Source: Pseudoalteromonas obscura (GTDB lineage Bacteria > Pseudomonadota > Gammaproteobacteria > Enterobacterales > Alteromonadaceae). From it: a stretch of 32,000 nt of DNA. The position numbers and the translations under genes are program-made. How positions within the stretch are numbered: the stretch's first letter is position 1; each line of letters begins with the position of its first letter. Where the stretch lies: positions 11,658 through 43,657 of the forward strand of contig NZ_JASJUT010000017.1 of NCBI RefSeq assembly GCF_030135505.1, given 5' to 3'. Below, piece after piece: positions 1-32,000 of this stretch. The notes under the pieces were generated by a model. The model was not told the origin of the DNA, did not search any database, and saw only the letters and a list, made by a program, of their open reading frames with translations.

Positions 1-1969
1 TCGGGTTTTGGTTGACCACATGTTGTGCGATAAAATACTCACTGCCGGTCAAAGGTATAATCGATTGCAAAGGCTTTAAATAAGACGCCGTCTGCTCGCG
101 CACAGGCGCTGCATTTTCAGCCAGCGCTTCAAGTTGCGCTAATGGTGGATAAGTACGCTCAACATCGGTGTCAGGTACCCAGTAACGCTGCTTTGCAAAG
201 GGGTATCCGGGTAAGCTCACTTTGTTTGGCAGTGCGCCATCATATAAGGCTCGCCAGTCAACTGGGTAACCTTGGATCCACAACCCTACCAAGGCGGGCC
301 AATCCACCTCAGACAAGAGATCAGCATAGACTAGATTATTGGCAGTAATAAATGCATCCAACGCTTTGCCTTTGATAATTTCTCCATACCAGCGCTGGGT
401 CGGTTTGCTAATGTCATCAAATTGATGTTCTAGAACATCGGCGAGTTGCTGGGTAAGCTCATCCATTGAATTTGCTGCGAGGGCAAGTCGGTGCTCATGA
501 TGCGCTCTACCAACTTGCAAAGTACTGGCGATACTGCGAAGGTCCTGCACATCGTGGACACTCTGACCGGTGTGTTCAAGCGTGGTGTGCAATCGCCTTA
601 CCGCTCTGTGCAGCTGCTCAGTACTTTTAGCCGACAACACGATATAACTTGGCACAGATGCGGATTGTTGCTCAACGGGGGTCTCTGCGACATACTCCTC
701 AACCACCATATGTGCATTTGAACCGCCAGCGCCAAATGCTGAGATACCCGCTACGCGCTTTTTCCCCTCAGCAACTTGCCACGGCTGTGCTTCACGTGGC
801 ACGTCAAACGGAGAGTTATCAAAATCAATATAGGGGTTGCGTGTTTGTGAGTGAATAGAGGGGGCAATGGTTTTATAGCGCATTTGCAGCAAAACCTTCG
901 TTAATCCGGCAATGCCTGATGCACTTTCACAGTGACCAATATTAGATTTGATAGAGCCTATCAAACACGCCGCTTCGCCCTGCGCATTCTTGGCCAGATA
1001 ACCCTCGTTATATGCCCTTTGTAAACCATCGACTTCAATCACATCTCCAATTGCGGTGCCTGAACCGTGCGCCTCAATATAACTGATGGGATCAGACGCC
1101 GTTTTTGCCAACGCTTGGCTTATTACCTCTGCCTGCGAAGATGCTTTTGGTACGGTATACGTTCTCGACGCGCCGCCATGGTTGATGGCCGTCGCTAGGA
1201 CCACCCCATAGATATGATCACCATCTTCGAGGGCATCAGCGAGGGGTTTGAGCAACACAGCCCCAACGCCTTCTGAAGCCACATAGCCTGTCGCTTTATC
1301 CCCAAAACTATGACAGCGCCCAGTTTTCGATGAAAAACGCCCCGCACTATGTAAAATAAACTTATTGGGGTGCAGTGTTAGGTTGACGCCACCTGCGATG
1401 GCGGCACGGCACTCGCCGTTTAAAATACTTTGACACGCTAAGTGTACCGAGCTGATGGAGCCCGAGCACATGGTATCAATGGTCATGCTAGGACCGGTAA
1501 AATTACAACAGTAAGACACCCCATTAGTAATAGAAGCATTGAGTGCAGAAACCGGTGTATTGGCCTGACTGTACATCAAATATTCATTGTACTCTACCGC
1601 GCAAAATACCCCTACAGGCCCTCTCTCTGAGAGCCCTTCACACGAGTATCCAGCATCTTCAACAGTGTGATAGGCACACTGGAGAAATTGCCTTTCTTGA
1701 GGATCGGTCAGCTCGGCGACTTTTGGCGCCATATTAAAGAACAAGGGGTCAAATTGATCTACATCATTGATGAATCCACCCCATTTACTATAACTTTTAC
1801 CATACACCCGGTTACCTGGCTGATGATACAAAGCGTGATCCCAACGCGTTTTGGGTATTTCCGTGACGGTATCTTTGCCTTGTTTGAGGTTTTCCCACAA
1901 TTCATCTAGGTTGTCTGCGCCTGGGTATTTTCCTGATATCCCAATGATCGCTATTTTTTGGTTGCTCAC
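1..1969 (-). CDS. Trans-AT polyketide synthase, N-terminal part (KS domain, post-KS linker, first residues of a DH domain). The gene continues past the left edge. MmpD/TmpD-like.
   Basis: Absent from the supplied ORF track because it is open at the window edge. My own translation of the minus strand starts at GTG 1969-1967, with AAGGGGA about 6 nt upstream. It reads VSNQKIAIIGISGKYPGADNLDELWENLKQGKD... KS motifs found: DTMCSGS (active Cys), YIEAHGSGT, SNIGHCES, FGAGGSNAH. The linker ends LPGYPFAKQRYW. Near position 1 the sequence reads LTGSEYFIAQHVVNQNP, a DH HxxxGxxxxP-type start. No stop codon occurs down to position 1. Confidence 0.9.
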   Translation of the reverse strand, partial: MSNQKIAIIGISGKYPGADNLDELWENLKQGKDTVTEIPKTRWDHALYHQPGNRVYGKSYSKWGGFINDVDQFDPLFFNMAPKVAELTDPQERQFLQCAYHTVEDAGYSCEGLSERGPVGVFCAVEYNEYLMYSQANTPVSALNASITNGVSYCCNFTGPSMTIDTMCSGSISSVHLACQSILNGECRAAIAGGVNLTLHPNKFILHSAGRFSSKTGRCHSFGDKATGYVASEGVGAVLLKPLADALEDGDHIYGVVLATAINHGGASRTYTVPKASSQAEVISQALAKTASDPISYIEAHGSGTAIGDVIEVDGLQRAYNEGYLAKNAQGEAACLIGSIKSNIGHCESASGIAGLTKVLLQMRYKTIAPSIHSQTRNPYIDFDNSPFDVPREAQPWQVAEGKKRVAGISAFGAGGSNAHMVVEEYVAETPVEQQSASVPSYIVLSAKSTEQLHRAVRRLHTTLEHTGQSVHDVQDLRSIASTLQVGRAHHEHRLALAANSMDELTQQLADVLEHQFDDISKPTQRWYGEIIKGKALDAFITANNLVYADLLSEVDWPALVGLWIQGYPVDWRALYDGALPNKVSLPGYPFAKQRYWVPDTDVERTYPPLAQLEALAENAAPVREQTASYLKPLQSIIPLTGSEYFIAQHVVNQNP

Positions 1970-2069
1970 TCCGATCCCCTTCTGTCAATATTTTGCACCG
2001 CCCCAAACCCAAGCTTTTACCAAGCACCGTGGTGACGATTAAATGCTTTTCTGTGCGTACTTCGCGTGT

Positions 2070-2903
2070 TTAATGGCCGTTTAAAATTAAGTCTTCGCAG
2101 ACCTCTGCGGTGTCGGTAAACAGATTGTAATGCCCCCAATTAGCAAAAATTTTATATTCGGCATCCGGAATAATTTCGGCAAGCGCCACGGACTCTTGCC
2201 AGGCGACCATATCATCGTTACCTCCACCGACAATGAAGGTTGGGCAGCTGATCTGTTCCGTTAAGGTGCGACTGATCTTAAATTCGTGGGTGGTATTGAC
2301 CAGATGGGCAAACCGTAGAAACGCCTCTTTACCGCTATTGAACGGTGCTTGGATCATCTGTTGGTAGTGCTTATTATCAATACGCGCCAATTTGTCTTGC
2401 ATGCTTTTGGTGTTATACGCCACGATGTTTTGATGGAGAAAATCAAGCTTCTTCTCATCGTGGATCAACATGCGGCAAACCTGACCTATGGTATCGCCCG
2501 TGAGCCCCGGCGTGCCTTGATTAAAGAAATTTGGCGCATTGAATAGCACCATTTTTTCGATTAAACATGACTCTTGTGCCGCAGCAACCAACGCAATTTG
2601 GATTCCCGTACACCACGCAACCAAGGTGAACGAGGGCAAGGCTAACTCGGTCACAATACTGGTTAAGTCTTGAACTTGATCCTGTACGGAATACTCGCGA
2701 AAACGCTCATCGTATACACCAGGAAACCCCCGGCGTCGCCAGGTCACAAAGTTATGACCGCGCGCCACCATGGCATCTGACAACGCCTGTGTAATACAGC
2801 TGTCGACACCCAGCGCATTGATGAAGACCACTGTAGGCTTGGTGTTATCAAACTGATTGAGGTTAACGTCCAGCATTAATCCGTCATGTGCTTGTACTTT
2901 CAT
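2070..2903 (-). CDS. Alpha/beta-fold hydrolase (MupL-like) with an apparent Cys nucleophile
   Basis: 277-aa ORF. The oxyanion region is VVFINALG. The nucleophile elbow reads LVAWCTGIQ, a Sm-x-Cys-x-Gly pattern where GxSxG is expected. The acid region is GGGNDDMV and the His is in NWGHYN near the C-terminus. The ATG overlaps the upstream stop in an ATGA junction (2900-2903). Confidence 0.85.
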   Translation of the reverse strand: MKVQAHDGLMLDVNLNQFDNTKPTVVFINALGVDSCITQALSDAMVARGHNFVTWRRRGFPGVYDERFREYSVQDQVQDLTSIVTELALPSFTLVAWCTGIQIALVAAAQESCLIEKMVLFNAPNFFNQGTPGLTGDTIGQVCRMLIHDEKKLDFLHQNIVAYNTKSMQDKLARIDNKHYQQMIQAPFNSGKEAFLRFAHLVNTTHEFKISRTLTEQISCPTFIVGGGNDDMVAWQESVALAEIIPDAEYKIFANWGHYNLFTDTAEVCEDLILNGH

Positions 2904-5900
2904 AGAGGTGTTTCCAGTTCCAAATTTTGCTGCGCAGATTGCGCGGTCGATTGATGTGAGCTCGGCAAGTTATCTATCTTTGACCAAATATCGCAACTGC
3001 GATCTTGCCATGCATCCACAAATGAACTCTGGCGCTCATTATACGCCTGCTCAGCCGCCAGCTTGTCGCGCCCTCTGAGCTTAAAGTACTCATCCGTCGC
3101 ACTGGCATAGGCGGATATGGCCAGTACAGCTCCCATACCCGCTACAGGTGAACCCGTTCCCGACGCATCCCCGGTAAGCATGATGTTTTTACTGATAAAG
3201 GTACTCGCCCGTGAATATTGCACATCTATGGGTTTGCTGATCCACAACACCTCTCCTACCGAATTTTGCTGTGAGTCACTGAAGAATTGCGCACGCTGTG
3301 CAAGCTGCTCTGCGCTTGGCAGTTCACCATTAGCACTGTACACCGCTACACCTAGTTCATCACGATTTGGATAAAAGAGCCCGAATGCACAACCTGATAA
3401 CTGTTGTTCAGCATCAAAAGAGAATTTGTAGTTAAGTGTTGATCTATCTCCAACGGCACGGCAATGATAGATATACCAGCACTCCTCTCCCTTATTGGAC
3501 GTTTCAATGTCGTAACATATCCCCACAGCCTGCGCATTTGAACTGCACTCGCCATCGGCTAAGATCACCAATTCTGGCGTGACAGTGGAAGTTGACTCCA
3601 ACTGTAAATTATTCAATGTTACGCTGGCTTGCTCAAGCTCTGTCGGCACCACTTTTGCTTCCACATTAAAGTAAATACGCACGCCCTGTTCACGTGCAGC
3701 AATCAGCAGTACATCTTGCAGATCAGCCAAAGAGATAGCCAATACAGACTCGCCCACAAACTCATCATAGGCACTCTTATGGGAGGTACCAGCCGCTGTG
3801 AGTTGGGTCGTCGCTAACTGTGCCTCATCTATCTCTTTTTGATAATAACGCGTAGACTCATTGTCACTGCGGGTATAAAAGAAGTTGTGCTGTGCTATCG
3901 GCGTGCCGCGCTCGATAAGCTGCGTCAGTACACCAAAGCGTTGTAAATAAGGCAGTGCGTTTTGATATATGGTGACCATTTGCATCCGGTCAACGGCCTT
4001 GCGTTTATCAAACAAGTAAACCCGTTCCACCCCATTGAGCACGGCGCTCAACGCTGCCATGATCCCTGCCGGACCTGCACCGATCACCACCACACTGTGT
4101 TCATCAATCTCGTCTAACAACTGTGTGGCGCTGTTCTCGTATTCAAAGCGGTAACCACTGCTCGTGGCCTGAGAGATATAGCCCGGAAGGTCACTTGGCA
4201 TTTGCTTGGCCCCTACCGTCTGAGCCGGTGCTGGTTGCACGCGTTCAATCACTGTAATCAGATCAGACACACTGTCGGCTTGAAGTAACTCACTGCCCAC
4301 TTGAGCTTCGTCGAGTTGTTCAATACCATCGCAAAGCGCAGACACTATCAACATTTTGGTCACTGACGTGACACCTAAGGCTTTGAGTGGCGTTGTCAGA
4401 TGTAGCTCATCACGGCTAAGACCTAAGATTTGTCCAACCGTCTCTACCACTAACTCAGCCACTTCCGTTTGATGTGATGGCTGCACCGCATTGGCATCAC
4501 TGGCCTGCGCAATATCAGTTTCAGACAATGCTGGTTGAGCCGGTGTATCTATCTGCTGTGCACTGTTCAGTGATGGTTTTTGCGCCGCTTTGGGTAGCCA
4601 ACAATGACGACGCGCAAACGGATAAGTCGGCAATGCAATGATCTGAGGCAGGACACTATGTTGCTCACCATAAAGAGACGCCCAACTCAGCTGTCCTCCT
4701 TGCACCCATAACTTGGCCTGTTTTAACAATTCAGTATCGTTCTCAACGTCTAGCTCAATGGATGCATGGCGCGACGTGTGTTCAATATCATGAAAAAAGA
4801 CCTGCGCCTGTGCCTTACCATCTAGCCACGCTGCGAGGTATTCACGTAACTGTTCTATGGTGTTAACCACACAACTCAACCGAGTCGGCATGGCCTCTCT
4901 GCCTTCTATCAGCGTATACGCTAAATCGTCGAGATGAATGTCTTGCTCCGTGCTGAAATGCTCCATATGACGTGTCACCAACTCCTTGAGACGTGTCTCA
5001 TTTTGCGCTGAAAACACCATTACTCGATCACGGCGTACACCTTCTACTTTGGTTGCTGATTTTGCAGTTAGACACTCCTCTAGCACCATACAACAACCCG
5101 AACCACCTGCACCCAAGGTATTGATCATCGCACTTCTGGGCTGCTCAGCTGCTGTCGTCCACGGGGCAAACTTGTCTTGGATAGTAAATGGAGCATTGTC
5201 TAAATCGAGTTTGGGATTAAGTGGCGTATGCAAGATCGAAGGGGTCAATACCCTGTGCTTCAACTGCATGGCGACTTTGATTAGCTGCGTCAACCCTGAT
5301 GCAGCTTCAGCATGGCCGATACTCGATTTAACGGTGCCTATGGGCAGTTTTCTATTACCTAGGGCGTCACAAAACACCTGCTTCATCGCTTGAATTTCAG
5401 CGCTGTCTGACACCGTCGCGCCCGCAACTGAAGTTTCAACATAGTGTATCTGCTGGGGCGTCACTTTGGCCGTTTGCAGGCACCCGGCCATTAAGCGTGT
5501 TAGAGCATCGGGATCAGAGACATTAAATCCATCCGTAGTGCCTTTATGGTCGGTATGCACGCCTTTGATCACGGCCAGTACTTCATCATTATCTTGTATC
5601 GCATCACGCAAAGGCTTCAATAACACCGCACCGACCGTCTCGGCGGGAATAAACCCACCTGATTCACCAAACCCTCGCACAGTACTTTGCTCAGCCAGCA
5701 ATTGAGACTGACTTAACGCCTGATATTTGTAGCCGTGAATAGATAAATTAGTGGCCCCCACAATGGCTAGCCGACAAGCCCCACTGAGTAGGTTTTGACA
5801 GGCAAGATAAATTGCACTGGCAGCCCCCGAGCACATGGTGTCCACCGCCATGCTTGGTCCATGCAGGTCAAAAAAGTGAGAAATACGGTTGGCCATGCTA

Positions 5901-7207
5901 GAGAGCGATGACATGGCCACCATCGCTTTTTTATCTTGCTCGGTGTCAAAAGCATGATACTGCTGATACATAGATGCGGTGTAGACTGCCACCTTGTGAT
6001 CGTATTGTTGTGCCAATTTTTGTTTGGTGTAGCCGCGACTTTCCAGTAGGTTCCAAACCTCTTCTAAGAGCAATCGCTCTTGTGGGTCCATCAACTGTGC
6101 TTCGCGCGGGGAGATCTTAAAAAATAGTGGATCGAACTTATCAACTCCGTGAATAAACCCACCCCAACGACATGCCAACGCAGCACTTTCAGAGCCAAAT
6201 AACGCCGCTCGCTCCTCGGGAATATCAATAACACAATCCATGCCTTGTTGCAGGTTTTGCCAAAATTTAGCAACGTTTTCAGCCTCTGGAAAACGCCCCG
6301 CGACACTGACGATCGCGATATCTTGCTCAGACACCGATGCTGCTGTAGTGTCACGATGCGCTGCACTCTCAGTGCGCTCGCTGTGCGCTTTGGTCTCACT
6401 CGGGGCGCTATCCATTGCATTGGATGCGCGAGCTGGTGCGGAGCTTGGCTGGCCGAATAGCCGCTTAATATTGTCCGTCACCTCAGGTTGATGCATGGTC
6501 TGAGCATGCATAGCTAGCTCTTGCTCAATAAATGTTGGCAGCTTGTCGCGCACCTGCTGACAGAGGTGTTTTTTCAATAGAGAGACTGAGCGCAGCGGCT
6601 TTTGGGCGATTAAGTCAGCCAGTTCGTAAGCTCGACTTAGCACGCTTTTGCGCGGCAGTACTTGCAGCCCCACCCCGCGTTGTTGTAATTCATCACCGCG
6701 ATATTGATTGGCACTCAATAACATCTCACTGCCCAGATCCACGCCCAGCTTGGTGGGCACTATCAAGGTCGACCCCATCCCAGGGGTAAACCCATATTTC
6801 ATAAAGTTGAGGGTGTAATAGCTCTCTTTGCTGAGCAACACGATGTCGGAGAATAACCCCATCACAAATCCGCCGCCGATGGCGTGGCCCTGAATGGCAG
6901 ATATCACTGGCACCCGACACTCTAATGGCAAGCTATAAATATTGACGTCGCTAAAGTTGCCCTGTGTGTCATTTAACGACAACAGGCTATCCTGAGTGCC
7001 ACCACTACAAAAATAGCTGTCGAAGCCGGTGATAATGACCGCTTTGCAAGTTCGATTTTCCTCTATTTTTTTATACGCTTGCATCAACCCTGACAAAATA
7101 TCACGGCTAAACATATTTTTATTGTCACGGTCTTCCATGGTGATCTGGACAACACCGTTATTCTGCTCGATGATGGAAACAACCGAGTTGATGATTATTT
7201 TTGTCAT
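2900..7207 (-). CDS. Multidomain PKS-associated protein: enoyl-CoA hydratase (ECH2, decarboxylase type), non-elongating KS0, ACP and FAD-dependent monooxygenase (a MupK+MmpE-like fusion)
   Basis: - ECH fold at the N-terminus: VIITGFDSYFCSGG, AIQGHAIGGG.
- KS, about 5075-6330: the Cys is present (DTMCSGAAS, codon 5831-5833). The EAHGTGT motif is replaced by ETSVAGA, with Ser at the His position (5429-5431).
- ACP: LGVTSV, Ser codon 4364-4366.
- Flavoprotein monooxygenase, about 2903-4110: VVIGAGPAGIMAA, ILADGECS, TGDASGTGSPVAGMG.
- Start: I prefer ATG 7207 (MTKIIINS...), which lies 4 nt after the upstream stop, over the track's start at 7255. Confidence 0.9.
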   Translation of the reverse strand: MTKIIINSVVSIIEQNNGVVQITMEDRDNKNMFSRDILSGLMQAYKKIEENRTCKAVIITGFDSYFCSGGTQDSLLSLNDTQGNFSDVNIYSLPLECRVPVISAIQGHAIGGGFVMGLFSDIVLLSKESYYTLNFMKYGFTPGMGSTLIVPTKLGVDLGSEMLLSANQYRGDELQQRGVGLQVLPRKSVLSRAYELADLIAQKPLRSVSLLKKHLCQQVRDKLPTFIEQELAMHAQTMHQPEVTDNIKRLFGQPSSAPARASNAMDSAPSETKAHSERTESAAHRDTTAASVSEQDIAIVSVAGRFPEAENVAKFWQNLQQGMDCVIDIPEERAALFGSESAALACRWGGFIHGVDKFDPLFFKISPREAQLMDPQERLLLEEVWNLLESRGYTKQKLAQQYDHKVAVYTASMYQQYHAFDTEQDKKAMVAMSSLSSMANRISHFFDLHGPSMAVDTMCSGAASAIYLACQNLLSGACRLAIVGATNLSIHGYKYQALSQSQLLAEQSTVRGFGESGGFIPAETVGAVLLKPLRDAIQDNDEVLAVIKGVHTDHKGTTDGFNVSDPDALTRLMAGCLQTAKVTPQQIHYVETSVAGATVSDSAEIQAMKQVFCDALGNRKLPIGTVKSSIGHAEAASGLTQLIKVAMQLKHRVLTPSILHTPLNPKLDLDNAPFTIQDKFAPWTTAAEQPRSAMINTLGAGGSGCCMVLEECLTAKSATKVEGVRRDRVMVFSAQNETRLKELVTRHMEHFSTEQDIHLDDLAYTLIEGREAMPTRLSCVVNTIEQLREYLAAWLDGKAQAQVFFHDIEHTSRHASIELDVENDTELLKQAKLWVQGGQLSWASLYGEQHSVLPQIIALPTYPFARRHCWLPKAAQKPSLNSAQQIDTPAQPALSETDIAQASDANAVQPSHQTEVAELVVETVGQILGLSRDELHLTTPLKALGVTSVTKMLIVSALCDGIEQLDEAQVGSELLQADSVSDLITVIERVQPAPAQTVGAKQMPSDLPGYISQATSSGYRFEYENSATQLLDEIDEHSVVVIGAGPAGIMAALSAVLNGVERVYLFDKRKAVDRMQMVTIYQNALPYLQRFGVLTQLIERGTPIAQHNFFYTRSDNESTRYYQKEIDEAQLATTQLTAAGTSHKSAYDEFVGESVLAISLADLQDVLLIAAREQGVRIYFNVEAKVVPTELEQASVTLNNLQLESTSTVTPELVILADGECSSNAQAVGICYDIETSNKGEECWYIYHCRAVGDRSTLNYKFSFDAEQQLSGCAFGLFYPNRDELGVAVYSANGELPSAEQLAQRAQFFSDSQQNSVGEVLWISKPIDVQYSRASTFISKNIMLTGDASGTGSPVAGMGAVLAISAYASATDEYFKLRGRDKLAAEQAYNERQSSFVDAWQDRSCDIWSKIDNLPSSHQSTAQSAQQNLELETPL

Positions 7208-7211
7208 TGTT

Positions 7212-7991
7212 TTAACTTTCCCATGGCAGCTTGCCGCTGTCCACATAACGTCCAATATTGGTTACCACAGAAGGCAAAGAAAACGTTGCTCGATTTTCCT
7301 GTACCGCGATCGGCTCGTGTTCAAGTAATTGTGGGTTCAATGTATTCATATAGTGTTTGTGCCGTATTATGCCATCACGAGGTAAGCGTCTTAGACGCAG
7401 TAAATGTCGTCTTAGCAACTCATCTAAGTCATCGGACACGGCGTCCGCCAGTCCCCAATTGGCAACATCGTGGGCGTTAAAAGGGGAGGTCATCAAGGTC
7501 ATATAGTTGGCTTTTTGCCAGCCAACTTTTTTGATCAAAAATGGCATGACACAGGCGGGCAAAATTCCAAAGATGAGTTCTGACAAACTATATTGTGCGC
7601 GACTACCTGACAATACAATGTCACATGCTGCAACAAATCCCATCCCGCCGGCATTGACCCGACCTTCAACCACGGCAATGGAGATAAATGGTCCCAGCGC
7701 AATTCGCTTCCACAGCGTGTACAGTATACTTGGGTCGTGTTCACTACCCTGCTGGTTGTCTGTGTACTCTTGTTTGTCCATCCAAGAAAAGTCAGCGCCG
7801 AAACAAAACACGTCCGGCAGTCCTTTGATAACCAATATGTTGCTGCGCAACTCGCAGTCGTCGATCACCCGCAGGCACTCTTCAATCATTTGCTTATTCA
7901 AAGTATTCTTATGGTTAGGTCGGTTAAATTGAAGCGTACATATCTCCGCATTATGACTAACCTTGATCATCTCATACGTCACGATTGACAC
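7212..7991 (-). CDS. Enoyl-CoA hydratase/isomerase family protein, ECH1 dehydratase of the beta-branching cassette (MupJ-like)
   Basis: 259-aa ORF with a crotonase fold: LQFNRPNHKNTLN, FCFGADF, VEGRVNAGGMGFVAACD. It sits between the HMGS and the ECH2 domain. The start is GTG 7991, the first codon after an in-frame stop. ATG 7970 (MIKVSH...) is an alternative. Confidence 0.88.
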   Translation of the reverse strand: MSIVTYEMIKVSHNAEICTLQFNRPNHKNTLNKQMIEECLRVIDDCELRSNILVIKGLPDVFCFGADFSWMDKQEYTDNQQGSEHDPSILYTLWKRIALGPFISIAVVEGRVNAGGMGFVAACDIVLSGSRAQYSLSELIFGILPACVMPFLIKKVGWQKANYMTLMTSPFNAHDVANWGLADAVSDDLDELLRRHLLRLRRLPRDGIIRHKHYMNTLNPQLLEHEPIAVQENRATFSLPSVVTNIGRYVDSGKLPWES

Positions 7992-8001
7992 TCACACATC
8001 T

Positions 8002-9267
8002 TTATTGGAATTCATATTCTCGATGAAAATTATTGATCCGCTTCAAATACAAACGAGGACTCAACTGCTGTTGTTGTTGGATCTTATCGGTGATTGGGCA
8101 TTCAACCTCCACATCTTGGGTACCAAAGCGCACGTCTTTGTTTTGTCGTAAAGATCTTTCATACTCTTCGATGGAGAGCTGATAGCGACTATCCAAATGC
8201 GATGCGATATCCAGTGACTTTAAGCGTGCTTGCCCCTGCTCGGTGACAATACCACTGTAAAATTCAGAGCAGCATCCTGAACCATAGGCAAAACACCCGA
8301 TCCGTCTGGGCGTGCTGAAATCCCCCGCTTCTATCACCCCCGCCAAAGACACATACAACGCCCCGCCCATAATGTTACCAATGCGCTGACAATAGGTCAG
8401 TCCAGGCGTCACCCGCTGGTTATAATCGGCTTCGATTTGCGCCGGAGGTTGCTGCGCAAATTTTCTCATCAACGAGCGGTGCGCACCTTTAACCATGCCG
8501 CCAAATGGAGTATGAAATGCCAAATAGTCAAATGTATGTGCGTAGTTCGCCCCGTCAACACGTTGCTGGTACTGCAAAAAGGTTTGTTCACAACAATCTA
8601 AATAAGACATCAAAGAGATATCTGCATTGCCCGCTTCACTGTCTGGCTGAGGTCGGCAGGTATCCATGACCTCATAAGAGTAATAACCGCTGGCTCCAAC
8701 ATCCAACCTAAAAATTTCCGGTTTATTGCTGATCAGCATAGCCACTGCGCCAGCGCCACCCGAAGGCTCTGAAAACGCCCAATCTTTTTCATTGACGTCC
8801 TCTTCTCCTAAAACCATAAATCGACAGAGATCCACCGCAATCACTAAAGCTTTAGCACCAGGTGAGGTGTTAGACAAAATGAAGTTCGCTGCATTATGTA
8901 AACCAACCGTACCTGAGTAGCACGCTTGTTTTACCTCAAACACCCGGCAATTTTTATTCAAGCCAAGGTGATCATGAACATAGGTGCTAATGGATTTACC
9001 AAAATCAATGCCTGACTCAGTACAGGTGATCAGCATTTCGATGCTGTTTTTTTCTTCCTCACTCAATGCATCCAAAATGGGCTTGGCAGCATTGACGGCG
9101 AACGTGACCGGATCTTCACTGGCCAGTGCCACGGTTTTTTCTGACATCAATAAATTGTTAAAGCGTGCGATATCAAGTTCGCGGTGATCGATCAGTTTAC
9201 GTACATCCAAACACGCTGTGCCCGCATATACATTCATCGCTTCAATCCCTACTTCACTGCATTCCAT
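8002..9267 (-). CDS. HMG-CoA synthase homologue (HCS) for polyketide beta-branching (MupH-like)
   Basis: 421-aa ORF. The N-terminus VGIEAMNVYAG is typical of HMGS. The active-site Cys region is EVKQACYSGT. AGGAG lies 6 nt upstream of the ATG at 9267. Confidence 0.93.
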   Translation of the reverse strand: MECSEVGIEAMNVYAGTACLDVRKLIDHRELDIARFNNLLMSEKTVALASEDPVTFAVNAAKPILDALSEEEKNSIEMLITCTESGIDFGKSISTYVHDHLGLNKNCRVFEVKQACYSGTVGLHNAANFILSNTSPGAKALVIAVDLCRFMVLGEEDVNEKDWAFSEPSGGAGAVAMLISNKPEIFRLDVGASGYYSYEVMDTCRPQPDSEAGNADISLMSYLDCCEQTFLQYQQRVDGANYAHTFDYLAFHTPFGGMVKGAHRSLMRKFAQQPPAQIEADYNQRVTPGLTYCQRIGNIMGGALYVSLAGVIEAGDFSTPRRIGCFAYGSGCCSEFYSGIVTEQGQARLKSLDIASHLDSRYQLSIEEYERSLRQNKDVRFGTQDVEVECPITDKIQQQQQLSPRLYLKRINNFHREYEFQ

Positions 9268-9290
9268 TACTTACTCCTACTCACGTATTG

Positions 9291-10532
9291 TCAAGGTTTA
9301 GTGATACACACCGCGGTGTTTATCCCGCCAAACCCGTAACTCAAACTCAGCGCTTGCTTGATGTTGGTTTCATGCCTAGTCGTCGCCACCCAATTAAAAT
9401 CTGTTTGTATGGGGTTTTCTAAATTTAAACTGGGGTGTAAAAATCCCTGTTCCATCTGGATCAAGGTCGCGATGATTTCAAGGCACCCAGCGGCACTCAG
9501 AGCATGACCAAAAAGGGACTTGGTCGCGTTCAATGGCGCACCACGCAGTCCTGTTTTGGCCAATGCCTGCAACTCGGTCTCATCTCCTAACACCGAGCCA
9601 CTGCCATGCGGATTGACATAATCAATGTCTGACGCCGTCATCGCTGAACAGTGCAATGCCTGTTGGATCACTGCGACTTCCCCAGCCAAAGAGGGATCTG
9701 GATTGCGATTACCATCCATCACCACTGCGCAGCCAGGTATAGCGCCGCGTAGGTGAACCCCTCTTTGCAATGCGTGCTGATGGCGTTCAAGTACTAATAC
9801 GCCACAGCCCTCACCATAAATAAAGCCATCTCGTTGTTGGTCAAAAGGTCGACAAGCCTGAGTGGGCGCATTGGCAAATCGACTGCTCCCCATGGCACCT
9901 AAAGAGGAAAATGCATGACATTCCCAGTAGGATAAATCCATCAAAGCGCCAACCACAACGCATACATCCAGTGCCCCACTTGTCACCGCTTTTGCCGCTT
10001 CAATTACCGCCAGTTGTCCACTGGCGGAGGCTCCGCCGAGCGAAAAAGCACTGCCGCGTATGTCAAATAGCTCAGTACAGATCCCACAGATATCTGAATC
10101 CATGAAATTTAATGCATAGCTGGGCTGAATAAAATACGGTGCATTTTTACGCTTGTCACGCAAATTATTTAAGTGTCGCTGCTGTACATTGCTGCCACCG
10201 ACAATCAGGCCTATTTTTTCAGGCTCAACGGTATCTAGTTTAGCATCAGTCCACGCCTGCTGCAGCGCCACCACTGCCGCTTTCGCACTCAGTGAAAAAG
10301 TACTCAGGTTATGTGCATCAAACTGTTTTGGCATCACCAGTGGCGCAAGCTCTGCGCCAATAAATGGGTCGTCAAAACAGCGCCCTTCTCGGGCCATATA
10401 TGAAAACGCCGAAGTGCCTTTTTTCAGTGCCTGAGAGATGGCTGCAATGTCCTGCCCGATCGCAGTCACGGCCCCCATGCCAGTGATCAGCGCAGGCGCA
10501 TTACGCATATTAGCGGCGATTGAGTCTGTCAT
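9291..10532 (-). CDS. Free-standing ketosynthase-like decarboxylase (KS with active-site Cys replaced by Ser), MupG/PksF-like
   Basis: 413-aa FabF-like ORF. The active-site region reads SLGGASASGQLAV, with Ser where Cys is expected. Both His motifs are retained (NPHGSGS, LFGHALSAAG). The ATG at 10532 overlaps the upstream ACP by 23 nt. An alternative ATG at 10508 lies just after that stop. Confidence 0.9.
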   Translation of the reverse strand: MTDSIAANMRNAPALITGMGAVTAIGQDIAAISQALKKGTSAFSYMAREGRCFDDPFIGAELAPLVMPKQFDAHNLSTFSLSAKAAVVALQQAWTDAKLDTVEPEKIGLIVGGSNVQQRHLNNLRDKRKNAPYFIQPSYALNFMDSDICGICTELFDIRGSAFSLGGASASGQLAVIEAAKAVTSGALDVCVVVGALMDLSYWECHAFSSLGAMGSSRFANAPTQACRPFDQQRDGFIYGEGCGVLVLERHQHALQRGVHLRGAIPGCAVVMDGNRNPDPSLAGEVAVIQQALHCSAMTASDIDYVNPHGSGSVLGDETELQALAKTGLRGAPLNATKSLFGHALSAAGCLEIIATLIQMEQGFLHPSLNLENPIQTDFNWVATTRHETNIKQALSLSYGFGGINTAVCITKP

Positions 10533-10776
10533 GCAAGAGATCTATCAGTTCATCCAAATTGGTCGCCGACATGGTGTCAGTCATCGGTATTCTGAGTGAC
10601 AATGCCGCCAAAATATCCACGATAATTTCAACCCGCTCCATCGAGTTCACACCCAAAGCGGCTAAGCTATCGCCCTGCTTAAACGTATGATCTTGCAAAG
10701 AGGGGACTAGCTGACGAATACAATCTAACACCACTGTTTGTACCTGACTTCTTTCGACATTGACTGCGATATTCAT
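10510..10776 (-). CDS. Discrete acyl carrier protein, donor ACP of the beta-branching cassette (mAcpC-like)
   Basis: 88-aa ORF with the phosphopantetheine motif LGVNSMERVEI. Its ATG overlaps the TGA of the upstream PKS gene (ATGA at 10773-10776). Confidence 0.88.
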   Translation of the reverse strand: MNIAVNVERSQVQTVVLDCIRQLVPSLQDHTFKQGDSLAALGVNSMERVEIIVDILAALSLRIPMTDTMSATNLDELIDLLHDRLNRR

Positions 10777-13700
10777 AGTACTTCTTCCATCTGTTTATGT
10801 TCTTTATGTTGACCGGCCACACCTAAGTGTGCGTCTTGTGTCGCCTCATCGCTGCGCTGTGCAGCTTGTAAGGCTCGGATTATTTCCTGCGCTTGTTGCA
10901 TCCCTTTGCTCTCTAACTGGCTTTGGATATACCCGGAAAAACTTTCCAACGTGTTGTGTTCATAGACGATATCGGCGTTCAAACTGAGCTGCATGGTCTG
11001 ATTGATCACCTTAATCCACTCCATCCCGGTAATTGAATCCAGCCCTAGATCCGCAAATCGAGTCGCCGCTTTGATTTCCTGCTCAGCCATCATCAAAACC
11101 GTTGCCAACGACGTGCGCAAAAAGTCTAACGAGGTGTACTCACTCGGCGCTTGCAATGACACCGATGAGTCGAGCTGCGCAGCATCACCTGTCGATGTCT
11201 GTGGCTCAGCAAACAGCGAAGTCAGATACTGAGAAAACGCTGCTGGCGTCGGGTGTTCATATACCGCATTAGCCTCAATGTGCGTGCCAAAATGGTTATT
11301 AATGGCGCGGATCCATTCAACCCCAACAATCGAGTCTAAGCCCAAATCAACAAAGCGAGACTGCGCGCGAATATCCCCCGCATCGAGCAACAAAGCATTT
11401 GCCAAGGTGGCGATAACGGTATTGATCACCGCCTCATCATCTGCCGCTTCTTCTTGCGCGGGTGTAGACAGCGCTGTTTCCGTCATTTCAGGCTGCACTG
11501 CCGACGCCTCGCAAGCCCCACTTTGCTGCAAGTGCGCATGCAACTGATTGATGCTAGGGTATTCATGTACGCGCTCGACTGCCAACGCCAAATTATACTG
11601 AGCATTGATGGCACGTACCCACTCTACACCAACGATGGAGTCTAAGCCAATATTTGAAAACGGCGTATTGTCGGATATTTCATCTTCGTTCATCATTAAC
11701 GCCTTGGCCAAACTCGCTCGTAAAAAGTCCTTGCTGAAGGTATCTGTGCCTTCGCAAGCATGGGCCTTAGGCGTTTCATTCACTGTCACCATCTCTACGG
11801 ACGAATCCAACTGAGGTGCAGGGGTTTGCGCCTTTTCAAGCGGCCGAGCAGGCGCTGTTAACGCGACTTTTTTCACCGCAAACAGCTGCGGATCGACTAA
11901 TTGTATCTTACCCGATTTGCGCTCCTGTGGTGCTGGTAAAGCAGGTGTATTGCGCGATAGTGCATTCACCATCTGAGCACGTAACGCTTCATCACTGGCT
12001 GGTTTCCAGTAGCGTTTTGCCACAAATGGATAGGTCGGCAAGCTGATTTTCACCGGGCTCTGGTGATCATATAAAGCATGCCACTGAATCTCTCTCCCTC
12101 GCAACCAGGCACTGACAAGCTCTTTACAACGCACATCTCTTTGCGCTTCATCGGTGCGCTTGATGGTACTTAAAAAGCTTGGGTCTAGTGGCGTAGACTG
12201 CGCTTGGTTTTCGTCAGCAACTCCCGTGCATACCAGGCTATTCAACCAACTTTCAGCTTCCGCTGGCACACTGTCAGCGGCTAAGAATCGCTCTAACCCT
12301 GTGTGTATCTCTGCCAAGTCGCCAGCCATGCATGCCAATCGGTAGTCAAATGTTTCGCGACCCGTTTGCAAGGTATATGCAATGCGCTGTACATCGTCTT
12401 GAGATAGCTGCTCACGCCTTAAATGGTGCAGTAGATTACTGGCCATCTCTTTGAGCTGTTCGTGACTTCTGGCAGATAGTGTGATCACTTGAAGGTGCGA
12501 TCTATTGTTTCCGTGTTGCTCTACCTGTTTAGGCGCTTCTTGTACAATCAGGTGGGCATTTGAGCCCCCAGCACCAAACGATGACACTCCAGCAATACGC
12601 GGGGCATCATCACGACTTGGCCATGGCGCCAGCTGCTGTTGCACAACAAATGGGGACTGCGCAAACTCAATTTTGGGGTTTATCTGTTCACTGTGCAATG
12701 AAGGCACGAGTTGCTGGTGTTTCATTTGCAACAGCACCTTGGTCAGACCCGCGATGCCCGCAGCACTTTCACAGTGGCCAATATTGGACTTCACAGAACC
12801 AATTGCGCAGAGATGGTCTTTGTTTTTATCGGTTGAGAACGCTTTATTTAAAGCGGCCACTTCAATGGGATCTCCCAGCGAAGTCCCCGTACCATGTGCC
12901 TCCAGATAACTGATCTCCTGAGGCCTAACCTTGGCTTGTGCCAATGCCCGAGCGATCACCGTCTGCTGAGCCGTGGGGCTAGGAACAGAGTACCCATAGG
13001 TTCTGCCGCCATGATTGACCGCACTGCCTTTGATCACGCCGTAAATATTGTCGCCATCTTGCAGTGCTTCACGCAACGGTTTGAGTAGCACCGCCCCTAC
13101 ACCTTCACTGGGCACAAATCCGTCCGCCTCAGCGCTAAAGGTTTTACAGCGACCAGTTTGCGATGCAAACCCGCCATATCCCAGCATCAAGTATTTTGCA
13201 GGGTGAATAGACACATTGACGCCGCCAGCAATGGCCGCTTTGCACTCACCGCTGAGCAAGCTTTGACAAGCTAGGTGAATGCTGGTCAGTGATGACGCAC
13301 ACATGGTATCAATGGCCAAACTCGGACCGTGAAAGTCACAAAAGTAGGATACACGATTGGCAATAGACGACGGGCTCATTGACAATACCATAGGCCGGCC
13401 CAACATGGTTTCCTGCGCACCATACAGTTGATATTCCTGATAAGTCACCCCAACATACACACCGACCGCACCGGGTGTCCCATCGAGTGCAGTGTTTTGT
13501 GCCAAAGACGCCCTGCTATAGCCTGCGTCTTCTATTGCTTCATAGGCCGTTTGTAAAAACAGCCTTTCCTGTGGTTCGATGATTTCAGCTTCGCGAGGTG
13601 AAATATTAAAGAAGCTCGGATCAAACTTATCTACGCCATCGATAAAACCGCCCCACTTTGCATACGTTTTGCCAGGTTTGCCTTTTTCCGCATCATAATA

Positions 13701-16700
13701 ATGACTATGAGCCCAGCGGCTGATTGGCACCTCCGTGATGCAGTCTTGGCCCCCAGCTAACACCTGCCAAAACGCTTGCAGTGTATTTGCTTGAGGGTAA
13801 CGTCCTGATATACCGATGATAGCAATATCCGTATCTTGTGCATCTCCACTTTGTTCTGGGCGAGCGCTAGCGACGGACTCTCTTTGCGGTTCAATCGATT
13901 CAGACGAGCTGGTTGTGCGAGGGGCATCACTCGAACTGGTGGGGGGAATGAGGTGTGCCTCAAGTTGACTGCGGTGTGCAGTCAACATGTATTCAGCCAA
14001 TTGCGCGATTGTGTGATATTCAAAAAATAGGGTTTTTGGCAGTGTCCCATAGACAGATTCCAATTTATTGGTCAGCTTGGTCACCACCAAAGAGTCAATT
14101 CCCAGCTCATCAAAACCTGTATCCTGCCCAAGCTTCTCCTTTGCATACCCCGTCACTTGTGAGATCAGCGCGGTCAACTGTTCACATACTGACGCCAGTA
14201 AGACACCCTCATCGGCAGATGATAAGGCACCAGAGTGCCCTTGCACCCGCGTTTTGCCCGTTAAGGAGTCGCTGTACGCCTCGAGCAAGTCATGTAATGT
14301 ACGATAGGCGTTCGCGGTATTTAAGCTGAAATCATGATCACAATGCTGATTTAACTCATTGACAATGGCATGTAACTCTACGATACCGAAACCTTGCTCA
14401 TCCAGCCCAACATGCAGGTCAATTGCACTCGGTGCCACACCGACAACCACCGCGGCCGCGGCGGTAAATCGCGACATCAGTTCACGCTGCACTTGGCCAT
14501 TATTCGGTTGCGTGGCTTTGCTTGGCAGTGCGATAGGCGCTGCCGCACCAATTGAACGAGAGAAGTGCTGTTCAAGTTTTGCCGTATCGCCAGCAATTGC
14601 TATGGTGCGAGTACGCGCTTGGCGCATCACTTGATACAACACCGACAATCCCGCATCGCGCTCAATAGGCTGCATACCTGACATGTCGTATAGTGCTGCG
14701 AGAATATCATCAGATACTTGCATCCCGCCATCACGCCACAGCCCCCAGCCGATAGCACAACTTTGACCAAAACACAGACCCTGCTCAACGCGCTGTTGTC
14801 GCTGCTGCGCATACAGATCCATAAAGGCATTGGCGGCAGCATAATCTCCCTGTCCAACATTACCAACCATGGAAACCGCTGAGGAGAACAGCACAAAGTG
14901 CTCCAGCTTTATCTCTTCACACGCTTGTCCCAAGTGCCATGCACCATAGGTTTTTGGCGCGAGGACTCGTCGAATGCTTTGTGCATCTTTATTGCGTAAT
15001 AGGCCGTCTTGAATAACTCCTGCACAGTGCAACACCGCATTGATCCCACCATGCTCACGCACGGTATTTTGAACCAAGGTTGTCACTGCATCGAGCGCGG
15101 TCAGATCCACTGTCTCATAGCGCACCGTCGCGCCCATTTCTTTCAAACGGGCGAGTTGATTATCTCTGTCTACATCCAGAGGCCGCTGACCCGTTAAAAT
15201 CAAGGTAGGTGCCTGCACTTTTTGCGCAATATCGCACGCACACAAATACCCCAGCTGACCCAGTCCTCCCGTGATCAAATACACCCCTTGATCGCGCCAC
15301 GGATGAGGCACAGGCACTGTATCAAGCACATCCAGATCGCATGCCATCAATTGCGATGCCTCAGCTTTGAACCAGTGACAATGCCTTTGCTGTTTCGCCT
15401 GATCAAGCAAGTTAAATACCTGTTCTTGTGGCAAGTTCGCAGGCAACTCAATGAGTTGCCCTGTAACATTGTCGTTTTCCAAAGAGCACGTTTTCAACAG
15501 TGCCGACATCGCGGGTAAAGTTGACTGTAAGCTCGGCTCTAGAGGAACCACAACTTGCAAAATTTTATGTGACCTACCCTTGTCGCGTATAATGGCTTCA
15601 AATCGCGCCGTCAATTGAATACAAAATTGCGTAAAACTGGTAGCAGGATGTGCCGTCGAACTGGACAGGTGGACAATCCCCTCTCGTGCCGACAAGGCCG
15701 GGTAATCACACAGTACAATATGTTGCTCGATATCTTCGTCCAGCGGCTCATTGTGCATCTCATCCAGTGCCCGCCAACTCGGTGTCATCAGCAGTACCCC
15801 CGCAGCACTGTCTGTTGCCGATGCTGCTAACGGGCCATCATCTCGGGCCGTTACGGGCACAAGCATCGGCGCTTTTGGAATGTCAATCTGTGCAAAAGGA
15901 TAGCCGGGTAAACTAACGCGCTGATATTGTGTGGGCTTGCTAGGAAGCCAATCGATTTCACCCCCTTGGGTCCACAACTCAGCGATATATTGAAACTTTC
16001 TCTCTGCGAGCCAATGCCTTACCAGCTGTTGTGCAGAAGACTCCTGAAATAGCGCCTCAACCCCTCGGTTTTTATCTACTTTGCCTTGCCACAGCTGTGC
16101 ACTCTCAGTACCCTGCTTATAGGCTTTGAGCATCTCAAGCAAGGCGTCTAACGAGTCAACTTCACACGCCATACGGTATGACATGGCTTCTCTGCCCGCC
16201 TGCAAGGTATAGGTCATATTGGCCAGCGATATGGATGGTTGCTCAGTCAAAAAGTTGATGTACTTGTCCACATAACGCGCCAATCCCGACTCGCTTTTTG
16301 CAGACAAGACAAATAAATAAGATGACTCAAGCGCAGTGCTTTGCGCAGCAGTAGGCGCTTCCTCAACCACAATATGTGCATTGCTGCCGCCAGCGCCAAA
16401 CGACGACACCCCAGCGCGTCGCTTCGCGTTTCTCGAAGCCGTATCCAGCTGCCAATCTGTCAGCGAGTGCTGCAATTTGAACGCAGAGGCTGCAAAATCA
16501 ATATGTGGGTTTGGTTGTTCGGCGTTTAAGGTCGGCGCAAGCTTTTTATGATGCATTTGCAATAACACTTTTGTCAGCCCTGCAATGCCCGCAGCCGCTT
16601 CAAGGTGGCCAATATTGGTTTTTACCGAGCCTAGCGCGCAAAATTGCTGTGCCGATGTACCCGCTTTGTAGGCCTCATCTAAGCCCTTAAACTCTACCGG

Positions 16701-19700
16701 ATCCCCGAGTAAAGTGCCGGTGCCATGCGCTTCAACATAGTTGATATCCGCAGCGCAGAGCCCGGCTCTCGACAGGGCAGTACGAATAAGGTTTTGCTGC
16801 GCTAATGGGCTCGGTACTGTGTAGCCGTTGACCTTACCACCGTGGTTTATTGCCGTACCGCGGATAACCCCATAAATGTGATCACCATCAGCAATGGCTT
16901 TGGCCAAGGGTTTTAATAACACCGCGCCCACACCTTCACCGGGCACAAACCCATTTGCCTGCGCGCCGAACGCACTTAACGTACCATCTTTGGACAATAC
17001 ATTAAGCCTAGTGAACTCAGCAAATGTGGAGGGGTGCGTATAGGCATTCACGCCGCCGGCAACAGCCACATCACACTCTCCGGCATAGAGATGCAGGCAA
17101 GCTTCATGGATGGCAGACAAAGACGACGAACACGCGGTATCGACAGGCATACTCGGGCCGCCAAAATTAAAGCGGTAAGAGATCCGATTGGCCGCTGAAA
17201 AATAAGAGTCCTTATAATTGTCAAATCCAGCTTTAGAGATCCCGACAAAGACGCCGACCGTATCACGCTCCAATGCCTTGGTGGTGTAACCAGCATCTTC
17301 AACGACATGCCAAGCGCACTGCATAAAGAGCCGCTCTTTAGGACTCATATACGCAGCTTCAAAAGGCGGTAAATTGAAAAACTCATTGTCGAAATAATTG
17401 AGCCCGTCTAAAAACCCGCCCCACTTTGCCGCCGCTTTAAAACTGTCTCCTTCGCCATCAGCTTGTGCGTCAAAGTACGCTGCAATGGGCCAGCGTTCAT
17501 TGGGGATCTCTCGAATGCTGCTTTTACCAGCAGCCAAGTTTTGCCAAAACTCAAACACATTGTCCGCATCTGGATATTGTCCAGCAAGCCCGATGATGGC
17601 AATGGGTTGTCTCGTGAACGACGGCTTACTCGCGGTGAATTTCCGGCGTGCACCCGAACCGCTCGTTGACTGCTGAAAATGCCGTTTACAATGGTCAATC
17701 AACTTGGCGGGGGTTGTTGCTTCAAACAACACCGCAGGATCTATCTGGGTGGCTAATTTCTCACTCAATGCTTTTGACACCCTAGATACCAATAAGGAGT
17801 CAAACCCCATATCGCTAAATTCCCGCTCAAGGTCAATGTCCCGCTCTGAAACGCGCAAATGTTCAGCAAGTATTGCAATCAATATTTTTGCAATGCGATG
17901 CTCATCATCGCCTGTCGGTGCTGGCTCTATAGTGATGTCCATCGCGGTATCGAGTGTCTGTGGCGCTATATCGGGTGCTATCCAATAGCTTTTTAGGTTA
18001 AATTGTGTGCCTGGCAGATGCACGCGCTGACGCTCTTCGGGCACCATTTCAGGCCACTCACAATGGCCGGTTTCCAGCCATTGTGCCGCAATCGGTTGAG
18101 CCTGCTCGCCAAGCTCTTGACTGTGTCCATGTTCAAAAACATTTGAATTCGCTCGCGCTTGCAACACATCTTCGATCTGTTGCAATAGCTGCTCTCTCGA
18201 TGATGCCAAAAAGATGCAACGATAGTCATGGCTGTCTCGGCCGTGTCGCAATGTGAATGCCAGATGTGAAAGTGGATATGCACGCTGGTTTAATACCTCG
18301 CGTAGCGCAGTGAGTTGGGCGGTGAAACACGCTTTATTCAGTGCTGACACCGGCAGCGCCCAAACTTGCTCACCTTCGGGCTCCCCCTTAACACTTGGCT
18401 CAGACTCCCGATCTAGACCTTCAATTAACACGTGGGCATTATTGCCACCTGCCCCATACGCATGGATCCCCGCCAGTCGATTGCGCGACGTCTTTGGCCA
18501 CGGTATGGTATCTGTTGCCAATTGACAGACACTGTGCTTGGGATCAATATCCGCACTGATCTGGTCAATACCGAGTATCTTGTGTATTTTTTCGCTTTGC
18601 AAACTATGAATGACTTTAAACAAAGCGCCCAATGAAGACGCTGAGTGCATATGGCCGATCATCGGTTTTAAAGTACTCACTTTGCACTGAGCTGGGCGCA
18701 ATGCGACTCCCTGTTGCTGCGCTAGGTTATTAAGTGCAAGGTTAAATGCATCCCACTCGCAAATATCGGCAACCGGATTACCCATGCCCTGAGCTTCTAT
18801 ATAGTCGACCTCTCGCGGATCTATGTTGGCCTTGGCGTAACATGCTTGGATCAGAGATGCATGTGCATTGGTATTGGGCGCAGCAATCGACGCAGAACGA
18901 TTGCCATTATAATTTACCGCTGAATTTTTGATCACGGCATAGATAGCATCCCCATCTTTGCGCGCACGAGAATAGGGTTTAAGTAAAATACTGGCCACCC
19001 CTTCCGCTCGTAAATAGCCATCAGCATCACTGCCAAATGATTTCACTGTCGGTGTTGGACTCATCTGTTGCGATTGCGACAACTTAACGAAGGTATCTGG
19101 TCGCAGCAATAGATTCGCCGCCCCGACTATGGCCTGATCAATCTCCCCCGCGCGCAGTGCAACCACAGCTCTGTGTATCGCCACCGCAGCACCAGAGCAC
19201 ATTGTGTTAACCACTTCACTGGGACCTGAAAAATCAAAATAGTACGAAATATTATTGGCAATCATACTGTCCGATTGATGTAGACTCTCTCCAGTATCAT
19301 AACCCGACTCAATCAAGTTCAATAAATATTCATTGCGTTCAAAACCAACAAAGACCCCTGTATTTGAGCCTTTCAGTGCTTGCGGACGATAACCTGCATT
19401 TTCCAACGTGTTATACACCGACATCAATAACAAACGTTGCTGGGGATCCATACGCTCTGCATCATCGGGTAATAACTTAAAAAAATGAGGATCAAAACTT
19501 TGGATATCGGGAATAAATCCCCCCCAACGACACCGCATTTTATCTGGCTGAGCTTCCTCGGTTTGCACTTCATCAGCATATAAATGCCAGTCAAAACGCG
19601 ATTGAGGGATTTCCTCAATCAGAGACTCATCTTTATCTAAATGCCGCCAAAACTCAGCCACTGATTGGCAACCGGGTAAATACCCTTCTAACCCCACAAT

Positions 19701-19835
19701 GGCGATGGGTTCTAATTCTGAGGAGTCGGTATGACTTTCTTCGGCACTGTCTTTGTTGGCGGATTGAGCGGTGTGTTTTGTCGCGTATTCACGCATCAAA
19801 TCCTTGATCGCCAGTCGCTGTTTTTCTATATCCAA
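10773..19835 (-). CDS. Trans-AT polyketide synthase with architecture KS0-ACP-KS-KR-(degenerate ACP)-ACP-KS-ACP-ACP-ACP (MmpA/TmpA-like)
   Basis: - KS1, about 18411-19712: Cys213 is present (NTMCSGAA). The His motif reads YIEAQGMGN, with Gln349 (18789-18791) in place of His.
- ACP1: Ser680 (GFDSL, 17796-17798).
- KS2, about 16358-17612: complete (DTACSSS, EAHGTGT, NIGHLE).
- KR, about 14770-15880: YLITGGLGQLG, GDYAAANAF. HCAGVIQDG contains the Asp typical of B-type KRs.
- ACP-like fold lacking a Ser, about 14262-14490.
- ACP2: Ser1915 (GIDSL, 14091-14093).
- KS3, about 12536-13838: complete (DTMCASS, EAHGTGT, NIGHCE).
- Three tandem ACPs with Ser2733, Ser2835 and Ser2934.
- No GHSxG acyltransferase motif anywhere in the protein.
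- The start is TTG 19835, 3 nt after the upstream stop. An alternative is ATG 19796, preceded by AAGGA. Confidence 0.95.
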   Translation of the reverse strand: MDIEKQRLAIKDLMREYATKHTAQSANKDSAEESHTDSSELEPIAIVGLEGYLPGCQSVAEFWRHLDKDESLIEEIPQSRFDWHLYADEVQTEEAQPDKMRCRWGGFIPDIQSFDPHFFKLLPDDAERMDPQQRLLLMSVYNTLENAGYRPQALKGSNTGVFVGFERNEYLLNLIESGYDTGESLHQSDSMIANNISYYFDFSGPSEVVNTMCSGAAVAIHRAVVALRAGEIDQAIVGAANLLLRPDTFVKLSQSQQMSPTPTVKSFGSDADGYLRAEGVASILLKPYSRARKDGDAIYAVIKNSAVNYNGNRSASIAAPNTNAHASLIQACYAKANIDPREVDYIEAQGMGNPVADICEWDAFNLALNNLAQQQGVALRPAQCKVSTLKPMIGHMHSASSLGALFKVIHSLQSEKIHKILGIDQISADIDPKHSVCQLATDTIPWPKTSRNRLAGIHAYGAGGNNAHVLIEGLDRESEPSVKGEPEGEQVWALPVSALNKACFTAQLTALREVLNQRAYPLSHLAFTLRHGRDSHDYRCIFLASSREQLLQQIEDVLQARANSNVFEHGHSQELGEQAQPIAAQWLETGHCEWPEMVPEERQRVHLPGTQFNLKSYWIAPDIAPQTLDTAMDITIEPAPTGDDEHRIAKILIAILAEHLRVSERDIDLEREFSDMGFDSLLVSRVSKALSEKLATQIDPAVLFEATTPAKLIDHCKRHFQQSTSGSGARRKFTASKPSFTRQPIAIIGLAGQYPDADNVFEFWQNLAAGKSSIREIPNERWPIAAYFDAQADGEGDSFKAAAKWGGFLDGLNYFDNEFFNLPPFEAAYMSPKERLFMQCAWHVVEDAGYTTKALERDTVGVFVGISKAGFDNYKDSYFSAANRISYRFNFGGPSMPVDTACSSSLSAIHEACLHLYAGECDVAVAGGVNAYTHPSTFAEFTRLNVLSKDGTLSAFGAQANGFVPGEGVGAVLLKPLAKAIADGDHIYGVIRGTAINHGGKVNGYTVPSPLAQQNLIRTALSRAGLCAADINYVEAHGTGTLLGDPVEFKGLDEAYKAGTSAQQFCALGSVKTNIGHLEAAAGIAGLTKVLLQMHHKKLAPTLNAEQPNPHIDFAASAFKLQHSLTDWQLDTASRNAKRRAGVSSFGAGGSNAHIVVEEAPTAAQSTALESSYLFVLSAKSESGLARYVDKYINFLTEQPSISLANMTYTLQAGREAMSYRMACEVDSLDALLEMLKAYKQGTESAQLWQGKVDKNRGVEALFQESSAQQLVRHWLAERKFQYIAELWTQGGEIDWLPSKPTQYQRVSLPGYPFAQIDIPKAPMLVPVTARDDGPLAASATDSAAGVLLMTPSWRALDEMHNEPLDEDIEQHIVLCDYPALSAREGIVHLSSSTAHPATSFTQFCIQLTARFEAIIRDKGRSHKILQVVVPLEPSLQSTLPAMSALLKTCSLENDNVTGQLIELPANLPQEQVFNLLDQAKQQRHCHWFKAEASQLMACDLDVLDTVPVPHPWRDQGVYLITGGLGQLGYLCACDIAQKVQAPTLILTGQRPLDVDRDNQLARLKEMGATVRYETVDLTALDAVTTLVQNTVREHGGINAVLHCAGVIQDGLLRNKDAQSIRRVLAPKTYGAWHLGQACEEIKLEHFVLFSSAVSMVGNVGQGDYAAANAFMDLYAQQRQQRVEQGLCFGQSCAIGWGLWRDGGMQVSDDILAALYDMSGMQPIERDAGLSVLYQVMRQARTRTIAIAGDTAKLEQHFSRSIGAAAPIALPSKATQPNNGQVQRELMSRFTAAAAVVVGVAPSAIDLHVGLDEQGFGIVELHAIVNELNQHCDHDFSLNTANAYRTLHDLLEAYSDSLTGKTRVQGHSGALSSADEGVLLASVCEQLTALISQVTGYAKEKLGQDTGFDELGIDSLVVTKLTNKLESVYGTLPKTLFFEYHTIAQLAEYMLTAHRSQLEAHLIPPTSSSDAPRTTSSSESIEPQRESVASARPEQSGDAQDTDIAIIGISGRYPQANTLQAFWQVLAGGQDCITEVPISRWAHSHYYDAEKGKPGKTYAKWGGFIDGVDKFDPSFFNISPREAEIIEPQERLFLQTAYEAIEDAGYSRASLAQNTALDGTPGAVGVYVGVTYQEYQLYGAQETMLGRPMVLSMSPSSIANRVSYFCDFHGPSLAIDTMCASSLTSIHLACQSLLSGECKAAIAGGVNVSIHPAKYLMLGYGGFASQTGRCKTFSAEADGFVPSEGVGAVLLKPLREALQDGDNIYGVIKGSAVNHGGRTYGYSVPSPTAQQTVIARALAQAKVRPQEISYLEAHGTGTSLGDPIEVAALNKAFSTDKNKDHLCAIGSVKSNIGHCESAAGIAGLTKVLLQMKHQQLVPSLHSEQINPKIEFAQSPFVVQQQLAPWPSRDDAPRIAGVSSFGAGGSNAHLIVQEAPKQVEQHGNNRSHLQVITLSARSHEQLKEMASNLLHHLRREQLSQDDVQRIAYTLQTGRETFDYRLACMAGDLAEIHTGLERFLAADSVPAEAESWLNSLVCTGVADENQAQSTPLDPSFLSTIKRTDEAQRDVRCKELVSAWLRGREIQWHALYDHQSPVKISLPTYPFVAKRYWKPASDEALRAQMVNALSRNTPALPAPQERKSGKIQLVDPQLFAVKKVALTAPARPLEKAQTPAPQLDSSVEMVTVNETPKAHACEGTDTFSKDFLRASLAKALMMNEDEISDNTPFSNIGLDSIVGVEWVRAINAQYNLALAVERVHEYPSINQLHAHLQQSGACEASAVQPEMTETALSTPAQEEAADDEAVINTVIATLANALLLDAGDIRAQSRFVDLGLDSIVGVEWIRAINNHFGTHIEANAVYEHPTPAAFSQYLTSLFAEPQTSTGDAAQLDSSVSLQAPSEYTSLDFLRTSLATVLMMAEQEIKAATRFADLGLDSITGMEWIKVINQTMQLSLNADIVYEHNTLESFSGYIQSQLESKGMQQAQEIIRALQAAQRSDEATQDAHLGVAGQHKEHKQMEEVL

Positions 19836-19838
19836 AAC

Positions 19839-20963
19839 TTATTTCACTCCTGTATATGCTGCTACGAGCTGCTCCAAATGGGGTAAAGAGTCCTTTACTG
19901 ATGCGTAATCCACGCCAAAGTCCATTAAACACGCAATTTCATTCACGCCGATGTCCTGTGCCTGTTTGACGATCCGCTTACCATCTTCAACTGTGCCGAA
20001 CAACGCACCGGTCTTAAAATATCGCTGAAAAGCATATTCCAAAATACTGTCTTTATCTTGCTCACCAAATTCAGCAGCGCCCTTTTTCTGCAGCGAGTCA
20101 CTGGCTAGGTGGGCTTCCATTGAACTGCGAATATATGCTTTGAATGGACTTTCCACTGCGCGCTTCACTTGCGAGATAGAGTCTCCAATCAAGGTATGAA
20201 GCATCAGTGTGACCACCCCCGACTCAGGGTCAAAACCGGCCCGTTTTCTCGCCGCCCTATAAATGTTGATCTTTCGCTCCATGGAGGCAAGATCGACGCC
20301 GTAAAGCATGGTAAATACGTTGTGACCACTCGCACCAGCCTGCTCAAATCCCTTGTCATTTTGAGCGACTAACATCCACACGTTCAACGACTTTTGAATA
20401 GGTCTTGGGTAGACTTTGGTCGCATAAGAGGTGTTATCAGGTCCCTCAAACTCAACACTTTCCCCAGCCCACAGTCGTTTAACGATTGAGATCTGCTCCG
20501 TCATTTTCTCTCGACGGTCATCATAGTTATGTGGGGCATAAATAAAGTCAGGTTTATTCCACCCAGAGCCAAATCCCAGATCGACACGCCCATTGGACAG
20601 AATATCATTCATAGCCCACCATTCCACCACCTCTGCGGGGTGGTGCAGCGGTAAGCTCACGCCCGCAGTGCGAAAGCGAATATGCTTTGTTTGCGGGATA
20701 AGATAAGCCGCCATGACCGCTGAGTTTGGGAAAATCGCGCCAAATTCATGAAAGTGACGTTCAGGCAAGTAAACCGCGGTGAACTTAGCTTGATCTGCAA
20801 ACTGAGTCAACGCGGTGATAAAGTCGTATTTCTCTGAGCTGGTAATGTCTTTGCGGATGTCTGAAAAAAACATCATGCTGAACGCCATTTCTCCAGCCGG
20901 TTTGGGATCTGACTTCACAGGTAAAAAGTCAGTATCTAAACCTAACAGTGCTTGTATTGTCAT
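19839..20963 (-). CDS. Luciferase-like (FMN-dependent) monooxygenase (MupA-like)
   Basis: The ORF shows LLM-family features: FSMMFFS (first strand), LPERHFHEFG, GRVDLGFGSGWN. The track's start at 20996 is a TTG. ATG 20963 has an upstream AAGGA. ATG 20888 (MAFSMMFF, preceded by GGAGAA) would give the N-terminus most typical of the family. The start is therefore uncertain. Confidence 0.85.
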   Translation of the reverse strand: MTIQALLGLDTDFLPVKSDPKPAGEMAFSMMFFSDIRKDITSSEKYDFITALTQFADQAKFTAVYLPERHFHEFGAIFPNSAVMAAYLIPQTKHIRFRTAGVSLPLHHPAEVVEWWAMNDILSNGRVDLGFGSGWNKPDFIYAPHNYDDRREKMTEQISIVKRLWAGESVEFEGPDNTSYATKVYPRPIQKSLNVWMLVAQNDKGFEQAGASGHNVFTMLYGVDLASMERKINIYRAARKRAGFDPESGVVTLMLHTLIGDSISQVKRAVESPFKAYIRSSMEAHLASDSLQKKGAAEFGEQDKDSILEYAFQRYFKTGALFGTVEDGKRIVKQAQDIGVNEIACLMDFGVDYASVKDSLPHLEQLVAAYTGVK

Positions 20964-21210
20964 CAATAATTTTATCCTTAAATTATTCCAGCCCAAAACG
21001 ACTGCGCTTCAGCACCCAGTATATCGTTACACATAATTTTTTAGTGTTGCGCATGCGGCAAACACTCTGGCACTGACAAAGTGATGTTGTAGAAATCGTA
21101 TTTGAATCGTTTTTGATTATGCAAAATTTTCCCACACAATCCAACCATTGTTCGTTGGCAAAATCACCTTAGGGATTTTTACACGCACTTTTTGTTTCGC
21201 TCATCTCATT

Positions 21211-21250
21211 TTGTCTCATGCGTGAGACAAACCTTTAATTGCAATTAAAG
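21211..21250. promoter_or_regulatory. Two adjacent palindromic candidate operator sites
   Basis: TTGTCTCA-TGCG-TGAGACAA (21211-21230) has 8-bp perfect arms. It is followed 2 bp later by the perfect 18-bp palindrome CTTTAATTGCAATTAAAG (21233-21250). I checked both base by base. Confidence 0.45.
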
Positions 21251-21482
21251 AAACAATAACAGTATCACCAATGGTTCGTACCACTCACCCTGCCACAACC
21301 GCATCAGATAGTTTAAACACACAATAAATACAATAGGTTAAACAGTTAAATTGATAACATATTTAGACTGAGATATACAAGGGTTTTACTGTGTGTAAAT
21401 ACCCAACCGTGCTCGGTGCCAGTGAAAACATACACCGAACCTACAATTCTCTTGGAAAATAATCCCATAAGTGCCGTAAGCC

Positions 21483-21510
21483 TTTTACGTTGTTGAATTT
21501 ATGGTATGAT
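21483..21510 (+). promoter_or_regulatory. Candidate sigma70 promoter with an extended -10 for the IleRS gene
   Basis: TGGTATGAT (TGn plus TATGAT) ends at 21510, about 58 nt upstream of the ATG. The -35 is only weak (TTTTAC, 16-nt spacer). Confidence 0.3.
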
Positions 21511-21568
21511 GAAATATCAGCTTATCGCTACAGCATAATGAACTCTAATTAAAGGTTACTTTGGCAGA

Positions 21569-24500
21569 ATGAACGGCAATACTCTCGATACAGATCAGAA
21601 TACATTTTCCTTTGTTGATGCGGAACGAAAAGTCCTTGATTTTTGGGAAAAACAGGATATTTTTCAGAAATCTCTTCGTCAAACAGCCAACAATCCACCC
21701 TATGCATTTTACGATGGTCCTCCATTTGCAACTGGTAAACCACACCATGGGCATCTGCTGGCATCCACCATTAAAGATATTATCCCTCGCTACTTTACGA
21801 TGAAAGGTTATTACGTCCAACGCCGTTTTGGCTGGGATTGTCATGGCCTACCTATTGAGCATGAAACCGATAAAACCTTGGGTATGTCAGCCAAAGAGGC
21901 CGTTGAGACCTTAGGGATCAAAGCATACAATGATGAATGTCGAGGTATCGTTCAACGCTATACTAAAGAGTGGCGCTCTACCGTTACACGCATTGGCCGC
22001 TGGGTCGATTTTGATAATGATTACAGAACCATGGAACCTTGGTACATGGAGTCTGTATGGTGGGTGTTCAAACAACTTTGGGAAAAAGACCTTATCACCC
22101 AAGGCGTCAAAGTTGTGCCGTTTTCTACCACTTTAGGCACCGTTTTATCTAACTTCGAAGCGGGCTCTAACTACAAAGATGTGCAAGATCCTGCACTTGA
22201 AGTGTTGTTCAAATTAGAAGACGAAGACTGCTATATCGCAGCGTGGACCACCACACCTTGGACTTTACCTTCCAACTTGGGACTGTGCGTCAAAGCCGAT
22301 GCCGACTACATAAAAGTGTTAGATGAAGATAAAGATATACACTTTATTATTGCCAAAGCGCGCCTTGAAGCCATAGGTAAAGGGAAAAACTTAACTGTAG
22401 TGCAAGAATATACAGGCGCGGAATTGGTCGGAAAACGCTATGAGCCGCTCTTTGATTATTTCAAAGAACTAAAGAATGAAGGCGCATTTGTTGTCCTTGC
22501 TGACGATTATGTCACCATGGACAGTGGTACGGGTATCGTACATATCGCACCAGCATTTGGTGAAGACGATAACCGCGTCATGAAAGAGGCAAATATTCAA
22601 GCCGTTGTGTGCCCTTTGAATATGGTTGGCGAGTTTACCGAAGAAGTGACGGACTTTAGCGGAATGCACGTCAAAGAAGCGGATAAGAAAATCATTCGCC
22701 ACTTAAAAGAAACAGGCCACCTGTACAGCCACACCACCATAGTGCACAGCTACCCGTTCTGCCCGCGTTCTGACACGCCGATCATCTACCGCTCTATTCC
22801 ATCATGGTATGTCAAAGTAGAGCAGATGCGCGACAAGCTCGTGGCATTGAATCAACAGATCAACTGGGTACCTGAATATATTAAAGAAGGCCGGATGGGG
22901 AACTGGTTGGCTGGCGCCATTGACTGGGCAGTCTCGCGAAACAGATACTGGGGAACACCGATTCCGCTGTGGCGCAACGACGTTACTGGCAACTATTTAT
23001 GTATTGGTTCAATTGAGGAATTGGAGCGCTATTCAGGGATCCGTGTCGATGACTTACACCGTGACTACGTCGATGATATTGCTTTCAGTGTGGCAGGTGA
23101 AGAAGGCACTTATCAGCGGATTGAGGAAGTACTCGATTGTTGGTTTGAGTCAGGCGCGATGCCGTATGCTCAGCTCCACTACCCGTTCGAAAATCAGTCT
23201 CTTTTCGAGTCCAGCTTTCCAGCTGAATTCATTGCCGAGGGACTAGACCAAACACGCGGTTGGTTTTATACCCTATTGGTATTAAGTCAGGCTTTACACG
23301 ATAAGCCCGCATTTAAGAACGTCATTGTTAATGGCATCGTGATGGCAGAAGATGGCAAGAAAATGTCGAAGCGCTTGCGCAACTACACTCAGCCAGATGA
23401 CATCATGGAAGAGTTTGGTGCCGATGCTCTACGCTTATATTTAATCAACTCAGGTTTGGTAAAAGGCGAACCACAACACTTTTCAAACGAAGGTGTGAAA
23501 CTGACCGTTCGTCGTGCCTTGCTGCCTTGGTGGAATGCTTTTAAGTTCCTGAAGACCTATATAGAAATCGACGGGTGGAAACCTTCAAATACCGCGCACA
23601 CAATCACCAATCCGTTGGATCATTGGATACTGTCCAAGCTGCAAACATTGAAGTTAAAGGTCACCACGGAGATCGAAAACTATCAGTTATATAACGTGAT
23701 CCCGGTGTTGTTTGAGTTTATTGAGCAATTGACCAACTGGTATATCCGCCTCAATCGCTCGCGCTTTTGGGCTGAAACACTGACTGAAGACAAGGCATGT
23801 GCATATCAGACGCTGTACACCTGTATCTATGAATTGAGCTTGGCCATGGCACCGTTTGCGCCGTTCTTGTCAGAGCATATCTATCAAGAGATGCTAGCCT
23901 TACAAGATCATGGGGAGCAACCTGAGTCAGTGCACTTGTGTGCATATCCAACCGTGGATGAAGCACTCATTCAGCCAGAGCTTGAAGATGCACTTGCGCT
24001 ATTACAAAACGTCGTGTTGCTAGGTCGTCAAAAGCGTAATAAAGAGCGGATCAAGACCAAAATCCCTCTAATGAGCCTAACAGTGATCCATCGCGATACA
24101 GGTCTCCTTCAAGAGATCAAGAAGTTAGAGTCTTACTTACAAACAGAGCTGAATGTAAAATCAGTCGTCTATCGTGAAGACGAAGACTCCTTTATCAATT
24201 TCTACGCCAAGCCAAATTCACCTTTGCTGGGCAAAAAGTTGGGTAAATCATTTAAGCAATATAAAACGCTTATTGAGGCACTCACTGGTGAGCAGTTACG
24301 TCAATTAGAGAAAGACGGCAGCATTGAACTTGAGGGCATGCGCTTCGACAAAGAAGAAATCCTCACTTTCCGTGAACCAAAAGAAGGCTCAGAAGTCATT
24401 TCTGATAGCTATATTTCCATTGAACTGGACTGTAAACTCAACGAGGAGTTATTGGCTGAGGGTCTGGCCCGTGAAATCGTTAATCGTGTTCAAAAAACAC

Positions 24501-24715
24501 GTAAGCAGCTTGATTTTAAGATCGAAGACCGTATTCATGTCGAATATGCATGTGATCAAGCACTCGACGCCGCTATCGCTGCACATACAGACACCATCTC
24601 ATCGGAGACATTGGCATTGAGCTTTGAAAAGCGCGATATCGCATCTGATGACACGGTTGCGCGTTATGATGTAGAGGGCCATACGCTATTGCTTAAGTTG
24701 AGTAAGGCGACATAA
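21569..24715 (+). CDS. ileS: Isoleucyl-tRNA synthetase, eukaryote-like type 2 (MupM/TmlM-like putative self-resistance enzyme)
   Basis: 1048-aa ORF. The HIGH region is YAFYDGPPFATGKPHHGHLL, the PPFATG..H.GH form typical of type 2/eukaryote-like IleRS rather than the PYANG..HIGH form of gammaproteobacterial IleRS1. KMSKS is present as GKKMSKRLRNY. Class Ia editing-domain and anticodon-binding regions are present (WTTTPWTLPSN, DQTRGWFY). I saw no C-terminal Cys-rich zinc motif. Confidence 0.95.
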   Translation: MNGNTLDTDQNTFSFVDAERKVLDFWEKQDIFQKSLRQTANNPPYAFYDGPPFATGKPHHGHLLASTIKDIIPRYFTMKGYYVQRRFGWDCHGLPIEHETDKTLGMSAKEAVETLGIKAYNDECRGIVQRYTKEWRSTVTRIGRWVDFDNDYRTMEPWYMESVWWVFKQLWEKDLITQGVKVVPFSTTLGTVLSNFEAGSNYKDVQDPALEVLFKLEDEDCYIAAWTTTPWTLPSNLGLCVKADADYIKVLDEDKDIHFIIAKARLEAIGKGKNLTVVQEYTGAELVGKRYEPLFDYFKELKNEGAFVVLADDYVTMDSGTGIVHIAPAFGEDDNRVMKEANIQAVVCPLNMVGEFTEEVTDFSGMHVKEADKKIIRHLKETGHLYSHTTIVHSYPFCPRSDTPIIYRSIPSWYVKVEQMRDKLVALNQQINWVPEYIKEGRMGNWLAGAIDWAVSRNRYWGTPIPLWRNDVTGNYLCIGSIEELERYSGIRVDDLHRDYVDDIAFSVAGEEGTYQRIEEVLDCWFESGAMPYAQLHYPFENQSLFESSFPAEFIAEGLDQTRGWFYTLLVLSQALHDKPAFKNVIVNGIVMAEDGKKMSKRLRNYTQPDDIMEEFGADALRLYLINSGLVKGEPQHFSNEGVKLTVRRALLPWWNAFKFLKTYIEIDGWKPSNTAHTITNPLDHWILSKLQTLKLKVTTEIENYQLYNVIPVLFEFIEQLTNWYIRLNRSRFWAETLTEDKACAYQTLYTCIYELSLAMAPFAPFLSEHIYQEMLALQDHGEQPESVHLCAYPTVDEALIQPELEDALALLQNVVLLGRQKRNKERIKTKIPLMSLTVIHRDTGLLQEIKKLESYLQTELNVKSVVYREDEDSFINFYAKPNSPLLGKKLGKSFKQYKTLIEALTGEQLRQLEKDGSIELEGMRFDKEEILTFREPKEGSEVISDSYISIELDCKLNEELLAEGLAREIVNRVQKTRKQLDFKIEDRIHVEYACDQALDAAIAAHTDTISSETLALSFEKRDIASDDTVARYDVEGHTLLLKLSKAT

Positions 24716-24731
24716 CCTAACACTATCCAGT

Positions 24732-24764
24732 TGTGCACAGTCACTTTTTAGGTGCCTGTGCACA
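24732..24764 (+). terminator. Weak candidate stem-loop downstream of ileS
   Basis: TGTGCACAG (24732-24740) pairs with CTGTGCACA (24756-24764), giving a 9-bp stem and a 15-nt loop. It starts 17 nt after the ileS stop. No T-tract follows, so it is not a canonical intrinsic terminator. Confidence 0.3.
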
Positions 24765-25141
24765 CTGTTAACTAGGCCAATAAATAGACAAATTTCTGCA
24801 AACATCGCCCACCCCTCCCCTTTCACTCTGTGACTCAATACATGCTTTACATGTTATTTATCAATGTTTACAATGTTTTTCATCATTCAATTACACGGCT
24901 GAAGATACGCCGTTGGTGTGCTGATTGTCATACATCAGAAAATAACCACACCCTGAGTGCCTAGACAAATAATAATTTAAGATCCCTTTAAACTGGGCGG
25001 TATTTCTGCGCTTATAATTCCATAAGCATCGCCTGTGTTTTGAGGTCACTTGATGCTGATCCCCTATCACCTTGTAGGCTTGCCGCCATGCTATCAAAGG
25101 TGTTTCGTCACGCGTGGCGATCGGCGTAATAGCACCTGTTT

Positions 25142-26563
25142 ATGTCAGTGGCGACAAGCTATTTGACAATATATGAGCAACCAAAAAAGGAAGCTAACCC
25201 AGTGGATAGAACATGGATTTTGGATCGCGTAAAACAGTTCGATGAGACCCTTGCGGTTGTTGAAGAAGATAAATGCATTACCTTTGATGCAATTGCCCAA
25301 AGCGCTCACAATTGGCTGACCAATGAGTCGATCACAGAACGCAGTATCATTGTCATCAATGGATTATTTAACGCAACGACGTTGGGGTTGATGCTTTGTG
25401 CCTATATCAAGCAATGCACAATCGTGCCATTATTTAATAGCGATGCAACGCATGTAGACACGATCATTGACACGGTTCATCCAGATTTACTGTGTGACAC
25501 ACGCGACGACATCATGTACTGCAGCACGATAGCCCCCTTTGCAACCACCAAGCCTGCATTATTAAAGCAACTGAATACATTGGGAGAATCTGGACTGATC
25601 TTATACAGCTCTGGCAGCACAGGTACACCCAAAGCCATTTTACTCAGCTTAGACAAGCTTTTGCAGCGTTATCAAGTTCACAAAGAGCACCCCACCTCCA
25701 CCATCGCAGGCTTTTTGTTTTTTGATCACATTGGCGGTTTTGATGTCTTGATGCAGTGCCTAATGACAGGATGCACCTTGGTCAGCATGACTAAACGCAC
25801 CCCTGAAGATGTGTGTCAGGCCATTGAAAAACATCGTATCAATGTATTACCCACTACGCCGACTTTTCTCAACATGGTGTTGATCAACCGCAGCTATCAA
25901 CGTGTAGATCTAAGTTCACTTACCGTGATTGCATATGGCTCAGAAGTCATGCCACAAGCAACACTCGACTTGCTGCAACAAGCGTTGCCGCATGTCACGC
26001 TAAAACAAACATATGGTATGAGCGAGCTGGGGGTTTTACCCACAGAGTCGAAGGCAGGCAACTCACTGTGGCTAAAAATAAAAAAAACCGACTACAAAGT
26101 GCAGGATGGCGTGTTGTGGGTCAAATCGCCAACGGCCATGCTTGGTTACCTCAACCAAGATCATGCGCCATTGAATGATGGGTGGCTGTGCACTGGGGAT
26201 TTGGTGGAGCAACAGGGGGACTATATTCGCATTCTGGGGCGCCAGAGCACAGTGATAAATGTCGCGGGTGAAAAGGTATTTCCGGCCGAAATTGAAGCCT
26301 TCCTATTACAAATTCCATTTGTAAAGAATTCATCAGTCTGGGGGAAAAAGAACCCGATCACCGGAAAAATTGTCGCAGCGACAATTTACACTGATGAAGA
26401 AGTCGATCCGAAGCAGGCAAAAAAACATATTTTAGATATCTGTAAGCGAACCTTAGCCCCCTACAAAATTCCAAGACACTTCGAATTTGTAAATGAGCAG
26501 TATCATAGCGAAAGGTTTAAAAAAATCAATAAGATACAAGGAACACAAACCAGTGGAAAATAA
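25142..26563 (+). CDS. AMP-dependent acyl-CoA/acyl-ACP synthetase (adenylate-forming ligase, MupQ-like)
   Basis: 473-aa ORF with adenylation core motifs: LYSSGSTGTPKAILLS, QTYGMSELG, WLCTGDLV, INVAGEKVFPAEIE, PYKIPRHFEFV. ATG 25142 has no obvious SD. An in-frame GTG at 25202 is preceded by AAGGAAG 8 nt upstream and is an alternative start. Confidence 0.9.
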   Translation: MSVATSYLTIYEQPKKEANPVDRTWILDRVKQFDETLAVVEEDKCITFDAIAQSAHNWLTNESITERSIIVINGLFNATTLGLMLCAYIKQCTIVPLFNSDATHVDTIIDTVHPDLLCDTRDDIMYCSTIAPFATTKPALLKQLNTLGESGLILYSSGSTGTPKAILLSLDKLLQRYQVHKEHPTSTIAGFLFFDHIGGFDVLMQCLMTGCTLVSMTKRTPEDVCQAIEKHRINVLPTTPTFLNMVLINRSYQRVDLSSLTVIAYGSEVMPQATLDLLQQALPHVTLKQTYGMSELGVLPTESKAGNSLWLKIKKTDYKVQDGVLWVKSPTAMLGYLNQDHAPLNDGWLCTGDLVEQQGDYIRILGRQSTVINVAGEKVFPAEIEAFLLQIPFVKNSSVWGKKNPITGKIVAATIYTDEEVDPKQAKKHILDICKRTLAPYKIPRHFEFVNEQYHSERFKKINKIQGTQTSGK

Positions 26564-27278
26564 AAAGGGTACAATTGTGATCAGCGGTGGAAGCCGAGGG
26601 TTGGGGTTCGAAATCGCGTCCCAATTTTTGCAGCAAGGATATACCGTTGCGACATTTTCAAGAGGCAGTACTGAGCATGTAACAGCACTTGCAGATGATC
26701 CACGCTTTTTTTGGAAGTCGGTTGATGGCAGTGACTATCAGGCTCTAACCGAATTTCTCAAAGAAGCTCAGCAGCGACTCGGCAATATTGTTGGCCTGGT
26801 CAACAATGCCGCCATTGGTGCGGATGGGGTGCTCAGCACAATGCGTACATCTGACATTGACCGGGCGTTGGATGTGAACCTCAAAGCACAGATCTATCTA
26901 TCAAAATTAGTTTCGAAGAAGCTCTTGCAAAACCGCGATGGGTTTATCATTAATATCTCTTCCATCATGGGCGTAAGAGGGTTACCTGGTGTTTCAATTT
27001 ACAGTGCCACAAAAGCGGCAATGGATGGCATGACCAGAAGCTTAGCGAAAGAGCTAGGCAGAAAAGGGATCCGTGTCAACTCTGTCTCTCCGGGCTATTT
27101 TGCCAGTGACATGGTGAAAGATCTGTCAGATGACATTTTAGGTAAAATTGAGCGCCGTACACCGCTAGGGCGCTTAGGTACACAGAGTGAGATTGCCAAG
27201 TTGGTGCTATTTTTAGCAACTGAGGGGCAATTTATCACCGGGCAAAACATCGTCATAGATGGAGGTTTTACATGTTAG
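26553..27278 (+). CDS. Short-chain dehydrogenase/reductase, 3-oxoacyl-ACP reductase-like (MupS-like)
   Basis: Motifs: Rossmann GGSRGLG, NNAAIG, catalytic ISSIMG and YSATKAA, PGYFASDM. The track's ATG at 26493 would overlap the ligase gene by 71 nt and add an atypical N-terminal extension. GTG 26553 (VENKKGTIVISGG), with AAGGA about 10 nt upstream, gives the usual spacing before the glycine motif. Confidence 0.88.
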   Translation: MENKKGTIVISGGSRGLGFEIASQFLQQGYTVATFSRGSTEHVTALADDPRFFWKSVDGSDYQALTEFLKEAQQRLGNIVGLVNNAAIGADGVLSTMRTSDIDRALDVNLKAQIYLSKLVSKKLLQNRDGFIINISSIMGVRGLPGVSIYSATKAAMDGMTRSLAKELGRKGIRVNSVSPGYFASDMVKDLSDDILGKIERRTPLGRLGTQSEIAKLVLFLATEGQFITGQNIVIDGGFTC

Positions 27279-27607
27279 ACACACAACAAGTTAAAAATGA
27301 GGTGTTGGATAGTATTATCCAAGAGGTGGCCACAATACTGTCTGAAAAGTCGCTGCCGATCACACAACTGGAAAGCGCTACAGCATTTTCTGAATTGTCA
27401 TTAACGTCTCTGGATTTGGCCGAACTGATCAGCAATCTAGAAGCGCGCTATGAAGTTGACCCATTCGAGGAATTGGTTGCCATCACCAGTGTCGTTACCA
27501 TAGATGATCTCGCTGCGGCTTATACGCTGGGCTTATCAGGTCAACCTGAGGGGACACATGACGCCCTCAGCGAAGAGCTAAAAGCCATAAAGAATCAAAC
27601 ACGGTAA
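27272..27607 (+). CDS. Discrete acyl carrier protein (mAcpD-like)
   Basis: 111-aa ORF with the motif LSLTSLDLAELI and helical ACP spacing. It overlaps the SDR stop by 7 nt. Confidence 0.8.
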   Translation: MLDTQQVKNEVLDSIIQEVATILSEKSLPITQLESATAFSELSLTSLDLAELISNLEARYEVDPFEELVAITSVVTIDDLAAAYTLGLSGQPEGTHDALSEELKAIKNQTR

Positions 27608-27740
27608 TCGAGCTAGACACTGACATATAAGATCATAGCGACACATTGGCTATATGCGCCATCATTTTGGTGCTCGCTATGGTATTTCAGCTGTTCATAT
27701 CTAGCGTGACTCAGAGATATAAACGTAGAAGTAAAAATAC

Positions 27741-29990
27741 ATGATGGCTACAGATGATATAGCAATTGTCGGGCTCGCTTGCCGATTTCCAGAGGCAAGT
27801 TCTCCGGCCCAGTTTTGGCAAAACTTAGCACAGGGACGGGAGTCCATAGCAAGATTATCCGACGCGCAATTACGCAACGCAGGTGTCAGCGACAGCGAAT
27901 TTGAGCAACCCAGTTACGTCAAAGCATATACCCCCCTTGCCGATATCGACAAGTTTGATGCGCGCTTTTTTGGGATCCCAGCAGCAGAAGCAAAGTTAAT
28001 GGACCCACAACAGCGGACCTTGCTTGAAATTATCTATCACGCTTTAGAAGATGGCGGCGCTTTGCAAACAGCGCAGCAGAGAGAAACTGGTGTCTATGCA
28101 ACTGGTGGCGGGATCACCCGTAGCTATCTTTATCAAGAAGCGACAAAGCACTTTAAGGGCAATAGTGATACCGGCAGCTTGTTACAATTACTCAACGATA
28201 AAGATTTTCTTGCGACACGGGTATCCTACAAATTAAATTTACAAGGCCCCAGTCTCTCCGTGCAAACAGCCTGCTCAAGCTCCATGGTTGCAGTTCACTT
28301 GGCAAGAAGCGCATTACTGAGCGGAGAAATCGATATCGGTATCGCCGCAGCCAGCTGTATCAGACTACCACAAGAACGGGGCTACAATGCCGCAGAAAGT
28401 ATGATCTACTCACCAACCGGTCGCTGTAGAACATTTTCAGACGACGCCGATGGCACCATTTTTGGCAGTGGCTCAGGCGCAGTGGTACTCAAACGTTATC
28501 AAGACGCACTGGCCGATGGCGATCATATTTATGCACTGCTCAAGTCAACCGCGGTCAATAATGATGGGGCTGGAAAGTTTGGGTTTACCGCTTCCAGTGT
28601 GCCAGGTCAAGCCAAGGCCATGGTTAAAGCTATCGCATTGGCGGGGATCAGTGCGGACCAGCTCAGCTATATTGAATGCCATGGCACTGCGACCAAAATA
28701 GGCGACCCACTGGAGATCCGCTCGCTCGAAAAAGCATTTTCACTGGATACCGATAAAAAACAATTTTGTCATATCGGTAGCGTCAAACCGAATATAGGTC
28801 ATTTAGAGCAGGCGGCTGGACTTGCCAGCCTCATCAAACTTGCGCTGATGATAAAACATCGTCGGCTTGTGCCCACTATTAATTTTCGCGCACCCAACCC
28901 GAAATTAAAATTGCCACAATCCCCCTTTAAAATGGCACTCGACTATGAAATGTGGGAACCCGAACAACAGCGGTGCTACGCCGGGCTGAACTGTTTGGGT
29001 GTGGGGGGCACCAATGTATTTGCCATTCTCAGCGATCTCCCCACCACCGACGCGACAGCATCCAATGACAACAACCTAGTTGAACCTGCACAAGATGTGT
29101 TGTGTCTGTCAGCCAAAACGAAAACACAGCTCGTCGAATATATCGAGTGTATCGCAAACGATGAACGGCCTTTGCCACTGTGTGCCCTCGCCTACAACAT
29201 CAATACCAGCCGTGCACATTTACCAATACGTAATACAGTGGTGATTGACCGGGATATGAGTATAGGACAGTGGCGCGAACAAGCCTTGACCAAGATCGCG
29301 GCGTCCAGCGAGCGGCGTGGAACGACATTTGATAAACCAATCCAGTATATATGTAACCCCACAGAATTCGTTCATGCCAGCCAAGTAGCTACACTGGCCG
29401 CTGACATGCGCTGCCAATGTTTTACAGATGCCTATCAACGCTGGATGGACAGTGCAGCGCTCACTCTCATAAGTGACTCCACGGCCCCCTTTACACAGCA
29501 CGTGGCGAAATTGTTGGCATTTGAACTGGCATTGTATGAGCAGTTAAAGCACTGGGGATTAAAGATGGCATCATTTCTTGGTGAGGGAATAGGTCGATAT
29601 GCGCAACTGTTGTTGGAAAATGTCCCCTCGCAACAGTGGCTCAGTACGCTGGAAAAAGAACTACATATACATCACGATAATTTAAACCACGCACAAACTC
29701 ATAGCTTTTCTCAGATGGGTGAAGTGGCCATTGAGCAAGATCTACACCTCGCAAGTGAAGGCCCGATAATTTATCGCAATCGTCCTTTACATAACCTCAC
29801 AGATGATGTGTATGTCTGTGCCAGCGAACAGTTTACTACCACCGAACTGTGGTCCCTGCTTGCCACGATTATCGACAAAGGCGCGCAAATTAACTGGCAA
29901 AACTACTATCCTCTCAAGGCTTTTGAAAAACATACTTTACCCAACTATCCATTTGAGAAGAAACGCTATTGGTTGGTTGATGAAGACTAA
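27741..29990 (+). CDS. Stand-alone type I ketosynthase with a C-terminal vestigial acyltransferase/linker region (MmpF-like)
   Basis: 749-aa ORF with a complete KS: VQTACSSS, IECHGTAT, PNIGHLEQAAG, LGVGGTNVF. The C-terminal third aligns by eye to the N-terminal half of an AT: LLAFELALYEQLKHWGLKMASFLGEGIGRYA matches the pattern LFA.E.AL..LW.SWG......GHS.GE..A. The GHS triplet is replaced by ASF. The protein ends with the post-AT linker LPNYPFEKKRYW. Confidence 0.9.
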   Translation: MMATDDIAIVGLACRFPEASSPAQFWQNLAQGRESIARLSDAQLRNAGVSDSEFEQPSYVKAYTPLADIDKFDARFFGIPAAEAKLMDPQQRTLLEIIYHALEDGGALQTAQQRETGVYATGGGITRSYLYQEATKHFKGNSDTGSLLQLLNDKDFLATRVSYKLNLQGPSLSVQTACSSSMVAVHLARSALLSGEIDIGIAAASCIRLPQERGYNAAESMIYSPTGRCRTFSDDADGTIFGSGSGAVVLKRYQDALADGDHIYALLKSTAVNNDGAGKFGFTASSVPGQAKAMVKAIALAGISADQLSYIECHGTATKIGDPLEIRSLEKAFSLDTDKKQFCHIGSVKPNIGHLEQAAGLASLIKLALMIKHRRLVPTINFRAPNPKLKLPQSPFKMALDYEMWEPEQQRCYAGLNCLGVGGTNVFAILSDLPTTDATASNDNNLVEPAQDVLCLSAKTKTQLVEYIECIANDERPLPLCALAYNINTSRAHLPIRNTVVIDRDMSIGQWREQALTKIAASSERRGTTFDKPIQYICNPTEFVHASQVATLAADMRCQCFTDAYQRWMDSAALTLISDSTAPFTQHVAKLLAFELALYEQLKHWGLKMASFLGEGIGRYAQLLLENVPSQQWLSTLEKELHIHHDNLNHAQTHSFSQMGEVAIEQDLHLASEGPIIYRNRPLHNLTDDVYVCASEQFTTTELWSLLATIIDKGAQINWQNYYPLKAFEKHTLPNYPFEKKRYWLVDED

Positions 29991-30037
29991 CGTTGTTACA
30001 CCTAGACTAACAAAAGATACAAGGAGCATGAAATAAC

Positions 30038-30310
30038 ATGAGTAACGCAGCAACAGCTAGAACATTGGTAATTAGCTTTATTGAAGAAATGAATCGTTCA
30101 TCACTACGTGGAGACGAGATCCAAAATGACTTTGAGCTAAAAGATAAACTTAATATCGATTCATTAAACAAGCTCATTTTACTGACCCGAGTCACAGAGC
30201 ACTTAGGTATTGAGTTTGGCACAGCCGATAAAACCATTAATGACTTCACCACAGTCAACGATCTGATCTCATTTGTTGAATCACACACCTCAGCACTAGA
30301 AGTGTCGTAA
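30038..30310 (+). CDS. Discrete acyl carrier protein (mAcpE-like)
   Basis: 90-aa ORF with the motif KLNIDSLNKLIL. AAGGAG lies 11 nt upstream of the ATG. Confidence 0.8.
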   Translation: MSNAATARTLVISFIEEMNRSSLRGDEIQNDFELKDKLNIDSLNKLILLTRVTEHLGIEFGTADKTINDFTTVNDLISFVESHTSALEVS

Positions 30311-30503
30311 CTTTTTCGACCTCACTTGACCAAGGCAGCTGGGATCACACGCTCTTCGTACGTTTCTGGTTTCTGGCTGCTGCCCAGACAAATCGCTGCA
30401 ATATATACGGATATATCAGATATCACCACGCATTGTGGTTTGATACATCGCCAAACGACACTGTGTAGACAAGCCTATTGTACGTGTAGCTACAAGGTAT
30501 TAG

Positions 30504-30893
30504 TCACCTTATCGCTCTCATCTGTGATCCCTGAGCCATATTGCCATATCTTAAACCTGCCTTTTTAACCATATGCGTCACTTTACCCCCTTTGATGGTA
30601 GCATACGCCGTCGTCGTTGATTTGACGACGTTTGTCTGTGGTCAGTTCAAGAAAACCAAGATACCTTTACCCTTAATATGGATCTCATTATCCTTAAAAC
30701 GCTCGCCAAACTAGGATTTCCAAAAGCACCATAGGCGCTTTCCTATTGTTGGCGCATACCGATGAACCCAATGATAAATAGTTGTGTGTTCAGCGCAGGC
30801 TCCCGCTCTCAAACATTGCTTCCAACTCGTGGTCACTGTATTCACATTAATCCCAATCAACTTAAAAATAGGAGCTAATTCACTCAATGGTAT
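30504..30893 (-). pseudogene. Decayed IS6-family (IS26-like) transposase relic
   Basis: My minus-strand translation reads ...LRAGACAEHTTIYHWVHRYAPTIGKRLWCFWKS*FGERFKDNEIHIKGKGILVFLN*PQTNVVKSTTTAYATIKGGKVTHMVKKAGLRYGNMAQGSQMRAIR*. This parallels Tnp26 segments as I recall them: VDHSTIYRWVQRYAPEMEKRLRWYW, DETYVKVNG.W.YLY, KTAYATIKGIEVMRALRKGQ and GEMRLVSR. There are in-frame stops at 30711-30713 and 30642-30644. Most of the DDE core is missing between the two halves. Confidence 0.65.
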
Positions 30894-31392
30894 TTCCTTA
30901 TTTCAGTTAGTGATGACTTAAAAAAGGGGGAATTATGACCCCTCGCGTGAGAACACAAAACAGTAAAGGAGAGAATGCGATTATTGGCTTCAAGGCGCCA
31001 GTTTCGGTCAGGTGAAATACCATTACACATCTTTGCTCAAAAAATGCTGTAGAGCAACAAGAGTTGAATAGGCCTACTTATTGAGTGCCGTCCATCCTTA
31101 AGGGGGAGGAGGGAAGCGCTTGTAGCTCCTCACGTAAACATAGATATGATGATAAAAAACCAAAGCAGATCTCTAAACGCAGAAAGACGAAGGTATACCC
31201 GAGAGCTTGAAGAGCAATTTGTTGCTCAAACTGTGCTGTAAATATTTTAATACCCACGGGCCGCTGAGATAATAATACGGTGTTCAAAGCGACGATATTT
31301 AAACTGGTTCATGTGGGGTATACACTAGAGGTTTAGCGCATTTCAAAAGAACCCAAATGCGGTCACAGTGAAAGAGAGCTTGCGTTTAATTC

Positions 31393-31449
31393 TTGGCGAA
31401 TTCAGTTTGAATAATTTGCTAATAAGTTGGCGAATTCAACTTGAATAAT
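31393..31449. repeat. Two 23-bp direct repeats 34 bp apart, each with a palindromic core. Candidate parS/centromere sites.
   Basis: R1 is TTGGCGAATTCAGTTTGAATAAT (31393-31415) and R2 is TTGGCGAATTCAACTTGAATAAT (31427-31449). They are identical at 21 of 23 positions. Each contains an inverted ATTCA/TGAAT pair next to TGGCGA. They lie just downstream of the ParB-like gene and its hairpin. Confidence 0.55.
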
Positions 31450-31469
31450 CTGGTTTTAACTTTAAAAGC

Positions 31470-31488
31470 AAGGAGTTAAAAACTCCTT
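31470..31488 (-). terminator. Candidate intrinsic terminator of the ParB-like gene
   Basis: AAGGAGTT (31470-31477) pairs with AACTCCTT (31481-31488), giving an 8-bp stem and a 3-nt loop. It sits 22 nt after the stop at 31511. On the minus strand it is followed by GCTTTTAAAG, a short T-run. Confidence 0.5.
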
Positions 31489-31510
31489 ACCTTGTTATAC
31501 AAGACGAATA

Positions 31511-32000
31511 TTAATCTCGATAATGCTGCGCTAAAATCGCTTGCACAGAAGATTCAATCTCTTTCAATACGTCTTTTTTGATCCTGCCAAACTCAAAGGA
31601 CACAGCTCGGTTTGACTCTTTTTTTCTCGCAAACATGTCTTTTGACTCAAAATGTCTCAGTGTAGAAGTCACCACAGGTGGTTTATTGGGACGTTCAGAG
31701 CTCAAACTTGCTTTAAGAGTTTGGCTGATAATTTCTTTATGCTCATGCACCTCGACACCATCAAGTTGTACGGCCAACAATTCCTGGATACGAATTATCT
31801 CATCATTCAAGGTATCCTGATATCTGCTCATCACTTTAAAGAGCAGATCATAATCGGCGATGGAGAGCTCTCCTGCAATAGGGTAGAGCTGGATCAGTCG
31901 AATATCCACACTGGCCGCTTTCAATGCTCGACAGATCTTTGCTTGACTGCAGTTGTGTAGTTTAGCCAAATCCGCTTGCTTCAGTGTGGGGTTGTGCTTT
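31511..32000 (-). CDS. parB: Plasmid partition protein ParB (type Ia, P1 ParB/SopB-like), C-terminal part. The gene continues past the right edge.
   Basis: The reading frame stays open to position 32000 (KHNPTLKQADLAKLHNCSQAKICRALKAASV...). The track's start is an internal TTG. There is a helix-turn-helix segment (LAKLHNCSQAKICRALKAA). The following LYPIAGELSIADYDLL resembles the P1 ParB LFSHPGELSARSGDAL region as I recall it. The C-terminal dimerisation-like tail is AVSFEFGRIKKDVLKEIESSVQAIL. Confidence 0.65.
   Translation of the reverse strand, partial: KHNPTLKQADLAKLHNCSQAKICRALKAASVDIRLIQLYPIAGELSIADYDLLFKVMSRYQDTLNDEIIRIQELLAVQLDGVEVHEHKEIISQTLKASLSSERPNKPPVVTSTLRHFESKDMFARKKESNRAVSFEFGRIKKDVLKEIESSVQAILAQHYRD

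Follow-up and report, generated by a model that had tools for sequence, protein, structure and literature searches.

Thiomarinol is a mupirocin-like antibiotic, and the plasmid that carries its genes, pTML1, is circular and curable. The tml, tmp and hol genes reside on pTML1 in Pseudoalteromonas sp. (rava) SANK 73390 (NC_015708.1 / FN689524; Fukuda et al., 2011, PMC3069032). Thiomarinol clusters have also been described in Pseudoalteromonas luteoviolacea 2ta16 and NCIMB1944, from which thiomarinols A-D were detected (Maansson et al., 2016, PMC5069768). The mup/mmp cluster of Pseudomonas fluorescens NCIMB 10586, like the locus described here, encodes a trans-AT PKS and an IleRS2 resistance gene. 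It is, however, chromosomal and forms one long cluster, its 9-hydroxynonanoate side chain comes from a 3-hydroxypropionate starter, its MmpE epoxidase is active, and it lacks the pyrrothine part.

The window analysed here, a stretch of 32,000 nucleotides from the coral bacterium P. obscura, very probably represents the middle 32 kb of a circular pTML1-type plasmid of ~97.9 kb in strain P94 that encodes the thiomarinol pathway. NCBI annotates its exact proteins on a contig of 97,982 bp from P. obscura / Pseudoalteromonas sp. P94(2023), and its DNA is 100% identical to the 97,891-bp Logan assembly contig SRR24756419_75. Nucleotide identity to the window is 99.5% for a contig of strain MMG009, ~91% over the shared region for P. 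luteoviolacea 2ta16 and NCIMB1944, which have the same layout, and ~78% for pTML1 (NC_015708.1). Positions 1-30310 are colinear with pTML1, with the same gene order and orientation and with proteins that are 66-92% identical. The two also share the ECH-TmpE fusion, the ACP triplet of TmpA, the positions of the KS0 domains, the Cys-to-Ser KS, the divergent promoter with a conserved palindrome, the type 2 IleRS TmlM, the parAB neighbourhood and a replicon size of ~98 kb. Three blocks of the mup cluster, MupA-MmpA, the HCS cassette-MmpE-MupL and MupQ-MupS-mAcpD-MmpF, are common to the window, and the mupirocin-type gene blocks that a previous sequence-only reading had named are all present where it placed them, as judged by Pfam, NCBIfam and pTML1 synteny. 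On the other hand, mupK is a separate gene in the mup cluster, whereas its equivalent is fused to TmpE in the window, and MmpA ends in an ACP doublet instead of a triplet. mAcpE, MupD and MupE lack a tml counterpart (PMC3069032, PMC10098928). The suggestion that the locus is thiomarinol-like rather than Pseudomonas-like is borne out by the gene-for-gene synteny with pTML1 and by the Pseudomonas MmpE-type proteins, which are 41-42% identical to TmpE over ~78% of its length and have no ECH part.

The genes form two divergent transcription units, as had been proposed, one on the minus strand up to 20963 and the other on the plus strand from 21569. The order of the minus-strand unit is tmpB'-tmlL-tmpE-tmlJ-tmlH-tmlG-tacpC-tmpA-tmlA. 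The 5' part of tmpB (1..1969, minus strand) encodes the N-terminal KS with a flanking subdomain (Pfam KS_N, KS_C and linker), and the Cys-His-His triad of this KS is intact; the segment was absent from the gene list of the sequence-only reading. The encoded part is 80% identical to pTML1 TmpB; the gene continues beyond the window on the left, and the full protein has 2766 aa. On the identical Logan contig, the full tmpB is followed, left of the window, by the trans-AT gene tmpC (Acyl_transf_1 and NMO, 1109 aa). No Acyl_transf_1 match was found by Pfam in TmpB', TmpE, TmpA or TmpF, all the PKS proteins of the window, in agreement with the prediction that no module has an acyltransferase and that loading occurs in trans. 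tmlL (2070..2903, minus strand) encodes a MupL-like alpha/beta hydrolase (Pfam Abhydrolase_1; 89% identical to pTML1 TmlL), and NCBI lists the exact protein for both P. obscura and MMG009.

The HCS beta-branching cassette is complete, consisting of an ACP, a Cys-to-Ser KS, an HMGS, ECH1, and ECH2 at the N-terminus of TmpE. Its separate genes, all on the minus strand, are tmlJ (7212..7991; ECH1, Pfam ECH_1, 85% identical to pTML1), tmlH (8002..9267; HMG-CoA-synthase-like HCS, Pfam HMG_CoA_synt_N and _C, 92%), tmlG (9291..10532; decarboxylating KS, Pfam KS) and tacpC (10510..10776; donor ACP, Pfam PP-binding, 81%). The active-site Cys column of TmlG is Ser both in the window and in pTML1. Curated NCBIfam matches, counted against each model's own cut-off, identify TmlJ (NF005498, 340 bits, cut-off 250) and TmlG (NF005490, polyketide beta-ketoacyl-ACP synthase, 571 bits, cut-off 445). 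They also identify TmlA as a member of the MupA/Atu3671 family (TIGR04020, 424 bits, cut-off 244). tmlA (19839..20963, minus strand) encodes a MupA-type FMN-dependent luciferase-like monooxygenase (Pfam Bac_luciferase; 88% identical to pTML1) and lies directly upstream of tmpA, whose product begins with a non-elongating KS0-ACP.

TmpA (10773..19835, minus strand; 68% identical to pTML1 TmpA overall) has the architecture KS0-ACP / KS-KR-ACP / KS-ACP-ACP-ACP, corresponding to three KS, one KR and five PP-binding matches in Pfam. In KS1, the KS0 at ~18399-19733, the His of the HGTGT motif is replaced by Gln (EAQGMGN), and the triads of KS2 and KS3 are intact. The predicted ACP triplet is found at the C-terminus (~10911-11738), where all three domains have a GLDS...W site with Trp at Ser+6 (residues 2733, 2835 and 2934), a Trp feature that ACP1 and ACP2 lack. 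The extra ACP at the end of TmpA, three as against two in MmpA, has been noted previously (PMC3069032). TmpE (2900..7207, minus strand; Pfam ECH_1, KS, PP-binding, FAD_binding_3) is a single ORF of 1435 aa that joins ECH2, the equivalent of TmlK/MupK (~6443-7207), to KS0 (~5048-6337), ACP (~4238-4492) and an FAD oxidoreductase termed OR (~2903-4120); it is 66% identical to its pTML1 counterpart and 92% to that of P. luteoviolacea. The first catalytic His of its KS is missing (ETSVAGA) and the Met-Cys motif, reported in the literature only for MmpE and TmpE, is kept, as in pTML1. The OR domain has been called non-functional in the literature, yet it is under purifying selection here (dN/dS = 0.126); it has been lost in two other lineages. 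A related Alkalimonas-labelled copy has a broken tmpE.

The fusions and inactive KSs had been thought to distinguish this copy. They are, however, identical residue for residue in pTML1 and are therefore not special to it. It had also been expected that comparison with pTML1 would separate a known cluster, marked by near-identity, from a new congener pathway, marked by similar proteins in an altered domain layout. The result lies in between, because the nucleotide sequences are not near-identical and the domain layout is identical. A new congener pathway with a different backbone nevertheless appears improbable. The modest nucleotide identity to pTML1, the 66-73% identity of TmpA, TmpE and TmpF, and small indels in the ACP linkers, which occur along with others in the promoter region, would be compatible with such a pathway. 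Against it, domain number and order are the same without gain or loss, the catalytic pattern is the same in every KS, and each KS core shares 85-96% of its residues with the pTML1 KS at the equivalent position, an indirect sign that the KS substrate clades may suit a monic-acid backbone. In addition, the closer similarity is to the P. luteoviolacea strains, a different species, that make thiomarinols A-D.

The predicted divergent promoter region between the two units (20964..21568), compared in alignments, contains a perfect palindrome, TTTGTCTCA-TGCG-TGAGACAAA, at 21210-21231, which was also recovered by a stem-loop scan. The pTML1 paper (PMC3069032) put forward inverted repeats in the tmlA-tmlM spacer as possible operators. 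A nearly invariant block at ~21470-21568 includes TGGTATGAT, which resembles an extended -10 element; these ~100 nt upstream of tmlM are nearly invariant across five lineages.

The plus-strand unit has the order tmlM (IleRS)-tmlQ-tmlS-tacpD-tmpF-tacpB. tmlM (21569..24715) encodes a type 2 (eukaryote-like) isoleucyl-tRNA synthetase and is a putative self-resistance gene (Pfam tRNA-synt_1, Anticodon_1 and, as the C-terminal domain, DUF5915). HHGH and KMSKR motifs are seen in the protein, which matches the NCBIfam IleRS model TIGR00392 with 932 bits (cut-off 621) and the staphylococcal MupA and MupB models with 730-740 bits. In comparisons with PDB structures, TmlM reaches 780-1099 bits against cytoplasmic IleRS of eukaryotes and against the 1032-aa IleRS in entries 8C8U-8C9D, which we take to be IleRS2, compared with 262-321 bits against 1FFY and the 920-aa IleRS chains, presumably IleRS1. 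These scores, together with DUF5915, bear out the earlier assignment to the second type. TmlM is 91% identical to pTML1 TmlM, which in E. coli conferred resistance to thiomarinol with an MIC of 16 ug/ml or higher (PMC3069032). By analogy, the TmlM of the window is probably a thiomarinol-insensitive enzyme that shields the producer.

Downstream, the cassette of MupQ-MupS-mAcpD-MmpF type is present in the order AMP-binding, SDR, ACP and KS, with 73-89% identity to pTML1. It comprises tmlQ (25202..26563, plus strand; start taken from the gene call on the identical contig), for a MupQ-like adenylating enzyme / acyl-CoA ligase (Pfam AMP-binding; 75%), tmlS (26553..27278, plus strand), for a MupS-like SDR reductase (Pfam adh_short; 89%), tacpD (27272..27607, plus strand), for a starter-unit ACP with a C-terminal extension (Pfam PP-binding; 82%), and tmpF (27744..29990, plus strand), for a free-standing KS whose C-terminal region resembles a truncated AT (Pfam KS; 73%). 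The Cys-His-His residues of TmpF are intact (QTACSSS, HGTAT, NIGH), and its conservation relative to pTML1 is lowest in the C-terminal part; the function of MmpF has been described (PMC10098928). The last gene, tacpB (30038..30310, plus strand), encodes a discrete ACP with an NIDSL serine motif and weak NCBIfam ACP matches. This ORF had been read as macpE, but it is the counterpart of pTML1 TacpB (71% identical), the final ORF of the "tmlM to tacpB" unit, and macpE is the only mup gene without a tml equivalent according to the pTML1 paper (PMC3069032).

A pathway can be proposed from the roles assigned to Mup and Tml enzymes that have been studied (PMC3069032, PMC10098928, PMC7619045), the steps of the leftward operon following by orthology. 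The genes and domains, catalytic residues, orthology, purifying selection and replicon context are observed, while every enzymatic step and the product are inferred. TmpC, encoded just outside the window, would load all extender units in trans. TmlA and the KS0-ACP bimodule of TmpA would carry out alpha (C6) hydroxylation, and modules 5 and 6 of TmpA would complete the monic/marinolic acid backbone. TacpC, TmlG, TmlH, TmlJ and the TmpE-fused ECH2 are predicted to put on the C3 methyl branch at the ACP triplet of TmpA. The KS0-ACP of TmpE would then pass the chain onward to tetrahydropyran formation and esterification, with TmlL and TmpB acting after the TmpE step. TmlQ, TmlS and TacpD would make the hydroxy-acid starter, which TmpF and the discrete ACPs may extend towards the 8-hydroxyoctanoate side chain, to be finished by TmpB. 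Coupling of the acid to pyrrothine would be carried out by TmlU and the products of hol NRPS genes that probably lie elsewhere on the replicon, while TmlM would protect the producer from the likely product, thiomarinol.

The coupling to pyrrothine bears on whether the cluster might make only pseudomonic/marinolic acids, as a mupirocin-type system without the pyrrothine hybrid. Positions 1-32000 hold only polyketide, fatty-acid and resistance genes and nothing specific to pyrrothine, in keeping with such a reading. However, a TmlU orthologue (WP_284138796.1) is recorded for P. obscura on a contig of 97,982 bp, equal in length to the one that bears the window's exact proteins, and the MMG009 contig, which is 99.5% identical to the window, carries TmlU next to a HolA-type NRPS (C-A-PCP) and TmpD. 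HolA was observed on the plasmids of MMG009 and P. luteoviolacea but not directly on that of P. obscura. Together with the Tml-specific ECH-TmpE fusion, ACP triplet and pTML1 gene order, these findings make an acids-only product very unlikely. They also agree with the expectation that the trans-AT and the remaining genes lie outside the window: tmpC left of tmpB, tmlU on a P. obscura contig of matching length, and a hol NRPS gene on the MMG009 plasmid.

The right-hand boundary of the cluster is variable. Between tacpB and parB lies a non-coding spacer (30311..31510) with a decayed transposase-like remnant at ~30620-30887 on the minus strand. The remnant frame, interrupted by stops, reads ...HTTIYHWVHRYAPTIGKRLWCFWKS*FGERFKDNEIHIKGKG... 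and yields only sub-threshold HTH matches in Pfam; we take it to resemble IS6-family transposases. The spacer is 1.2 kb long, compared with 0.66 kb in pTML1, from which its sequence is missing. It has diverged from that of P. luteoviolacea (only 67-76% identical) and gave no match in PLSDB. This IS-like remnant, the broken tmpE of the Alkalimonas-labelled copy, and a Vibrio-labelled copy flanked by IS and integrase genes might suggest a silent or decaying relic that no longer makes the antibiotic. We give this little credence, because every ORF of the window is intact, catalytic residues are kept and whole-gene dN/dS values of 0.03-0.12 indicate purifying selection. P. obscura P94 also inhibits Vibrio coralliilyticus on plates, an effect for which no cause has been attributed. 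The literature searched contained no chemistry or genetics for this strain.

A location on a pTML1-type plasmid is supported by the surroundings of the cluster. The 3' part of parB (31511..32000, minus strand; plasmid partition, Pfam PF08775) continues past the right edge, where parA comes next, in accordance with the plasmid context proposed earlier; the parB-parA region is 78.7% identical in nucleotides to its pTML1 counterpart. The window runs across the point where the end of the 97,891-bp contig meets its start; the two ends overlap by 30 bp and therefore describe a circle of ~97.86 kb. The contigs of three assemblies measure 97.85-97.98 kb, compared with 97.6 kb for pTML1; the P. luteoviolacea clusters are on ~99.8-kb contigs, the P. 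obscura replicon being ~2 kb shorter. The window was described as AT-rich, which holds only relative to Pseudomonas, since its GC content (47.6%) exceeds that of the homologous pTML1 region (44.0%) and of Pseudoalteromonas host genomes (~42%). A chromosomal genomic island is scarcely credible: although the tmlM end in an Alkalimonas-labelled genome lies among other neighbours on a contig of 192 kb, here parB and parA adjoin the cluster, the window spans the contig junction, and the contig sizes match that of the curable circular pTML1.

The thiomarinol pathway is already known, and the P. obscura window is a new copy of it, an orthologue of the known system and not a pathway of a new kind. Because identity to pTML1 is only 37-60% in the linkers, the ACPs and the C-terminal region of TmpF, differences in congener profile or titre are possible.

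The window belongs to a known kind of object, being part of an orthologue of the thiomarinol plasmid in a further species of Pseudoalteromonas. Its sole match in PLSDB is pTML1, the thiomarinol plasmid of Pseudoalteromonas sp. SANK 73390 (78% identity by megablast), and the annotation of pTML1 is colinear with the window gene for gene. No acyltransferase domain was found by Pfam scans in any PKS protein of the window. The sequence-only reading, which had recognized a pseudomonic-acid class trans-AT PKS cluster with an embedded isoleucyl-tRNA synthetase (IleRS), was correct.

The ORF map and Pfam scans define two divergent arms, and protein identities to pTML1 were obtained by tblastn. The minus strand encodes the KS-containing 5′ fragment of tmpB (1-1969; TmpB N-terminus, 80% identity), a gene missed in the earlier reading, followed by the alpha/beta hydrolase TmlL (2070-2903; 89%), the 1435-aa ECH-KS-ACP-FAD oxidoreductase protein TmpE (2900-7207; 66%), the ECH TmlJ (7212-7991; 85%), the HMG-CoA-synthase homologue TmlH (8002-9267; 92%), the free-standing KS TmlG (9291-10532; 81%), the ACP TacpC (10510-10776; 81%), the 3020-aa megasynthase TmpA with three KS, one KR and five ACPs (10773-19835; 68%), and the luciferase-like monooxygenase TmlA (19839-20963; 88%). 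A 605-bp spacer (20964-21568) separates these genes from those on the plus strand, which encode the 1048-aa IleRS TmlM (21569-24715; 91%), the AMP-ligase TmlQ (25202-26563; 75%), the SDR TmlS (26553-27278; 89%), the ACP TacpD (27272-27607; 82%), the KS protein TmpF (27744-29990; 73%), and a last ACP of 90 aa (30038-30310; 71%). This ACP had been taken for macpE and is instead the counterpart of TacpB; the transcription unit of pTML1 was named "tmlM to tacpB", and macpE has no tml equivalent (PMC3069032). Beyond a 1.2-kb non-coding spacer (30311-31510) lies the 3′ end of parB on the minus strand (31511-32000). The genes tmlM and tmlQ lie 486 bp apart (24716-25201), and this interval has a promoter-like site, TTTACA-17-TACAAT (24846-24874), and no terminator-like site; on the strength of the former, the right arm may comprise more than one transcription unit.

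Most of the divergence from pTML1 falls in linkers, ACP regions, the C-terminal region of TmpF and the C-terminal half of TmpE; the KS cores are 85-96% identical, and neither plasmid has gained or lost a domain relative to the other. The composition is not AT-rich, as had been supposed: the GC content is 47.6%, compared with 44.0% in the homologous region of pTML1 and ~42% in genomes of the P. luteoviolacea host group, from which the plasmid thus differs.

The DNA of the window is 100% identical to a Logan contig, SRR24756419_75 (97,891 bp). Bases 1-10613 align to the end of this contig and 10584-32000 to its start (direct alignment from 11569 on), so that the window crosses the end-to-start junction with an overlap of 30 bp, which implies a putative circular replicon of ~97,861 bp. 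pTML1 has been proven by experiment to be a circular, curable plasmid. To the right of the window, parB is followed by parA, and the pair has 78.7% identity to parB-parA of pTML1. To the left, the identical contig encodes the remainder of TmpB (2766 aa) and then TmpC, with Acyl_transf_1 and NMO domains, which is the trans-AT. The exact IleRS, TmpA, TmpF, TmlL and TmlH of the window are proteins of P. obscura (alias Pseudoalteromonas sp. P94(2023)) at NCBI, encoded on a 97,982-bp contig, and the P. obscura orthologue of TmlU, the marinolic acid-CoA ligase, is encoded on a contig of the same size. In strain MMG009, a P. luteoviolacea-group isolate whose contig JAGJEH010000018.1 (97,850 bp) has 99.5% identity to the window plasmid across the 12.9 kb compared, TmlU is flanked by TmpD on one side and by a HolA-type C-A-PCP NRPS on the other, an arrangement also present in P. 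luteoviolacea. The replicon is accordingly predicted to be of the full hybrid (thiomarinol) type, with HolA known from the MMG009 and P. luteoviolacea copies.

Alignment of all KS domains of the window and pTML1 revealed the same catalytic pattern in both plasmids for every KS. The Cys-His-His triad is intact in KS2 and KS3 of TmpA and in the KS domains of TmpB and TmpF. KS1 of TmpA keeps its Cys and has Gln in place of His (EAQGMGN), and the KS of TmpE keeps Met-Cys and has Ser in place of His (ETSVAGA); both are therefore assigned as non-elongating KS0 domains. TmlG carries Ser in place of Cys, which fits a decarboxylating KS. Since these patterns are identical in pTML1, the fusions and inactive domains, proposed earlier as distinctive of this copy, are traits of the family. 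Trp occupies the position Ser+6 in the three C-terminal ACPs of TmpA and is absent from this position in ACP1 and ACP2; this Trp reportedly marks the acceptor ACPs of beta-branching. The Met-Cys KS0 has been described as a peculiarity of MmpE of the mupirocin system and TmpE (PMC7619045).

Every step of the pathway is assigned here by orthology. TmpA would supply modules 5 and 6, TmlA together with the KS0-ACP of TmpA would hydroxylate C6, and the HCS cassette would install the methyl branch (PMC3069032). The branched chain would then be taken by TmpE, which like MmpE would act as an in-line KS0-ACP module (PMC7619045). In the mupirocin system, a hydroxy-acid starter is provided by MupQ, MupS and mAcpD, extended by MmpF and then completed by MmpB, and the side chain of thiomarinol is proposed to arise from a 4-hydroxybutyrate starter by one round on TmpF and one on TmpB (PMC10098928).

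Database searches with TmpE as the query recovered MMG009 (99% identity), P. luteoviolacea (92%), pTML1 (66%), a truncated 1020-aa form in Alkalimonas collagenimarina (87% over 71% of the query), and two fused proteins, P0155 (53%, OR domain present) and P0156 (56%, OR domain absent). Similarity to Mup proteins, by which the assignment to this class could be judged, is also present: the MmpE-type proteins of P. orientalis and Pseudomonas sp. BRG-100 match TmpE with 41-42% identity over ~78%. As these lack ECH, its fusion to TmpE is specific to the Tml lineage.

The flavin oxidoreductase (OR) domain of TmpE (2903-4120, minus strand) has been called non-functional, on the ground that the 10,11-alkene is retained in thiomarinols (PMC7619045). 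Because dS against pTML1 is saturated (pS ~0.75), dN/dS was computed between P. obscura and P. luteoviolacea. The value for the OR domain is 0.126, with 48.5 non-synonymous changes per 944 sites and 88.5 synonymous changes per 274 sites (Fisher p = 7e-30); other parts of TmpE give 0.092 (KS0), 0.005 (ECH), 0.31 (ACP) and 0.47 (linker), and the AT-like C-terminal region of TmpF gives 0.28. The FAD motifs GAGPAG, DG and GDxxGTGSP are retained. Two motifs separate every Tml-type copy from every Mup-type copy: DGxRS of the Mup type is DGxC/NS in the Tml type, and SPNAG is SPV/IxG. Two other lineages have lost the domain: the Alkalimonas-type tmpE has a stop at codon 1021, precisely at the boundary of ACP and OR, and a 40-nt deletion within OR, and OR is wholly absent from TmpE in the L094 lineage, represented by a Logan contig. 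Purifying selection here together with loss elsewhere means that some lineages can do without OR and others keep it under constraint. The retained FAD motifs and the purifying selection also raise the idea that OR is not dead in the Pseudoalteromonas plasmids and has a catalytic or structural role so far unrecognized; the losses in the two other lineages speak against an active OR, and we regard such a role as rather unlikely.

The C-terminal domain of TmlM is DUF5915 (Pfam). TmlM scores 780-1099 bits against structures of eukaryotic cytoplasmic IleRS and bacterial IleRS2 (the type 2, eukaryote-like enzyme), ~262-321 bits against IleRS1 structures, and 730-740 bits against models of the resistant staphylococcal IleRSs MupA and MupB. 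Hyper-resistant IleRS2 enzymes reportedly have an altered signature motif, GXHH; TmlM does not carry it, and its signature motifs are the canonical HHGH and KMSKR. TmlM of pTML1, which is 91% identical, by itself confers high-level thiomarinol resistance in Escherichia coli (PMC3069032). The nearest IleRSs beyond the thiomarinol plasmids (62-67% identity; loci L006-L082) come from marine and freshwater MAGs of Pseudomonadales, Pseudohongiellaceae, Azotimanducaceae and OM182, and are neither from Pseudoalteromonas nor MupM of Pseudomonas. These relatives hint at the origin of the resistance gene.

The divergent promoter region contains a perfect palindrome, TTTGTCTCA-TGCG-TGAGACAAA (21210-21231), kept in the three aligned plasmids (window, pTML1 and P. 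luteoviolacea) with diverged flanks. It is probably the counterpart of the candidate "IR" operator described for pTML1; we know of no regulator gene on the plasmid. Closer to tmlM, ~100 nt before the ATG (about 21470-21568) show almost no variation among five lineages whose identity elsewhere is 78-99%; they include an extended -10-like sequence, TGGTATGAT. This block is kept in the contig labelled Vibrio sp. S9_S30, although an IS630-like gene replaces all DNA further upstream. Conservation extends into codons 1-50 of tmlM (to ~21718), where synonymous changes relative to pTML1 number 7/49, versus ~22/47 in later bins. Nucleotide-level selection or a short recombination tract could account for this pattern, and the ~100 nt could be a control element for the resistance gene. 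An RNA element was dropped, since folding of the conserved 5′ region gave no structure signal (z = +0.73); Rfam has no match at the gathering threshold in this region or anywhere in the window. A leader peptide encoded by a 10-codon uORF (MMKYQLIATA) was rejected because the uORF begins within the probable -10 element and contains a single Ile codon.

The pathway is now represented by six or more diverged copies: pTML1, P. luteoviolacea, P. obscura/MMG009, the Vibrio-labelled and Alkalimonas-labelled copies, and L094/L095. Nucleotide identity to the window is 98.6% for Vibrio sp. S9_S30, 90.9% for P. luteoviolacea NCIMB 1944 and 89.7% for the contig labelled Alkalimonas collagenimarina. Thiomarinols A-D are made by P. 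luteoviolacea 2ta16 and NCIMB1944 (PMC5069768). The more distant thiomarinol-type clusters L094 (Logan SRR19019140_6909, 84.8 kb) and L095 (Logan SRR32830374_2828, 62.9 kb) have 53-56% identity in TmpE and 65-67% in TmlU, and keep the order TmpA...TmpE-TmlL-TmpB-TmpC. In L094, a 51-aa ORF stands alone between TmpA and TmlH, the place expected for tacpC and tmlG.

Genomes that carry the labels of other genera have different genes next to the tmlM-to-tacpB module. In the Vibrio-labelled genome (L003, contig00037), the module is flanked on the left by an IS630-like transposase (1-820) and on the right by mobile-element genes, among them one for a tyrosine recombinase (9754-13008); in the Alkalimonas-labelled genome (L004, contig 6, 192 kb), it adjoins a ParB/Srx-like gene and a PPTase (9200-13464). 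The plasmid is typed as non-mobilizable, and these differences suggest, going by the genus labels, rearrangement and intergenus transfer. The 30311-31510 spacer is absent from pTML1, has 67-76% identity in P. luteoviolacea, no DNA match in PLSDB, and only sub-threshold HTH matches in Pfam. At ~30620-30887 on its minus strand there is a decayed transposase-like frame with stops (HTTIYHWVHRYAP...KRLWCFWKS*...), which may resemble IS6-family transposases such as IS26.

The class, chemistry and resistance mechanism are already well described, and the cluster therefore adds little on how such systems work. P. obscura P94 inhibits Vibrio coralliilyticus, protects coral, and is on trial as a coral probiotic against this pathogen, which makes the plasmid an obvious candidate as the source of its anti-Vibrio activity. 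No paper linking P94 to thiomarinol was found in the literature searched, a search that lay outside the IJSEM 2025 species description. The value of the finding is practical and comparative: a thiomarinol-type plasmid is tied to P. obscura P94, and the set of at least six copies allows one to ask which domains are dispensable, such as OR of TmpE, what controls the resistance gene, and by which route a plasmid of non-mobilizable type reaches other genera.

Follow-up and report, generated by a model that had tools for sequence, protein, structure and literature searches.

A TmpE orthologue in a thiomarinol-type gene cluster of Pseudoalteromonas obscura, whose well-preserved oxygenase domain is probably silent for the main product

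The closest described systems are those that make mupirocin and thiomarinol. In 2024 the mupirocin protein MmpE was shown to transfer its chain from a KS0 domain to an internal ACP, on which epoxidation is carried out by its oxidoreductase domain (MmpE_OR), a class A flavin monooxygenase (FMO); MmpE_ACP of this mupirocin homologue was characterised as well (PMC7619045). MmpE_OR is the 10,11-epoxidase, and thiomarinols are without the epoxide (PMC7619045, PMC8159325). The thiomarinol protein TmpE was described in 2011 as a MupK-MmpE fusion with MupK at its N-terminus (PMC3069032) and in 2024 as TmlK-KS0-ACP-OR, its OR being called non-functional since thiomarinols keep the 10,11-alkene (PMC7619045). 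In the literature consulted, this label is drawn from product structure only. An earlier note on the DNA analysed here treated the fusion without recognising TmpE; the fused protein is TmpE itself (PMC3069032, PMC7619045). What the note said of MmpE is borne out: its oxidoreductase is tied to a 10,11-epoxidation absent from thiomarinols (PMC7619045, PMC8159325). MupK and MmpE are, as it stated, separate proteins in mup clusters, and in two Pseudomonas loci a gap of 10 nt lies between mupK and mmpE. The on-line oxidation on the internal ACP that it suggested is exactly what was demonstrated for MmpE in 2024.

The 32,000-nucleotide stretch of P. obscura DNA analysed here (the window) is, as judged by homology, a thiomarinol (tml) cluster. 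The ORF of interest (minus strand, 2900..7207, 1435 aa), delimited by ORF scan and translation and annotated by Pfam, NCBIfam and protein searches, is by the same token the TmpE orthologue (ECH2-KS0-ACP-OR), an already described protein whose fused architecture is not new. Its neighbours, named by homology and synteny, are likewise on the minus strand. On one side lie a tmlJ-like ECH1 for the dehydratase step of beta-branching (7212..7991; NCBIfam PRK07112, 340 bits against a cut-off of 250), then, as members of the beta-branching cassette, a tmlH-like HMG-CoA-synthase homologue (8002..9267; Pfam/NCBIfam), a tmlG-like free-standing KS (9291..10532; NCBIfam PRK07103, 571 bits against 445) and a discrete, tacpC-like donor ACP (10510..10776; Pfam PP-binding), and finally a tmpA-like trans-AT PKS of 3020 aa (10773..19835). 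Pfam finds three KS, one KR and five PP-binding stretches in this last protein, and in its sequence the ACPs are clustered at the C-terminal end. On the other side, a tmlL-like alpha/beta hydrolase (2070..2903; Pfam) is translationally coupled to tmpE, the stop of tmpE and the start of tmlL overlapping in ATGA. The gene order tmlA-tmpA-tacpC-tmlG-tmlH-tmlJ-tmpE-tmlL is conserved at the locus and is the same in 2ta16, Alkalimonas and metagenomic loci; the locus was also found in P. luteoviolacea 2ta16, NCIMB 1944 and Vibrio sp. S9_S30. Elsewhere the window carries a MupA-family LLM gene, IleRS and AMP-ligase/SDR/KS genes, and two small ORFs (30038-30310 and 30711-30887) that gave no match in a Pfam search. 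Megablast of the tmpE ORF against the PLSDB plasmids gave no match, pTML1 being either absent there or too diverged in DNA; the identity of the ORF was established by protein searches. The window protein is 99% and 92% identical to P. luteoviolacea proteins and 66% identical to TmpE of SANK 73390, with which it is collinear (100% coverage, E=0).

The longest minus-strand frame extends from 2900 to 7255 with a TTG start, and the likely start inside it is the ATG at 7207 (MTKIIINS...). The N-termini of all homologues agree with this ATG, GGGAAAG is found about 10 nt upstream of it, and the stop of tmlJ lies 4 nt upstream of the tmpE start. No internal stop was found in the frame 2900-7207. Pfam and NCBIfam coordinates place the four domains in this one frame in the order given by the earlier note, a crotonase-fold ECH2, a KS predicted to be non-elongating, an ACP and a class A FMO, and the motifs it quoted for the KS and the ACP are present as described below.

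The ECH2 (aa 7-253; 6449..7189) is a decarboxylase-type crotonase by NCBIfam, Pfam and structure matches. Pfam ECH_1 covers it with E=1e-55, and the PksI-type NCBIfam model PRK07110 scores 337.5 bits against a curated cut-off of 215, which places it with the PksI/CurF type and sorts it from the product of the upstream gene, a PRK07112 (PksH, ECH1) protein. Its closest solved structures are PksI (4q1g, E=3e-87) and the ECH2 of CurF (2q35, E=7e-62). His234 aligns with His226 of the CurF chain and with the PksI histidine that is replaced by Ala in 4q1j; the paper on the CurF structure numbers this residue His240. The catalytic histidine is thus common to Bacillus subtilis PksI, the CurF ECH2 and this domain, whereas the lysines that were probed in those two proteins do not keep their positions here or in MupK. 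The domain is under strong constraint (dN/dS 0.005 against the 2ta16 allele), and decarboxylase activity on 3-methylglutaconyl-ACP is predicted for it.

The KS0 (aa 295-715; 5063..6325), placed by Pfam and residue alignment, is followed by a KS-flanking, RhiE-like linker subdomain (aa 716-870; 4598..5062; PF22336 and PF22621 at aa 729-798); the profile matches to KS aa 295-658 and to the flanking subdomain up to about aa 800 have E=4e-63 and 1.5e-26. In the alignment the KS keeps Cys459 (nt 5831-5833) in the Met-Cys motif DTMC459SG and its second histidine, His632 (nt 5312-5314), and Ser593 (nt 5429-5431) replaces the histidine of HGTGT, E591-TSVAGA standing where EAHGTGT is expected. Members of both clades, MmpE and TmpE, show exactly this pattern, and the Met-Cys motif is reported to be specific to their KS domains (PMC7619045). 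The predicted integral ACP (aa ~905-990; 4238..4495) was located by alignment and by a Pfam PP-binding match at aa 919-984 that falls slightly below the cut-off (19.7 against 20.8 bits). Ser948 of its LGVTSV (nt 4364-4366) aligns with the phosphopantetheine Ser of the GLNS motif of MmpE_ACP.

The OR (aa 1036-1410; 2978..4102) was assigned as a class A flavin monooxygenase by Pfam FAD_binding_3 (aa 1038-1365, E=1e-18), alignments and an AF2 model searched with Foldseek. It carries the GxGxxG fingerprint as GAGPAG (aa 1043-1048), the acid at the end of beta-2 as Asp1068 (LFDKR), ADG at aa 1217-1219 and GDA at aa 1346-1348, the GD segment LTGDASGTGSPVAGMG aligning with GDAAH..P..G.G of solved enzymes. 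All 19 family-invariant residues are present, and we found no single inactivating lesion in the motif and family alignment. The residue two after DG is Cys, against Arg or Lys in MmpE, His162 in PHBH and Asn in the solved HspB. We considered this Cys as a possible lesion and keep it as a weak lead only, solved active enzymes having Asn or His there. The model (pLDDT 88.4, pTM 0.88) has PHBH, UbiH, PnpA, PieE and Tet(50) as its top Foldseek matches (E about 1e-20, TM 0.6-0.7) and predicts a fold of the PHBH type, in which NAD(P)H has no domain of its own; phmmer against PDB sequences gave marginal matches only, so that profile and fold searches were needed. The family is very small: from 1.84 billion proteins, an exhaustive representative search retrieved eight representatives at E<=1e-30, and a word-indexed search that used only this domain returned three proteins. 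Within it the OR is orthologous to MmpE_OR (39-44% identity), the two forming sister clades in both the KS and the OR trees. The domain looks like a complete FAD enzyme. Its description in the earlier note as an apparently intact oxygenase, with the GAGPAG, ADG and GDA motifs present, stands as far as motifs, fold and selective constraint go; it does not extend to activity, which intactness of sequence does not show.

The live part of the earlier note is its question of which oxidation the oxygenase performs. Following the literature, we do not file the OR of the window as an active 10,11-epoxidase, since thiomarinols carry the 10,11-alkene, and none of the oxygen atoms in known thiomarinols calls for this domain. 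TmuB installs the 4-OH, the only additional oxygen that thiomarinol has (PMC11956838) and the group that sets it apart from pseudomonic acid C. C4 adjoins the beta-branch made by the fused ECH2, which had prompted the idea that the OR is the installer of this hydroxyl; this candidate was rejected, TmuB, an alpha-ketoglutarate dioxygenase, being the demonstrated late-stage 4-hydroxylase. The 92%-identical allele is that of strains 2ta16 and NCIMB 1944, whose products have been assigned by MS as alkene-type thiomarinols (PMC5069768, PMC6528606). The most likely explanation is that the OR leaves the main product without an epoxide and owes its retention to a non-catalytic role, in folding or docking, or to a minor one, and the role for which it is retained is the least certain step of this explanation. 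Overall, we consider it probable that this ORF encodes the TmpE module of a trans-AT PKS of the thiomarinol type, within the mupirocin family, on a plasmid-like element, with an OR likely silent for the main product.

It could also be that the OR is a decaying relic of an ancestral MmpE-type epoxidase, with no selected role and simply not yet lost in the lineage of the window, an account that we regard as rather unlikely. The alkene of the thiomarinols and the non-functional label would fit it, as would the independent loss or damage of the OR in four sister lineages: the Alkalimonas OR has a nonsense mutation (TAC->TAA) and a 40-bp deletion, that of SANK has lost two residues after the GD motif, at the start of the following helix (GMG--VAISAY), metagenomic clusters L007 and L008 have the OR split off and the FAD-ribose acid changed from Asp to Val, and metagenomic cluster L005 is without it. 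In these other thiomarinol-type lineages the OR appears to be dispensable. It also evolves somewhat faster relative to the KS in the TmpE clade (OR/KS distance ratios of 1.45-2.29 against 1.09-1.48 in the MmpE clade), and four positions that do not vary among the compared sequences of the MmpE clade are replaced in all those of the TmpE clade (from MmpE to TmpE: R/K to C/N at DG+2, YEF to YKF, SPN to SPV/SPI and GW to AS). Several comparisons speak against this account. Against the 2ta16 allele, dN/dS is 0.13 for the OR (47.5 non-synonymous and 83.5 synonymous differences, dS 0.43) and 0.089 for the KS, and a control pair of MmpE sequences from Pseudomonas mup-type clusters gives 0.099 and 0.058; relative to the KS, constraint on the OR is no weaker than in the control pair. 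The OR/KS ratio of the window lineage, 1.45, is the lowest of its clade and lies inside the MmpE range, and every family-invariant residue is kept. In their degree of conservation the FAD-motif segments match those of the MmpE clade; compared with the rest of the OR they show no difference between the two clades, and this comparison therefore cannot separate a structural from a catalytic role. The OR of the window has been kept by strong purifying selection, which is unexpected for a functionless domain.

The conservation would also fit a working flavin monooxygenase acting on an ACP-bound intermediate, by 10,11-epoxidation or at another position, a reading that we hold to be distinctly unlikely. 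Its products would then be minor or unstable, would be converted further, or would have been wrongly assigned as known thiomarinols with which they are isobaric. Here the intact GxGxxG, beta-2 acid, DG and GD motifs, the confident PHBH-like model, selection equal to that on the MmpE control pair, the ACP directly upstream with its Ser kept and the absence from the window OR of the deletion seen in SANK all count in its favor. P. luteoviolacea metabolites are moreover known by MS only, with many strain-specific features lacking an assignment, and minor epoxidised or otherwise oxidised congeners are therefore possible. In contrast, the neutral loss reported from MS/MS, C11H20O4, agrees with a left-hand fragment of the alkene type (the formula as interpreted here), pseudomonic acid C amide, which is of the alkene type, was detected, TmuB already accounts for the 4-OH, in Alkalimonas, whose cluster is nearly identical, the OR is inactivated, and the TmpE clade has replacements at positions invariant in MmpE_OR. 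It is a long shot, then, that the OR of P. luteoviolacea-type TmpE is a selection-maintained, FAD-competent enzyme responsible for an unrecognised on-line oxidation or for epoxy-thiomarinol congeners isobaric with known ones. If true, the non-functional label would be limited to the lineages with lesions, that is SANK, Alkalimonas and the split and deleted metagenomic variants.

The ECH2-KS linker (aa 254-294; 6326..6448) is of low complexity and fast evolving (dN/dS 0.43), and the fusion had hinged in the earlier note on its being free of a splitting stop or frameshift. It is in frame in all lineages: the 99%-identical P. luteoviolacea database protein, Vibrio sp. S9_S30, P. luteoviolacea 2ta16, NCIMB 1944, SANK 73390, Alkalimonas and three metagenomic clusters. 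That an error of sequencing or assembly created the four-domain ORF by joining separate mupK-like and mmpE-like genes, which in Pseudomonas mup clusters do lie as separate genes 10 nt apart, is next to inconceivable, since the same in-frame junction recurs at 53-99% identity in at least eight independently assembled strains or metagenomes and the fusion has been published for pTML1 too.

Drawing on the work on mupirocin homologues, we can propose how the module would operate. The TmpA-like PKS would deliver the chain that TmpE receives. The N-terminal ECH2 would catalyse the last, decarboxylative step of HMG-type beta-branching, forming the methyl branch at C15 while the chain sits on the C-terminal tandem ACPs of TmpA. 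The KS0, with its Cys kept and the decarboxylation His missing, would then take the finished chain without elongation and pass it to Ser948 of the internal ACP, from which downstream tailoring and esterification may proceed.

As architecture, this changes nothing: TmpE, its origin as a MupK-MmpE fusion, the internal ACP and the on-line epoxidation that its mupirocin counterpart carries out have all been described in the literature. What is added is small and comparative, namely that a domain assumed dead is conserved as tightly as the OR of MmpE, and that close relatives broke or deleted theirs. One modest conservation signal thus appears to be left unexplained, why a supposedly idle OR is so well preserved here. 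The natural series of OR states (intact, two-residue deletion, split, nonsense plus frameshift, absent) could be used to probe a structural role of the oxygenase domain in handing on the chain from the TmpE ACP, and intact alleles might serve to engineer thiomarinol and mupirocin variants that carry the epoxide or the alkene.

Among known systems, ECH2-KS junctions at beta-branching sites, in which the KS directly follows the ECH2, also occur in Bat3 (kalimantacin/batumin) and in Paenibacillus and Clostridium PKSs. These Bat3-type PKSs are larger multimodular proteins without a C-terminal flavin monooxygenase and have only 30-37% identity to TmpE. MmpE of Pseudomonas fluorescens and relatives is closer, with 50-54% identity in the KS0, 39-44% in the OR and a homologous ACP. 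It shares the loss of the HGTGT His, the Met-Cys motif and the position of the ACP Ser with TmpE of the window, and has the same neighbors, the HCS cassette upstream and a hydrolase downstream. The two differ in that the ECH2 of TmpE takes the place of an N-terminal docking region in MmpE, and in that mupirocin carries a 10,11-epoxide and thiomarinol does not. The closest match in architecture is TmpE of SANK 73390, encoded on pTML1, which has the same four-domain order, the same KS0 Met-Cys motif and the same site between tmlJ and tmlL. Its identity to the window protein is 85% in the ECH2, 77% in the KS, 62% in the ACP and 63% in the OR, the last two being the most diverged parts, and where it is two residues shorter after the GD motif, the protein of the window is full-length, like MmpE.

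The reading frame claimed in the earlier note at 2900-7207 was confirmed at exactly those coordinates by ORF, profile and motif evidence. It runs on the minus strand without interruption from a TTG at 7255 or an ATG at 7207 to a stop at 2900, and the ATG is the more plausible predicted start because the N-terminus that it specifies (MTKIIINS...) is that of every close homologue. This ATG has a GGGAAAG ahead of it and comes 4 nt after the ECH1 gene terminates; at the other end, the stop codon of the frame and the start codon of the hydrolase gene that follows overlap in an ATGA. The top database matches to the protein were Pseudoalteromonas luteoviolacea "polyketide synthase" entries (99% and 92% identity, the latter being the allele of strain 2ta16, identical in NCIMB 1944), followed in third place by a protein of the thiomarinol producer Pseudoalteromonas sp. 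SANK 73390 (66% identity over full length). The genes lying upstream in the same orientation encode a luciferase-like monooxygenase of the MupA family, a trans-AT PKS of 3020 aa, a small ACP, a free-standing KS, a homologue of HMG-CoA synthase and ECH1; those lying downstream encode an alpha/beta hydrolase and another KS-led PKS that extends past the window edge. The plus strand carries isoleucyl-tRNA synthetase, AMP-ligase, SDR, KS and ParB genes. This predicted gene content is the mupirocin/thiomarinol set, and we assign the ORF at 2900-7207 as the TmpE orthologue. A plus-strand ORF of 90 aa past the tmpF-like KS (30038-30310) contains "NIDSL", a motif resembling that of ACPs, and matched no Pfam family at E<=0.01.

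The same cluster is found in a genome recorded as Vibrio sp. S9_S30 (98.7% nucleotide identity to window positions 1-32000) and in Alkalimonas (about 88-90%), in both cases on contigs of about 34-100 kb. Because of these copies and contig sizes, together with a ParB gene at 31511-31969 and the G+C contrast between the PKS genes of the window (48-51%) and their flanks (41-46%), the sequences suggest that the thiomarinol-type cluster is plasmid-borne and moves between genera. At the tmlG/tmlH junction, the Vibrio copy is longer by about 1.4 kb (2509-3898 of that locus), possibly an insertion element; this DNA has no counterpart in the window (about 9299-9310).

Profile searches located four domains in the 1435-aa protein: crotonase (aa 7-253), ketosynthase (aa 295-658, its flanking subdomain continuing to about aa 800), carrier protein (ACP, aa 919-984) and, at the C-terminus, a FAD_binding_3 flavin monooxygenase (OR, aa 1038-1365). 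The crotonase domain had been read as ECH2, and rightly so: with PRK07110, the PksI-type model, it scored 337 bits against a cut-off of 215, and PRK07112, the PksH-type model, is the one matched by the gene directly upstream, which makes the fused domain one of the ECH2 (decarboxylase) type. Among solved structures, its nearest are those of PksI and of the ECH2 domain of CurF, and His234 is aligned to the catalytic His of each. Alignment also bore out the predicted non-elongating ketosynthase (KS0), with Cys459 kept within a DTMCSG motif and ETS593VAGA in place of the expected EAHGTGT; the second His, His632, is retained. Ser948 of the ACP (LGVTSV) is aligned to the Ser of the GLNS motif of MmpE, the mupirocin homologue. 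Over the KS-flanking subdomain and the linker that joins it to the ACP (aa 716-900, 4508-5062), dS from the 2ta16 allele is only 0.17, vs 0.31-0.64 in the other tmpE domains, and this stretch could be a recombination tract.

mupK does not occur as a separate gene in the thiomarinol cluster; the TmpE N-terminus aligns to MupK, and a simple fusion of adjoining mupK and mmpE has been proposed as its origin (Fukuda et al. 2011, PMC3069032). In two Pseudomonas mup-type loci, the mupK stop lies 10 nt before mmpE. More recently, TmpE was given the architecture TmlK(ECH2)-KS0-ACP-OR, a Met-Cys motif was found to be exclusive to the KS domains of MmpE and TmpE, and TmpE_OR was labelled non-functional because thiomarinols keep the 10,11-alkene (2024, PMC7619045). 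A tml-like cluster and thiomarinols A-D are known from P. luteoviolacea 2ta16 and NCIMB 1944 (2016, PMC5069768). In the literature examined (main text and supplement), we found no sequence-based reason for the inactivity of TmpE_OR.

A series of lesions gives signs, at the sequence level, that the OR is dispensable in related ECH2-fused clusters. In Alkalimonas collagenimarina AC40, whose TmpE is 87% identical to the window protein, the OR is pseudogenised (13061-14259 of locus L002) by a TAC->TAA nonsense codon at its start and a 40-bp frameshifting deletion that leaves the GD motif out of frame, and ECH2-KS0-ACP remain intact; in the annotation this gene appears as two, a PKS of 1020 aa and an "FAD-dependent monooxygenase" of 328 aa. 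Two metagenomic clusters, assigned by sequence to the mupirocin family, also have an ECH2-fused TmpE. One (L005, 10001-13321) lacks any OR, its ACP-ending gene being followed after 117 bp by the hydrolase; in the other (L007/L008, 6831-11398, on ten contigs), the OR is a separate 465-aa ORF with an ATGA overlap, in which Val replaces the acidic, FAD-ribose-binding residue of beta-2. Finally, TmpE of SANK 73390 lacks two residues right after GMG (near GSPVAGMGVAISAY), at the start of the helix following the GD motif, whereas this segment is present in the window protein and in all MmpE sequences. The gap, of which we found no mention in the literature examined, is a candidate sequence reason for the inactivity of SANK TmpE.

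Relative to KS, the OR evolves somewhat faster across the TmpE clade than across the MmpE clade (OR/KS distance ratios 1.45-2.29 vs 1.09-1.48), and within the TmpE clade the lesion-bearing lineages have the highest ratios and the window lineage the lowest. Four OR positions fixed among the compared MmpE-clade sequences are changed in every TmpE-clade sequence: Arg or Lys two residues after DG to Cys or Asn, YEF to YKF, SPN to SPV or SPI, and GW to AS. From sequence, none of the four can be called inactivating; HspB, a solved enzyme, for instance has Asn two residues past DG.

The window OR appears intact, as the earlier note had it from the GAGPAG, ADG and GDA motifs; it also has the Asp ending beta-2 and all 19 residues invariant in an 18-sequence family alignment. 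Its AlphaFold2 model is confident (pLDDT 88.4, pTM 0.88), with PHBH, UbiH, PnpA, PieE and the tetracycline destructases as best structural matches (E about 1e-20, TM 0.6-0.7). Between the window and 2ta16 alleles (Nei-Gojobori; overall dS 0.37, OR dS 0.43), dN/dS was 0.13 for the OR, 0.089 for KS0 and 0.29 for the ACP, vs 0.099, 0.058 and 0.17 in a control MmpE pair of similar divergence from the mup-type clusters of P. orientalis and Pseudomonas sp. BRG-100. With OR/KS ratios of 1.46 and 1.7, the OR of the window lineage is as constrained relative to KS as that of the control pair, epoxidase activity having been demonstrated for P. fluorescens MmpE and not for these two proteins. Relative to the rest of the OR, the FAD-contacting segments are conserved to an equal degree in the TmpE and MmpE clades. 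The ECH2 domain (6449-7189) differs from that of 2ta16 by 1 non-synonymous and 49 synonymous changes, a dN/dS of 0.005, far tighter than in the free-standing Pseudomonas MupK pair (0.068).

Most likely, the OR of the window allele is a non-epoxidising domain selected for a structural or other reason, which would reconcile alkene products, repeated losses elsewhere and strong constraint here. The C11H20O4 MS/MS neutral loss reported for the P. luteoviolacea compounds fits, on our reading of the formula, an alkene-type fragment. Since these metabolites were assigned by MS only, a cryptic catalytic role of the domain is a less probable alternative. An OR dN/dS of 0.13 is not easily reconciled with a relic devoid of any function. 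The 4-OH, the extra oxygen of thiomarinol compared with pseudomonic acid C, has a late-acting enzyme of its own, the alpha-ketoglutarate dioxygenase TmuB (PMC11956838, PMC13316724), so that the other role that would have been most attractive for the OR falls away.

For the other three domains, mupirocin work and the conserved residues lead us to propose that ECH2 would finish beta-branching on the TmpA-bound chain, that KS0 would accept this chain with no condensation, and that the internal ACP would hold it for the following steps. In the mupirocin system, the internal ACP of MmpE has been identified and chain transfer to it from MmpA via KS0 demonstrated (2024, PMC7619045). The earlier note thus read a known protein correctly, and both the architecture and the on-line oxidation that it put forward were already published, the latter for MmpE (PMC7619045). 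Set beside these known systems, one modest unexplained point stands out: a supposedly idle OR that is strongly conserved, alongside damaged alleles that form a natural series.

Follow-up and report, generated by a model that had tools for sequence, protein, structure and literature searches.

A probable thiomarinol self-resistance isoleucyl-tRNA synthetase of the TmlM type on a pTML1-like replicon of Pseudoalteromonas obscura P94

A gene for an isoleucyl-tRNA synthetase (IleRS) lies among polyketide synthase (PKS) genes in Pseudoalteromonas obscura P94, and the locus raises the question of whether the encoded enzyme protects the cell, serves as its housekeeping synthetase, or takes part in biosynthesis. 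We analyzed a window of 32,000 nucleotides (contig NZ_JASJUT010000017.1, positions 11,658 to 43,657), within which the gene occupies positions 21569-24715 on the + strand and encodes, from ATG to stop, a protein of 1048 aa (WP_284138782.1). Judging from sequence comparisons, we conclude, with a probability of about 0.9, that this is the thiomarinol self-resistance IleRS, an ortholog of TmlM, of a pTML1-like biosynthetic plasmid of ~98 kb in P94.

The open reading frame is real and not a chance one, because the protein matches Pfam tRNA-synt_1 (PF00133, E=1e-147) and PF08264 (E=4e-33), scores 931.8 bits with NCBIfam TIGR00392 (ileS; cutoff 621.4), and has a dN of 0.053 relative to its pTML1 ortholog, compared to a dS of 2.3 (saturated). 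This dN is among the lowest in the cluster, and the gene is under purifying selection. The models for valS, leuS and metG all scored under their own cutoffs on this protein. As the preliminary description had read from the translation, PPFATGKPHHGH is present at residues 51-62, and the KMSKS-type loop reads KMSKR (residues 598-602); the HIGH motif itself is HHGH (aa 59-62), which has the canonical H-x-G-H form. The catalytic and anticodon-binding domains together with these motifs identify the protein as an isoleucyl-tRNA synthetase (class I aaRS). No tRNA genes were found within the window.

The enzyme is of type 2 (eukaryote-like), as had been proposed, because domain architecture, score hierarchy and tree agree. 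IleRS2 is defined by an ARD3 domain homologous to ARD2 (Pfam DUF5915) and by absence of the IleRS1 zinc-binding domain (bioRxiv 10.64898/2026.02.03.703510). A DUF5915 C-terminus of the ARD2/ARD3 type (aa 857-1046, E=3e-45) was identified and the zinc-binding domain PF06827 is absent; of the controls, E. coli IleRS1 has PF06827 without DUF5915, and MupA has DUF5915. The catalytic (HUP-2) domain places the enzyme with IleRS2 and the eukaryotic IleRS and apart from IleRS1. The best-scoring solved structures are those of eukaryotic cytoplasmic IleRS (for example PDB 7D5C, 8WND, 9W01; 1019-1099 bits), compared to 773-780 bits for P. megaterium and 671 bits for T. thermophilus among the bacterial IleRS2, and 262-321 bits for IleRS1; solved homologs are ~50% identical to the window IleRS, which leaves no doubt about its fold. 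In a neighbor-joining distance tree, calculated without bootstrapping from a set that included MupA and few IleRS1 sequences, E. coli IleRS1 is a distant outgroup (25% identity to the window IleRS). The HIGH region of the eukaryotic cytoplasmic enzymes is nearly identical to that of the window IleRS (DGPPFATG-x-PH[Y/H]GH-[IL]LASTIKDI), with HYGH in the former where the latter has HHGH. Unlike them, the window IleRS is bacterial and plasmid-borne, and the long C-terminal extension of the eukaryotic enzymes is missing from it (chain length 1263 aa in human).

The HIGH region of E. coli IleRS1 reads PPYANGSIHIGH, the different form that had been claimed for housekeeping IleRS1. The motif pair had further been described as an IleRS2 signature common to MupM and MupA. 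The literal pair is, however, absent from staphylococcal MupA, which has PPTANGLPHTGH and KMSKS. Chromosomal IleRS of marine Pseudomonadales metagenome-assembled genomes (MAGs), ~66% identical to the window enzyme, have PPFATGLPHHGH and KMSKR. Because both motifs occur in these chromosomal IleRS2, the pair marks the IleRS2/eukaryote-like class, not resistance. Eight residues ahead of the first Lys of the KMSKS-type loop is Ile590, where IleRS1 enzymes have Phe and PmIleRS2 and MupA have His. The motifs and Ile590 alone cannot explain the phenotype, as they are present in the presumably housekeeping marine Pseudomonadales IleRS2.

Two motif-based explanations were considered and rejected. The second-position His of HHGH is not specific to TmlM, as all of the ~66% identical relatives have HHGH. 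The hyper-resistant GXHH enzymes (Brkic et al. 2023, Nat Commun 14:5498), defined by a swap of HIGH positions one and three ([G/A]-x-H-H), share IleRS2 class and resistance function with the window IleRS, but their swapped order is absent from its canonical H-H-G-H motif. The swap does occur in the plasmid-borne Riemerella IleRS that served as an outgroup (PGIHH).

MupM of the mupirocin producer P. fluorescens and the staphylococcal MupA and MupB are, like TmlM, type-2 IleRS that act as drug-insensitive second copies, and they have in common with the window IleRS a DUF5915 C-terminus without a zinc finger. The logic is also the same: the resistance gene for MupM is part of the cluster, and that for MupA is plasmid-borne. 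However, MupA is only 35.8% identical to the window IleRS, and the NCBIfam models for MupB and MupA score 740.1 and 729.3 bits on it, far below their 1900-bit cutoffs. Thus, the window IleRS works like MupA and MupB, yet falls outside their families. The likeness to MupM is drawn from its published description, and neither MupM nor MupA gives much protection against thiomarinol (PMC3069032).

TmlM (WP_013933274.1) is encoded on pTML1 of Pseudoalteromonas sp. SANK 73390 (Fukuda et al. 2011, PLoS One 6:e18031), a host of a different species from the coral-derived P. obscura P94. It has the same length of 1048 aa and the same motifs as the window IleRS, with 956 of 1048 amino acids identical (91.2%; 92 differences, 0 gaps) and 80.8% nucleotide identity. 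In the tree, the window IleRS, TmlM and the P. luteoviolacea copies form a tight clade, and the full-length high identity and monophyly with pTML1 TmlM identify the window gene as its ortholog. The self-resistance system is already known, as tmlM was characterized earlier. When TmlM was expressed in E. coli, the MIC of thiomarinol rose from 0.5 to at least 16 µg/ml, and in the same context the MIC was 1 µg/ml with MupM and 2-4 µg/ml with MupA (PMC3069032). In the producer, pTML1 is needed for resistance, and plasmid-free segregants are sensitive (PMC3069032). The closest relative of TmlM is not MupM, according to Fukuda et al. (PMC3069032). Because of the gapless, full-length identity of 91% to TmlM and the published resistance that TmlM confers in E. 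coli, we predict a self-resistance role for the window gene; the preliminary description, which had called this role likely, is thereby supported.

Thiomarinols A-D were detected in P. luteoviolacea strains 2ta16 / NCIMB 1944 (PMC5069768), in which the gene order is the same as in the window, although species and allele differ. The TmlM ortholog of NCIMB 1944 is 98.7% identical at the protein level, with flanking DNA about 91% identical. The tml-like cluster of P. luteoviolacea was recognized earlier (Maansson et al. 2016, mSystems 1:e00028-15; PMC5069768); the IleRS gene is not discussed in that paper, where the word "isoleucyl" has 0 occurrences.

The published MICs bear on whether the gene could be a generic IleRS2 passenger, with any type-2 enzyme protecting equally and the lineage not adapted to thiomarinol. 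IleRS2 enzymes generally require >1000-fold higher mupirocin for inhibition (bioRxiv 10.64898/2026.02.03.703510), and the non-cluster relatives have the very same HIGH and KMSKS motifs and Ile590, as this explanation would have it. Protection against thiomarinol is nevertheless unequal, being 2- to 8-fold for MupM/MupA and at least 32-fold for TmlM (PMC3069032). In addition, 24 substitutions are fixed in the TmlM clade at positions that are ≥95% invariant in 114 relatives. We consider a generic passenger very unlikely.

The genomic setting is that of a thiomarinol cluster. On the - strand, the divergent PKS unit begins with an ortholog of tmlA (19839-20963, or 20996), encoding a MupA/Atu3671-family FMN-dependent luciferase-like monooxygenase, and continues with a tmpA-like trans-AT polyketide synthase of 3020 aa (10773-19835; 68% identity to the pTML1 ortholog). 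The IleRS gene is thus divergent from a PKS operon, as had been noted. Downstream of it, at 25142-30310 on the + strand, are genes for an acyl-CoA/AMP ligase, an SDR, an ACP, a free KS (749 aa) and a 90-aa ORF, which correspond to the published tmlM-to-tacpB unit. The C-terminal part of the plasmid partition protein ParB is encoded at 31511-32000 (- strand), and ParA follows on the source contig. The TmlM locus has the same arrangement, being divergent from tmlA-tmpA and followed by ligase, SDR, ACP and KS, with the same spacer palindrome. In fact, the window follows the tml cluster of pTML1 gene by gene, every tmlM neighbor included, and this synteny marks the surroundings as a mupirocin-type PKS cluster and confirms the initial placement of the gene inside a biosynthetic cluster. 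TmpA, the TmpE-like PKS and the free KS are far more diverged than the IleRS (66-73% identity to pTML1).

The source contig is 97,982 bp in length, compared to 97.6 kb for pTML1. It encodes ParA/ParB as well as the HolA NRPS, so that the tml and hol halves occur together; pTML1 is the same kind of ~98-kb ParAB plasmid, with hol NRPS genes included. By these markers, ParB and ParA above all, the replicon appears to be pTML1-like, and the gene is located in the tml/hol cluster of a pTML1-type replicon.

This location is difficult to reconcile with the possibility that the gene encodes the only housekeeping IleRS of the host, a type-2 enzyme beside PKS genes by chance, whose intrinsic insensitivity would suffice without a dedicated copy. 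Such a reading draws on reports that many bacteria rely on IleRS2 as their sole housekeeping enzyme and that both types together are rare (bioRxiv 10.64898/2026.02.03.703510), and on the finding that the nearest of the deeper relatives (about 66% identity) are Pseudomonadales MAG genes located on chromosomes, with the same motifs. However, the contig is of pTML1 size and carries ParA/ParB, across strains the gene was found only together with tml/hol genes, and, accessory island copies excepted, it does not group with the enzymes of its own order. Also counting against this reading, the ileS of Alteromonadales normally encodes IleRS1 and has the gene order ribF-ileS-lspA known from E. coli. A tblastn search with E. 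coli IleRS1 in PLSDB, a collection without Pseudoalteromonas chromosomes, matched mislabeled chromosomes from other genera. We thus judge a sole housekeeping role to be very improbable indeed; P94 presumably has a separate housekeeping ileS.

Aminoacyl-tRNA synthetase homologs serve in some natural-product pathways, which favors a biosynthetic role, such as supply of an aminoacyl-tRNA or adenylate for the pathway, instead of protection. The gene does head the tmlM-to-tacpB unit of tailoring genes (PMC3069032). Yet the protein is a full-length IleRS in which the catalytic, editing-region and anticodon-binding domains are all intact, thiomarinol contains no isoleucine-derived unit, and TmlM alone is enough for resistance in E. 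coli (PMC3069032). A biosynthetic function is therefore barely conceivable, and self-resistance is the reading that we retain.

The spacer that separates the divergent genes tmlA (-) and tmlM (+) spans 20964-21568 and is 605 bp long with the tmlA ATG at 20963, as in pTML1 and a Logan contig (572 bp with TTG at 20996). It contains a perfect palindrome, TTTGTCTCA-TGCG-TGAGACAAA (21210-21231; pattern TTGTCTCA-N4-TGAGACAA), that is a candidate operator and is kept in P. luteoviolacea NCIMB 1944 and in pTML1. The latter has another divergent promoter region, upstream of its tacpA-to-hol unit, where the palindrome occurs a second time (TTGTCTCATGCATGAGACAA). Inverted repeats were noted by Fukuda et al. 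(PMC3069032). A terminator-like match at 21210-21231 coincides with the palindromic candidate operator and was rejected as a terminator.

Next to tmlM is a conserved stretch of ~92 nt (21477-21568, + strand), which is probably its promoter and leader. Only 2 of its positions differ from pTML1 despite saturated synonymous sites, and its core is also kept upstream of non-cluster TmlM-like genes. A putative extended -10 element, TGG-TATGAT, was read by eye at 21502-21510; a consensus sigma-70 scan of the spacer gave 9 sites, compared to 9.5 expected by chance, with none at the putative -10. The leader is unstructured and A/U-rich, with conserved AAGGTTA and TTGGCAGA-ATG. We rejected a riboswitch, attenuator or T-box in the leader, given no Rfam match at E<=1, an MFE z-score of +1.0 and no consensus pairs in six homologs. 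Also dropped was a 10-codon upstream mini-ORF (MMKYQLIATA, by eye), which has one Ile codon and is not kept in orphan leaders. The regulatory region had been described as shared with the main operon; the conserved palindrome in the common spacer agrees with this, whereas the tmlM promoter/leader appears to be the gene's own and is kept outside clusters.

Thiomarinol consists of a marinolic (pseudomonic-type) acid amide-linked to pyrrothine (PMC3069032). In the mechanism that we propose, the drug blocks the ordinary IleRS of the cell at the Ile-AMP site, and the plasmid would provide a second, catalytically complete, eukaryote-like type-2 IleRS with a synthetic site of poor affinity for the drug, so that charging of tRNA-Ile could go on during antibiotic production. 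The structural basis may be the general IleRS2 mechanism, in which the HIGH helix is shifted, the KMSKS loop is closed and the contacts seen in IleRS1 are lost. To this may be added the non-aromatic Ile590, at the position where the IleRS1 Phe stacks on monic acid, and lineage-specific substitutions; the GXHH motif swap plays no part. The tmlM gene is likely transcribed from an extended -10 promoter of its own, and a regulator that would be encoded off the plasmid may coordinate it with the PKS operon via the conserved palindrome.

Accessory TmlM-like IleRS2 genes were also observed in Alteromonadaceae islands. In uncultured Alteromonadaceae contigs there is a fadBA-adjacent island [IleRS2 - FAD/BBE oxidase - SLATT], and Alteromonas sp. 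a30 lacks this island at the same site. Transposase-flanked tml/hol genes are present in assemblies labeled Vibrio ("Vibrio sp. S9_S30") and Alkalimonas ("Alkalimonas collagenimarina AC40").

It is possible, although we think it rather doubtful, that TmlM-type enzymes form a separate, mobile branch within the eukaryote-like IleRS2, with a conserved promoter/leader of its own and about 20 lineage-specific substitutions at positions that do not otherwise vary, and that this branch spreads as stand-alone immunity genes, independently of the cluster, among marine Alteromonadales that live on surfaces; the fadBA-adjacent island would be the best example. If so, shared substitutions around the synthetic site (for example I100T, G549S, L612I, E635P, R637H, M646T), rather than a HIGH-motif swap, would defeat thiomarinol, a femtomolar-class binder. 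The five natural TmlM alleles and four relatives of 78-80% identity provide candidate positions for the basis of thiomarinol versus mupirocin resistance, which are relevant to mupirocin successors against MupA-positive MRSA. The target-duplication logic rightly flagged product class and target, and the locus can serve as a positive control for resistance-guided genome mining.

The non-cluster TmlM-like genes and the transposase-flanked tml/hol genes in assemblies labeled as other genera indicate marine mobility of the resistance determinant. P. obscura P94, a coral-probiotic candidate, is a predicted thiomarinol producer with a pTML1-like plasmid. Its antimicrobial agent is unnamed in the probiotic paper (PMC13532223), and thiomarinol could underlie its anti-Vibrio coral-probiotic activity.

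The plus-strand ORF at 21569..24715 is initiated by ATG and encodes a 1048-aa IleRS that is orthologous to TmlM, the thiomarinol self-resistance enzyme of pTML1 from Pseudoalteromonas sp. SANK 73390. In the translated protein, residues 51-62 read PPFATGKPHHGH and residues 598-602 read KMSKR; the ORF list and the translation place the gene and both motifs exactly where the preliminary description had them. Pfam identifies the class I catalytic domain (E=1e-147), an anticodon-binding domain and, at the C-terminus, DUF5915 (E=3e-45); the same search returned no zinc finger. In a controlled comparison, DUF5915 was found in MupA and in all compared relatives of 78-80% and ~66% identity, and E. coli IleRS1 showed a zinc finger (PF06827) and no DUF5915. 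IleRS1 and IleRS2 are traditionally told apart by whether they have a zinc-binding or an ARD3 domain (bioRxiv 10.64898/2026.02.03.703510). Among all PDB sequences, scores are highest with eukaryotic cytoplasmic IleRS (1019-1099 bits), followed by IleRS2 of P. megaterium (773-780) and the T. thermophilus enzyme (671), and reach only 262-321 bits with the IleRS1 of S. aureus, P. megaterium and others. The HIGH region is near-identical to that of fungal and human IleRS (DGPPFATG[T/L]PHYGH[I]LASTIKDI). The earlier label of a type 2, eukaryote-like enzyme is confirmed. The NCBIfam ileS equivalog model scores 932 bits (cutoff 621), and the MupA and MupB exception models only 729-740 bits (cutoffs 1900).

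As had been proposed, the gene lies inside a biosynthetic cluster and diverges from a PKS operon. Upstream, on the minus strand, is a luciferase-like monooxygenase of the MupA/Atu3671 family (tmlA; 19839..20996 by the ORF lister, 19839..20963 in pTML1 and the Logan contig), followed by a multi-KS/ACP polyketide synthase of 3020 aa (10773..19835, minus strand). Megablast against PLSDB returned one record, pTML1, with 80.8% identity over the IleRS gene; of the first 25 kb of the window, 56% aligned to it, at about 78%. Gene order is the same on both sides of the IleRS gene. In the pTML1 annotation, one side has the monooxygenase, a 3023-aa PKS, an ACP, a KS-like protein, HMG-CoA synthase, enoyl-CoA hydratase, a PKS and an alpha/beta hydrolase; the other has an acyl-CoA ligase, an SDR, an ACP, a free KS and a small ORF, then ParB/ParA. 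Fukuda et al. (PMC3069032) described two divergent transcription units, tmlM to tacpB and tmlA to tmlF, and related inverted repeats in the region separating them. The window IleRS is 91.2% identical to pTML1 TmlM over 1048/1048 residues, without a gap.

A 97,891-bp Logan contig matches the window at 100% identity, and the exact protein match (WP_284138782.1 / MDK2598361.1, P. obscura P94) is on a 97,982-bp NCBI contig; pTML1 is 97,600 bp. ParB is encoded at the window end and ParA is next on the source contig. This P94 contig also encodes an orthologue of the pyrrothine NRPS HolA (WP_284138792.1) and so has both halves of the thiomarinol pathway. Thiomarinols A-D were shown to be made by strains 2ta16 and NCIMB 1944, which have a tml-like cluster (PMC5069768); the NCIMB 1944 IleRS is 98.7% identical to the window protein.

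Divergence from pTML1 is far greater for the PKS genes than for the resistance gene, so the products of P94 and its relatives may be thiomarinol or marinolic-acid analogues rather than the identical compound. Amino acid identity is 66-73% for the PKSs (2900-7255, 10773-19835 and 27741-29990) versus 91% for the IleRS, and 89-92% for the resistance gene, HMG-CoA synthase and SDR together. Values of dN against pTML1 are 0.053 for tmlM, 0.044 for HMG-CoA synthase and 0.055 for the SDR, versus 0.11-0.20 for the ligase, ACP, KS and KS-like genes.

The motifs themselves are diagnostic of class, not of resistance, because eukaryotic IleRS have the same pair, as do chromosomal IleRS of marine Pseudomonadales MAGs. 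The latter, ~62-67% identical to the window protein, have PPFATGLPHHGH and KMSKR in hundreds of genes, from groups including Pseudohongiellaceae, Azotimanducaceae/OM182 and Natronospirillum. The statement that the literal motif pair is shared by MupA does not hold, as MupA differs in both (PPTANGLPHTGH and KMSKS). Predicted resistance is argued here from TmlM orthology and genomic context. A GXHH swap of the HIGH motif is reported to confer up to 1000-fold mupirocin hyper-resistance (PMC10485003), but this mechanism is ruled out here as the HIGH motif has the canonical H-x-G-H order. An outgroup IleRS from a Riemerella anatipestifer record (NZ_CP072187.1, 2989-6387 of our extract L088) has a non-canonical, GXHH-type PGIHH. 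It occurs together with lspA on a record of 104 kb that is typed as a plasmid, and may be either part of a chromosome or a hyper-resistant IleRS2 carried by a plasmid.

Structures of P. megaterium IleRS1 and IleRS2 attribute IleRS2 resistance to fewer mupirocin contacts: the closed KMSKS loop blocks a hydrogen bond to the nonanoate carboxylate, Pro and Asn contacts of IleRS1 are missing, and where IleRS1 stacks a Phe on the monic-acid C2-C3 bond, IleRS2 has a reoriented His. In our alignment, the corresponding position, eight residues ahead of the first Lys of KMSKS, is occupied by Ile590 in the window IleRS, by His in MupA and by Phe in the E. coli enzyme, so the window enzyme lacks any aromatic side chain there. 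This non-aromatic feature is common to all compared ~66% relatives. At 24 positions the five cluster-associated proteins are identical and differ from a residue at least 95% invariant in 114 relatives. These include T100 (in the GWDCHGLPIEHE-T-DK segment), S549 (directly before EGLDQTRGWFY) and I612, P635, H637 and T646, which flank the KMSKS region. The majority of these substitutions also occur in the four 78-80% relatives, and all 24 are considered only candidate determinants.

In a neighbour-joining tree constructed without bootstrap, the five cluster copies form one tight clade, sister to the four 78-80% relatives (P0003-P0006), and both are nested inside a marine gammaproteobacterial IleRS2 group. 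Outside that group are MupA (36%), the Bacteroidota plasmid IleRS with PGIHH (38%) and E. coli IleRS1 (25%). The tree agrees with the report that MupM is not the nearest relative of TmlM (Fukuda et al., PMC3069032).

The claim that the gene shares a regulatory region with the PKS operon is supported only in part, by a conserved palindrome in the common spacer, but the tmlM promoter and leader appear to be gene-specific. Aligned with its counterparts in pTML1 and NCIMB 1944, the spacer (20964-21568) shows a mean column identity of 82% and two near-invariant islands. The first is a perfect palindrome, TTTGTCTCA-TGCG-TGAGACAAA (21210-21231), kept at the equivalent position in pTML1 and NCIMB 1944. 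It recurs as TTGTCTCATGCATGAGACAA in the other divergent region of pTML1, upstream of the tacpA-to-hol unit (L089 41921-40, pTML1 record ~80920-80939). In the form TTGTCTCA-N4-TGAGACAA, the palindrome has two copies in pTML1, one per divergent promoter region, and a single copy in the window. These are evidently the "closely related inverted repeats" proposed as operators by Fukuda et al. (PMC3069032). No regulator gene was reported on pTML1 in that study, so the palindrome-binding protein is presumably chromosomal. Also well conserved, on the tmlA side, is a block at 21096-21170. Its minus strand reads TTGGAT-17 nt-CATAAT (-10 at 21121-21116), a possible tmlA/tmpA operon promoter that falls below the scanner threshold.

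The second island comprises the ~92 nt immediately upstream of the tmlM start codon (21477-21568), with no more than two differences from pTML1. Synonymous sites, by contrast, are saturated (dS about 2.3), and the island is more conserved than the tmlM coding sequence. By eye, it includes a putative extended -10 (TGG-TATGAT, 21502-21510) and an A/U-rich leader. A conserved AAGGTTA precedes the ATG by 15 nt, a spacing unusually long for a Shine-Dalgarno sequence. The core of the island (CTTTT-C, TGnTAT[G/T]AT, TTAT, AAGGTTA and TTGGCA[G/A]AATGA) is kept upstream of the 78-80% non-cluster relatives, and thus the putative promoter and the leader belong to the gene, not the cluster. A gene-owned promoter would fit an immunity gene expressed independently of antibiotic production. 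An attenuator or riboswitch in the leader is unsupported, as there was no Rfam match, stable fold (z=+1.0) or conserved pairing.

TmlM-like IleRS2 of 1065-1070 aa, 78-80% identical, are encoded outside any PKS cluster on uncultured Alteromonadaceae contigs (L090 12837-16034, minus; L091 12319-15531, minus; L084 4234-7431, plus). In two such contigs a small island separates fadBA from a GGDEF gene; it consists of a P0005-type gene and the genes for an 843-aa FAD_binding_4/BBE oxidase and a SLATT_1/DUF4231 protein. All three genes are absent from the fadBA-GGDEF site of Alteromonas sp. a30 (L092 10001-13564), whose FadA is 90% identical. The relatives of 78-80% identity are likewise accessory genes. 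The fadBA-adjacent copy may serve a non-producer as a stand-alone immunity gene. The 80%-identical P0003 (L083 195-3350, plus) is followed by a Rieske ferredoxin (3452-3775, minus) 49% identical to the pTML1 Rieske protein. Beyond this are an HTH-HipA toxin-antitoxin pair, a Fic-like gene and an Smr gene, a mobile-element-like context.

DNA of the tmlM-to-KS block was also identified in assemblies labelled Vibrio sp. S9_S30 (98.6% identical; 13-kb contig L003, tmlM 931-4077) and Alkalimonas collagenimarina AC40 (89.5%; L004, tmlM 321-3467), both of which encode a HolA orthologue. On either side of the S9_S30 block are genes for an IS630-type HTH transposase, an integrase fragment and pRiA4_ORF3/UPF0236. 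In AC40 the block sits at the end of a 192-kb contig, with a transposase and a PPTase after it. Either the block has spread horizontally beyond Pseudoalteromonas or these assemblies are mislabelled or contaminated.

In summary, a type-2 IleRS divergent from the PKS operon is confirmed, and its interpretation as self-resistance is supported, with corrections regarding motifs, the HIGH swap and regulation. From sequence comparison, thiomarinol resistance would be expected of the P94 allele, given 91% identity to TmlM and about 99% to the producers' copies. A second, housekeeping ileS in P94 is inferred from the plasmid-type replicon and the viability of SANK 73390 without its plasmid (PMC3069032). 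The system had been described before: the characterisation of TmlM dates from 2011, and P. luteoviolacea was recognised as carrying the cluster in 2016. P. obscura P94 is a coral isolate proposed as a probiotic for its inhibition zones against Vibrio coralliilyticus; the paper describing this names no compound and does not mention thiomarinol (PMC13532223). Given its pTML1-like plasmid, thiomarinol is an obvious candidate anti-Vibrio agent. What interest is left concerns the possibly mobile TmlM-like sub-lineage and the implied production of thiomarinol by a coral probiotic.
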